From contig RSEE01000042.1 of assembly GCA_003971905.1 (NCBI GenBank), positions 372,001 through 436,000 of the forward strand: a DNA stretch of 64,000 nucleotides, given 5' to 3'. A model generated the notes under the pieces. It ran no database searches, was not told the DNA's origin, and was given only the letters and a program-made list of their open reading frames with translations. Every line of letters begins with the position of its first letter. The stretch's first letter is position 1. Source of the stretch: Moniliella sp. 'wahieum'. Its lineage: Eukaryota. The position numbers were made by a program, and so were the translations under genes. Of this stretch, positions 1 to 64,000 are shown piece by piece.

Positions 1-3000
1 CCAAGGAACAGGTTCCTCCGATGCCTTGGAGGAAGGCGGCGGAGCCAGTGTAACCGACGCGGATGGAGAGTCGAGGTGTGGTGGTACATCCTCTGCCGAT
101 GGAGCCAGAGACGGAGTGGCAGAAGTTCGCTTGCGTTCCTGCGGTGGAAGTTCCGTACCAAGAGAAAAGGGACCTGGAAACGATGAATCGTCCATAAAAA
201 ACTTTCGCAACCTCTCCGCCCGCGACAAGCGGGCCGAATCGGCTACTGTACGTACTTGGGCACGACCTTGAGCAGATGGAGATCTTGAAAGTGGAACAGA
301 CAGGTCCCCCGAATTGACGGGGGTAGGTGGGGCAGAGGAAAAACTTTTCCTGCCATGAACCTTATTCGTTCCTGACAAGAGGCTCGTGGGCAGCCTCGGT
401 CCCCGGCGGCCCCACTTGGCAAACGTTTTGCCCTCTGTTTGAGACGTTCTGGACGATCTTCTCTCCTCTGCCGAGTTGGCAAAAGAACTGGCATTCTCAG
501 GAAAGGTGACATTGCTGCTGGCGCTGCTGGGCGCACGTCCTGTTGGAATACGGCTAAGACGGCTGTCGGAGCTGTCTGACCGGCCGCGAACGCCCAAGCC
601 AGATGCGGGGATGTACGGATGGAAGACCACTACTATCGTGGTGGGTACGCGCAGTAATGTTCAAGGTGCTTTGGGGGACGCTCCAGTCAACAGGTCCGTA
701 TATTTTGCTCCGTGCTCCGCAGTAGCTTGATGGAGACGACTGCTGCTCTGTTTGCAACTCGAACAACTGGGTCATCGCATCATGAATCTTCCCGAGATTT
801 GCGTCGACCTCACTGAGCAGAGGGATCAGGTCCGCGACACTCTGGGGGGCCAAAGTGAGCCCGTCATTTGCCAGGCCATCTTGCGCACAGACAAAAATCT
901 CATTAGCACCATCATAGAGATTCTGCTTGGCTTGAATGAAACGCTGAACGAGCATACGGGCATGCGCGGCACTCTTGGCAGACGGATCACGAGGTTCTTC
1001 CCCCCCGCTAGGTCCATCGTAGTCCAATCCGACAGCCAAGTCCACATCCTCTAGAAGGGTAAGGTATGTTCCCACGCGATAAAGCATCGTTCGGTCTTCT
1101 CGAGAAACATGTCGTACGAAGGTAAACCAGAGGGACTAAGATCCGATCCGCCTTCTGGCCCTTGCGCATCCACCAAGGCGCGGAGCTCGGCCACCTGCGC
1201 TCGCACATCGTTCTCCTGTGGGTGCAAAAACTGGGCGAGGTGAACAGAAAGCTCTTGGTTGGGTCGGCGGCTGAGATGAACGTGGCCGCGAGCCAGAAGG
1301 ATTTGGTGTCTGAAGCCAAGTCGAAAGGATTGGTGAAGGCGCCCATTGCCTCGGCGCGGAGACAATCCATCTCGTTGGCAGAGGGCAAGACGAACCCGCT
1401 GCCCCTCCATCCGGCTGCCGACCCACCACTGAGAGAATTCGGATCAATTCCCGCCGCACCATGAGAGCTGCGGAGAGAAGGGAGTACAGCCCGAGGCCAG
1501 GCCCGTCAGCACGAGCGGCGAGGACTAGACCCTTCGAGCATCGTATACTGATCCAGTTCAGCCGAAGTTCGACACGCCGTCTGCAAAAGCTCAGTTGTGC
1601 TGTCGGTAGCACCTCCTTTTGTTGAAGTATACGCGGATGACAGGGTCGCACGCCCGTAGGCAGCTCTCGCTGCTGTCCAAAGGATTCCACTGGGCCTCAA
1701 GGCGGCAGAGATAGATAAGTTTGTCCGAAGTGACCATGAGCCGAGCCAGGCATTGAAGGATGGCAGTGGCAGGAAGTGCGACGGTTCGGGGATATTGGCA
1801 CTGAGGCTCGAGGAAGGTCTCCTGCCGAGAGGAGGTGGATGCGGAGGATCCGCGGGCCTGCGACGACGGGGACGCGGCATCAAGGGGTCCGAGGTCAAAA
1901 TAAAGTCCCCTGGAGAATTCAGCAGGTTGTCCATCTCCTCCTCCGAAACTGGAAACACTCCTGAAGCATAGAGAAGCGAGCGGACCGCAGGCAAAAAAAC
2001 GGTCAAAACTCTCGTGCCATCGCCTGCTGATGATGTCGCCAGAAATTGAACTTTGGTCGAGATCGGTCACCACGCTGATAAGTCCAGGCAGGTGCCGAGC
2101 CATCGCGTCATGGGCCTCGTTAAGCTTGGCCATCGCTGTGTCGCCCGGTTCCAATTGAAACTGGAGTGCCAACGCCTCTTCAAGCTCGACTTGCAGACGT
2201 GGCGGGGCATCTCGGGGGATGGCAGTAAGAGAGGTCAAATTCGCAGCCAAAGTAGTGTTTCGTAATGGTCTTGGAGAAGATGAGGACACGCTGTCCACTT
2301 TGGCACCCAGTAGACAGGGGCAGGGGTTTTCCTGGCAGCTGGGACAAAGGTGACCCAAGCTCGGTCACACCTTGGCCAGCGCTTGGTAGCGGCTGCCACT
2401 GCACTCTCCGGTTGAAGGGTGATAATAGAAAAAGGCTGTCTCATCCTCGTTCACGCGCAACACCCACGGGTAAGGAGGCTTGGTCTGCACCATATCGATG
2501 GACAGATGTTGGATGCGATTCTCGGGGGGGTACATCGCCGAGGCCGCTCAAAGAAAGCGAGCCGGGCGCAAGCTGGGATTGGGACTCGGTACATCTTCGC
2601 TCCGACTTCGTCGATGGTGGGAAGCCGAGGGCAGAGGCGTCACCTAAGTATTGTCAGTACACCTGGCATAAGGATACATGCACACATGCGAGCAGAGCAG
2701 CGCTCACCTGAGGGGCGCTCCCACGGCGGGCGTTGGTGGGTGGCTGTTTGGCGGAGCGCCCGGTGGCGGGACGGATGGACTTGAAGCTGATTCCGGTTCG
2801 GAGGGAGCGAATGGGGTCTAGATGCTGCGAAAGCGTATGTGACGAAGCTTCATCATCAGGCAGCCGAACATTGGAAAAGGTCTGGCTGAGCGAGCTGCCC
2901 ATCGGGACGCCCGTCACGGTCGACGAGCTGTCAGACTCCTCGGCAACAGAAGAGACGGACTGCCCAACATGGAGTATTGTCTCATTGGGTGCGTTTGGAT

Positions 3001-3357
3001 GGCCGTCATCCACCTCTTCGTAATCACTGGCGGCGCCGAACGCGACTGGGTGGTTGACAGGGACAGGAGGGGACGAGAGAACGAGGTCGTCGTCCAGGTA
3101 GAGAGACTCGGCCTCGGAGCGCGAGAGAGGCTGGACGAAATTGCTGGGGAACCATCCGCGCACGGGTGTCTCATCGTCGTCCCCGAGCAGCAGGCCGTCC
3201 CACCATCCGGTGTCGAGCTGGTTAAGGACTTGGATGATGGCGTCTGGCGGAAGGAGAACGCGTTGGGGTCGGCGGCAGTATAGTCGTAGAGGGTGCGCAC
3301 AAAGAGCGGCTCGCCGGGCGAGGGTGGGTCGGGCGGATCGGGCGCAGTGGAGCGCAT
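1..3357 (-). CDS. SH3-domain protein, probably Cdc25/Sql2-type Ras guanine-nucleotide exchange factor (5' part; continues beyond left edge; frameshifted)
   Basis: N-terminal SH3 split over two frames: LFVRTLYDYTAADPNAFSF / DAIIQVLNQLDTGWWDGLL...VRGWFPSNFVQ. GTGAGC...CTGAC...TAG intron at about 2644-2707. Downstream helical segment LLEDVDLAVGLDYDG...RMLVQRFIQAKQNLYDG resembles basidiomycete Cdc25 N-terminal regions. The catalytic RasGEF domain is not in the window, so the family call is inference. Confidence 0.6.
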
Positions 3358-3492
3358 GTGGGGCGGGGTGGGGGGGGGGGGGGGGGGGAGGAGCGGGGAG
3401 GGCGGTGTTGAATACGGTGGTGAGTACGGTGGTGGATACGGTGGTGATTACCGTGTTGAATGCGATGTCGGATGGGACAAGTCGATGCAAGG

Positions 3493-3605
3493 GCGTGCTG
3501 CTGCGTGCTGCTGCGTGCTGCTGCGTGCTGCCTACGCCTACTGCCTACGCCTACTGCCTACGCCTACTGCCTACGCCTACTGCCTACGCCTACTGCCTAC
3601 TGCCA
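3493..3605. repeat. Compound minisatellite: (GCGTGCTGCT) about 4 copies followed by (GCCTACTGCCTAC) about 5 copies
   Basis: Tandem units read directly, upstream of the SH3 gene. Confidence 0.9.
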
Positions 3606-4869
3606 ACTGCGACCCACCGCGTCTGCCATGTCGATCGCATTCCGCGGCCGAGGGACGCGCCGGCCGTGTGCGAGCGGGGTGTGGCTCGGGGCCAGTGTGG
3701 CTGCCCACCCGCTACAATTGCAATTGCAATCGCAATTTCCAATCCCCAGTCCCCACTCGCCCGGGGCGATCCCAATCCCATCCCACACCACAGATGTCCC
3801 ATCTCACCCGCCCTTCCGCACGGGCCTGCCCAAGCCGAGCGGGAGCTACTAGCTACGGGGCATGGACACACCCCAGCCGCTTATCGACCCGATCGGTAGT
3901 GTCCATTCCGTCTTCGGTCCGCACGGAAAGGACTGTGGCTTTCAGATGCCCCTCCCAGATGCCCCTCCCCGATGCCCCCCTCGAACCCCCTCGAACCCCT
4001 TTCGAGGGGAACACATGTAGACGTTTTCTCAGCCCTCAGTCAACGGTCCGGTCACCTGTCACCTGTCACATGTCACATGCCACATGTCACCTGCCCGGGG
4101 GGAGCCCGTTGAGTTGAACGTTTGAACTACGGTGACCAAGTAGGGTAAAATGAGTGAACACCCGCCGCCATCACTGATGGTCGATGGATGAGTCGATGAG
4201 GTCCTCGGCCTCGTCTGCATCGATCATCGATCATCGATCACCATGCATCATGCATCATGCGTCATGATCTTTTTCCTGTCCTGCTCTGCTCATCGACACC
4301 GCTCATCTGAACTCGATCCGGGTCCGACCCCACCGCCCAACACGCAGCCCCGCTCCCGGTGCATCTGTCATATCGTCCGCAACCAGCCCCTAGCTCCCCA
4401 CCAAGTACTAACCCACGCGGCTCCCAGGATCTCACAGCCCCCCCAGCCAACTCTGCGGACCCGCGTATCTACCAACGACCCTCGCCTCATCCTCTTATTC
4501 GCACGCCCCTTGCCCGGTGCCATATCCCACCTCTTCGGACGTCAATGATTAATGAGCAGCTACAACTCAGACTATGCACAGAAGCTCAGTGGCAAAAACG
4601 AGGAATATCAACTGGATCTTCCCGGTCCAAGCGGCCAGAGGGTATAGGCCACCAAGGGTAGGGGCGGACAGGAGAAGAAGGGAAGCGTAGGAAAGGGGAA
4701 CCAAAAGCGAACAAAGAGATGGAGCAAAAACTTGAAAAACAAAAAGCAAAGATTTTAGGGGAATCAGACTGGACACTGGACCTCAGGCCTGGGCCTGAGA
4801 CGCCTCAAGCCCCGAGGGCTGCGACCGCCGTGATCGGTCATGTTGCGGTGACCGCCCTAAAGGAGGGCC

Positions 4870-7800
4870 CTACTTCTTGAATGGGTTATGCAGCCGAGAG
4901 CGACGCTTGCTGCCAAACACGCTGGCCGCGTCCGGGGAAACCGATCCGGAAGGGCTAGTATGCTCAGCTGGGGAGTCCGAGGGAGGCGGCGAGCCCAACT
5001 GCGGACTGCCATCGGGCCCTGGGGCTTCAACGGGGGAAGACTCCATCTCGTTCCCCTCCTCGTCCTTGTGCCCCACGCGACGGACAAAGCCAAACGCCTT
5101 GGATGGCGCTGAGAACGCCGTCTTGCCCACATGGCCCACCGCCTTGATTCCTGCCTTGCCCACTTGCCCGGGCACGGCAACCGCGCCAGGACTGTGGCCG
5201 CGCGACGCGAGGGGCACCCATGCCGCCCGCCAGGACAGAGAGCGAGCGTGACAGTGGGCTGGTTGTCGCCCGCACCTTCGCCCACGATGGGAATCGTCAC
5301 TGTCGACCGCTCCGTCGACACGGAAGAGAGGTCCAACTGTGCTTCTCCCAGCGGACCGCAGACCCGACTTGGTCCCAATCATTGAGTGTAATCACCACCG
5401 GCTGCGTCGCGCGCGACGCACCACCACACACCTCCTCCAGTGTCTCATTAAACTGGGTCCAGGGTCTTCTTGACCACCTTGGATTTGGCCACGCGCTCGC
5501 CATCGACGAGGATGCGAGCGTACGGGTCAGACGACTTGCCCCGGTCCGCGGCACGTAGGTGCGCCGAGAGATGAGGTGGACAGTGAGGTAGCCATGGTTG
5601 TCAAAGCGCTCCGCCGGGTCGAGGGTGAGTGGCAAGGGAATGTACTTGCAAATGAGCGTCACGCTGTTCCCCCTTCGCTTGCGCCACGTTTCCCCCGCCA
5701 CGGGGATGGTGACCGGCTTATTAAAGGTCTTGCTCAGCAGCTCCTGCGTCGAGCCCTCGTACTCGGCGTACACATCATCCGGATCTTCACTGATGCCCTT
5801 GCGGAAGCGAATAAAGAACCGCGATGGACCCAGCTCCCGAATCACCCGCTCATGCACATCATCTAACGTCAGCGTACCAGCCGACTTGGACGGCTCGGTC
5901 TGGTACGAAGGCCAAGACGATTCGTCAAACCAAAACTCAAAATCGAAGTTTTCTCCTTGTTGACCGTCGCAGAGAGCACATTGAAGGCAAGCATACCGCT
6001 CTTGGACTCCAGCAACTGAGGGAGAGTACGCGTCACGGGCTCAGGTTCAGGCTCCTTCACTTCCTCGGGCTCACCCTCGCCTTCCTTACCATTGGCCTTT
6101 CCATCACCTTCCTTGGGCTCCTTGGTATCTTTGGCTTGGGCAGCCGCATTCTCAGCCTTCGTAGCAACGGCCTCCTTGACCTCATCCTTAGGTGGGAGAG
6201 CCGGCTTCTCTTCCACTTTCTCTCCACCATGGGGCAAGGAAGTTGACGCCTTGCAGGTTCAGCGCAGGGATAAACTCCACATCGTACTCAACAGTGCCTT
6301 TGTACTGATGTTTGCCAACAGCAATCATTTCCTTGCGCTGTTGGCGACCAAGGGACTTGTACGGGTACTCATTCTCACTCTTGTTGTCTTCTGCCAGCTC
6401 GGTGACGGGAATCGTAACCATGCCCAAAGGACGGTGCTTACCATTGTTCTGGAAGTCTTGCAACTCCAGGACGACCGTGTCGGAAAGGCTGTGTACCGGA
6501 GAGTAAAGAATCTCGTTCCAAACAGGGTCAAGGTTACTTTCCTGGACGTTGGTACGATCCACAATGGCCCCACGGAAGCGAAGCTGGACATATGGATCGC
6601 TCTTGCCCCCAGAAATTGCCTCGACATTTTTGACATCCAGTGCACGCTTGGCCCAGACCTTCAGGGTACCGATGGGAGGTGTGAGCCCTCACCACCATTG
6701 GCCCCGCCAGTCATCGCCACGGGTTTCCAGAGCGTAGCCAAACGCACTTTGGCGCCCTTGCCCAAATCAAACCATTCCTGGTCGCTGGCCTTAGCCTGAA
6801 TCAAGTCTTGCAGTCGCTTGGTCACTTGTCCCACGACAACGCCCGAGCCCATATCTGAAGTGACGACCTGGATCGATACCTTGCTCATATCACGGTTGGT
6901 CGAAAGGAACTCCTTGGTGTATGCCCAGTGGGGGGTTGCCGTACGTTTTTGGAAGACGATTCGCCCACTGTCTTGCCATTAAGCAAAATCCGAACCCACG
7001 TTGAAGGTTCGCCCAGTCCACGCTTCGACAAGCCCTTGGCCTCATGCACCGACAGGCGCACAATTCCACTACGCGACTCGGGAATTGGTTCATCCTGGCC
7101 ATCGGGGCCCTTGGTAGCAGTGAGAACAGGGAAGTATTGAGAGAATAGTTGAGCGTGCCACGATACCGCGCCGCCCAACTGAACGGGAGAAGAAGGCCCT
7201 CGCGCTCGGGCTCCGTGTCAAGGCCATCAAGGGGGTAGGACACAATACCCAGCTTGGTATCCGGGCGGTGGTCATTGAAATCCATGAGATGAAGGGTAAG
7301 GAAACCATTGAGGTTACGGACCAGAGCATACTGCGTCTCCTTCCACGTCGGGGAGTTTGTCGAGGGGATCGTCTTGGTGCGTCCCTGTAATTCGCCATCG
7401 TCGATGCCCAACGCCACGTACGGATCGGGCTTTCCGCCACCAAACTTGGCGCCCTTAATGTCCGTCGCGTTAGCAATGGTGACCTGTACCACACCCGTAG
7501 CCGAGTCCAAGGTTGCCCCGCCAAAAGTTCTTCGACATTGAGAGAGAAGACATTGGGAGCATACACCATCGGACCAAGAATATTGTTGACTTGATCCTTG
7601 ATGAAGTTGGTGAGCCCAGGGAGGTTGTTGACGTCCCAACCAAACGTGTGGCCCCCAACCGGCTTCAACACATAATCGTAGTAAGGCGGCTCCAGCATGG
7701 TCACATCGACAATTTGCACGTGCGGGAAGTTTGTGACGAGCTTCAGACGCAAACGCAGGTAGCCGCTGAAAGTGAAGTCTTCAACATCAATAGGGAGGGT

Positions 7801-9130
7801 GACGAGAGCGCGTCCTTTACCAAGCTTGACAGAGATACGAATGCGGGGATTGACTGTTGGCAGACTGCCGCTCAGTCAGGTCAATATTGTCGTGAGGCGT
7901 AAAGCTAAACTTCCAGTCCATCAAAACCACATCGTCCGGAGTATCCGGGAATGTGCGAACATGGTTGACACGCGGCGGTTTTGAGCCAAGGGTAAACGTG
8001 GGACCTGGAGAATCCAAGTCAGTGTCTCCATACGCATGTGGCTTCTCAATGGGGATAATATACTTACAAACGAACCGAATCGATAAAGGGGTAGATACTG
8101 TGGGATCTGCTGTTCGGCCTGAGAAACCACGATGCCGCAAATGATGGGTTCAAAGATGGGCCAGAAACCGGGCGAGGAAGAAATTGGCCCATTCCATGGT
8201 TTCGAACTGGTCCTCCATCTTTTTGGACTGAAGTTCGCGTGTAATTGGTCACGGGCACGTTGGCGAGCGCGGCGCATACCTGCATTCCAGTAGACAGCCA
8301 AAAACCGCACCCACAGTCATCGCGCCGCAAAGACCGAGACCCAGACGTGTGGCCAGCCAGGAAAGAAAAAGAGTAGCCAAAGCGGCAGCCGCTTGGTACC
8401 ACCAAAAGCCGATGAATGTCTGGAACACCCGCGGTAACCAGGGTGGACTCCCACGACATTTGCTTGATCTCATCGTTTTCGACCTCGGCAAAACGTACGC
8501 GTGTCAGGACCCTCGCGAGGAGCTCCAATGTACTGGGCAAACTCATGGAGAGAGACTGCGCGTTGTCGGCCTTGGCGGGGGCAGTGCATCCTTACTATCG
8601 GTGCTAGGGGCACCTTTTGTGCTGGGCTGCGGTTGGGGTGGGGTAGCAGCGGCCGTTTTCAAAGCCAAGAGGAGGGTCAAGGTTAGCGCGTGTTGAATGC
8701 ACGCGCGCCTGTCCATCCAATGATCGCATCGGGGCGCACACCGCCGACAGTGGTGGTGGTCTGGGTCGCGTCGCCGGTGCCGTCCTGGCCTTCTGCTTGC
8801 TGATGCGCTGGATGTCGCGAGAGAAATGGTGGGGCGGGCGGGACGGGCGGCGGGGGCAATGTCGAGGGCAGGCCGGCCCGTCAGCCGGCTTGGGTTGCTT
8901 CTTGAGGGCACCGCCTTGGCGGCGGCAGCAGCGGCGACGGCGGCATCGGCCTGCGCCTCGGGCGATGCGTTCTGGTCCGGGGGTCTTGGGGATCGGCCAT
9001 GCTGGCAGAGGGAACACACGCGGTGGTGGTGGGGAGGGGTAAGGCCAGCACGGACGCGAGTGACCAGGAGTGTCGTCAGCGTCCGTCGCTGCGCCAGCCG
9101 AGGGAGCGGTGGGAGCGTCATCATGCTCAT
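4870..9130 (-). CDS. Tricalbin / extended-synaptotagmin (hydrophobic hairpin, SMP domain, multiple C2 domains); frameshifted
   Basis: SMP motifs FWPIFEPIIC, FTLGSKPPRVNHVRTFPDTPDDVVLMDWKFSFTP and MRLKLVTNFPHVQ. C2 motifs GVVQVTIANA...GGKPDPYV, SGIVRLSVHEAK, NLDPVWNEILY and NHGYLTVHL. Stop after SRLHNPFKK at 4870; start uncertain. Confidence 0.9.
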
Positions 9131-9824
9131 GCACAGGCATTACACCAGCCGCGGGCTGTGCTCAGGCTGAGCAGCACAGGGCAGCGCTGCGCTCTGCTGC
9201 GCTGCTGCGCCCTGGCCTCGAACTTCGCACCGCTCACACACAGCCCCGTGGCCCCCGCCCGTGCACGGTGCACAGCACGCAGCCCCCGCACGGGTGCGGT
9301 GTCCCCAGCACAAGCCAAGCGGCTGCACCGCCCCCCGCTCGCTGCTACATCACATGTGTCATCGGTGTCACATGTCCCGTGCCCGCTCTGGGCCAGAGCC
9401 CTGGGCCATGCATCGGCCATGCCGGCGCCCGCCCCTTGCAGCCGCTCGCAGCCCCTTGCAGCACCCTGCCCGTCTGTGACGCAACCGGCAGCCGATATCG
9501 GTCCCGCCACGCCGCCCGCCCAGGCGCAGCCCCAGACACAAGGCCAGTCGCAGGCGCCGCAGATGCGTGTCATGCATGTCACGTGCACGAGAATGCAAGC
9601 AGCAGCATTGGGCTTGGCCTTTCGCCTGGACCAAGTGGGCCAGGGGCATGACGTCGGAGCAGGCGGAGCAGGCCGGACGACGCACGTGGCACCACTCTCA
9701 ACGGGGATGTGCTGACGTCACGCCCCCCCGCCCGCGCTTCGTCCCGCCCGCCTCGGCCTGCCTCGCCTTCCCGCCGCGGCACGGAGGCGAGAAGCGAGCG
9801 TGCTGCGCCCCCTGCTCGCACGCG

Positions 9825-10519
9825 ATGGACGAGTTTGAGTCGGTTCTGTTTGTGGCACGCGAGTGCTTTGTGTACCGCATCCCGCCCCCGCGCCGCGTCC
9901 GCTGGCTACCGCGCCGCCGAGTGGGGCGACCTCGAGGCGTTTATCTGGAAGGGCCGTCTCCGCATCATTGCCAAGTCCGACACGTGCGAGATCCGCATGA
10001 GGACGCCAGCTTGGCGAGCCTTTTGCCAGCTCGCTTACGACGTGTCCGGATCCAGCGTCGAGGCGGTGCTCGATTCGTCCCGCTACTTTGTCCTGCGCGT
10101 CGAGAGCGTCGACCTGCCACCAGCAAAACCCGCAGGGCCTACATTGGCATGGGTCCAAGACCGCAGCGACGCGTTCGACTTTAACGTAGCGCTGCAGGAT
10201 TGGACCAAGCGCGTCAAGCGCCAGAAGGGCCGCTGCTGAGGCCGAACAGTGGGCACGCGAGCACCCCGACGAGGCGGCCAAACAGATCGAGGAGGAGGGC
10301 CCCTCGCCCCATATCCCGTCGGGACCCAAGCAAGACCTCTCTCTCAAGGAGGGCCAGACCTTCTCCATCAAACTGCCCGCACGCAAACGCGACGCCGACG
10401 AGGGCGGTAACTTGCTCTCCTTCGACGCCCCCCCGCCTGCTCGTCCCCAGACGGGCTCGGCTGGGTTTGGCGGGTTTGGCGGAGGATTGCTGCCTCCGCC
10501 ACCAAGTCGCAAGCGGTAA
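9825..10519 (+). CDS. NECAP (adaptin ear-binding coat-associated protein) homolog
   Basis: MDEFESVLFVARECFVYRIPP, GYRAAEWGDL..WKGRLRI, VEAVLDSSRYFVLRV, DRSDAFDFNVALQD, DLSLKEGQTFSIKL, C-terminal GGGLLPPPPSRKR*. Joined across several indels. Confidence 0.92.
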
Positions 10520-12976
10520 CCCGACTGCTCATACCCTCCCCCTTTGAGCCCGGTGATACGAAAGAGATCAAAAGGATGTTAACAGTACCTTTGCAAAAGA
10601 GAGACGGGTGATGCAGATGCAGGGGTGCTTTCACTGGGCATCAAGCTTCCAAGGAGGGAGAGGGGACTTGAGTTAGGGGCTGCCTCCCTTTCCCGCTCTC
10701 GAGCGGATTCGATCGTGTCAGTCTGTTTGACGCAATTTGGTGTAGCGTCGGAAGAAGGACACCGCACCTGCGTACACAGCTTTTCGACCAGACAAAGTAC
10801 GCGCAACCAGCAGGATGCTCCCTTGAATCCCGCAAGGCTACAGCAAGAATATGAAGGGATGCAGTATGATATGCAAGGTGCAGGAGGATATGCAAATGTC
10901 GGGGTAGAGCTTGCATTACTGGAAAACGAAGCGCGTCGGAAAGGGTTGAACGGCAGGAAGGAGACAGTCCTATTGGAACATTAATCGATGAAGAGATTGA
11001 AGCGATAGGTAACGACCTCGCAACACGACCCAGTCTTTAGTATTTGGGACTTGCGCGGACACCGCTTAAAAGTCCAGACCGCAGTGCTGGGTGAGGACAG
11101 TGTGGAAGAAAGAAGAATACAACTGTAAAGAATCAGCGATCACGTAGCCACATTCACCCCGTATGAACGGGGAAATCCACTCCTCGTGGTGTTTGGACTT
11201 ACAGAGGCTCACCGGCCATCGATGAGGTGGGCGTTTCCATGTTGTCTGCAAGAACCTGCAGTGTTGCCCATTGTCGACCACAGCGCCATTGGGAGAATGA
11301 AAAGGGGAACTCGATGCTGCCCTTTAGAAACCGGATACGGAGAAAGGCGGCTGTGGGGTTACAATCGGATGAAGAGGCAAAACCCCAATATACCCAAAAC
11401 GGAGGGTATTTTGCCGGAACAACGCCACATATACTCCAAATCAGATGAGAAGCGGTACGTGTTTGAGGAGTATAGTACTGAATCACGGTGTATACAATCG
11501 AGTATAACAATAGGGAACAGGCACACGTTGGCCATGTCGCAGTCCGAGAAACGAAGAAGCCAATCTTCACAGGTAAAGCATGTCCCTTGTTATTAGGGGG
11601 AACAGTGCGATCAGCTTCTCGCCATTACACAACAGGTATTAAGAGGTTCAGTCCAGTGACAACAATCATAAACTTCACGCCATGTTCGGCGACAAGTATC
11701 AGTACTCGTCCGGCCGCCCCACAGCACCCGCCAGCAAGATCTCAAAGGGCATGGTCCAAGGCCAATGAACATCGACTCACACCTTCGCCTTTTCACCATG
11801 ACCATGACCAAACGGGAGTTGAGGGAAGTATATAATAGTCATAGAAACGACAGTTCTCACTCCGGCCTCTCTCCTTCTGGGCGGTTTATTCCTCTTCGTG
11901 CACCGCATTCTTATTTTTTGGTACGCAACTTTGGTCTGCTTTGTGCCCGAAAGCCTCTTGAAGGAGTGTGGTTCATCTCCTTTCTTGAACCGTCCTCCAG
12001 TCCAGTCAGGAGAAAAAAAAACCTTGTGCAGTGCTCTAGCTTACAGAGAATGCGGAGTGGGGCCTGTTGGGGCCAGCTCTTATAGCCTGAAGCCATTGTG
12101 GCGCGGGTGGGCATTCAGTACATCTGTGAAAAGGATTTCGCTTACGAGATTATACTATAGCATAACAGCATCGACCAAGACAGAGATATGACGCCTCCGT
12201 CTCCATACAGAGAGGAAGTCTGACCACAAGGGTGTGGCAAAACGGGTATATACATAATACTCCAATTAAGTCCTGACAGCATGGGGCCACAAGGGTGTGG
12301 GGGGAGGGAATTGATGAGATACCCAAAGCTTGGATGACCCCCGGGCGGGCGGTCGATGCAATGGCACTGGTGATGATAATGGTCTACATGAACCAGCAAC
12401 CCCTATACGGAGGGACATATAACCAATCAAGCTCAGCTAGCTGTTGTTGCCGCCTTCGTGTCTCTGAACGTGTTGACTACGGAACAAAGAAGACTCCAGA
12501 TGTATAGTACTACTAAAAGAAAACGGCACACGGAGCTTTTATATATGGGCCTCACACACGGTGGGACTGAAGGAACCTTGGCCGAAAACGCATGAAGCTC
12601 ATGAAGCTCATGAAGAGGATCCTTAGTTTGTGTGGTACAAAAAAAAAACTGTTATTCATGACATGCAACAAGAGTGCCGTCAGTCCGGCCAATTGGTTAG
12701 GGGTTAGATACCGCGACCGTCGCCCCTAATGCCCAAGAGTCCCACAACTGGCCTAGTAATACTCATCGCAGGTACTAGTACTAACAGCCGCATTGTCTTG
12801 CATCGTGCATCACCATGCATTTTATGCGTCCAGCTTCAACACAGCAACGTCAGGGCACGTCGCAGCCGCAACGCAGACGACAGCAGCTCGCGCTCGCATC
12901 ACCCCGGCGCAGTCTATCGACACAACCGTAATCACTAAGCTGGCCTATTACATGTACAGAGGAACGCCAAAAAATT

Positions 12977-13062
12977 CTCTCCGACCGGGAATCGAACCCG
13001 GGTCTCGTCCGCACGCCTGTTCCCATGACAGGGACGTGTCATAGCCACTAAACTATCGGAGA
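12977..13062 (-). tRNA. tRNA-Asp(GTC) with 14-nt intron
   Basis: Minus strand: TCTCCGA-TA-GTTTAGTGGCTATGAC-A-CGTCC-CTGTCA-[TGGGAACAGGCGTG]-C-GGACG-AGAC-CCGGG-TTCGATT-CCCGG-TCGGAGA-G. Intron at the canonical 37/38 position; T-run follows. Confidence 0.95.
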
Positions 13063-13439
13063 CGTTACAAATCACTGTCGCCTTAATTTCATGTACTGGT
13101 AATGCAATTGAAAATGCCTCGTGAGGAAGAGTATCGCCCCTTCCGACGGATTGTATCTTTTGCCTCTTGTAAAAGAAGACAAGGTCTACAGATAGAAGGG
13201 GAAAGAGAGAGAAGGTGATGGATCTATTCCAAGAGAGGAGCCCGTTAGGGGCAGAAATAGGGGAGAGTCGGATAGAACAGCGCCATGTGCGATGTGTGAT
13301 CAGCTGCATGCATGAGGGCGCTGATACCTCTTTCCTCATTCTCAACGTTGCGTATACTGCATCCATATCATTGACAGAGCTTAAGGCTGGGACAGGGAAA
13401 CGCTACGCCTAACCCGACCGGTTCATCTTGTGTGAGTTA

Positions 13440-14060
13440 CTTGGTAGCGCCACCACTGCTAGCGAACCAGGGGGATCGCCAGAGAGGATATCAGGACCCT
13501 CTGGTGCTCGCCATCCGGTCCCACCGTACCCGATGTAACGCTTGTGGATACGGATGAACGTGGTAGGCATCCGAGCGAGGAATCATTTCCATTGAGATTC
13601 AGTAGCCAAATCCTTCCAGTGCGCAAACGTCTTGCTCGTTGTCTTGGTGCCGTAGTATCCTCGCGTCGTCAGAACCAGGGGGGAAATGGCTCTTGAGTGC
13701 GTCCCTGGTACTTGGCATGCTTGTCGCATTCTGCTTGTTCCAGCAGCCGAAGCAGCTCCTTCTCCCGGTGTTCCAAAGGCCTCGTGGTGCTCTCGTGCAC
13801 CACCTTCCGGCCTAAGTGTCGCGCAGCGTGTGGTCCCACCTCCATGCCTGATCATCTGATTGCTCCAGGCCCCACATGACGCGGTAGTCGGTGCGCATTG
13901 CCCTCCACCAGCGCCTCGACCCATCCTTTTCCACCCCAGCAGGTTGTTGCGGACGTGGGTGTCGGGGATGAAGCGCACGAGCTGGAGAATGGGCTCCCGT
14001 ACTGCCTCATGCAACCCGATAAACAACAAAAGTCACCCGTGTAACCCCGTCCGATAGTCC
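13440..14060 (-). mobile_element. Decayed CRE/R2-like restriction-like endonuclease (REL) region, copy A
   Basis: Frames join to LHEAVREPILQLVRFIPDTHV...MRTDYRV..GPGA..SGMEV-DHT...LEQAECDKHAKYQGRTQEPFPPLVLTTRGYYGTKTTSKTFAHWK. Clear DNA homology to 48700-49460. Confidence 0.55.
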
Positions 14061-15962
14061 CGCCCGGCGGCCCGCTCCTCCCAGATATACGCACGCACAC
14101 ACACACTTAGTAGTTCTTGTGGAGATGAAAATGACACAAGTCAACACTATATGTCTTCCCAGAACCCGGTGTTAGAGCGTAGTGCTAGAGTTCCCCTGTA
14201 CGGCCCTTGGTGGGTCGACGGTGACGCTCGCTTAGCCGGCCGGAAGAGCTCCGCTCTTGCAGGCCGCGCACGCCCTGCTGGCTCCATCTCCCTTCTCTCC
14301 CTCCTGTCTCCTTCCCTTCAGACGTTGCTTGAAGACTTGTGGCTCATCACTTTACCTTTTCACGCCTTTTTGTCTAAAGGCTGGTTTGCAGCTGATCCAT
14401 GGAATCGCGAGTGCTCCCAAGTCGCACTCTAGCACCCGGCGATCAGTAGGGCATCATTCTCACTGGGGGTGTGGCTCTTACGTTTGTCCAAGCTCCCTTC
14501 AATTCCTCCTCAGGACTCAGCCTGAGTCCTGTTGGGACAAGACTTCAAATAATTGGAGAAATATGTAGCCGAATGTGGTCGTTGGCCTCTGTAGGCGTGA
14601 GCACCTGAGGTCAAGCGTTAAAATCATATGCCCGTTAAGAAGTGCCGAGAGTGAGCAGTATGTCGTGAGGCGAGCCCCGATACGGAGCCCGACCCCGGAA
14701 AATTTAGGGGTGACCGGTGAAAGCCCTTGGACATAATGGCATTAGAGTTACGTACGCTAGCTCCTGATTCAGATCCTGTTTGAGCCGAGCGGGTGTAGAG
14801 GCAAGGGAGAAACCCTCTAGTTTGGGTGGCTGCCTGCGTGATGATGCAAAGTCCGCAGCTCAGACCTTCCAATGTAGGAGGGGCGTACTTACGTCGTATG
14901 ACCAATTGAAGGAGTCCAGGATCTCCGAAGTTACTCTGTTCCTCACAGCGTTACTACACTCTAGGTACGCTGTAGTATACGCGGGAACAGACAGAGTCCT
15001 AAAGAAGAAGAGCAAAAGCGCTACTGATAGTACCGCGGCTTACAGCGTGGTCGACGTAAAAGTCGTATATTCGTAAGCGTGAGGGTGAAGAGTGGAGAGG
15101 GAAGCCGGGGGAAAGACGTGGGGCTGGCGTGTGTTCGTTGAGAGATCTACGAAATGCGGGGCTCGGTGTCCGGAGATGATCGATGACTAGTGACTGTAGC
15201 GCCCCATAACAGAGTAATAGTGACTGAGAGAGGAGTTGGTACTTGGTGCTCTGCTGTTGCTGCATGCGTGATGCTAGCGTGACAATGAAGCTTTAAGTAC
15301 ACCATCTTAACGTTTAACCCTATAAGGGGAAACTTATATACTAACTCAGACACGGAGAGGGGGGAGGGATTGATCGATTGAGTGAGAAACCCGGGACGAA
15401 GGGTGTATAGTCGAAGGCAAAGCGCCAAATAATACGCCACAGTTTGGAATAGCACGGAGAGAATATGATAGCACGCCCATGCCTGAGGTCTGAGATCTGA
15501 GGCCTGATGTTTCCGTATATACGCTTGATGAAGCTTGAAGAGGGGCGGGTCTGGGCGGCCAGGCACTGTTACCGCACAGGATTTAACGGAAAACCCACCC
15601 CGCACCCAAGAGTTGGACATGTTTGAGATGTAAGCCATTGTGGAGACGAAGCATGTCTCTTCGCGTCTTCGGCATATGACAAGATCATGAGCGATCGATG
15701 AGATACAAGTTTATCTTATAGAGATAGGGGGGCAGGGAGAACACACTTGTTTGCGCGGGTAGATCACATCATCGGTAGACTAGTGACTTGAGGACGAAAA
15801 GAGGCATTCTCTCTCCACACGTTGTGTCAGGCATATGCCTTTTGACAAGGCAATGATTGATATATATGATACAGATTACCCCCTTTTGACATGCGTGACA
15901 GACAATAGTACGTGGAAACGTTCCCTATACACTGTATGTATTTCTCTGTGCTTCATCACTGT

Positions 15963-16040
15963 CTCTCTCATTAATCATTGAATCCTCTCTCATTAATCAT
16001 TGAATACTTACTTTTAATCAGTCCCCTCTCTCATTAATCT
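15963..16040. repeat. AT-rich direct repeats CTCTCTCATTAATC(ATTGAAT), three copies, upstream of the C2H2 gene
   Basis: Two 21-bp copies at 22-bp period (15963-16005) and a partial third copy at about 16025. Confidence 0.8.
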
Positions 16041-16282
16041 CATTGGTCTCATTATTACCTGTTGAAGATATCACGCACAACTGGCTTCTGATGATCTGAC
16101 GTATCTGTGATTATTGCACGTATAGTAGTACAGCGCACAGACACAGTTACTGAAGAGAGAGGGACTATTTAAACCTCTCCCCCCAACCCATGTGGAGTAC
16201 GGCTGCGAGTCCATTCAACCAGCACCTCCATGATCGCAGCCACCATCATGAGCTTCCCCCTACCCACACCCAGTATTCCTAC

Positions 16283-17369
16283 ATGGACAACACCATTCAT
16301 GATGGTGGTACTGTGGATCCGAAGCAGCTAGTCTTGCCTAACACGGGCGCAGAGCAACCGAATTGTGACCTGTTGCCTTTACTGCCAACCGGGATGCCCA
16401 CGCAGCAGCTATTGCAGCATGCAAGCGACTACAGTGTCGGGGCAAACAGCGACATCTCCAACAACTTCTTTAACGCATCCGACAGCGTATCTGGCCAGGC
16501 TCCCGCAAGCCTGCCAAAGCAAGGTGTATCCAACCTCGGGCTTGATCAACATTTTGGGGACCACATGAGCCCATGAAGGAGGCAATGAAGCCATTTCCCC
16601 TGATGGGGGGCAATACTCATTGATTGAGTGGCAGCGGATCTTAGCTGAATTAGGTTGGTATTTGTTGGCCTTCTACAACAATACTTCCCCGGGGGACGCG
16701 GCATTATCCACTTACCCTCCGGGGGATATGGGATTATCCACGGATTCTACGCAGACACTGAACCAAAGTGTGGGATTCAACGATGCTGCCCCTAATTGGT
16801 CAAGCCACGCCCTGATGCCTGGAGAACCAGGTCCTGCTGTGATGCCGCCTTCTCCGCAAAAAAGCCAGGATTTCTCCCCTTATGTGGATGGCTCCCCTAA
16901 TGTGGACGTCTCCCCCTATGATTCAGTTGGATCCGATCTCACGGCGTGGGCCGGGTCTGAGGACGAGTATAGTCCACTCGCATCCCCGTCACCTCAGACC
17001 ACCAACCTAAAATGTTCAGGAGCCGTGCCACCAAGAAACCTGGTCGTGCGATCTGCCATAATCCTGACCCCAAGAAACCGAAGGAATCCAAAATTCAGTA
17101 CAAGGGAAGCGCGTACCGTGCCCTCTGTGCCCGCAGAGGTTTACGCGGGTATCCAACAGAAATGCGCATCTCAAAAGTCACAATAAAATCGGGAACGTCC
17201 GCACAAATGCCCTCTCAAGAGATGTGTTAAGGCCTTTTCTTCACAAACATGATCTCCAACGGCACGTGACCAGACAACATCTTGACCCAGACAGAGAATA
17301 TTTAACCCAGGCCGAACAAGATGCTATCGAGAAACGCTTTGGAAAAAACTTGTCTTCCAGCCAAACTTA
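16283..17369 (+). CDS. C2H2 zinc-finger transcription factor (two C-terminal fingers); frameshifted
   Basis: Frames not shown in the ORF track give CPLCPQRFTRVSNRNAHLKSH (about 17119-17181) and ERPHKCPLKRCVKAF..KHDLQRHVTRQH (about 17194-17280). Low-complexity S/P/D-rich N-terminus with a TVDPKQL motif. Start uncertain (16190 or 16283). Confidence 0.8.
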
Positions 17370-18056
17370 AAGACAGAGCGCCCCGTCTTGATGAGTAGGC
17401 GCCGGGAATCATTCCAGTCCCCTCATCGTGCTACGTCCCGTCGTCATCGAGCGTCATATATACGTTTGGGGCTTTTTCACACGGCGGTATATATACCCCC
17501 CCCAATCCTCCCCCCCCATTGACCTCCCCCCTCCATCACAGTATATCTCCGGCCTAACATCTTGTGCTTCTTTCTCATGCCTCTCATCGCTTGGATCTCA
17601 TTCTTATATATCACAATACAACACTCGGTTTTGCATTGTTTCGCTCTTATAACACACTCATGGGCCTCCCTTACAATTGCTTTTTGTGTGTCCAACAAAA
17701 ACCACAGAAGATCGATATATGCTTCTCAAACTACAGAGAGGAGATGTGGAGTTGTATTAACAAAGATCGATGCGACTGACGGAGGGGGGAGATAGATAGA
17801 TACTTGTTCCCAGCTATTCCCATAGTGTCACAGGATGATTCAGAACTTGTTTATTCGGTCACTGCCTTTTCTCCCGTAGGTTGTATACACACCTCTATTT
17901 TGTAACCATATCATTTGACAGAGCGTAAGGGGGACAAAGAAACGCTGCGGCTAAACCGACCCGTTCATCCGCGCGTGTCGGGCTTATAGCGGATTTCGCA
18001 GCCCACCATCTCCGCGCGCTCAGCCTGGCTCTGCACTGCCCTCGTCCAACACCACC

Positions 18057-18990
18057 ATGTCGAGCTCCGAAGACCTCTGCGGATGGGCGACAGAAGGTAA
18101 TTATATCGTCTGCAGGATGGTTTACCAGTAAGCAGTCCGATCTTAAGGAAGCAGCCCAGCTTTACAAGGGTGCCGCCAACAAGTTTCGTCTCGACAAGCG
18201 ATACAAGGAGAGCGGGCATGCCTTCATGAAGGTCGTTGAGACAGAGGTATCTAGTCGCCAGCTTGAAATGGCCCGGACAACACCTATTGGGAGGCCAGCA
18301 AGGTTTGAAGCTGGTGCGCCCTGAGCTTGCAGTCACAGCACTGGAAAAGAAGGTGGTGCTCCTCTCGATAAGGGCCAGTTCCGTCAATCTGCCGATCGAG
18401 AAAAGTCGATTGCAGAACTTCTCAAGAACGAAACCCATGACCGAGAAAAAGCCCTTTCTGACTATACCTTCAGGCAGCTGATTGGTACCTACAGGAGAAG
18501 GAGCCAAGGCGGACGCTTCCTCGACCCCATCCTTGCAGGGCAATACTGACCTGATCTGTATATCCAGTATGGTCAGGCTGCTGCGCGAGGTAGGCCAATT
18601 GGCTGCCGAAACGGGGCAATATCCTTGGCGATTGAACAAAAAATGGGGGAAAGTAGCAACGATGAGTCTCGAATCCAATCCAGTAACGAGGTATGCGGTC
18701 AAAGATACTCCCTGAAGCGGAGGGTTTGTGCTAATATCTGACCCATCCTCGATTTGTTGCCTGGGGGCGGGCGATGAAGTTTTATGCGCAACAAGACCCT
18801 GCCTTCCCTCCAACGATGGAGGAAAGGTCTTGAACAGCTGGCTCGAGGCTGCCGAGTCGGGGGATCTACAAAACTTTAACACCATCGTCCAGGACTTTGA
18901 CCGTACCAAGCGTTTTCGGGTTGACAGGACAGCCTGCTCATCGTGATTAGACGACACTTGCAAAGGAGTCCGTCGACCTTTCGCTACGTT
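18057..18990 (+). CDS. SEC17: Alpha-SNAP (SEC17) homolog, strongly diverged and heavily frameshifted
   Basis: MSSSEDL...SSAGWFTSKQSDLKEAAQLYKGAANKFRLDKRYKESGHAFMK, NTYWEASK, RPELAVTALEK, KGQFRQSADREKSIAELL, TRYAVKD, QDPAFP, LEAAESGDLQNFNTIVQDFD. Confidence 0.8.
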
Positions 18991-19286
18991 TGTGTTGTGG
19001 TTTGGTAGGTGTGTGATGATTGATGATTGAAGCATGTGTGCATGAGGACACCCCATACAGACAAGGGCACCAGCGATCCTAGTGATCGGATGGCCTTCCA
19101 GTGTCATGTCATACTATGATGTATGCATCGGGACCTATGCGTTCATTCAGTGGTTAAAGGACCACAACGTTATCGTATTGGCGTGCGGAGGAATGGCAGG
19201 AGAGATATAAAGGAGGCGAAAGCTGGTGCTCTCTTTCCTCTTAGGGAGTTTCGCGCTCAGACTAGAAGTTCTTGATTAGAGGAAAG

Positions 19287-20233
19287 TTAGTTCCACTTGT
19301 CGGGGGTGTGGTTGGCCAAATCCACAGCGTTGCAATGTCAAGTGCCACATAGGTCGGTTGTAAATGGGCGATCGGGGCGATCGAGCATAGCCTTGGAGTG
19401 ATGCCACTGAGGACGAGGCAGGTGGCGAAACCGGCACGGCGACCCGAACGGAATGTCTGTGTCGAGACGATCACCAAAGAAGATGGCACGCGAAGGATCA
19501 ACGTTGTGCGCCTTGACCACGCAGTCCAGAATGGTTGATGAGGTTTGCCAATAACTACAGGCTCCCGACCGTAGAGTTGATCAACGGGGGCACACGTAGC
19601 CCCAGCTCGGGCCAGGGACCACCAATAGCGGGGTAGTCGTGTCTCATTGGTGAGAATAAAGTGGACATCCGGATCCATTACATACTTGGCTGCCTTGGCC
19701 GTTTTGGCTAGTTTGTCACGTCAAATCCCACGATCACAGCCCCGACGTCGGGATCAATGCTGCTGGAGCGGCGAGGGCCTCGAAAGGATGGTCGGGAGGA
19801 AGGCCAGGAGATCGGTGGTAAGGGTCTTTGGGCCGCCGATGTGCTCAACGCCCTCGAGATCAAGCTCATGTTCGATCCTTCCATACCGAGAACGTACTTG
19901 TTGCGCTTTTGCTCCTTTATCTTGAGCCTTTGGATACATACACAGCGGCAGATAGGCGGAAGAGATCATCTCATCTCGTGGACCTCGATACCGAGCTTGG
20001 CGAACTTTGAGGTACTGTGCGCGGGAAACCGAAGCATTGTTGGTGACAAAGAGCACCTTCTTGCCCTGAGAGCGAAGGTAGGCCAATGCGTCGGCGCTGC
20101 CGGTGATGGGGGTGGCGATGCGGTAAAGGACACCATCGCAGTCAAAGATGAACGTGTCGTACTTGGCAAGCAGCTCGGACGAAAAGCCCTTGGGGGAGAG
20201 CTGGAGCTGGCGGTACGCGTCGGTGGCGGACAT
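19287..20233 (-). CDS. PHO13: HAD-IIA phosphatase (p-nitrophenyl/phosphoglycolate phosphatase, PHO13-like)
   Basis: Motif I FIFDCDGVLY, motif II FVTNNAS, FILTNE, VVIGKP, motif IV FFGDRLDTDI, TCLVLSGIT. Confidence 0.88.
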
Positions 20234-21260
20234 GCGTGTCGAAACAAGAACAGACGGCAAAAGAAGGTAGGAGAGTGTGTTCGTGCGGGTTCAGGTGAGG
20301 GGGAGACGCGGATTTTATACGGGGCCACGGGATATCCTAAGATCTCGCCGGAGACCCGCGCGGGCTCGAATATAGCATTGCGCAACGCCAACGCGTATTG
20401 CTCCATGACGTCAGTGCCGGCACTGCGCCATTGTGGGTGTGACTTGGCGTGAAACACCGGACTAAGCACAGCAGTCAGCGGCCGGCCGCTTCATTGCCGC
20501 CTCCCACAACAGTTGAGGGCACTGGTACGATGTGGAGCAACGGCTGTGGTCTTTGATAGATTGAATGGCCAGTTCAACGATGAACGTATGAAACATTTTT
20601 TTCGTTCGTCCCGATCTAGACGGAAAGTCGCTTCAAGCTTCCAGCTTCAGCGCCAGCTGAAGCTACAATCTGGGTCAGAAGAGTGTTCATGACTCAGCGT
20701 GTGCCCATCGAGAATCGCTCATCGCAGCTCTCAGCATAAAACGGAGAAGCGCCATCGATTGGCTCCTTCAGATGATATAAAAACCATTGCAACACACCGG
20801 GGCCCACAGAGAGTGCTGAGCCGCTGAGGAAGATAGATAACCAATAGGCGCTAGGTCCGGTCTCTGGCAGTTTGGCATACACTCCCCAAGTGCGTACAAT
20901 AGCACCATCATCGACCACTACAGGCCTCAAGATGTGTGTGCAGCGGGGGACGAGTGACGGACGTGATGATCATTGGTGACTGTGGTGTATCTGCCGATAG
21001 ATTCCCCGTGGCAATGCCCAAGTTTTCGATCTCAGATCGCGCTGCCCCTACGCCTACCAGTTCTATACACCCCAACAGTTGGCAACATGTGTGCACTGAG
21101 AAATATTAATGGCAAAAAGAAACGTCACGATGCGTGACGCGCGTAGTGCTGGAAGTACAGGTGCATTGCAAAGCACGCCCAACGTTCAGCGGTTCAGCGC
21201 GTTCAGCGTTTGTTCAGATACCAGGTTTCAACGATCACCGGGACCAGCAATGGGAAGTTA

Positions 21261-22629
21261 CTAGGCCAAAATTTGAGTGAGCAGCTGACCAGTTGCTCGT
21301 TCTCCTCTTGAGTACCAATGGTAATGCGTAGGCATCCAGGACATCCAACTCCTTGGAGCGGTCACGAACTACAACCGCGTGTTCTCAGCCATGGTCTTGT
21401 ACACCCTCCCCGCCCGCGCCGAGTCAGGTTGGGGTTTGCTTCCGACCGAGGACGGTCCAAGACAGGGACAAGAATAAAATGGCATCATGCTCCCCTTGGC
21501 TTGCCCCAGAGCAGGAATTTGCTTCAACGCACCAAAAGCCAGGCACGGTTCGCGATAAGCGTCGTCAGGTTCCTCCGCATTTTCTCCAGCCCATCATCGC
21601 TCAGGGCCAGTGAGGCTAGACGAGCGGCAGGCACCGACACATTGTACGGCGCCTGGTGTTGTTCATAATCTGGATCAGGGGGGAGGAAGCGTACGCTACC
21701 CCCATACTAAAACACAATACAAGAATGTCAGTATGTTGAGGGATGACCTGTGAAGGAAGATGGACGTACCGCACACCCGCCAAGCCATATGCCTTGCTTA
21801 GCGTCTCGGTCACAATCACATTGGCGTATTTGTTAACAAGGGGGACAGCCGACACTGGTGGCTCTGCAGCGCGCTTGCCTTCACGAATCTCTTGCTCGGC
21901 AAAGTCGATGTAGGCTTGGTCGACAACTACCAAGCCGTTCCAGCGGTCAAGTTGGCAATCGTCTCAATGGCCTTCATTGAAAGGAGCGTGCCGGTAGGGT
22001 CCCCGGAGAGCAGAGAAAGACAGCCTTGATGCTCGGATCCTTTGCCAGGGCCGATAGGACTGCTTCTGTGTCGAGCGCAAACCGGCCATTCTCCGCCCTC
22101 ACCCGCGCCGGGGGCGGGGTCGACAATCAAAGGCACCTTGACCACCTCAAGTTCGTTCACCGCCGCACACACCGCGTACATCCCATACGTGGGGGGGCAG
22201 ATCAGAATCTTGTCTTTGCCCGGACGGCCGACGATGCGCTGGATCAGGTCCAGCACCTCATCCGAGCCAACACCAAGCATGATGTTGTCCTCGCCCCCGA
22301 CACCACGGAGAGCAGCAAGACGTTGCTTGACGCCAAACAGCGACGGATCCGGGTATCGGTGCAGCGGCAAGCGGAGCAGATCCGCCTCCTCACTCTCGAC
22401 CGTCCCTGGGGCACTATTGGGAGGTGGTGCAGGAGGCCGTGGCCCATGCTGTTCTCGTTGGCGTCGAGCAGGACGCCCTCTTGGTAGTCGTCGCGAGCAC
22501 AGCGGTAAGGTTGGAGGGCGAGGATGTTGGGGCGGATAAGGGCAGTGAGGTCGAAGTGGGCTGGCTTGAGCGTGGCCTGGAGCTGGGCGGCCTTTTCGGG
22601 GCTGATGCCGGGATGGCGAGGGAGGACAT
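21261..22629 (-). CDS. HIS5: Histidinol-phosphate aminotransferase
   Basis: FDLTALIRPNILALQPYRCARDDYQEGVLLDANEN, RYPDP, LGVGSDEVLD, CPPTYGMYAVCA, VVVDQAYIDF, PLP lysine motif TLSKAYGLAGVR, GCLRITIGTQEEN. GTACGT...CTGAC...TAG intron at about 21706-21768. Confidence 0.95.
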
Positions 22630-23048
22630 GCGGTGGGGTGGCGGGGGGGGGCGGAGGAGCAGGAGCAGGTGCAGGGCAGATCCACGGGCTAATAAAAGAA
22701 GCCGCCGTCGGGGGGCTCGAGAGGCGGTGACTCGGACCGAAGCGGACAAGGACAGCCAGCGCCCAGCCGGACATGGGCTCGTCCCGGCCTGCCCTCGGAA
22801 GCACCTGCCCTTTTTTTCCGCGCGCTGCTTGCAACTTTCAAGTCGGCCGGGCAGCGCCCCTTGAACGTTCAACCTCAAAACGGGTGGTTCGCGGCGGGGC
22901 GTGCTTACGGCATCCAGTTCGACCTGGGCACTGCGCCAACCCGACGGCAGTTCTGCGTCGCTGGGCGCACGCCGCAGCCGGGCCTCTCCACCACCCCCCC
23001 CCACCCTCCCCCTCCCGCCGGTCCCCCGGTCGACGCTCGCTGCCCAGG

Positions 23049-24168
23049 ATGGAGATGCTTGCGTTCAACGTCGACAACGGCTACCTCGAGGGTGTCGTGC
23101 GCGGCTACATGAACGGCCTCTTGACCGCCTCGCAGTTCCAAACCCTGACCCAGTGCGAGACGCTCGAGGACCTGCGTATGCAGCTCTCGGCCACCGACTA
23201 TGGCAACTTCCTCGCCAACGAGCCCTCGCCCCTCACCACAAGTGTCGTCCTCGACCGCGCGACCCGACGCATGGTGACGCAGTTCGAGTACCTGCGCGAA
23301 AATGCCGTGTACCCTCTCAGCAAGTTCCTCGACTTTGTCACCTACGCCTATATGATCGACAATGTCATCCTCCTCATCACGGGCACGCTCCACGAACGTG
23401 ACACGCACGAGCTGCTCGAGCGCTGCCATCCACTGGGCTGGTTCGATACGCTCCCCGCTCTCAGTGTCGCCAATACCGTCGATGAGCTGTACCAGACTGT
23501 GCTGGTGGAGACCCCGCTGGCTCCCTACTTCCGCGATTGCCTCTCGGCCGCCGACCTGGACGACCTTAACATTGAGATCATCCGCAACACTCTCTACAAG
23601 TCATACCTCGAGGACTTTTACCAGTTCTCCCTCTCTTGGGGGCGTGACGACCGAGGCGATGCAGGACCTGCTGGCCTTTGAGGCTGATCGCCGCGTCATC
23701 TCCATCACGGTCAACAGTTTTGGCACCAGCCTGACCAAGGAGGAGCGCGCCCGCCTTTTCCCCTCGATCGGCAAGCTCTATCCCGCGGGCAACAATGCCC
23801 TGGCCCGTGCAGATGATGTGGAGCAGGTCAAGGCCGTGTGCGACATGGTCCCTGAGTACAAATCCTTCTTTGATGCTCCTCCTGGACAGGAGGAGGCCCA
23901 ATTGGACCATCTAGAGGATAAGTTTGCCAAGGAAGAGGTGAGGATCACAAGATTCTTACCATTCAGCAGTTCAACTTCTCCATATTCTACGCCTGGGCCA
24001 AGCTGAAGGAGCAGGAAATTCGCACCCTTGGCTGGATCGCCGAGTGCATTGCTCAAGGCGCCCGAGGTTCGTACCCTACCCCTTGTCATGCTGTTCGTGT
24101 GGCACAAATACTGAGCGCTGACACTGCATTCGTTCGCAGACCGTATTGGCGACTACATCAATGTGTGA
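23049..24168 (+). CDS. VMA6: V-type ATPase V0 subunit d
   Basis: [76 protein letters not shown]. Terminal intron at about 24068-24139, then RIGDYINV*. Confidence 0.97.
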
Positions 24169-25513
24169 TCCCATCGCTTGTCAGGTTGCCCTGTCCCATT
24201 GCCTCTCCGGACCAAAATCTTTCATCTTACAGCCGCAGCCGAATGGATTTCTAATGTATGTTTCGCCTGCCTCTGCGCCAAGCGGATGTGCTTTACGACC
24301 AAATGAACATGGTCTGGTCTTCAACGTCCTCATGCAGCTAGCGCAGAGGCCCCTGCATGTAGCCCTGCGGGGGACATGGACACCTACAGAGTGCGGAAAG
24401 GGGAAGAAAGCCCCAACCGAGACAGTTCTCCTGGTCACAGTCGTGGGAGCGGTCCGCCCATTTCCAACAAGGACAGTCGGTCCCGGTTCAGGACCATAAT
24501 GCTGTGTCAAACGCAACGTATCGGTTTCTGGTGTCGGTGAGGCCGTGGTGTTCATCAGTTGGCTTGCAGTGCGTTTCGCTCAGCTGAGCACCAATCCTTC
24601 ATCATGAAACCACGTTAGACCCCGCATGGGCGATCTTTGGGGGCCATGCGTTTCCCCTCATGCTTTGCCAGTGGTATGGTTTGGATCAAGTGTGCGTGCT
24701 ATTGATTCTCCACTGTTCATGGCGTTTATGGTGGATGGACCAACACACAACCAACCACTTATGAATGACCAGAGGTTAGTAAGACCCCTTCGGCCTTATA
24801 TTAGGAGAGCCTCCTGTCAGTCTATGTTGCACCTTGAAGCTTGACACCGCAGATCGGACAAGTCAATCAGCTCCTTTCAACTGTAATCTGTGTCAGGGGC
24901 ATTGTGTCCGATGCGCTATCGATGAAGGAACTCGGAAGGGGCGACAAACGGTGTACGGCAATGGCTCAACAACTCAGCAGGGGTAACCAAGAACAAGAGG
25001 CAAGGGACATGACATGATGGGGGTGGAACGGCACGCACACCAATACAACCAGAGATAAGCGTACAAGCACGAAAGATGGAGGACAAACGATCAAAGGTTC
25101 GCCAAGTTAAATTGGTGAGAACAAGGGAGAGAAACGGCAACTCTCGTGCGTCGCGGCGATGGGATCCAGGACAGGAAACTAGATGCGGCCCAGAACAAAA
25201 CAGAAACAAGAGGCGACCGGAAGGAGGGACAACCGGAGGGAGGGGGGGGGGGGTTCGAAAGGCTAACAAGACCCAAGCGCGTTTCTCGATCGGGGAGTGG
25301 GCAGGCCAAACAAAAGTGGAGGCTGAGGCTTGACGTGAGTAGATCGAGATGGGCAGCGGATGCGGAGGAAGGACGTGGACTGTGGACGGCTAACGAGCCT
25401 GTAGGGGAGGGGGGATCATAGTCCGTCCAAGGAGAGGGGAAGGAGGATCAGAAAGGACAAGTACAAGACCAATGGTCACAGGAAAAATGCACCAAGAATC
25501 GCAACGGCGGCGA

Positions 25514-26799
25514 TCAAAGTAGTGCCGTCTCTCGTAACGCATTCTGGACGATTGTATCCTTGATGTCCATAAAAACTTGTTCAATGTCTTTGGTGTCGGT
25601 AGCCTGCGTGAGGTGAGGGTAGATGGGAAGCTTGGCGCGGTTGAGCTGGGTGAAGCGCCACAGCACGTACCGCGCCGCTTTTTGAACGTCGGGTCCGCCC
25701 GTGTACTCGGGGAAGTATTTCTCCAGCGGCACGCGCTTGATCTTTTTCTGGAACACGTCCACCTTGTTCAGAAAGAGAATCACCGACGACCTGGCAAACC
25801 AGCGCGAGTTGACCACGGACTCAAACAGAACCAGAGATTCGTCCATGCGGTTCTGCGTCGGTTCCTCCAGCAGCACTTGGTCATACTCGGAGATAGCAAC
25901 GCAAAAGATAATGGACGTGACCGCCTCAAGCAATGGATCCATTTGAAGCGCTCCGACCGCTGGCCACCCACGTCAAAGAGGTGGATCACGAGATTGCCCA
26001 TGGTAAATGTGGTCTCGGTGATCGCCGTGCTCTTCGAGCGGGCTCGCAAAACGTCATCGTTGGTGGGAAGATAGCCTGGGGCAGCAATACGTTTGGCATT
26101 CTCGAAAAAGTAGGGCCCACTGTCCATGAGATAGAACTGGTCGCTGTGAAGATCGAGAAGTGTGCGCGTGACGGGCGCGTTCCATATTTGCTGTGCGTAG
26201 GCCCCCACTTCGGGCGTGAGAGGGTTGGCATCGTCCTCCAACGGGGAGGTCTGGGACGAGGGGGAGTGGGGGTTCCGATGGAGGATTTTCGTACTCATCG
26301 GCATTAGAGCCTGGTGCACTGGTGTCCGCGCCAGCGGGGTTGGAAGACTTGATGGTGAAGTTGAGGACCTTCTGGATGGCGAGGCGGGAAGGGGTGTCTT
26401 CGGGCTGGAGCTCGAACTTGACCAAAGCCATGGCGATGGTCTGAGCTGACTCGAGGAGGTTCTTGGCAATGATGAGGCGGTAGTAGTAAGAAGTTCAGCG
26501 TGGTTAAAGCCGTCCTTGTGGATGATCTTCATTTGCTTGCTGATGGTGCTCTTGCCGCTCTCGCCGCTGCCGAGGAGGAGGAGCTTGAAGGAGCGGGGCT
26601 CCTTCTTGACCGCAGCTGGAACAGAGGCAGATTTGGCGGTGGAGCCATTGGTGTGGGCGCCGTTGTTGGTGGATTGGGAGGCGGGGGCCAGGGAGGAGGA
26701 AGCGTCGGCAGCCTTCATGGCGCGGGCGGTGGGTTTAGTGGCAGATGGAGCCGGGGCAGACGCGGAGGCGTCGGGCGTGCTGCTGAAGCAGTTCCCCAT
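25514..26799 (-). CDS. Heterotrimeric G-protein alpha subunit, group III (cAMP-type, Gpa3/Gpa2-like), divergent
   Basis: MGNC acylation motif, [30 protein letters not shown], group-III-like [31 protein letters not shown]-terminus [10 protein letters not shown]. Confidence 0.93.
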
Positions 26800-28007
26800 G
26801 GTGTGGGCGGCAATGCATCCCCCTGTGGCAGGGATGAGTGTCTGGCGGGGGATGGGGGGGTGGTGGAGAGATGGGGGGGAGAGATGGGGGCGGGGGAGAG
26901 ATGGAGGCGGATGGATGGGGACGTGGATGCGCTGCGGCGGGGGCGAACGGGGCGAGTTGAATGTTCAAGTTGAACGTTCACGTTCCAATGCAAGTTGAAT
27001 GTTTGCCGGTTGCACGTACCAGGTTGCAGGCTGCAGTTGAGACGATTAACGTTTAACGTTTATCGTTTATCGTTTCACGCCCCGCAAGCGGCAAGCGCAC
27101 CTGCGAGAGAGCTGGCAGGGCGCCGTTCACGCTGCCCGGTTCACGTTCCCCGGGCATCGAGCATCGCCCACACATCCAACATCGAACGCTCCAGCCATGC
27201 GAGCGAAGGGGCACAGGTGGGCACGCACTCAGTGCTCGGATATTCAATATTCAATAGACCCTCCGACCCCACACTCAGTACTGAACTCAGTACTCAGTGC
27301 CATCTTCCCCTATGATGCCATGATGCATTCGGCCCCATACTCTGCCTTTCTATCAGTGGCACTCACACGCTCCCACATGGCCCACTGGGTATATGGGCAT
27401 AGCATTAATGTACCAACCCACCAGCAACCCGGTCGGTTCCCGTCTGTGCCGGTCTGTGCTCCCGCGCTTGACGGTGTAGTGTCAGCAGACTTTTATAAGC
27501 GAGCCATCATCCATTGCACCCCCATTCAACATGTCCCTCCGTTCGAGGTGAACCTTTGACGCCCGCAAGACCAAAACAAGCTAATCCAGATCTGACCGAT
27601 TCCAAGATCTCCTGTCACTCTCATTGATACGCGACAAGTGCATGTTGTGGCACAGCGTGGAAGGTGATTGGTCTTGTCTTCGACTCCTTCCCGACCTGCA
27701 TGGGATGACGGATCACACACACATTCCCACAGGATGTGGGTATGATCCTTGTTCTAGATCTTCCTTGCCCCCTTTGTGTCTCTTTCCCCTCATCACGCGT
27801 CGTCTACCGTGTGATAGCTTCTCCTTCTCCTCTGGTATATAAGGCGCCATTCCATGCAGCCTGAATGAATACCTGTCGGCATCCGAAGCAATCTCCCTCC
27901 TACATGGGAGAACCAATGCGTGCTCCTGCTCCAGAATGAGGAAGATTTCAGCTGCCTCAGGAGACAGCTGTCAGTATCTTCGTCGTCTTGTTCTACTTGA
28001 AGGCATC

Positions 28008-28863
28008 TGTCACGGGCGGGCGCCGCCAGGGGCCCGCCCTGGGGTTTTTGGGGTACAATCCCTTAGGAGACGGAAGGACGGATCACGGTAGTTTCGGGCT
28101 TGGGCTGGTTGGTGTATCCGAGCGGAGCTAGGGACGAGGAGAGGCCTTTGGTGGGGCGGCTGCACGTGTGGCAAGGCTGCGTCTGCACCGGCTTGGGCCG
28201 TAGTAACGTGTCTGAAGCCTCCGGGACTTAGGGACGGGAGGAGGCAGCGGCGGACAAACACTGCCTTAACTGAGACTGGGAATCGCCGCGGCCAAAGAGG
28301 GCTCGCGCGATGGGGTTGACGAAGGGCTGGAGGACGAGGTCGGAGGAGAAGTCGGACGCTAACAAGAAGAGCTGCCTGTACTGGATCAATTGGCTGGAAA
28401 CGGGCAGGAGTCGGACAGGATAGGCGGGAAAGGGACGAAGGTGGAGACGAGAGATGACGAGAGTGGGGACGAGAATGGAAGGTGGGGGAAAAGATCCCCA
28501 TCAACCAGGGGTACAGGCAGGATCAAAAGGAAACGGATACAAGAGGGGGTGTAGAAAGGAAGACATGTCAAAAGCGGGGTTGGTCGCCGCAGGCGCGACA
28601 GAGAAAGGAAACGGAAACGGGGACGGGACGGCAGATGCCGCCACGGCACTGGAAGCTCGGTGGCCTTATTTAGGCCGGCCGACTTGGACTTGGGCGGGGG
28701 GCGACTATTGTCGCGCGGAGCATGGCCCTTCGGCCACGATACTTGATTTAGCCAACCATCATCACACTTGGTTGGCCTGCGGAGCACGCTCTACTGGGCA
28801 TGTGCGGAGCAGGCGGGCCTTAGCTTGGGTCGGACCATCTCGTGTCCGCCGCAGCCCGTGACA
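28008..28863 (-). repeat. 3' LTR
   Basis: TG...CA ends with 10-bp terminal inverted repeat; direct repeat of 30370-31223. Confidence 0.95.
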
Positions 28864-29102
28864 TTACGCTCCTCTTCACAAGGCGTGTCCGCACGCCTTC
28901 CATGGATGGGCTTCCCTCTCTCCTAATAGCAACGGGGAGGGGGTGAAGGAGTGTACGCTTACCCATGCGCATCTCTCCTTTCCATGGTAAAGCAATCGCG
29001 AGGTATGCCCTTCGCTCCCTCGGTCTTTGGGCATACGATCGGCGTCAAACTCCTTTCGCGCCGACCAAACTTTGAACGGGGATTGGGTACTTGGATACTT
29101 GG

Positions 29103-29238
29103 CACGCCCCTCCTTCCTTCGAGCGTCGGGGGTGCGGGTTCAGGCTCTTGCTCCCACGCCCCTCCTTCCTTCGAGCGTCGGGGGTGTCAAGCTCTCTTCT
29201 CATTCGCACGCCCCTCCTTCCTTCGAGCATCGGGGGTG
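29103..29238. repeat. Three copies of a 32-bp core (CACGCCCCTCCTTCCTTCGAGCGTCGGGGGTG) at 52-bp period inside the LTR element
   Basis: Copies start at 29103, 29155 and 29207; one substitution in the third. Confidence 0.9.
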
Positions 29239-30369
29239 CGAGTCAAAGCCATCTTGAGAGCAGAGAAACCAAGAGGTAGAGGCGCTGTTGGCCCGCCGGC
29301 TAATGCTCGCCTCCTTTGAGACTTGGGGGAGAGTACAAGCTCCGCTGGCCCGCCTGCCAACGTTCGCTCGCACGAATACCAGGGCTTGATGTGGACTAGA
29401 AGGGGATCGGCGCGCTCCGCTGGCCTGCCTGCCAGCGTTCGTCCGTCGCATCACGCTCCCCTTCACAAGGCATGCCCACATGCCTACTTGGTAGGATAAA
29501 CACGGTAATTGGGCTTGCAGCCGTCGCCTCGCCTTATGGCGACCGGCGCTCCCACGCCCCATCCTCCTTATGCGCGTCCGCGCGCATCTCCTGGGCCTCC
29601 TCCTCTCCGAGGGGGGGACAGGAGTTAACCATCGAGAAAGAAGGAATAGAGCAACCGAAATTGACGTCACGGGCGAAGATCCTGAAAAAAAAATTCGCCT
29701 TGAGCTGTTGAAAACCGTCGCGAGCGTCCGAGGGTCTTGAGTGGTCGAGGGTTGGACCTCACTTGGAGACGATGAGCTGGGGTCGAAACCGGTTGGCCAT
29801 CAGGCCAGGCTCGAGTCGTCCATCGGGGAAGGGAATGAAAATCACCTCGCGCGGGGACTTGGAGGGTAGAGCAGCCGGGTGAACGCGAGCGTCTTGAATC
29901 GTACGCCGACTGGTACTGCTTGATGCGCGAGTGGTGGTGATGGAAAGCAACCAATCCGGGCGCGCTATTGGACGCGACCCAGAAACAAAAACAAACGAAC
30001 CGAGGATAAAGTTTCAAGGCTGATCGAATTTGAAGCGGCAACGAGGGCAAGAAGCTGGCCAAGCCTCAGAGTCATCGGGAGCCGGGGAAACCATCGGGGT
30101 GCAACGATTGGGGAGGGCCATCCAGGGCCTCGTCGCAACGGAGGGAGAGAAAGGGAGAAAGGGAAGGGAAGAGCGCCTTGGCATCGGGGACGACGAAACG
30201 GGGGATGCGCTCAAGGACTGAGGGTGAAAAACGGGGAGGGCACGTCTGCCCAACGGGAGGGGGAAACGGGAATGGGAAACGGCGACGACTTGCGCAGGCT
30301 TGAAAAGGGACCAGCCCAAAATAACGACGAACCTTGAGGACCTGCCTTGGGAACCCGGACCTTCCATTA

Positions 30370-31223
30370 TGTCACGGGCGGGCGCCGCCGGGGCCCGCCC
30401 TGGGGTTTTTGGGGTACAATCCCTTAGGAGACGGAAGGACGACTCACGGTCGTTTCGGGCTTGGGCTGGTTGGTGTATCCGAGCGGAGCTAGTGACGAGG
30501 AGAGGCCTTTGGTGGGCGGCTGCACGTGTGGCAAGGCTGCGTCTGCACCGGCTTGGGCCGTAGTAACGTGTCTGAAGCCTCCGGGACTTAGGGACGGGAG
30601 GAGGCAGCGGCGGACAAACACTGCCTTAACTGAGACTGGGAATCGCCGCGGCCAAAGGAGGGCTCGCGCGATGGGGTTGACGAAGGGCTGGAGGACGAGG
30701 TCGGAGGAGAAGTCGGACGCTAACAAGAAGAGCTGCCTGTACTGGATCAATTGGCTGGAAACGGGCAGGAGTCGGACAGGATAGGCGGGAAAGGGACGAA
30801 GGTGGAGACGAGAGATGACGAGAGTGGGGACGAGAATGGAAGGTGGGGGAAAAGATCCCCATCAACCAGGGGTACAGGCAGGATCAAAAGGGAAACGGAT
30901 ACAAGAGGGGGTGTAGAAAGGAAGACATGTCAAAAGCGGGGTTGGTCGCCGCAGGCGCGACAGAGAAAGGAAACGGAAACGGGGACGGGACGGCAGATGC
31001 CGCACGGCACTGGAAGCTCGGTGGCCTTATTTAGGCCGGCCGACTTGGACTTGGGCGGGGGGCGACTATTGTCGCGCGGAGCATGGCCCTTCGGCCACGA
31101 TACTTGATTTAGCCAACCATCATCACACTTGGTTGGCCTGCGGAGCACGCTCTACTGGGCATGTGCGGAGCAGGGGGCCTTAGCTTGGGTCGGACCATCT
31201 CGTGTCCGCCGCAGCCCGTGACA
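30370..31223 (-). repeat. 5' LTR
   Basis: Direct repeat of 28008-28863; followed on the minus strand by the putative primer-binding site 30368-30359. Confidence 0.95.
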
Positions 31224-31969
31224 GCATCCTGGCCTGTATGGTAAACGGTAAACGTATAGCTGGACCTGAACCGCTGGCTATAAGCACACGACTAAGTAGG
31301 GTTAGATTCGACCTTGCGTTGTTGGTGCTAGAACTCCGAAGGATCATGACCGGAAGTTGATGACGTTTTGAACGTTGATGCTTGAGCCTGATTCAACTGA
31401 ATAGTAGTGAGGACTGCAAATATACGTCAATGCTGCATGGGAGTCCGTCGCGTTGCCTTACCTGCTTTTGTCCCCCTCTTTTCGCTTCTTGGCATTCATA
31501 CACTTTTCACATCACTACTCGCCACATAGTAATATAAAAAAAGTAGAAGGAAATTGGACACGGTCTTGTTGTTTTTACTAAAGAACAGAGTAAAACACGA
31601 AACGCAGACATGAATAAACGCGAGAGAAAGATCAAGGATCTCGGGATCAGAACAGGGAGACTATTAATAGAGGGTATATACAGCACTGCAACCCAACATC
31701 CGCAATCGTCAATGCGCTCCAGGCAAACCATAAGGCCTGTCCTTCTCAAGAAGTCAAAGAGCGCAGAACTCGCAGCGGGAGGGCAGTCGGATGAACAAGA
31801 CCAGGAAGGGGAAACTGTTCAGAAAAGTATCCCTCTCATACATGCAGAGGGGGAAGAGGGGGGAAGGAGGGGTACTAAAAGGGAAACAAGACGAGGTAAT
31901 AGAAGGGAAACAAGACTCAGATCACGGCCCCGACGCCCCTGGCAACGGTGGGCGGGGCGTGGACCGTGC

Positions 31970-33990
31970 GTTCATAGAGTGGACACGGGAAGGCGTAGGC
32001 GTAGGCAAAGAGAAGAAGAGGACCACGAGCGCTCGCTCAGCCCACGACGAGGCGTTCGTTCCTCAACAGGGGGGGGGGGCTACGTTCCGGCTCCACAGTG
32101 GGATCGGCTCTCTCCCCTTTGGCACCGTCGTCAACTTGGTGCTTGGACCTCGACCACCTGGTGCTGGATCCGAGGAGCGAGGGCGAGGAGGACGGGGTGA
32201 GCTGTTGGGTATGGGTCCGTCAAGCCTGCTCCAAGGAATCAGCTTGGGGGGCGAGGAAACGTCGGGGCCAAAGATGGAATGGGTGGGTGAGTGGGGCGGA
32301 AAGAGATCCGAACCACCGTGAAGCGAAGGCGAAATCGAGAGCGACGAAGGGGGCGACTTGGGAACCCAAAGTGCTTCCGCTCGTCTCCGATGTGCGTGCC
32401 CACGTTTCTTCCGAAGGGGTACCAATGGGAGCCAGAGGCACGCCAACTCTTCTGCTCGAAGCAGATCGAGGCAAGGTGATGGAAGAAGGGTGTTGTAGCT
32501 GGTGGTCTGGGTAAATTGGATCCAGACGAACGGTAACCGACCGTACAGGAATCATACGTGGTCCGAGGCGCCGGGGAACGGCGTCTGAGGGAGAGGCTCG
32601 GAGCGCCCTCCCGTACCAAGGAAGAGAAGAGTGATGAAGAGGGGCCGAACACGAGCTGGATGAGCACCTGTGGTTCAGCATGGGTGTGGGCAAAACGTGA
32701 CGGACGGGAGGACGGGGGGTGAGCCAAACTGGCTTTTGTAGGCGTGAGAGGAGTTGGGCCAGAGGGAAATCCCGTCGAGAACGTGAACGGTGCGAGGACC
32801 GTGACCGCATTCGGGCATGGTGGAACGGGGCGGGAGGCTGATGAAACAGGAAGTACGTCCTGGGGTGAGGGAGGGGGAAGAAGGAACATGGTCAGTCGCT
32901 GGTCCACCCAGGGAGAACAGAAAATGGGCAAGGAGACATGCTATTCAACCGGGTCATCGCAGAGTGGAGTTGGGTAGGGGACGATGCCCTTGGAGGAGCA
33001 AAGGGACTGGGGATGGGAATAGGCGTCCCGGGTTAACTAAGCCAGGATGCTCCATCGGTAGCGTTGGAAAGTGGAGGGGGAAGAAAGAGGTTCTGGTTCG
33101 GTGACGGGACGGGTCCGTCTCCGACTGCAGCACCAGGGAACAGGTAGGTATACCACGGGGCCTTGGCGTCGGTAGAGTTTGGCGGAACAGGCATGGTATG
33201 GACTGATGGATATCGTCGTCAAAGAGAAGATCGGTATAATAGACAGGAAAAAAGAATGGGCACTTGTGCCTAATACACCTGGGGAAGTACAGTAACCCCA
33301 GGCCGGCCAGAGAGACGCTGAAAGGTACTAAGGTGCGTGGGAATAGCGTGGTGCGGGAGTCGATGGAGGTTTAGAGAATCCGAGGCGAGAGGAGGTGACG
33401 CGGTGACGCGCGAGGCGTGACTGAGGTGATCTGTGCTTGGTGATGTGGCGGTGGTGGCTTAGCTAGGTGTGCGGTAGCGACGGCTGATGTGGTCGAAAAG
33501 GTAGTACGCGCTGTGAGGACCGAGGATGGAGCGGGTCCTGGGTACACTGTTTGGAATGGTAGATGCCCACGGAGCTGGCGAATTGGTGTTTTGTGCCAGG
33601 GCGGGGCATTGATGCCACCAGCGCGCGGGGATGAAAAAGTGGAGGTGAGGGGTTGCTACTGCCCAGCCATGGAAGGTGCCTGGCCAAGGCCACGAAGGGA
33701 GTACCACCAAGTAGGCAAGACAACCGAGGGAACGCACACGGGGACAGAGCGGGGTTAGGGGGGTGCGGAGCTCAGGAGCTCACACGATAAGCGTGTGGGT
33801 CGAACACTGTGCTACAAAAGGACGCTCGGATGCTCTGGTGAATAGCGCTGAGGGAGGGCGGCAAGGGGCGTGGCAGTCGAGGCCGAAGAGGAGCAGGTGT
33901 GGGCGGGGAGATGGCGGAGCGTGGGGAGGGGGGAGGGGGTGGGGGTGGATGGGAGTGGCGGTGAAGGAGGGGGAGGGAGGGGGTATAGTG
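31970..33990 (-). CDS. Possible Ser/Pro-rich hypothetical protein, fragmented
   Basis: Overlapping minus-strand ORFs of 127-230 aa with S/P-rich composition and a pyrimidine-rich leader like those of neighbouring genes. No domain recognised. Confidence 0.3.
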
Positions 33991-35982
33991 ATGGTGGCGC
34001 GGCCCAAACTAACGCTCCGCAGCACTGCTGTGTGCTTTGAGATTTGAGCGCTGCGCCTCAGCGCTGGGCTTGAACCGAGGAAGGGTACACGTTAGACGGG
34101 ACGGGAATAGGGTGGCCATTGGTCATTTAATACGGACTAGCCCCTACGCGCTACGCTTTCTAAGAGCGGATGACGTCGATGACGCTGAGGATAGCGGCCC
34201 ACCTTGCCACCTCTCCGCCAGCACATCCAGCCAACACATCCGGGCAACGCATTCGCCTCCCCGCACAGCATCGGTTTGCGATGCAATGCGCCATCCGGTC
34301 GGTGTGGCTTTTGCGACAGAAGGGTCACGGGCTGGACCAATGCCGAGAAGACGATGGTTGCCGGGTATATAGGCAGCACAGCGTGCATCCCATCTCCGAT
34401 CGTGGATCTCCTGCCCTGCCGGCCTTGGCGTCTGGTGCCTGCGTACCGAAGAGTTAGCAAGGTGACAGGCAGCATTGCGGCGATAGAGGGCTACGCGCTA
34501 CACAGGCAAGTCGATTCCTCATAGACGGGACAGGGCGCAGCGTTGTGCACAGCACCGCACTGGCGCCGTGCCCAGTCTGGTGACGCGAGTGACGACAGTG
34601 GCCAGCTGCCAGTGACTGAGCTATAGTGAGACTGCCGTGTCGCGTTGCCCCGTGGGCAGCCGTTTTGCCACCGAATTGCCCCAGCGCGCATCCCCGGCGT
34701 AGCATCGCCTGCGGCCGCTGCCCTCCTCTCGCCCCGTCCCTCTCGCCTCGAACACCATCGACCTTCTCCGGTCGGCCAGCGGGGCAACTGCAATATTAAC
34801 CAGCGTTCAAACCGCCACCGGCCCTCAGGCGCGTAGCACTGGCCCACAGCCTCTAGCCTTACCGGTAACGGTTACCCTCACAGAGGCATCACGTATGTTA
34901 CAACGTCGCGTCCCGTACTGTCGTACACTACGCATCTCATAATTTTGTATCCAGTACAAAATGTCAGCCCCACGGTGGCCAATAGTAAATACGAGGCTGC
35001 GCTGGCTGAGGGTCCATATAGCAAAAAGCCAGTATACTTCCCCCCCCCCAATGTCTCTTCATGCTGAGGAGGAGGAAGGAAACCATCAGAAGAGATGATC
35101 GATGACATTGTATGCTTGGGGGGGAATACTAGAACAAGGAGACACAATTCAATTTGGGAATGACACAATCGAGTCGAAGAGATCCCAAGGGAAGATGTCA
35201 CAAAGCCCCCCGAGGACTTGGCTTGCTTTGATGGCTTATCGATCATCTCGTACAAAATTATCATTCTCTCTTTTCTCCCAAGGCGCACATGGATACTATA
35301 CTGTGAGGATATATCTACTAATGCACCCTGTGTCGGTGAAGCAGAGACAAAAACACGCCTCTCCTCGATGTATTATCGATGGGAATTAATCTGAACAGGA
35401 CCGTCTTTTCGTATAGTGCGAGAGTCTCGCCAAGGTCCTCAAGTCTGTGCTCTCCATCCCGGGTGCCCATGATTTCTATGAGAACCAATTGCGGGGAAGA
35501 AAAAGAAGGAAGACGTGATACGGATGATCGATGAGGTACCGTGGGCGCGAATAAGGGCCAGAAAAACGTTTGACGAATCGCAGGGGTGGAGGTTGAGTCA
35601 CTCATCATATACTCATCCCCCTCGCCAATCTTCTTCTAGCCTGTATCTCCAATCCGTCGTCCTCGGGCCATCCATGCATTTATACTTGTTCGAACCATAT
35701 AACCTGCCCACAGTCGACTGTTCTACCCCCCAACTCATGTGATCCATGCCGTCATGCCGTCTCTAGCCCATAAATCCCAGTGCTGACTGAACCCTGATTC
35801 CCTCGTCGCAGACTGGTTGCTTGTCTTATTCAATCCGAATCGAGATCCGAAACAGATATGATGGATTTGAGTGGTAATAGGGGCGAGAGCCAAGAGAAAG
35901 AGTAGCGATCGAAAGAGAACAGAAACGGAAAGGAGAAGAAAGAGAAAAAGAGAAAAAGAAAAAGAAGAAAAAAAGAGAAAAA

Positions 35983-35988
<6 letters not shown>

Positions 35989-36052
<64 letters not shown>
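35989..36052. repeat. (GA)n microsatellite, about 32 units, within a purine-rich tract
   Basis: Read directly. Confidence 0.97.
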
Positions 36053-36056
<4 letters not shown>

Positions 36057-36254
36057 AATCAAGTGGTGCTCCTGCACACGAGAAGAGATGGAGGGAGGTG
36101 GTGCAGGCGCATAGGGATCCAGGCACAGAGGAAGAAAAGCGACACTTTGATGGGTTGAGAGGGCGAGAGAGATGGGGAGAGACGAGACGAAGAGAGACGA
36201 AAAGCAAACCCATCCGTGCCCACAGGGCACAGGCAGAGATTACGTTTGGGTTTC

Positions 36255-38970
36255 TCAGGGATCCGGCCAGAAGCAAAACAAAAGGTCGGGGAAGCTCCCC
36301 AACCGATGGGTATACGCCCCGTAAGCAGAAGGGCAGACCCAAGTGCCCGAAACTAGCCAGATCGGCAAAGGTAAGAAGGTCTGGAGAGGGGAGAATGGCG
36401 GTGGCTCCTCTTGCTCTTCGGCAAGCGGGAAAAACTTGTCGAGCGGGCTGAACATGACACCGGCAGAGGGAGCAAGGGTCCTTGTTCAGGTTCCACCCCC
36501 GCGCTTCCACCATCGAGCACACCGTCTCGTCCGAGTCAGACGAGGCACTTCGTCAGGTTCAACTCGGTTGCGCGCCGTCTCGGTAACAGGGACCGGCGCA
36601 GGCATCCCTTCGTACGGTTGGCGGAGGAAAGTGAGCGAAGCGTCGAACGACTCGCGACGGAGGACCTTAGGATCCAGCCGAGTAGCAGCAGCATGCACTT
36701 GGCCATCCGGCTGCAGCTGCGCAACGGGCCACTCGAGTGGCGCCGCCCAAGGCGCCGGCGACGGGGACAGAAGCCGCTCCAGCGGACCGAACACGCTCGC
36801 CCGCATGGTCGAGGGCGAACCAGAGACAAGAGTGGGACTGGGGGTAACAGGCTCCCACGCCGAGGGAGACGAGGCAGAAGATGCAGCGGCAACCGAGTCG
36901 GGGGAGGCCGTGAGCGAGTCAACAGTGAGCTCGGGAATAATTTGCTCGGATGAGGCGGTCTGCGGCCGTGCAAGGGCTGTTGGTCAGCGCACGCAGACAG
37001 GTCGAGCGAGGGAGGCGGGGCTGCCTCGGTCAATGCCAACGGCCAAGAGTCGGTTTCGCCCGACACTGAATGAGCCCGCTGGTCCGCCACCTGCTCCGGG
37101 CCAAGCCAACCGATGGGCACAGCTGGTTGGGAGAAAAGATCGGGCATCGTGTTGGAGCGCGGCTTGTCCCCCCCAAAGTTCCCGTCGGGGATGGAGAGAA
37201 GCCCCAGACCCGTACCAGCCGATTGCGGCAACTCTGTGCTCGGAGACGGAGGTAATCCCGCCGTGGGAGATAACAAGGGTGCCGTGACGAACGGCAGCAT
37301 TGGCATCTGCGGTGACGTGGGCGTGGGAAGCAGGCCCATTGGTGCGCCACAAAAAGAGGCGGAGCAAGCGTGCTCAGCGGCTCTGTCGTGGTATGCCGAC
37401 GGCGGGCAAGGGATGAGGGAACGGTCGCCTCCTTGTTTGGTCGCGGCGCCTTAAGGGACTCCATGGCGGAACGCTTGCGGTTCATGTGGACAGCGTCGGC
37501 GTGCGAGGGGCGTTGGGGCTCATGGAGCGGTTCAGGAACAAGGAATCCTGGCCCGCTAGCATCGCCAGTGAGGAAGGGCGAAGGCTGCCTCTTGGGCAAG
37601 ACCGGCTTGGGAAACGAATCCATGGGGACTTCAACCCCCCGGAGCTCCTCAGGAATGCACGAGTTCCACGACTTGATCTTGTTGAATTGCCGGGTCTGGT
37701 CGTTGTATCGGAACTCGGAGACGTACAACTGCTGCGTCTCACGGTCCCACACCTCGGTTGTTGGACGACCACGAATGTAACGGGTGTAGAACATGACGAA
37801 GCAACGTTCGAGAATGTCCTGTACCTTGTGATCCACCATGAGCCCTGTCTTGAAGACCTCATTGGGGATGAACTGCCGCGAGGGGGGTGGACGGTCTCTC
37901 GGGACGGTGGTACCAGCAGACTGAGACGTAGTATTGCCCAGAGCGGGCCAGGGCAGATTTGTTTGGATGAAGACGTCACCTCGTGCCCCGAAGGCGCCTT
38001 TTGAAGTACCTTGAAAATTTGGCCAACAATGGGCTTGCTTGGGTCAGAAGGGTTGAGCAGATGCACCCAATCACCAACCCGGTACGTTTGACCTTTGAAA
38101 TTAACATGGTCAAACACCACCTTTTCGCGATTGTGCAGACGCGCGTGCGAAAGCAAGTCGGCCGTGGACGATGCCAGCAGCTCGGACGAAACGGGCCCGA
38201 GAGGACCATCTGCTACGAACGGGTGGTGTGCTGCCTCACCCGGCCCAACAGGCACCGAGGTAAAGGGTGTCGGCTGCACTGAAGCGAGATGGGCAACGGA
38301 ATCCATGTGTGCTTCAATTGCCTCCACCGAACTTTGGGCAGGCCAAGCAACGAGCTCAAAGTAGATGTGCTGCAGACGAGCCACTTGACCGTAGGTAGAG
38401 GTGCCAATCGGATTGGTGAGGCGGGCGTTGGCGAAGAGGTGCATCATGTCCTGTTCAAACTCAACAGGCGAGCTATACGCCTGCCGGTCGATCTTTGCTT
38501 CAATGGCATGAAGAGAGATGGGATGGGACACCTACTCGAATCACAAAAAAGGAGAAAGTGTCAGAGATCCTGGTTAGCCGTCATAAAATACGCTGTAACG
38601 TACCTTGCTGTAGTACTCCGCGTCCGTGGTCGGGTCTGGCACAAGGCCAGATCATGGAGAGCCATGAAAGGCGCCGGGTCCCGCGGGTGGGGAGCGGGGG
38701 ATAGGTCGACGAGGTGCTGGAAGACGGAGGCGTAGATGGCATGGGCCTGAGCCCGGGCCACATCGGGCACGTCCGAGAGCGGCGGGAGATGGAGCCAGCC
38801 GAGGTCGGTGGGGCTGGGGGTGCGCACAGCGGCAACAGGCTGGTGCGAAGGAGGCAGGGTCTGATGCGCGAGCTGCTGCGGCATGGGGGTGGGGGTGGGG
38901 GCGGGGCCGGGGGCAGGGGGGAAGCAGGGGCGGAAGCAAGAACACTGGGGACAGCAGAAGCGGCGGCCAT
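36255..38970 (-). CDS. RSC1/RSC2/polybromo-like chromatin-remodelling subunit (bromodomain plus BAH)
   Basis: Bromodomain PDPTTDAEYYSK|VSHPISLHAIEAKIDRQAYSSPVEFEQDMMHLFANAR, with intron at about 38532-38603. BAH KGQTYRVGDWVHLLNPSDPSKPIVGQIFK...DILERCFVMFYTRYIRGRP...YVSEFRYNDQTRQFNKIKSWNSCIPEELR. Both ends approximate. Confidence 0.88.
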
Positions 38971-41900
38971 GGTGTTCAGCGGGGGGGCGTGAGCGTGAGC
39001 GTGATCAAACGAATGTGGTGTATGGTCGAGGACCACGGCGGGGGACGCCTGCCGGCAGGCGAGGGGAGGAGAGGGCCAAAAGAATGTGGGTGGGGCGCAG
39101 AGGCCAGCGAGTTGGGGGAGGTGAAGGCAGGGATTGCCGTCGTCGGGGGTGTCGAGGACAGCGGGACGGATAGCAGAGGGGGCGGTGGTGGTGGTGGTGG
39201 AAAGCAAGGATGGGCCGATGGGGCGGGAGAGGAGGAGCAGGTGACTCGGGGCACTGGAGCAGCTGAGAGCGGTGGGCTGGCTGGCCTGGGTGCATGCCAG
39301 CACCAGGCGCCAGGGCGCTGTGGGGCGGGGCCAGGCGGGGCGGGGCGCAGGGGCAGTGTGAGGCAGACGGGGAGGGTAGGACACTGTGCGGGTGCGTGCC
39401 TGGGGCTGCCGTTTGCTGCCTGGGGCGTCCTGGGGCTGCCTAGTGCTGTCTAGTGCTGCCTAGTCCTGCTGAGCGGTGAACGCCCCCCCGCCCCTTGCGT
39501 GGCGCAAGCAGGGTATGTGCGGCGGCCAGAGCAGCAGCACGCCAGTGTGGGCGGTGGTCAGCGGTGGGCCACTGATGCACTGCGGCGCGTTCATGCGCTA
39601 GTGGATGATGGCGGATGGCTGATCGATGATGCCTGGATGCGCTGACGCAGGCGCAAAGCACACGAGACACCCACCGCGGGTTGGGCGAGTTTTCGCTGCC
39701 CTTTGGTGCCCCTGGGCGTTGTTGGCCAACCCCCCACACCCCCAACCGCCGCCAGCGTAGGCCACCGTCCAGCGGCAGTGGCCTGGTGGGGGCGTTGGTC
39801 GTTGTATTGCCTGAGGCCCTGAGGCCCTGGGCGCTGAGGCGTGGCTATTGAATCGGAACGCACGGGAAAGCACGGCGCCCTTTCCGGCCGTGGGCGTTGC
39901 AGGACCAGGGAACAGCTGATCCTGATCGACTGACCTGCGCCTGGGGCCTGCCCATGCTCAGGCGTTTAGGCACTCAGCCGACTCAGGGCCTCAGTCTTGC
40001 GTGTTCCCCACCAGGCGACTGGGCTTGGAAGAACAGTGGGCGTGGTATTAGGCTCTCATTTGTTGTTCTCCCAGTGCCAGAACAAATGACTGGCATTGAG
40101 ATATTGAGGTGCTGCGTGAGGCCTGAGGGCGGCATGAGGCGTTGGTAGGACCAGGGCAGGCAGCTCATGCATCATGCATCATCTACCACTGATCGATCAG
40201 TGCAGATCCCCTCTGGCATCGTGCATTGTGGGCTATGGCGCCGCTGTGGCTGGACAGGGCGACGCCGCACCGTTTGGGATGTGTGGCCGACTCAGGAAAC
40301 GGCAGGTCTCGATATCATGGCACAGGCGCCATGCCTACGGTGGGCAGGGTGCCGACCCCCGAGTCCTCGGATGTCGGACAATCGATCATCGATAATCGAT
40401 AAGAGCTCACATGTCGCATGCCACAGCGGCGTGGTGCCCCTTTTGCCCGTCTTTGCCTGTTTTGCCTGTTTTTGCCCGGCGTGCTCCACACAGAATTCAG
40501 CTGGGTGGGTAACCGTCACATGTCACACCCAGTCACATGGCACACAGCCCCTGTCCCATGCCACGCCATCACATGTCAATGGATGTCACATGTCACACCC
40601 ACAGGTCACATGGTCACAGCCGTCACACGTCAACTTCTGCGAGCCCAACATGATATGTGATCGACACGTGATCGATGATCGATCTGATTAATGATTCGCC
40701 TCTTTCTTTTTCACGTACACGGCAGGTATAGCGAAACAACAGGCACATTTCGTTCCCTAGGCTTTATTGCTTCTTGTGTAGGTCAAGTGCGGCATAGCAA
40801 CACTGCGACGCCAGCCATGCTGCTCACGCTCACAGTGCCCCTTCGTCGAGTGCAGAGAGAGTGGCGTCGCCAGAGCGAATAGCAGATGGCAATACAACAC
40901 AGGAGCACATTTTGTACTTCCACAGACACATCGCCCACACCTTCACACACCTCTCCCGGGATCCTTTTGATTAGCCTTTGATTGTTCCCATTCAATTCAC
41001 TCCTATGCCAGGCATAGTTGGACAGAGCATTTTATGCTTTCGCACCACCACCACAGCTCGCCCGCTCCGGCCTGAGTGGTGGCGACTGGCTACCTACATA
41101 GTGTCCCTGTGTAGGTGTTGTTGCCAGATTGAGTTAGGCTATACAGCCACAACTATTAATGCAACGCTTTTGCACCATAATCACGTTTGGATGACGCTTG
41201 AGGTCAAGCTTAATCCTGAAGGCCACACATCAGCACTGCTGAGTGTGGACCCCAGGACTCCAGAGCTCATCAACAGAAGAGTAACACTTCTTTGCTCATC
41301 TCCAAAACAGTAAGCAAAAGGAGGATGTAAGACCGGAGGAACCCAAGGGATTGGGTGAAGAACCTCTGGACGCAACGGTGGATGCGACAGTAAAAGGATG
41401 TGGCTGTTGGCGCTGTGAACGGCGATCCTGTATGATCTGGTATAACCTCTATCAACGGAAGAAACGGTTCAAGAGAGCCAAAACCTGTCTATTGCCCTGG
41501 TGAAGACTCGGTCCACTTCAATCTTTTGTTCTCTCTCCAACCCCATATTTCCTCGATCCGACGTGCCCAGGAGGGTTGTGGAATCCCCGGACGCAAGTGC
41601 CCATCTCACCTGTGCTTTTTCGATGTACCCAAACCCCTACCTACCCACTTGTCTAACCCTTCCAATGGAATCTCCCTCTTGCTTCTGATGCCCAATCAGA
41701 TCCGAACGGGTCCGTGGTGAGTCGTAACCCCCGCCGCAGGGGCATTCATTACGTATAGCCCATGAAGATATATGCTACAAACATCACTCTTGCCGGTGTA
41801 CAGCGAGCCGGATGGTTCTTCTGACGATTGAGATGGCGATGAAGCTGGAATGTTCTTCTGAAAAACTCTTCCCGCATTCATGTTCGTCACTATAGTGGGT

Positions 41901-42169
41901 TTGTCATCTATACAATCGTCCTCATCACCCTCTCTGCGATTATCGCAGTATACTGTGCTCAGTAATAGTGTGCATTTCTGACCCGGTTCGTGCTTCGCCC
42001 TACATCCCATTCGTCTGGATAGAGATGTGAGAGACCTGATAGGTGTGTTTGGTGCATACCACGTGCGGGAGAACCTTCCCATTGTGCCTCCCTCACCAAC
42101 TTCGGTTTGCTCCCTGCTATTAGTTAGTCTTCCATCATGACCACGTTCTAGGGCTGCAAATTAGCCAAC

Positions 42170-42241
42170 GCTCGGCTGGCGCAAAGGTAGCGCATCTCTC
42201 TCCTAAAGAGAAGGTTGTGGGTTCGAGTCCCACGTCGAGCT
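42170..42241 (+). tRNA. tRNA-Arg(CCT)
   Basis: GCTCGGC-TG-GCGC-AAAGGTA-GCGC-A-TCTCT-CTCCTAA-AGAGA-AGGTT-GTGGG-TTCGAGT-CCCAC-GTCGAGC-T, followed by T-runs (Pol III terminator). Confidence 0.96.
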
Positions 42242-42552
42242 ATTTTTTGTTTTTGAAGCTTCACATGTAAACAACGCATAGTCAGACATTGGGTCGTCGT
42301 CCCGGTGACTCTGTTGCCACCGATTTGCAAGCTTCATCACTACGAGGAGTAACTAGTAACCTCCTGTTCGTAGCACCTGCCGCGAGCTTCACCAGCAAGC
42401 ATCAAGGTCGACCGACGACTATCTGCAGACGTCTAGTACAGTCCCGGACACCAGCCCAAACCCAACCTTTCGTGGCTACCGACCAAGAGCTATGGCGACC
42501 CTATCCGTCAAAGGGGGAGATATACCAGAATCGATCGAAATACGTAACGCCA

Positions 42553-43806
42553 TCAAGTGAAGAGCTTGTTGACACTCATGCTGCCTTCTTGCTGGCGTTT
42601 GAGGACCTTGGATACCGCCAGCTCAAAGTCCTCGTGAGAAACATGTTGGCGGCGTTCACGAAGAGCATACATGCCCGCCTCGGTGCAGATCCCACGCACC
42701 TCGGCCCCCGACGCTTGGCCCATCTTTTCTGCCAACGCACGAAGGTTGACCCCGCGCTGCAAGCTCATCCGGCGCGAGTGGATGCGCAGAATGGCCACAC
42801 GGGCCTCCGGCCCAGGAGGGGGGAATTCAATCTTGCGGTCAATGCGGCCTGGACGGAGCAGGGCAGGGTCCAAGATATCAATTCGGTTGGTGGCCATAAT
42901 GACCTTGATGTTCTTCGTCCCTTCAAACCCGTCCAATTGATTCAGAAGCTCGAGCATCGTTCGTTGCACCTCCGAGTCCCCGTTGCTCCCACTGTCGCCG
43001 CGCGAAGAGCCGATGGAATCAATTTCATCCATAAAGATGATCGAAGGAGCATGTTCGCGAGCCATGACAAAAAGTTCACGCACCATACGCGAACCCTCAC
43101 CAATGTACTTTTGTACCAGCTCCGACCCACTCACACGAATGAAGCGCGTGTCGGTATGGTGCGCGACGGCCCGAGCGAGCAGGGTCTTACCTGTACCGGG
43201 AGGGCCGTCGTAGAGAAGCACACCTTTGGGCTGGGCAATCCCCAAGCTTTCGAACAGTTCCGGGTGCTTGACAGGCAACTCGATCACCTCTTTGATCTCC
43301 TTGATCTGCCGGTCCAGGCCACCCACTTGCTCGTACGTCGAATCCGGCACTTTTTCCACCATCATGAGCGAAACGAGGGGGTCGACCTTGTTGGGAAGAA
43401 TCTTGTGCAGTTGGTAGTTGTCCGGACGCAGCGCCACACGCAGCGCAGGCTTCAGCGACGCAGGATCAATGTCATCGGCAAAGTCCACGACAAACTTGCC
43501 CTCTGGCTGGATCTTGACCAACACCTTCTTCTTGCCCATCACTTTGACCACCTCACCGACGCTGCTCCCGGGCTCGTGAAGCAGCTGCAGCTCTTCACGC
43601 AGAAGACGCACGCGTGCGTTGAGCGCATTGCGTTGCGCTTCGAGCCGACGCAGGTTCTGCGTCTTATCGTTGATCTCCAGCTCGTATGCTTGCATCTTGG
43701 CGGCGTAGAACGAGCCGATTCCCGAGGCACGCACGCCACCGACATTGGATGGAGTGGGGGTGCTGGGACCAGCGGCGTGAGCCTTGGATACGGTCGCTGT
43801 GGCCAT
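42553..43806 (-). CDS. RPT6: 26S proteasome AAA-ATPase subunit Rpt6
   Basis: Intact [74 protein letters not shown]. Confidence 0.98.
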
Positions 43807-44169
43807 GGTGTGTGGGTCGTGGTAGACAGGCGGATGGACGCAGGCCGAAAGCCACCGCTGTCCTGCTTGCCTCGCCACGGGACTCGCCTCAACGTACGTT
43901 CAACAGAGTGACGCGTTCGGCTTTGGGCGGAATGTGATGTCCGACCATTCCGCCCTCGCCACCTCGGATGCACCGCCGCTCTCCCCTTCTTTCGCCATCC
44001 CGTGCGATTTATATCAGCCGGTTCAGCCGGGTTCCATTCTATTCCATTCCACTGCTGCCTGTCGCCGTACGAAAGAAAGAGACCATTCAATGCCACGTCT
44101 AGACGAAAAGCCCAATAAGGATGCATGTGCAGACTGTCAGGAGGCGAGCAACAACGAACAGGAAATGCG

Positions 44170-45428
44170 CTACTGCTGGCGGCACTCTTGCGGGTCAGCG
44201 ACTGGGCCGTTGCGCCGCCAGGCGCCGGGCCATCCTCATCATCGTCGTCATCGTCCTCGTCATCGTCATCATCCTCAAACCCTTCGAGCTCGTCAAACTC
44301 CTCGTATTGCAGCGCCTCACCGGTAAAGTAGGTGATCGCGTGCGGCACGATCCGGTCCTTGAGATCTTCACCCAGCTGGTAGTCTAGCTCCAGACGCTCC
44401 TCCAGCTCCTCCAGGCCTTCATCCTCCGACTCGTCGTCGGCGCCCGAAGGCGGCTGCGGAGGCTGGAAAAAGTTGAAGAAGGAATCGGCCGGGACCGAGC
44501 GCTTGACCACACGGGTCTCGTTGGTGTGCTTGTTGCGCTGCTTCTTGGTCTCCACCCGCTTGGTCAAGTCCTTGTCGGCGCTTACCCAGTCGATCGTCGT
44601 ACCCTCCGCATGGTCATAGATCAGGTCTCCGTTGGGACCAACATCATCACGGTAGTAGTAGGTCTTGGTCAGAGTAGTGTTGGTGAAGAAGCCATTGTTC
44701 GGCGCAAAGTCAAAGAAGAGCTGGAAGCCCGGCTTGCCCTCCGATGGCAAGTGCTCGCTCCGAATGTCCTGCAGGAAGTTGAGCGCCTCCTCGTCCCGCT
44801 CCGAGATGAGCTCGGCCAAGGCCGTGTGGGTGTGAAGCGCAGTGAGCCAGAAATGGGGGATGCCAGTCTCGCCATCGGAAGGTGCCTTGACTTCGGAAAG
44901 CGATTCCTTTGCCTCCTCCTCGTCATTGTCATTGCCCAACTTGGCCTCAGTGGCCTTCTCACCCTCGAGCACAAGCGCCGCCGACGGCTCCTGAGTACCG
45001 AGAATAATGTCCTTGCGTTGCTGGTACAAAGGAGCGTACTTGGTCTGGAACTTGCGCTCCAGCTCCATAATCTCCTTTTGGAACTCGGCCTCGATCTTGA
45101 GGTGCTGCGCCTGGAGCCCCTCTAGTGCTGCGACGCGGCGGCGGAGGTAAGGCAGGCCCTCGACGTACCCGCTGCTTGCGCCATTGAGGCGGCCGAGACG
45201 CTCGGCAATGATCGCAGCCAGGGCGGGGTTGGAAGCAAGCGCAGCAGCAGCAGCCTCGTCGGTAGCGTTGGCAGCCGCCGCCTCCTCGTCCTCCTCTTGG
45301 ACAGTGCCGACGGTAGGGCGGCTAAGGGCTTCGCGAGTCAGGGGCTGGTTCTGCAGCGGGGTGTTCTGCGGGGTGGGGGCCACGAGCTCATCCTCGGGCC
45401 GAGAGTTGATGTTGAGGTTGTTGGACAT
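44170..45428 (-). CDS. NAP1: Nucleosome assembly protein 1
   Basis: SSGYVEGLP, LERKFQTKYAPLYQQR, GIPHFWLTAL, FFTNTTLTKTYYY, KKQRNKHTNETRVV, DSFFNFF, acidic tail. True end DPQECRQQ* lies in a shifted frame (stop 44170-44172). Confidence 0.96.
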
Positions 45429-46649
45429 GGTGGCGCACACGGACGCAGACACGACGGGGGCGGGGAGGGAGATGGGGAGAGAGAGCAACGGGGCTGGGTG
45501 CGGTGCGGCGGCTCTTTGAGCTTTGGGTCTGGTCGGGCCAGCGGGCCTGGGGCGTGCGCGCTGCGGCCTGCGCCAGCCGCTGGCTGCCGCCCACTGCTCC
45601 CTCCCGAGGCCAGGCCTGTGCTGGCCTGCCGCGCAGAGAAAAACCAGACGCGCCGCGGGAGCACACTGGCGCCGTGCCGTCTAAAGCTGACGTAACCACC
45701 GGACACTGGCGCCCTGCGGGCCGGCCGGGCAAGCCGTTTTCCCAACACGCTTGCGGTGTGCTCTGCTCTGGTCCCTCCGGCGGCAGGTGGGTTAGTTACC
45801 AGTGTTGTTCTTGCACATCCCCATCCCCAGGCGCTTTGGGCTGGGGGGGTGGCGGGCAGCCCGACCCACCACAGCCTCCCGACGGCGATCTCCCCAGCGC
45901 CCTGGGATGCCTCCTGCCGCGCTGTCCTGTGAGGTCGGCTGCAAGCGACCCCTCTGGGTCCAACATTTCTCAGAGCTCCATCTAACCTCTCATCGATCGC
46001 GTCGCCCATCGACCATCGATCATCGGTCATCGACATCCTGCATCCCTGTCGTGCAACCCTACCGTGCCCCCAAGGTCCAATCGGCAGGCAGAAAGCAGGT
46101 GCGCAGCCAGAAATGTTCAAATCCCCTGTCACGGCGGAGACATGCCACATGGCAGGAGGGCGTCTGATTTCCGTGTCGGAGATGGCGTGGCACCCATACG
46201 AGCGTTCGGCCCTAAGGCTTAGGCCTAACTCCTAACGCCAGCAACCGGCAACCAGCGCTCGTCCAGCGCCCAAGCAGCCCCGCCCCGCACAGACCGCAAA
46301 AGCAGCAAAGCCGGGGCAAAAGCAGCAAGAGGCACAGGCCCAGTGCTGCTCCCACCACGCCGGCGCTTGCCGCGGGCATAACGACCTCCCCCATCTACCT
46401 CTCCGCCATCAGACTCAGCCGGCTCAGTCCGAGTGCCCACTACACTCGCTCACGACTCACTGGTCCCTCTTCGCCCCACGCCTCGCTGCCCGCCCCCCAG
46501 TGCCCCCGTGCCACATCACCGATCATCGCACCCGTAACATACCTGGCCATCCCGCTGCTCTTCTCGGTATAGCCCCGGCTTTCCCACAGCACCCACGGTC
46601 CCCCCCAACGGCAGGCATACATCCCACCACCACCGCCTCCTCTGCGTCC

Positions 46650-48056
46650 ATGGCCCCTACGCTGCGTACATTCGACGAGTACACTCCCTGGACCAAGGAC
46701 GAGGACAACAAACTCCGCTCCCTCGTTGCCCAGTATGGCACCGCCCGCGGCAAGAGCAGCCGCTGGCAAGAACTTGCCGAGCAGCTGCCAGGTCGCAGTG
46801 CCAAAAACTGCCGCAAACGCTGGTTCTACAGCCTGGATCCTCTGTCAAGCGCAGTACCCCGTGGAGCCCCGACGAAGACGCACGCCTGCAGGCCCTGATG
46901 GCCGTGCATGGCAAGCTCTGGTGGCGCATTGCCCAGGACATGGACGGACGCACCGACGACCAGTGCGCCGCCCGCTTCCTCAACGTTCTGAGCGTCACCG
47001 ACCGCCCCTGGAGTGCTGAAGAGGACAGGGAACTGCTTTCGCTTCATGCCGAGGTGGGCAACAAGTGGAAGCAGATTGCAACTCACTTTGAAGGCCGCTC
47101 TGCCCTGTCGTGCCGCAATCGGTGTCTCAAGTTCCTCAAACGAGCGCGTGCTGCCAAGGCCTCTGCTGCCTCTGTAGCGTCACGCCCTTCTTGCGAAGGC
47201 AGGCAGCGATCCCACTCCCTCCGCAACGAGGCCACCGGACGATCCAACAGTACTTCATCTGCGGCTTCCTCTACCTCTTCTTCTTCTTCAACCAGTAAAC
47301 CGGCCCTCCTACCCCGGCGAAGCTGGGCCACATCAGCGTGGCCGGTCCCGCTCCCCACTTGTGCTCGGTCCTGTGAACAGTGCATCTTCCCCCACTGCAG
47401 GAAACGTATGTGAGGCAGCACCCCCATTGGAAACAGATGTATTGCCACAGAGGCTGCAGGATCTGTGGTCGTCCCGACCACTCCAGGACGTACCCGCCGA
47501 ATTCCCCGCCAATCCTGCCCAGGAAGGGGATAGCATGTTTGGCGCATTGGCCAGCGCTGCGTTGGTTGGGCTTTTGGGGACGCCTTCCTCCGCGTCCGAC
47601 CCTGTACCCACCCTGCCTACTATCTTGCCGCCTTCCACCGACCCGGGCCCTTTGGCTGCCCTAATGCAGTTGCTTGCTTCCCCCCAGGGCATGTCCGTGG
47701 GCGGGGTAACTGCGCTTGGCGCTCTCGGCATTGGACTGCCTGTTGCTCCTCCCACCAATCTTCCCTTGGGTCTCGCTGGCCTTGGGATGGGATCTGTTCT
47801 GCCTTCTTTACCCCAAGGTATGCCTTCCGTACCACCGGTACCAGAGCCAATGCCTGGCATAGGTGGGCTGGGAGCGGCGGCAGGTCTTGCCGCCTTGTTA
47901 GCCGCCACCCAAGTGGCCCCTGTATCGCTCCCGGCCGCCACCCCCGATGCTGGAGCATGGTCGGCGTTGCACGAGCTGGTACGGCAGATCATACCTGATG
48001 CCGGACGCGCACAAATTGCCCTGGATCTGCTCCGATACTTGGCCACTGTACCCTAA
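46650..48056 (+). CDS. Three-repeat Myb/SANT transcription factor
   Basis: PWTKDEDNKL...RWQELAEQLPGRSAKNCRKRW, PWSPDEDARL...WWRIAQDMDGRTDDQCAARF, PWSAEEDREL...KWKQIATHFEGRSALSCRNR; low-complexity C-terminus. Confidence 0.9.
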
Positions 48057-48699
48057 ATAATCCCAGTATGTACCTTCGGTCTTGGCACGAGCGCCTGCTC
48101 TTGTTCCCCCTCATCCGGTCAGCCCATTGTTCCCGAACGACTTGCGCCTCTTTTGTTTTGGCATGTTGCCTTGTTGATCCTGCTATGCTTTTTTGTATCC
48201 CCTCAAAACGTCATTTTGGCCTCCCTGTAAATGGCACGCTCCCCTACCGTGGTCGGTTAGGGGGGATGCTTGGGAACTCAGTTGTATGATATACTTTTTC
48301 AATCGGATATGGAAAACAGATACCAAAAGAGTGTGTTTTGAAGCCAAAAAAGTCACCCCTCCCCCCTTCTTTGCCCTGACTTTATTGACAAGTGTGAAGG
48401 TGGTGGTGCAATTGTAACATTCTTCAGAGACTCATCTCTTGGAGAGTGTGGGCATAATAATCCGTGCCGCAAGAACAAAACAGTGGTATGACGCTTTCCT
48501 CTCGTGGGGGTTGTCTCGACGGATCCGGGGGGAAGATTACACGCTCGGGGCAGAAAGGAGGATGGGGGAACTCATTAACCTATCCTTGTACTGGGAGGAT
48601 GCGGCTGCCCCATCTACGCCAGTCTTAGGTTGCGCCCCACGTGCGTTTTGCGGCCAACGACGTCAACGTCGATCGTATATAAATCTCCATGGGCTGCGC

Positions 48700-49460
48700 A
48701 GCTTCGATTCGTAAGTGCTGTTCTTGCTCGTGTCAACCCAACCATGCAGGACGTCGCGGATGTAACCAGCACGCCAGGACCATCTTTCTCCCACCATTCG
48801 CATTCAAACCGGATGTAGCGAGAAGAGTAGTTTTGAATAAGTGTGGCAGACTTGTGAGCGATGAGGCAGCTCCAGGGAGACTCCTTAATAAGGGTTCTCC
48901 AGTGCTTAAACAACTTGTCGGTTGTCTTGGTAGCATTGTGTCCGTGTTCGTCATGAACTAGCAGTGGGACAAGAACGGCTGTTGAGTGCGTCCTCGGTAC
49001 TTTCAACGGCGTTCCTGCCGCATTCGGCTTGCTCCAACTTTGTTGAAGCAGACCCCCTTCTCCGGCGTTTCATAGACGGCGCGGGTGCTTAGCGTCCTCC
49101 CTTCCGATAATACCCAAACTTGGCCTCTAGTGTGTCTGAATTCCTCAAGAGGTGTGGTCCACCTCCATTCCCGATCCTCTGACGAAAGCGCCTGGCCCAT
49201 CGCCCAACAGTCCACCATTATAGTGCCCCTGGCCTTCCTCACTCGCCGCCTCTCGTCCTCTTCCTATACAGTGAGTATCCCTTCTGGAGCGCACACGCTT
49301 GAGCATTGGCTCCCATATAGCCTCGTGCAACACACGGCTAAACTTGGATCCTTTAAGATGTGCGGTTCAAGCGAGAAGAGAGAATAAGACACACAGTTGA
49401 TTGAATTCCCATAGACTGACGAAGAGACCCCATGGCAGAAGCGACAGAGACGCGAAGTCC
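48700..49460 (-). mobile_element. Decayed CRE/R2-like zinc-knuckle plus REL endonuclease region, copy B
   Basis: LCRFCHGVSSSVYGNSINC (degenerate CCHC), LHEAIWEPMLKRVRSRRDTH, GPGAFVRGSGMEVDHT, LEQAECGR..KYRGRTQQPF, ATKTTDKLFKHWR. Homologous to 13440-14060. Confidence 0.55.
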
Positions 49461-49843
49461 ACCGCGCGCGTCTCGGGCGACTGGAACCACGGTCTGGCCA
49501 GGCGGCATGACGGGTGGTACATCGTACTGCACGGGCACGGTTGAGTGTGGCCGAGGGTGGGAGGCGGACATAGATGACAGGGCAGGCGACCAAATGAAAG
49601 TGATGGACCGGTTGGGTCCGGTGACCGTCACCCGTTATCGGCCGGCGAAAGCGGGGCGATGGACGATGTAGACAGCAAGGATAGACAGCAAGGAGGCAAT
49701 TTTTAATTACAGCCTCAGGGGCAAACGATGCTGAGCTTCAGCGCGCTGCTCCGGCTCAGCGCTCCGGCTGAGCACCTGCCAGACAACCGGTTCAGTACGT
49801 TGCTCCTACCTTCCACCACCATCACCACCACCACAGCAACAAC

Positions 49844-51400
49844 ATGCCTCCATCAGTGAGCAGGTCCCCACATTTGAGCCCACTGGTTTCGCATGCGGAA
49901 AAATGCGCTCCTCTGTCCTCGCCATGGGGCCCAGGATCTATTAGTCCCCAGCACGCCAGTCCAGCAGCTCGGCCCTCCTCCCTGCAGCCGCGGCCAACAC
50001 CAGGCGATGAAAACAAAGCGGCACTTCCCCCTCACACCACGCACACCAAGCACGTCTCGAATCGGTGGAGGGAACTCATCTGGTCTCACAAACGGCACTG
50101 GTCCAGTCTCTCTTCCCATCTGGCTTGGCCTGCGGCAAGGTCGGAAGACAAGCCGGTGTCCAAATGGTGGCTTCTTCACCTGCACTCCAAGTCCAGTAAC
50201 GCAAACAACACGACAATTCTTGGTCACAGAAGGTCAGCGACCGATTCAACTTCATTCCTTCCGCCCTCTACTTCGCTCTCCTCTCCCCACTCTGATTCAC
50301 CATCGCAAGAGATGGTTTATATCTTTTCTGCACCAGCACACTCGCCTAGCTCAAAACGACCGCCTGCCTCTCTACTGGGGAATCCACCCATCCTACTCAG
50401 CATACCCTTATTTCCCACGACGACCATATTCCTCCTCCCCATTTAACTCTCAGTACGCCCCCGCATACCCACAATGAGGCTCGTCCCACTACCCCGTCTT
50501 CTCTGTACTCCTCGCCCTCTTCCAGACCCGAGTTGAGCTCCACTGGGCTTCCTCTGTCCGATATCAACCTGGAATGCCCTTCCCCCCGCATATTATCACC
50601 TTCTCTCTACCCCATGGACGTGGTGCAGTGGGTGGATGGGGCCAGAGGACTGCTCTTTGCCTTGAGCCAACTACACGCTGCCCTGGGCGACTTTGTCACT
50701 GCTGCGCTCACTTGCTGGGGGCCCGATGAGGATTATTGGCTGCGGCCGTTGGACGCCGTGTTGCTCTCGGCCCCGCCCGTGATTCGGGACCTCATCGGGT
50801 CCTTGGATGAGTTTGACCTGAATGGGCAGGGGGGGGGACCGTTGGAGGTGCGGACGGTGGTGCATGCGTGTGTGCGAGCAGTGGCGGAGTTTTCGGCAGT
50901 ACCGACGGCCTTGAAACGGGTGCAACAGTCCCTGTTGCTACCCTGGCACCAGCCCCGCTTCCCGGGCGAAGACTTGCTTCTGACCCGTCGGCTCATCCTC
51001 CAGCTGTATGACTGCTTGGTCGAGCTGGCCAACGCATGGTCCGTGCTCACATCCGACCGCGAACGGGGCGGTCGCAGAGTACCTCAACCGGGGACTCGGC
51101 ACTTCAGCACTTGCCCCTCCTCCCCAGCTTGGCGACTTGCACGTGGATCCGAACGGGAATAAGGAACCCGATCCTCGGCGAGGCTTGTCGACCATTACCG
51201 AGCGTTCTTCTGGCATGGCCCCTTCCTCCATCCTGTCCCATACCCATACCCATACTTCTCCATATTCTTCTGTTATTGTACCCTCCAACACGACTGGCAA
51301 CCTTGTTTCCTATTAACTCCCTGTCCTCCCCTGCGTTTCTCCCTCATCTGGCGTTCGATCAAGGACATGTTGCCCCAACAAGTGTGGCCCAGTGGCCGTA
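49844..51400 (+). CDS. SOG2-domain protein (RAM network Sog2-like), no N-terminal LRR region seen
   Basis: VDGARGLLFALSQLHAALGDFV...LDAVLLSAPPVIRDLIGSLDEFD...VRTVVHACVRAVAEF...DLLLTRRLILQLYDCLVELANAW matches my recollection of the SOG2 core. Boundaries uncertain. Confidence 0.65.
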
Positions 51401-54283
51401 GACGCTGTTGACACGCCACAGCATGCATAGTACTCATCCCTTATACACCGGCGTGGAAGAAGACTGAAAATGACGTTGTGGTTGCTGTTAGAGGAGTACA
51501 AAAGGAGTCTTCCACATCTGTCACAGTCGGGGCTAAGGCGAGGGAGACCAGGGTCGGGACTAAGTCAAGGAATGTAACAATACTTTGTGGGGAAGAAGCA
51601 AGAGCAGAGAGGCATGGTGCGAAGAGGAGGAAACAGGGAAAGTGCGAGACGCTCGGGACAAAGAAATTGGAAATGGGAGCGAGCTAAGATCAGCCAAACT
51701 ATGACACCAAACCTGTGCTCCAATTACCTGTTACATGTTGCCGCCTCTCGTCTTTGGAAGACTCGCATTACGCACTGTTATGTCGATTCCACCCGTATAG
51801 TTTACTCGACCCACACACACCTCACAACCACCCGTGCGCTTGTCACAGAATGACTAAGCTCGCTCCAATTTCCAATTCTGCATCCGCCTGTGTCTCTCTC
51901 TTCCCTTTCCTTTTGCTTCTGTTCTCTGCCCGATGCCTTCTGTTTCTTTCCACGAACGATCTTGCCTTTCCCCTCGCCTCTGACAGGACCTTGGTCTCCC
52001 TCGTTTAGCCCAACTGTTGCACATTTTGCCCACATGACGACAGAAGGGACTATATGGGAGGGATATGCGCAGAGGAGGAGAGAGATGATCGATGACCTCT
52101 CTGCCGGTACCTTTTCTCACTGTTTGGTCAATCTGTGGAAGAAGAAAAGCTATATATAGATTGCGCGGAATGTGTGCTACCTATTGGCGGACTAGGAGAG
52201 GGACTCTAGCGCACAGCTCCGACGCTCTCAAATATATCGTTGGGTGCCTTGGCGTCTACCGATCTAATCAACAATCATTAATCAACGTTCAATAACACGT
52301 TCAACGTGTTCAACCACCATCAAATCCGTTCTACGCTGTGGCGCTGTAGATTAGATACGCTTCTGAGCTTCCGACATCATCGACAACATCCGCCCTATTG
52401 ATGGAGAAACTTTTAATGTGTCAGCCTGCAAGCTGCAAGACCCTAATAGCGCTCAGCCCACCGGCCACCGGATAATGTTTAGGAACAGGGGATCCAGTTT
52501 CAGCTTTTATCAACACTACCCTGGGAAGTATTTGTGTGGTTTCCTGACGCCCTCACCTCCTCCAACACCATATATGAAGACTTGGGCTCCCCCCGCCTTT
52601 GTCATTTGATCTCCATCGATTACCACTTCGTGTGCTGTGCTCTCCAAGCTCTTTGTAGGTGTCATTATACACGCTCGCCTCCCAAAGGGATTGCATATAA
52701 GCCGTTACATGACACGTCTCTATCCACTCATCGACTCATCACAGCACTGATTTCTTGGCATTAATATCCCCCCCACCCAACGTTGTGGCACTATGTGGAG
52801 GGCAGAAGGACGGTGGACTAAGATACATCGATCGGCTGCCTATGGATGGGGCCGGGTTGGGATCCGAGCATGCATGATGCATGACCGGTGACCGGGTGAC
52901 CATAGACTAGGTGGCGCTGATTTATCCGCATCCAAAAAAATACCCCGCTCTTCCAGGACTTCCGCGTTGCGCGTTAACACCTTGGATCGGATAGCCTCCT
53001 CGGCTTACAAAGGTCTAATAAAGCTGGTCTACCTCACGCTCAAGCCTAAAAAGGCGAAGAACGCCTTTTTAAGCGCTTACTTACTTGCTTTAAGCACCAT
53101 AGCATCCCAGCTTCCGGGCCTTTCAAAACGCTCCAAGCCACCTGTGTTGAAGAGTGTGAGAGTGGCTAGTGATGCATGATGAATGATGTATGATGCATGA
53201 CGTGTGATGTGTGGCTGGGACGTGTGAAACTTGTGAAAGACGACTGGCCCGGGCCATGTCAGAAAACCCTGTGCCTGAGGCGTTTGCAATCGGCACGGGA
53301 GGTCACCGGTCACCGGTCACTGGTCAAGCTTCAAGGATGGAATCATCGATGAGCTGTGTACCATGCAACTCCCAACTGAACTGCGGCATCCGGGAAACGG
53401 CGGACCGCGTGACGCGGAACGTAACCTAGTACGCGCGGTTGAAAGCATGGCCAGGGTTAGACGTTAGCGCGTTAGCAGGGGCTAGTCCGTGTTAGAGTGT
53501 GGTGGCAGCCCGATTTTTTCAGTCTGGGCTAGCGCGCAGCAGGAGCTAGCGTGGCGGGTGTGGGATCCGGTCTGAGCAAGTCAATGCATGTGGCTTCTTT
53601 CGCATGGACAGAATTTGAGTAGCAGCACTACTACTGAGGACTCAGTCTGAGTACTCACTGTCCTGAATCGAGAATCCTTGAGTCTGAGTACTGAGTCTGA
53701 GTACTACTGAGTTATTCAGACTGAGTACTGAGTGGCAGGAGTAGCGCGGCCGAGCGCCTAATAATGGGGGGGCGGCGCAGAGCCTAGGTAGCAGGGCCCA
53801 GCACTAGGGCTCTCAGATCTCTTTGAGGCCGATCAGGCACAGCGCCGCAGTGGCCGATTGTCGCCTGCGCGGCCCCACATCTCAGAAACTCAGAAACCCA
53901 CAGCTCAGATGGGCCATGTGACATGCGGCATGTGAGGGCTGCGGTGTCACGCGGGTCACGTCTTACACTGGCCTGGTGCCGCCTGCTGCGCTCTAGCCCC
54001 TCGGCGCGGCGGCGGGTTTGATTGTTTCATCGTTGCAGTTTGGGCCGGCGCATGCAATGGGTGAGCGTGGCCGGTGAGGCGGTGTCCTGTGGCCGGTGAG
54101 CGCCCTGTCAGGAAACTGGCAGCGAGCCACGAGCCACGAGCACCCGTCCTGGCCTGCTGTCTTCCTCCACGCCCACGCCCACGCCCACTGCATCCATCGC
54201 CCCTCGCTCGCCACCTCCGCTGTGCGCTCCCCCGCGCCACCACCACCCCACCGCCGCCGCCGCCCCCCTCTCCGCCCCTCCAC

Positions 54284-56629
54284 CATGCCCTCGTCTGCGA
54301 CCAGCTCCCCGCTCGTCTCGAACCGCATGATGAAAGTCGGGCGCGCGCAACCGCCCTTACGCCAAGGTACGTTGCTCGCCCCTGCCTGCCCGCCCCCTCG
54401 GCAGCTGCGCTCCTGATCCCTAACCCCCCTCCCTCCGCACAGGACTTGCACGATCTCTTGCCACCCTCATCGTCTCCTCCGCCTCACCACCATCGCACCT
54501 CTTCGATCCTACCCTTACACCTTTACCACCGACGAAGCCGTCGCCAATCTCAGTGCCCTCAAGTTCTCCCGTCCTCCCGCCAGCCTGACCCCCAGGATCC
54601 CAGCCGCGTCATCACCACCACCACCACCACCACCTTCACCATGAACCGCGACATTGCCAAGGACATCTGCCAGCATTTCTTGACGCCCATCTGGTCCAAA
54701 GCTCCTCCGATCTCGGCCTGCCTGCCTTCCGCGACAAGGGCATCTGGTCCTTGACACTCAAGGGCTACTGTATCCTAGAGCGCTTCGTGTCGGTCAATGG
54801 CATTTCTGCTGACCACCTCCAACCTGCCATGGAAGCCCATCGCCCCCCCATCCGCCTTGTCTTTCTCGACCGCCGTGCCGCAGACGATGAAATCAATATC
54901 CGCCTGCCCCTTCTCGACTCGCTCTTCCGCCGCTTTGCCGGCGTACAAGCCAACTACCCCAGCAGCGAGGCCCAGCATGGCACTCCTTCTTTTTCCCCTG
55001 AATATGGCTTTTTACTCCCCCACCTCCACCCCCGTTTTCCCTCCCGACCCTACTTTTGATCGTTCGCGCGGCATCGAGGTAGTCGATGTAGTGGAGCGCT
55101 TGAAGAATGGCGAGACGCACCTGACCAAACAGCCTTTAGCGCCTTGAGTGCCATCGACTGGCTCATTGACTTTACCTCTGTCTGTGCTCGCGACGAAGCG
55201 GCGGAGCTGCTGGCGCACTTTGAACGGCTCGACCTGATCAAGCTCATTGCCGACAAGATCCGCCCACATCGCACCCGTCCCGACCAACAAAATGACTCGG
55301 ACATTGCCACCGTACGCGGCGCGCGATGTGGGCGGCATGATTACCGAGGGCGAGTCCGTTGCCACTACAAGTCCATCTATGCCTTGACCGACCGAGGGCG
55401 CGAGGTGGCGCGATGGGAGGGATTTTACCGCAGGCCCCCCCTCAGTCGAGTACCCCGACTGGCTCCACCTCCACGCCACCTGGCCTGGCCAGTGGGATAA
55501 GACACGGCCTCGCTGCCCCCTCCAGTCCCGACGAAGCGAGGTGTTCGGTAGAAGATGATACGGGCTCGCTCATTCCATGGGTAGCAGGGTCGAAAGTCCG
55601 ACCTTTCCTCCCGTGTCGGCTCGGGCTCCCGTCCCGGCAGCGCCTCGGCCGAGAGGGCAAGTGGATCCGGGGGCAGTGGGACACGTACCAGCGTGACAGC
55701 ATCCCGGGATCAAGGCAGTCGAAACCGCCTTCGTCAGATCTTGGCCGATCCATCCTTGTGCTCCTCTTCCAAGCGTATCTGCGCCGCAACTTTTGCGAGG
55801 AAAACTTATCCTTCTACTTGGATGTGCAAGATTTTAAACACCGCTTCTCCACCACTTCCTCCGCCTCCGCCGTCCGACCTTCGACGGCGGAGCGGCACCA
55901 CCACCATCACCAAGAAAAAGCGCAACCCGTGGTGCTTTTTCCCCAGCAGCTGGCTGCTCAAGGCGACGGGGCCCGACCCAGCGCCGGCGCCGGGCGAGCC
56001 GTCAGAGCCCAATGACGATTCGATTCTGAACCAGTCGATGAGCGCTATGGACGCCACCACCTGGATTGATCGTCATTGCCTTTCTCATCTTCAACACTTA
56101 CCTTGCGCCGGTGCGCCTGCGGAGCTGAATCTCGAGCATTCGCTGCGCACGGAACTATTGGCGTACATGAACAAGACGCGCCCAAGCGCTGCAGCACACC
56201 TCGCGTGCGTTGGTCGATGAATCCGTTTCATCCCGTACCAGCAGCCCTTCCCGCTCGGCCCGCGAGCCAGGCACCAACGCGTCAGCCCTGGCTGCTATCG
56301 AGCTTGGGTTTCCTCAGGAGGAAACCCAAACAAGGAAGAAAGTGCCGATCTTGTCGCTGGAAGAACGGAAGAAACTAGTGCTGAGCAAGGTGAGTTCATC
56401 GGGCCAACTGTTGCATGCGTCGCAGCTGCAAACCTTGCTCCGACTTTATTCCAAATCCAAGATCACATCTTCCATCTCATGGCCACCGACTCGGTCCCGC
56501 GTTTCGTGCGTGATCCCACCTTCTTGCGGGCCACCGAGGCGTCCTGCACGCGAGGCATACGGCCTGCCCCCCGAGGTGCTCGACTTGCTCGAACTCGATA
56601 CGCTGCGGGACAGTTTGCCCCTCGCTTGA
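54284..56629 (+). CDS. Regulator of G-protein signalling, FlbA/Sst2 type (DEP plus RGS)
   Basis: MMK..R.PYAK|DLHDL with intron at about 54367-54443, TTTTTTTFTMNRDIAKDICQHF, LTLKGYCILERFV, LFRRFAG, YALTDRGREVARW, RGS box RLRQILADP...YLRRNFCEENLSFYLDVQDFK, MATDSVPRF. Confidence 0.92.
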
Positions 56630-57297
56630 CCCTCCTCTTCCCATCTCCCCATCTTTCTCTCTCTCCACTCTCTTTCTCCCCACCATCTTTCTCCTCGCCA
56701 TCTTCTTCCCTACCCTCGATTGACCAATGGGGTTTGGGCGCCACCTGTTGCAGCGTTCGGGCCCATCCCCTTGGCTCTTCTCCCGCTCCCATCGCCCCCT
56801 TGCCCCCTTCCCCTCGTTTTTCCGGCGCCTTGGAGCTCCCCACCCTGCTCGGACGACTTGCAATGTTGCCCGGGTCCCCGTAGCAGCAGCTGCTTGCTGC
56901 ACGCCTGGCCCATGTACTCTGTCGCACTCCACGCCCCCTTTCCCTCTGGCCTCGCAGGTGGGGCGATGGTATTTGGCCCCGTTATTTTCTGCATCCCGCT
57001 GCTCTAGATCCGACTGCCCTGATGCCCTCATGACTGGATGACCAGACTGCCCCACCAGCGGCGAAGCGCGCGGCCGGAAGAATCCGAATCTGATGTAGTA
57101 GAGGCCATTGAATTTGAGCTCGAGGAGGAAGCCGCTTAGGTAAGCCCGCTGTGAACCACACGCGGGGCCACGTCCACGTAGCCATCCCCTGCGGCACGCC
57201 GGCCTGGCCGGGTGCGCTCGCGCCTGCCTCGCCCGCCGCGCCGCGCCCTCCCCCCTCGCCATCTCCATCCATCGCCACCGCCATCCCCACCACCACT

Positions 57298-57693
57298 ATG
57301 GGCCTTGCCTTGCCACCGGCCGTGCGCGTGCTGGAGGGTCACATCGACCTGCCTGCCCAGCAAACCGTGGAGAGGTGGCAACACCGCGCCTGCTGGCCTT
57401 TGGGGTACGCCAGCTTGCTGCCCCCTGCCCCGCGCAGTGCGAGAGAGTGTGGACTGACGGTGGGTTGTACAGGTGCTGGCGTTTGCCATTGGCTTCTGGT
57501 TCCAGTCGTTGGCGGTGACCCTGGGGGTGTACGCGTGCGGAACGTGGGCGTTCTGCTGGTGTGTGTCCCGCCTTGGCCCATGTACAACACGTACGACACC
57601 CAGTGGGCCGCGCCCCCTCCCCCCGCCCCTCTGGAGTCCCACCCGCCTTCCCCGCCCCCCGCAGCATCCTCTCCCACGCCCGCCTCCATCTGA
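57298..57693 (+). CDS. SPC1: Signal peptidase complex subunit SPC1/SPC12
   Basis: LEGHIDLPAQQTVERWQ; GTACGC...CTGAC...CAG intron at about 57404-57472; VLAFAIGFWFQSLAVTLGVY; LVCVPPWPMYN..W. Confidence 0.85.
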   Translation: MGLALPPAVRVLEGHIDLPAQQTVERWQHRACWPLGYASLLPPAPRSARECGLTVGCTGAGVCHWLLVPVVGGDPGGVRVRNVGVLLVCVPPWPMYNTYDTQWAAPPPPAPLESHPPSPPPAASSPTPASI

Positions 57694-58996
57694 CTTTGCA
57701 GCTTGGGTGCACGGTTGCGCGCGCAAGAGGGCGCGCGGACCGTTAAGTACGCGGTGGTCCCGTAGCTAGTCAAGGGGGTACCGCGGAACTGCTGTCCGAG
57801 GCCCTGGGACGGCCTTGTGGGACACTGTGATGAGGCTGGTGAATTTTGGTGGGACACTGTCGTACCCTACTTTCCTCGTCTTTCTGCCGTGCCTCTGGCG
57901 GCCAGCAAAGATGCACGATCCATGCTCGCTCCTTGGGCTTCTTCACGTGGCCTGAGCGGCGAGGAACTTGGTGGAGCAATCAACAATTCACACTTGGCTT
58001 GCTGCCATAGTGAACCGGGATGACTGGGATGGCCGGGATGGCGGAGAGTAGTAAGGCGGTAGCAGCCGAGGAGCTTAGCACCCCGGCCCCCTTCTCTCTG
58101 AATGTATACAGGCCGTTGCTTGCGAGACAGACCGCTCCGGAGGAAGGGGGGGGACAACACGAGCAAGAAGGCGACCAACCAAAGCGGTAAAACAGGCCGG
58201 GGCATGTTCTCATATGCTTGTTCACCCTGGCATTGGGTCGGCGGGTCAAGCGATCTCGATTGCCAGGTCAAATGAACCAAGTCGGGTGGGGCGAAGTCAT
58301 TCGTGCTGTGCACAAGAGTCTTGCATGGACCAAAAGCGATGATCGCCAAGGGACGAGTGGCTCCAGCGCGGTGCGAGCCAAGGGGTGTCCCAAGAAAAGA
58401 AGCAAAGCAGACGCCCTCGGCGCGCCCGTCTGTCCGTCTCTTGCCACCCCCTCACCCGGAAATGTGGGCGCTCAGGGGGATGTGTCCTCTTCTTCTGATG
58501 CCGCTCGTCCCAGAAGCGCTCAACGTCAGACAGCCAAAATCAACCCGCTGCTACCTTCAAACGTCAGCATCAGACATCCAGAGCTCAGACTGAACGCTCT
58601 TCCAAGTTCAGAGCACTACAAGGCCTGCCCACGCTCCCCGTTCGCGGGCTGATTGATATCTATTAACCCCCAATCGCCCCTTTTCGGTCCACTTGCGCCC
58701 CTCGCACTCTACCGAGACCCAGCATCACCGGATCAACTGAACCTTCACGTGCTCCAGTAGTTCGTGGTTTAGAATTCTCGTACAGTAAAATTCTGTTCTA
58801 CATCGCCTGTCAGTGCCCCTTCACAAACATCAGACTCCAATTCTCGCCCCGCTCATGCCTTGAGCGCGCTGAGCCATTTATCTTGTCTACATACCTTACT
58901 CCAACTATGTTCCCAGGTTTGAAGGAAAGGCACATGAATCCACCGAACTTGACAGAACATGAAGGCCAACGGGAAAACAAAGACGACCGACTCGGC

Positions 58997-61589
58997 TTAG
59001 AGCTTGTCGTAGTACTCCGTGTAGGGAGGAGGGATCTCCTTGATGCCCTTGCGCACACGGATTTTGGTCACCAGCTCGTACACCTTCGACTTGGGGTCGG
59101 ACGCGTCGCCGGGCAGCTCCTCCCAGTGGTCGAAGACCGACTGGGGGAAGGCCTGACCACCAGTAGCCTGGCGCAGGGCAGCGTTGAAACCGAACGACTC
59201 CGAGACGGGCAGGTAAGCCTTGACAGTGTACATGGGGGTACCGGGGCGCTGCTCCTCCATGACCACCTGGCCACGGCGCTTGTTGAGCGTCGAGTAGATA
59301 CCACCCAGGCCCGACTCGGGGCACTGGATCTCGACCAGGTACATGGGCTCCTGCAGCGCCGGGGTGGCGAGCAGCGCGGCAGCGTAGCAGACACGGCGCG
59401 CCGTGGGGATGATCTGTCCACCACCACGGTGGATGGCGTCCGTGTGCAGCGTAACGTCGACCACGTTGAAGCGCACACACACGCATGGGCTCCTCGGCAA
59501 GAGGACCCTCCTTGGTGGCCCACTGGAACGCGGCCACACACGAGTCCTTGATCTCGTTAAGGTACTGCACACCCTTCGTCACATCCACCATCAGGTTGGG
59601 GCCAGTCGTGTCAGGGCCAAAGGTCCAGATCTTACGAGCGTCCGTAACGTCCCAGCCAAACTCGTCGGCAAGGTAGCGGCACGCGACTTGAAGTCGTCGC
59701 GGGGGTTGACCTTGCCCTCCTCAATCGCGCGCGACAGCTCCTCACCAAGGGGAAGAGCGTCGACGTAAAGACGGTTGTGCTTGTTCTGCGACTTGGACAG
59801 GGCAGTCATGCTGCTCTGCGTCGTCACAGTCTCACGGTAGCCAACAACGGGGTCGGACTTCTTGAGGGGAACCTGGGCGTGGTCGTTCTCAAGGTCGTTG
59901 AGGCAGATCTCGAGGTGGAGCTCACCGGCACCGGCAACAATGTGCTCACCCGACTCGCCAATCCACGCCTGCACACAGGGGTCCGACTTGGTCAGACGCT
60001 TCAGACCCTCGACCAGCTTGGGCAGGTCGTTGGCGTTCTTCACCTCAACGGCGACTTGCACGACGGGCGAGACCGAGAACTTCATGACACGCATGTTGTG
60101 CGCCGTCTCGGACGATGAGGGTACCGCTCTTGAGCAGGAACTGGTCAACACCAACCAGACCCAGAATGTTACCGGCGGGGCAGTCTCTCAATGGGCTCGA
60201 CGTAACGGCCCATCATGAGCACGGTACGCTGAATCGACTTGATGAACAGGTCGTCCTTCTTGCCGGGGCGGTAGTTGGGCCCTGGATGCGGATCTTGGGG
60301 CCAGAGCGGACGGTACCAGAGAAGATACGGCCGAAGGCGTAGAAGCGGCCCTTGTCCGAGGTGGGGACCATCTTGGAAACGTAGAGCATCAGCGGGCCCT
60401 TGGGGTCGCAGTCACGGATACCAATGGCCGACTCGTCGTCCATGGGGCCCTCGTACAGAGTCTCAACACGGTAGCGTGAGCCGTCTTGGGCGAGGGGAGA
60501 TTGATGACAATCATCTCCAGCAGGGCGTCACCGGCGGGGAGGAACTTGCGCATGACAACCTTGAGGAGAGCCTTGCCCTCGAGGTCCTTCTCATCCTGGG
60601 TAAGGGGCACCTCGAGCTTCTCGAGAATCTTGCAGTCTCGTCCTTCTTGAAGTTCATCACCGAGTCGAAGATACGGTAGATGGGGTCGAGAACGAACATG
60701 TTGAACGCACGCTCGAGGGGCTTGCCGTCAGCGTCGGTCGACTTGGTGGTCCACTTCTTGGTCTTGGGTTGAAGTAGTTGTCGCCCCACAGCTTGCCCAT
60801 CATCTTCTCCTTGTCCACACCGAACTTCTTGGCGTAGCGGGCAGCGAATTGGGACAGGGTGAAGGCCCAGCCGTGGAGACCCGAAGCGAAGGCGACAGTG
60901 CCCTTCTCGGGGTAGACCTGCGACTCGCCGAGACGGGGTCGTTGTAGGTGGCAATGACCACGTTGACCGACTCGACAGTGCGCTGGAAAGAGGTGTAGAG
61001 CTCCTCCTTCTCGACCTGCAGCTCGAGAAGAGCACGGTCGACCTTGTTCAAGCAGCAACAGGCTTGATACGCTCACCAAGAGCCTGGCGCAGCACAGTCT
61101 CGGTCTGGACGCACACACCCTCAATGCAGTCGACGACCACAAGGGCACCGTCGGTCACACGCAGAGCAGCCGTGACCTCCGAGGAGAAGTCAACGTGCCC
61201 GGGCGAGTCAATGAGGTTGATCAAGAACTCGTTGCCCTGGGACTCCTGCTTGACGTTCTTCATCTCTCGGGAGAGAGGGGGAAGAACATCGAGATGGCAG
61301 TGGACTTGATGGTAATACCACGCTCCTTCTCATCGTCACGCGTGTGGTGAAACGCATGTCACCAGCCTTGGCCGAGGCAATGATACCGGCCTTGGAGACA
61401 AGCGAGTCGGTCAGGGTAGACTTGCCGTGGTCGACGTGGGCAATGACACTCATGTTACGAATGTTGGTGGACTTGTCCATGAGACCACGGATCTCGTCAA
61501 CGGTAAAGTTAACCCTGAGATGAGCCAAAAGTCAGCAACAGCTCGGCATCAACGTGGGGCGCCAGCATCAAGGGGAGCCAGACGCACAT
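58997..61589 (-). CDS. EFT2: Translation elongation factor 2; many single-base indels
   Basis: [50 protein letters not shown], diphthamide loop [20 protein letters not shown], ends YYDKL*. First intron 61515-61587. Confidence 0.98.
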
Positions 61590-64000
61590 TTTTGAAGGAA
61601 GCCCTTTCGGGGACGGTGGGGGGATTGGGTGGGAGTGGGGGGGGGGAGGCTCGCAGCGGGACGAGCGGGAAGGTGGCGGTAGAAAAAGTACTGCGGAAGA
61701 CGAAACGCCGTGGCAAGAAGCAGAGCGGCGCGACCATTCCGACCGAAAAAATCCTCCTGAATTTTCGCGCGCACCATCCCACTCTTCCCCGGTCTGCGGC
61801 TTCATCTGGCACCAGGGCGCTGTTGCCACCTTGTATTTCGTTAGGGTTCCACATGCTCTGATGCCCGTGCACTGCGGCCTATTGCGGCGCTGCGCAATTG
61901 CAATTGGACACTGCCCCCACGTGCTGGGGCCACCGCGCGGTAGCCGGCACCAGGCGGCAATGCGTTTGGACGCTCAGCGTGGATTATGTAAGTGCACACC
62001 AGTCGCCCGAGGGAACACTACTGGAACAGAGCCAGCCTGGCGGCTCACCTATTTCTATCTCTATTTTCATAACGCAGACCCCCTGCTTACCTATTTGTTG
62101 CTTACCTATTTGTTTGCGTTGTTTGCAACCCACCCCGCGCGCTCAGCCATGCACATGGGTGATAAAATTCCTCCAGCGTGGAATGGTGGCTATGGTGGCT
62201 ACGATGACGAGGGAACGGTAGCGAAGGTGGCGAAGGTGGACCGGTGGCTAAGGTGGCGACGGTGCACCAAGCACCAAGCTGGGGCGAAGCCCCAGCTGAC
62301 CGGGCCGTAGGCCCGGTGGTCTTCTAGTTATTTTTAGCTGCCACGTTTCTCTTCCTTCTTCACGCTATACTTGCCCCACTTGCAGTTACTTTGGCGGCGG
62401 GGCCAGTGCTGGAGATGAAAGCATCTGCGTCCCTCCATGCCAGCAACCTCTGTCGATCAACTTCTCATCTGCGTTCACGTACACAACCGCCGCTCCTCCT
62501 GGCGCATCATGAGTACTGGAGTGTGGATGTGGGGTAAATCCACCGCCCACAGTCGACGCTTTTATTATCTGGTAGGGGGGGCGGCCTGTACAGGTCATTG
62601 AGGCTTGGAACTTGAAGCATGAGTGCAAGGGGCTTGAAGTTGACCGTTGGAGCAGCTGAAGCTTGAGGCTTGAAGCTTGAAGGTCAAAGTCCAAGGTCAG
62701 AGAGATGTGAGATGTTAGGCCTTAGGCCTTAGGTCTGATCTGAGGCGCCTGAGGCTTCACCTGAAGTTCAGGCTTTGAAGCTTGAAGCTTGATCAATGTT
62801 ATAGTGATCGATGATCCCTCTGCTGGTGCTGATGCACTGATGCACTGATGCCTGCTGCTTCGAGCTTCAAGCTCTTCAAGCTTCAAGCTTCATCGACTTC
62901 ATGGATCGTCACGCGTCATGCATCATGCACCATGAACTTGCGTAGTCCGTGTATGATTGTGGGGCCGACGGGAGAGGGCTTGTCGCGCTATTATGCACAA
63001 CTTTAACTCTCTGTTGTACGTATATGGTGCTTGGCATGCTGACATGGCGCGCTGACAGCAAAGCGCTGAAACAGCTGGCATATATATCCCAGACCTTGCA
63101 TTTTGGCCAGAGACCCTATATAGGCCCCAGCCCATCCCAGCCGTGGGGGTGGGCTAACTGTCGTGGAGCTTCAACTTGAAGCTTCAAGCATGAAGCTCAT
63201 GAAGCTTGAAGCAGGACCTAGCGTGGTCACTAGGTCACTATATATATTCGTCTCCTTTTAGGAAATTTAGAGCGCCGCGTCTCCACAGCAAAGTGGGCGC
63301 ACATCTTTGCCCCATCCTTTCCAACTCTCGGGAAAAAAGCGTGCACGGCCGCCTCTCCATAAAATACCTCTGAAGAGGTTATCATTTTGTTGCTGGAGAG
63401 GATTAGGCTGCCAACAGCAACAATGTGCGTAAAATATGGTGGGATGCGGATGGTGCTTGATGCTCTCGTATCCAGCTTGTAACCCCCCACACTATACCCC
63501 GGAGGCCGTGACGCGTAATGGCCCCACAAGCCGTTCCGAAAATTGGCGGTCTATATACGCCACAAAAAGGCTAATGTATATGGCCGCCGGCGCCTCAAAA
63601 GCGTACTCATCACCGGCATCGCCAGCAACCCCGCACGCTGTGGGGTGTGTTTGTCAATGCTGTTTGGTGCCGGTGGTAGCAGGATGCGGGGAGGAGGCTG
63701 AGCGTACTACGATCCAGGCACACACATAGGTGTCTTCATTCTGGTTTGCGTTTTGCGTTCTACTGCCGAAGATGCATGATGCTTGATGCATCTGCATCAT
63801 CTCACATTGATATCATCTCATTGTGATCTCATTGATTGCTCTGAGGCTCACTTATGTGGGTCTGCATGATTGCGATGACGGCCCAGATGTGAAGTAGGGT
63901 GCATAAAAGGACGACGACCAGGTCCTTTTTTTCTGCCGTCTCCCTCCCCCCCACCCACACCACTCTTCCTTTGACGTCTTAACCTCCTTTAACTCCTCAA

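Follow-up and report, generated by a model that had tools for sequence, protein, structure and literature searches.

Period-7 TxA units with self-complementary 4-nt fillers in intergenic DNA of Moniliella sp. 'wahieum': possible footprints of hairpin-type repair

The stretch of Moniliella sp. 'wahieum' DNA analysed here (64,000 nt of contig RSEE01000042.1, positions 372,001 to 436,000, assembly GCA_003971905.1; hereafter the window) is nuclear DNA from a fungus of Ustilaginomycotina type (smut/Malassezia group). Short tandem repeats with a wide range of periods abound in it (179 rows reported by TRF, Tandem Repeats Finder), and it holds numerous short elements in which TxA triplets are kept in phase at a 7-bp step around palindromic 4-nt fillers (pal4). 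By score, 23.4% of the window is strongly coding-like, and this part contains one of the 78 10-mers of the form TxA-pal4-TxA, the other 77 lying outside. This agrees with the original prediction, which had seen no such arrays in coding regions. Of the 78, 59 fall in six clusters. Several clusters occupy long spacers between genes, close to 5' ends: upstream of the G-alpha gene (27.0-27.3 kb), of a BAH/bromodomain gene (40.1-40.7 kb) and of the mitochondrial EF-G gene (62.6-63.5 kb). The density is ~64 elements of at least 11 nt per ~49 kb of non-coding-like DNA, of which the elements make up ~850 bases, i.e., less than 2% (a rough estimate from counts and lengths).

All eight patches that had been named beforehand were recovered in place, together with further elements. 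The leftmost array (4051-4092) consists of about six GTCACCT/GTCACAT units with TCA in phase and CCTG or CATG as filler (TRF 4051-4090, period 7, 5.7 copies, 90% matches; T.A chain at 4052-4075), and at 4218-4266 there are (ATCGATC)x3.3 then (ATGCATC)x3.6, that is, the hexamers ATCGAT and ATGCAT plus a C (TRF period 7 at 4218-4240 and 4242-4266). At 15175-15195, GATGA-tc-GATGACT-ag-TGACT forms a mirror-image pair of 12-mers with a single TGA in common, the filler TCGA deriving from the left flank of this TGA (GA) and the filler CTAG from its right flank (CT). A cluster of short elements spans 15307-16001, with 12-mers at 15307, 15529, 15968 and 15990 and a TGA chain with GATC and GGCC fillers at 15484-15507. 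The G-alpha gene, recognised by its Pfam match, is preceded by (TTAACGT)x2 (TTATCGT)x2 at 27046-27075 (TRF period 7 at 27042-27079), and the same cluster holds (ATATTCA)x2.4 plus (ACTCAGT) units at 27240-27298, with the hexamers AATATT and AGTACT. The 12-mer GATGATCGATGA, isolated at 35094-35105, occurs four times in the window (identical copies at 15175, 35523 and 52084). The cluster at 40117-40696, with 11 of the 10-mers in that kb, includes TGAGGCCTGAGG (40117), (TCATGCA)x2.6 (40165), (ATCGATN) (40381-40402), GTCACAT runs (40515-40632; TRF period 7 at 40583-40632), (TGATCGA)x2 (40669) and TGATTAATGATT (40685).

Further along, the region at 52084-52307 combines the GATGATCGATGA copy with AATCA-tt-AATCAAC-gt-TCAA (52273-52292) and a recurring GTTCAAC, and at 52870-52895 (ATGCATG)x2 adjoins (TGACCGG)x2 in phase, one TGA being common to both. 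An array of about six (TGATGCA)-type units with point-mutated fillers and an additional 21-bp higher-order repeat lies at 53170-53211 (TRF period 7 at 53170-53210), (GGTCACC)x3 then TCAAGCTTCAAG with the TCA phase kept at 53301-53335 (TRF period 7 at 53301-53326), and TGAGTAC/TGAGTC units of periods 7 and 13 at 53648-53733 (TRF period 13 at 53679-53733, the unit being 6+7). The largest cluster (62657-62929) comprises (TGAAGCT), (TTAGGCC)x2.7, (TGAAGCT)x2.6, TGATCGATGATC and (TCAAGCT)x2.7, as well as CGTCA-cg-CGTCATG-ca-TCATGCA. Finally, CTTGAAGCTT, AAGCTTCAAGC and TGAAGCTTGAAGC units are found at 63175-63212 with two copies of the 9-bp variant CATGAAGCT.

Seven is the modal period among exact short arrays (24 observed versus 1.35 expected from 20 dinucleotide shuffles; 17, 12 and 11 arrays at periods 6, 8 and 9), short-array counts being above shuffles for all periods from 3 to 9, and TRF reports higher-order 14- and 21-bp repeats inside the arrays. 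The autocorrelation of T[CGT]A in non-coding-like DNA displayed the anticipated peaks at lag 7 (146 versus 78.0, z 7.5) and lag 14 (110 versus 76.5, z 3.4), with no significant excess at lag 21 (z 0.6) and |z| of at most 2.5 at every lag from 3 to 29 other than 7 and 14; at lag 7, coding-like DNA shows a deficit (7 versus 21). Likewise, period-7 T.A chains number 28 versus 5.3 expected for at least three units and 10 versus 0.23 for at least four, and such an excess was not found at periods 4-6 and 8-12. At the middle position x, these chains have G 42 times, C 36 times, T 11 times and A 9 times. The phase of the TCA/TGA/TTA rule first proposed is thus real, but its set of triplets was incomplete, since TAA also occurs among the in-phase units (9 of 98). 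The centre base is C or G in 78 of the 98 (~80%) with no strand bias, either overall (G 42, C 36) or in the orientation of the events discussed below (C 10, G 9).

Palindromic fillers account for 40 of 70 in period-7 T.A chains (1/16 expected), and TxA-pal4-TxA 10-mers occur 78 times versus ~7.1-7.2 expected, whereas TxA-N4-TxA with a non-palindromic filler is not enriched (119 versus 122.6). A filler that had been described as usually palindromic is therefore palindromic by requirement and not merely often. Conversely, palindromic 4-mers repeated at period 7 in the absence of T.A show a generic 2.3x excess only, so the in-phase enrichment depends on both features, TxA and the palindromic filler. 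Non-palindromic units make up 9 of the 24 exact period-7 arrays, a frequency no higher than that of period-8 or period-9 arrays. Among palindromic hexamers, the A....T class is in excess (262 versus 168.7+-13.8), as had been foreseen for A-N4-T palindromes, and the other classes are flat (C....G 270 versus 304, G....C 281 versus 312, T....A 172 versus 182). The fillers include no fewer than 13 of the 16 palindromic 4-mers, and lag-7 pairs made of different A..T hexamers are found six times versus 0.4 expected. Odd palindromes around TxA as pre-existing targets were considered and rejected, 11-mers of the form F-TxA-rc(F) with non-palindromic 4-nt arms F being not enriched (13 versus 11.7).

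Chance, low-complexity composition or an assembly artefact is a practically negligible explanation. Chance alone would provide ~7 of the TxA-pal4-TxA 10-mers and ~5 three-unit T.A chains, so a few instances (e.g., at 11126, 21737, 30007 and 42254) are probably coincidental. However, the 10- to 170-fold excesses hold when retested with dinucleotide shuffles of the whole window and of 500-bp blocks, and the signal is specific to a single period, to one class of palindromes and to non-coding DNA.

The location of the clusters near gene 5' ends, as well as the exact recurrence of 12-mers such as the fourfold GATGATCGATGA, would be compatible with functional cis-elements, i.e., upstream arrays of short palindromes bound by a dimeric factor or shaping chromatin and retained by selection, and ATCGAT is the most over-represented hexamer of the window (33 versus 8.3). 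We nevertheless regard this explanation as unlikely. With 13 or more of the 16 palindromic 4-mers found as fillers, no single specificity fits; the sites have only T, A and palindromy in common, and the flanks of 34 ATCGAT sites show no conservation past GA/TG. In addition, T.A spacing is not enriched by itself, the commonest element is asymmetric, its palindrome is built from whichever dinucleotide flanks TxA, and decayed copies are frequent. A sequence-specific binding factor is thus not supported, and neither is the dimeric factor with arrayed T[CG]A-N4-T[CG]A sites put forward in the original prediction, given the lack of excess without a palindrome, the variety of fillers, the sharp ends and asymmetry of the element and its common decay products.

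The most frequent form is a 12-mer with sharp boundaries, TxAN1N2-N2'N1'-TxAN1N2, in which a 5-nt direct repeat encloses 2 nt that are an inverted, zero-loop copy of their neighbours. Exact period-7 runs of T.A plus pal4 exceed expectation at each length (21 versus 10.0 at 10 nt, 17 versus 2.5 at 11 nt, 22 versus 0.57 at 12 nt, 6 versus 0.17 at 13 nt and 19 versus 0.07 at 14 nt or more), and the A.T, C.G and G.C analogues show an excess at no length (0, 1 and 2 runs of 12 nt versus 0.8, 1.7 and 1.6). The 12-mers occupy two mirror phases, which together account for 19 of the 22 runs of 12 nt (0.12 expected), with 10 in the phase written above (0.03 expected) and 9 in its reverse complement (0.09 expected); in any context, 61 such 12-mers occur versus 0.35 in block shuffles. 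Of the 92 repeats in which two 5-nt copies are separated by 2 nt, 31 (4.6 expected) have a spacer that reads as the inverted complement of the repeat end beside it, and 19 of these 31 belong to the T.A class. The modal element is asymmetric, has sharp ends and amounts to ~1.7 copies. In isolated 10-mers (n=38), the middle bases of both TxA are the same in 24, complementary in 8 and neither of these in 6, and this predominance of identity favours direct copying over simple fold-back.

Units with unrelated fillers also stand side by side in phase, and their palindromes may disagree at every one of the four positions (TCGA/CTAG at 15177, TTAA/ACGT at 52268, TGCA/CCGG at 52875), which bears out the earlier view that slippage of a single microsatellite is insufficient. 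Six of the seven heterogeneous in-phase neighbours (15177, 15484, 52268, 52875, 62909 and 53303) parse as one TxA extended both ways, each filler being made from its own flank. Leftward or rightward extension from a single TxA, using its own flanking dinucleotide, accounts for unrelated palindromes in phase around a shared TxA. Arrays of 3-6 units do occur, but the mode is the fixed-phase 12-mer. Fillers that are one substitution off a palindrome are enriched (18 versus 6.8 for the inner pair only, 14 versus 7.4 for the outer pair only), as expected for neutral decay. Compared with heptanucleotide microsatellites and promoter tandem repeats, the elements share short non-coding head-to-tail arrays with higher-order structure and differ from ordinary microsatellites in that many unrelated units obey one rule, with a ~1.7-copy mode, fixed ends and in-phase abutting.

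Altogether, the reading that we tentatively favour is that the units may be discrete +7-bp mutational footprints, left by hairpin-type repair of a TNA-centred staggered break, and not selected binding sites. With the ancestral state of each element reconstructed from the window, an event at a T-S-A site (S being C or G in ~80%) would add exactly 7 bp, duplicating TxA-N1N2 as a direct repeat and inserting N2'N1' between the copies. The 5-nt direct repeat and the 2-nt inverted complement make the palindromic 4-mer, and thus the A-NNNN-T hexamer. Zero-loop palindromic (P) nucleotides are a hallmark of hairpin-capped ends opened off-centre, and the combination of a 5-nt direct repeat with a 2-nt zero-loop copy of the flank is the signature of an opened hairpin end. 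The likeliest agent would be hairpin-type processing, for example, by a cut-and-paste transposase, whose excision or abortive action would produce a 7-bp target duplication nnTNAnn with hairpins on the flanks; opening these 2 nt off the tip would give 4-nt palindromic 3' overhangs, and if one overhang were kept and the other discarded, TxA-N1N2N2'N1'-TxA-N1N2 or its mirror image would result, with a net gain of 7 bp. Arrays of up to ~6 units would then arise as the duplicated target undergoes repeated events, together with replication slippage and higher-order duplication, and would subsequently decay through point mutation. The elements would be confined to non-coding DNA because a +7 frameshift is harmless there. 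Of the three generators originally proposed, hairpin-mediated template switching or excision footprints fit the direct-inverted-direct structure best.

The agent is inferred, since no transposon came to light in the window. A Pfam scan detected transposase, integrase or reverse-transcriptase domains in none of 300 ORFs, a scan for terminal inverted repeats with target-site duplications found no such element in the 64 kb, and the only match in the window to an insert between duplicated T.A-centred 7-mers was an artefact between two arrays. The two-hairpin scheme would also yield joints with both overhangs (TxA-pal4-pal4-TxA, +11; 1 versus 0.17) and with none (TxATxA, +3; 52 versus 38.1+-6.7), and neither is clearly enriched in the window, so that the outcome, dominated by the one-overhang form, is more uniform than in usual transposon footprints. 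The element density is also high for a region without a transposon copy, which counts against the footprint reading. On the other side, the target is directly duplicated and the palindromic nucleotides are loop-free and flank-templated. To our knowledge, a 7-bp duplication, a TSA-centred target and hairpins on the flanks are not found together in any superfamily, and the original prediction, which knew of no named element with this rule, is borne out by the literature searched, where no description of a period-7 TxA with a palindromic 4-mer was found.

Known transposon families offer partial likenesses. Footprints of Tc1/mariner and PIF/Harbinger elements have the same form of direct repeat, short palindrome and direct repeat with a TNA-like triplet, and a PIF/Harbinger- or CACTA-like footprint could be read into the units, with a 3-bp TNA duplication and a palindrome formed by two terminal nucleotides from each inverted-repeat end: 3 + 4 equals 7, TxA is a direct repeat, the filler is palindromic, and Tc1/mariner-type footprints are near-deterministic. 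We consider this very unlikely. In those families the filler comes from the element termini, whereas here it is tied to the flank, 19 12-mers versus 0.12 expected prolonging the repeat by the first or last two bases of the filler, and this dependence means that transposon termini cannot explain the filler. A 3-bp-duplication footprint with terminus-derived fillers is thus contradicted. In addition, at least 13 fillers would require equally many element families, the window holds no PIF/Harbinger- or CACTA-like element, and mPing/PIF excision is mostly precise. PIF/Harbinger prefers an A/T centre base (3-bp TWA), while C or G prevails here.

P-type excision leaves inverted-repeat remnants and not flank-templated dinucleotides; the target consensus of Galileo/1360, of the P superfamily, is palindromic, and we know of no Galileo/1360 element from fungi. 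Galileo/1360 likewise makes a 7-bp duplication of an odd-palindromic target (PMC2775673). It belongs to Drosophila and has a single fixed consensus, unlike the varied units of the window. For hAT (Ac/Ds) footprints and V(D)J P nucleotides, PMC5873905 describes target repeats flanking zero-loop, flank-templated palindromes with a few predominant outcomes. The hAT duplication is of 8 bp at nTnnnnAn with the palindrome centred on one complemented base, and the window elements differ in gaining 7 bp at a T-S-A target with an even-centred palindrome and no element in the window. Since hAT geometry would be expected to yield A-x-T arrays with arbitrary fillers, such an origin was rejected, as the A.T class is not enriched (A.T chains, 1 versus 0.13). 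The 'palindromic microsatellites' of Fusarium, as characterised in PMC7218506, are mitochondrial and different from the window arrays.

A replication-based origin, which we judge rather doubtful, would need neither nuclease nor transposon: a nascent strand would pause 2 nt past TxA, switch template and copy 2-3 nt of the complementary strand (N2'N1'T), after which its terminal T would realign on the upstream T and xAN1N2 would be recopied, the self-complementary units then expanding via slipped-strand or hairpin intermediates. This route leads deterministically to exactly the modal 12-mer, in line with other joint types being nearly absent, and suits both a window rich in short tandem repeats of periods 3-9 and arrays with higher-order 14- and 21-bp repeats. 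Reverse complementation leaves a (palindrome+x)n array unchanged apart from x, which becomes its complement, and a strand switch would therefore produce the TGA/TCA mixtures that are observed. Direct-inverted-direct structures arising from replication errors are known at a larger scale (~150 bp), and the small inverted triplications and quasi-palindrome template switches described in PMC13334657 have the same order, but these concern ~150-bp segments with spacers, whereas the window elements invert 2-3 nt with no spacer and are tied to T.A. For the realignment, any base with its complement two positions away would suffice, and A.T, C.G and G.C versions should therefore arise too, against the flat analogue counts reported above. 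Furthermore, when nine arrays were folded as single-stranded DNA, z ranged from +1.46 to -2.98 and followed no common trend; 4 of the 9 folded worse than their shuffles, and the five arrays 41-59 nt long reached only -4 to -8.5 kcal/mol. Hairpin stability as a general driver was thus rejected. The flat count of odd palindromes around TxA also counts against this route, and the clustering in six patches is not foreseen by it. If replication were nevertheless the mechanism, the strict need for T.A would indicate a sequence-specific step of pausing or switching that has so far gone unrecognised.

Extending the footprint reading, we consider it a realistic but speculative possibility that a new T-S-A-directed, hairpin-forming DNA-breaking activity (perhaps an active low-copy transposon of a new kind or a domesticated transposase) writes identical scars of '+7 = 5 direct + 2 inverted' at ~1 per kb of intergenic DNA, thereby seeding most heptanucleotide repeats of the genome and continually remodelling upstream regions. 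Such a mutational signature would be precise enough for single-event reconstruction, and the birth of microsatellites would be traceable, as a rare case, to one defined molecular step. It would also predict an enzyme with target nnTSAnn and a defined cleavage geometry, and the elements, concentrated in upstream spacers, would serve as hypervariable markers and supply variation to promoters.

Symmetry is lacking in the reconstructed targets, which speaks against the two-hairpin scheme: TxA is followed by T in 11 of 21 but preceded by A in only 4 of 21. Given this frequent T, topoisomerase I was considered as another candidate agent, since its cleavage consensus (A/T)(G/C)(A/T)T resembles TSAT. 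It was set aside because its known mutational products are 2-5-bp deletions.

All patches of 7-bp repeats listed in the original prediction were found in the window, and period 7 was the commonest among exact short arrays (24 vs 1.35 expected), with 17, 12 and 11 arrays at periods 6, 8 and 9, respectively. Expectations were obtained from dinucleotide-preserving shuffles of this single 64-kb window, and the excesses were robust to shuffling within 500-bp blocks. The predicted autocorrelation of T[CGT]A was indeed observed in non-coding-like DNA at lag 7 (146 vs 78, z 7.5) and lag 14 (110 vs 76.5, z 3.4), all remaining lags from 3 to 29 staying at |z| ≤ 2.5, and lag 7 was depleted within coding-like DNA. 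Period-7 chains of T-any base-A triplets (TxA, or T.A) numbered 28 vs 5.3 expected for at least three units and 10 vs 0.23 for at least four, with no excess at periods 4–6 and 8–12. Equal enrichment of all palindromic hexamers, the outcome named as contrary to the proposed grammar, did not occur: by outer bases, the A....T class alone was in excess (262 vs 168.7 ± 13.8), C....G, G....C and T....A hexamers being at or under expectation, and only in the A....T class were there lag-7 hexamer pairs, either identical (13 vs 0.03) or different (6 vs 0.40).

The rule could be sharpened. A palindromic hexamer was present in 15 of the 24 exact period-7 arrays, every time as A-NNNN-T plus one spacer base, and since the other nine do not exceed the period-8 or period-9 counts, the period-7 excess belongs to the A-NNNN-T class alone. 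Among 10-mers of the form TxA-F-TxA, where F is the 4-nt filler, palindromic fillers reached 78 vs 7.2, and non-palindromic fillers remained at 119 vs 122.6. Palindromic 4-mers repeated at period 7 without T.A displayed a generic, 2.3-fold excess only, and odd palindromes formed by non-palindromic 4-nt arms about TxA were not enriched; the T.A triplet and the palindromic filler are needed jointly. The middle base of TxA was G (42), C (36), T (11) or A (9), and the fillers include at least 13 of the 16 possible palindromic 4-mers. The hexamers most over-represented in non-coding-like DNA were ATCGAT (33 vs 8.3), ATGCAT, AAGCTT, ACATGT, AACGTT, AGTACT and ATTAAT. Such filler diversity weakens a role as functional elements, as do the lack of enrichment for T.A spacing alone, the asymmetry of the unit and its frequent decay.

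When exact period-7 runs with T.A and the palindrome class were binned by length against 200 shuffles, we counted 21 vs 10.0 at 10 nt, 17 vs 2.5 at 11 nt, 22 vs 0.57 at 12 nt, 6 vs 0.17 at 13 nt and 19 vs 0.07 at 14 nt or more, the modal run being a 12-mer and not a long array. Two mirror-image phases account for 19 of these 22 12-mers, namely TxA-N1N2-N2'N1'-TxA-N1N2 (10 vs 0.03), N2'N1' being the inverted complement of N1N2, and its reverse complement (9 vs 0.09). The unit thus consists of 5-nt direct repeats around two bases that form the zero-loop inverted complement of the adjacent repeat end, a layout from which the palindromic 4-mer follows, as does the A....T hexamer. A replication template switch (pausing past TxAN1N2, copying 2–3 nt of the other strand and realigning on T) would produce the same 12-mer deterministically, but it should work wherever a base is followed two positions on by its complement, whereas T.A alone is seen, the A.T, C.G and G.C analogues showing no enrichment at any run length; nor was hairpin stability consistent among the folded arrays. 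In a scan of all D+spacer+D repeats, the inverted-complement junction occurred mainly at |D|=5 (31/92 vs 4.6 expected), and less often at |D|=6 (9/24) and |D|=7 (5/19), many of the latter two being one- or two-base variants with TxA inside. Simple fold-back would yield complementary middle bases, but in the 38 isolated 10-mers those of the two TxA were identical in 24, complementary in 8 and otherwise in 6, so that direct copying outweighs it. Fillers one substitution from a palindrome (18 vs 6.8 and 14 vs 7.4) point to units that decay through substitution, and higher-order periods of 14 and 21 bp reflect ordinary repeat dynamics.

The persistence of the TCA phase under a changing filler at 53301–53335 was confirmed, and six more cases of differing in-phase palindromes were found. 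Six of the seven share one parse around a single TxA with flanks L1L2 and R1R2, in which leftward units carry the filler rc(L)L and rightward units R rc(R): GA-TGA-CT (15177), TC-TGA-GG (15484), AA-TCA-AC (52268), CA-TGA-CC (52875), CG-TCA-TG (62909) and GG-TCA-AG (53303). The parse fails at 42254, where the T.A chain starts 13 bp past the tRNA-Arg(CCT) gene (42170–42241, +), just after its terminator, and may be due to chance. This common parse means that the filler is built from the dinucleotide adjoining TxA, making many sequence-specific agents unnecessary; fillers as transposon termini are ruled out on the same ground. Note that a 9-bp unit, CATGAAGCT, repeated at two distant sites (12591–12615 and 63189–63206), can be parsed as TGAAGCT extended by CA, which is the inverted complement of the TG that comes next, and thus represents this type of junction at period 9, the period-8 array (CTGATGCA)x3 at 62829–62851 being a further variant. 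At 52283–52315, GTTCAAC is found three times, and two 8-mers next to each other, AACACGTT and AACGTGTT, are mutually reverse-complementary with single C bases between, which looks like in-place inversion between TCA separators with period 9. The identical 12-mer GATGATCGATGA occurs at 15175, 35094, 35523 and 52084, three copies lying within the longer context AGATGATCGATGAC, so that the generating process may have a sequence preference, or the motif may be real.

Read from the sequence, the units strongly appear to be discrete 7-bp additions at TCA or TGA sites, each containing a zero-loop inverted dinucleotide templated by the flank, the putative ancestral state of every element being a reconstruction. 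Flank-templated zero-loop palindromes typify the off-centre opening of covalently closed (hairpin) DNA ends, known examples being the P nucleotides of V(D)J joints and hAT excision. A staggered break would duplicate 7 bp (nnTNAnn), both flanks would be capped by hairpins, and opening these 2 nt off the tip would leave 4-nt palindromic 3' overhangs, one kept and the other lost; this geometry needs no tuning to give the two mirror forms and a net gain of 7 bp. The reading that we tentatively favour, as a possibility somewhat short of probable, is that a cut-and-paste activity centred on TNA and forming hairpins left the elements as scars, which slippage and renewed hits on duplicated targets then multiplied. 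Against such scars, none of 300 ORFs scanned carries a transposase, integrase or reverse-transcriptase domain, and neither an inverted-repeat element nor an unexcised insert flanked by duplicated T.A-centred 7-mers was found in the window. Joints that keep both overhangs (1 vs 0.17) or lose both (52 vs 38.1 ± 6.7) are not clearly present, and the reconstructed targets are asymmetric, with T after TxA in 11/21 and A before it in only 4/21. We know of no superfamily combining these features; Galileo/1360 of Drosophila reportedly makes 7-bp palindromic duplications.

The elements largely avoid coding sequence: of the 78 10-mers, 77 fall outside the part of the window (23.4%) scored strongly coding on an approximate codon-usage map, a conservative score, so that 'non-coding-like' takes in weakly biased genes and introns. 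Six clusters (about 4, 15, 27, 40, 52–53 and 62–63 kb) hold 59 of the 78, several of them upstream of genes. In the main texts of openly accessible articles, no description was found of a heptamer rule joining T-N-A to a palindromic 4-mer, nor of such motifs in fungi; the nearest items are mitochondrial 'palindromic microsatellites' of Fusarium (PMC7218506) and small inverted triplications of 150 bp (PMC13334657).

The genes of the window (G+C ~57%) are of the ordinary eukaryotic nuclear kind, and many have introns. Pfam matches on the forward strand were NECAP/DUF1681 (9652–10236), an alpha-SNAP fragment (17929–18321), V-ATPase subunit d (22731–24003), Myb (46236–47410), SOG2 (50350–51159), RGS (55341–56012) and SPC12 (57118–57690), and on the reverse strand a Tricalbin-like C2/SMP protein (5300–7875), HAD hydrolase (19757–20290), aminotransferase (21930–22688), G-alpha (25517–26964), a BAH/bromodomain protein (37033–38531), proteasomal AAA ATPase (42556–43899), NAP1 (about 44300–45488) and mitochondrial EF-G (58908–60187). 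Among named sequences, the NAP1 domain has its closest relatives in Ustilaginomycotina (Sporisorium, Pseudozyma, Thecaphora, Tilletiaria, Tilletia, Malassezia and Jaminaea; 54–61% identity), one further sequence reaching 86%. Judged by this single protein, the DNA comes from a basidiomycete in that subphylum that has no near named relative. A tRNA-Asp(GTC) gene (12977–13062, −) possibly carries an intron, given its 86-nt length. A Pfam search with the 382-aa ORF at 17968–19113 (−) gave no match. The regions 10484–18114 (~7.6 kb; G+C lower, about 50–54%) and 29732–37554 (~7.8 kb) lack a strong codon-usage signal, have hardly any Pfam matches and may contain weakly biased or lineage-specific genes.

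Other repeats were also noticed. A segment of ~835 bp occurs twice in direct orientation (28029–28863 and 30390–31223; 2360–2362 bp apart, 97–100% identity), either as a recent tandem segmental duplication or as two ends of one element; between the copies lie no Pfam domain and a 52-bp unit x2.7 (29103–29242). A dense short-tandem-repeat block at 3360–3610 (a run of G plus units of 12 bp x4.9, 10 bp x3.9 and 13 bp x6.3, the last being CTGCCTACGCCTA) has no repeat obeying the T.A rule. A 148-bp purine tract at 35911–36058 combines (AG)x35 with GAAAGA-type units, and 30001–40000 is strongly skewed towards G over C (GC skew reaching 0.34 at 32–34 kb), G-rich short repeats being numerous on the + strand.
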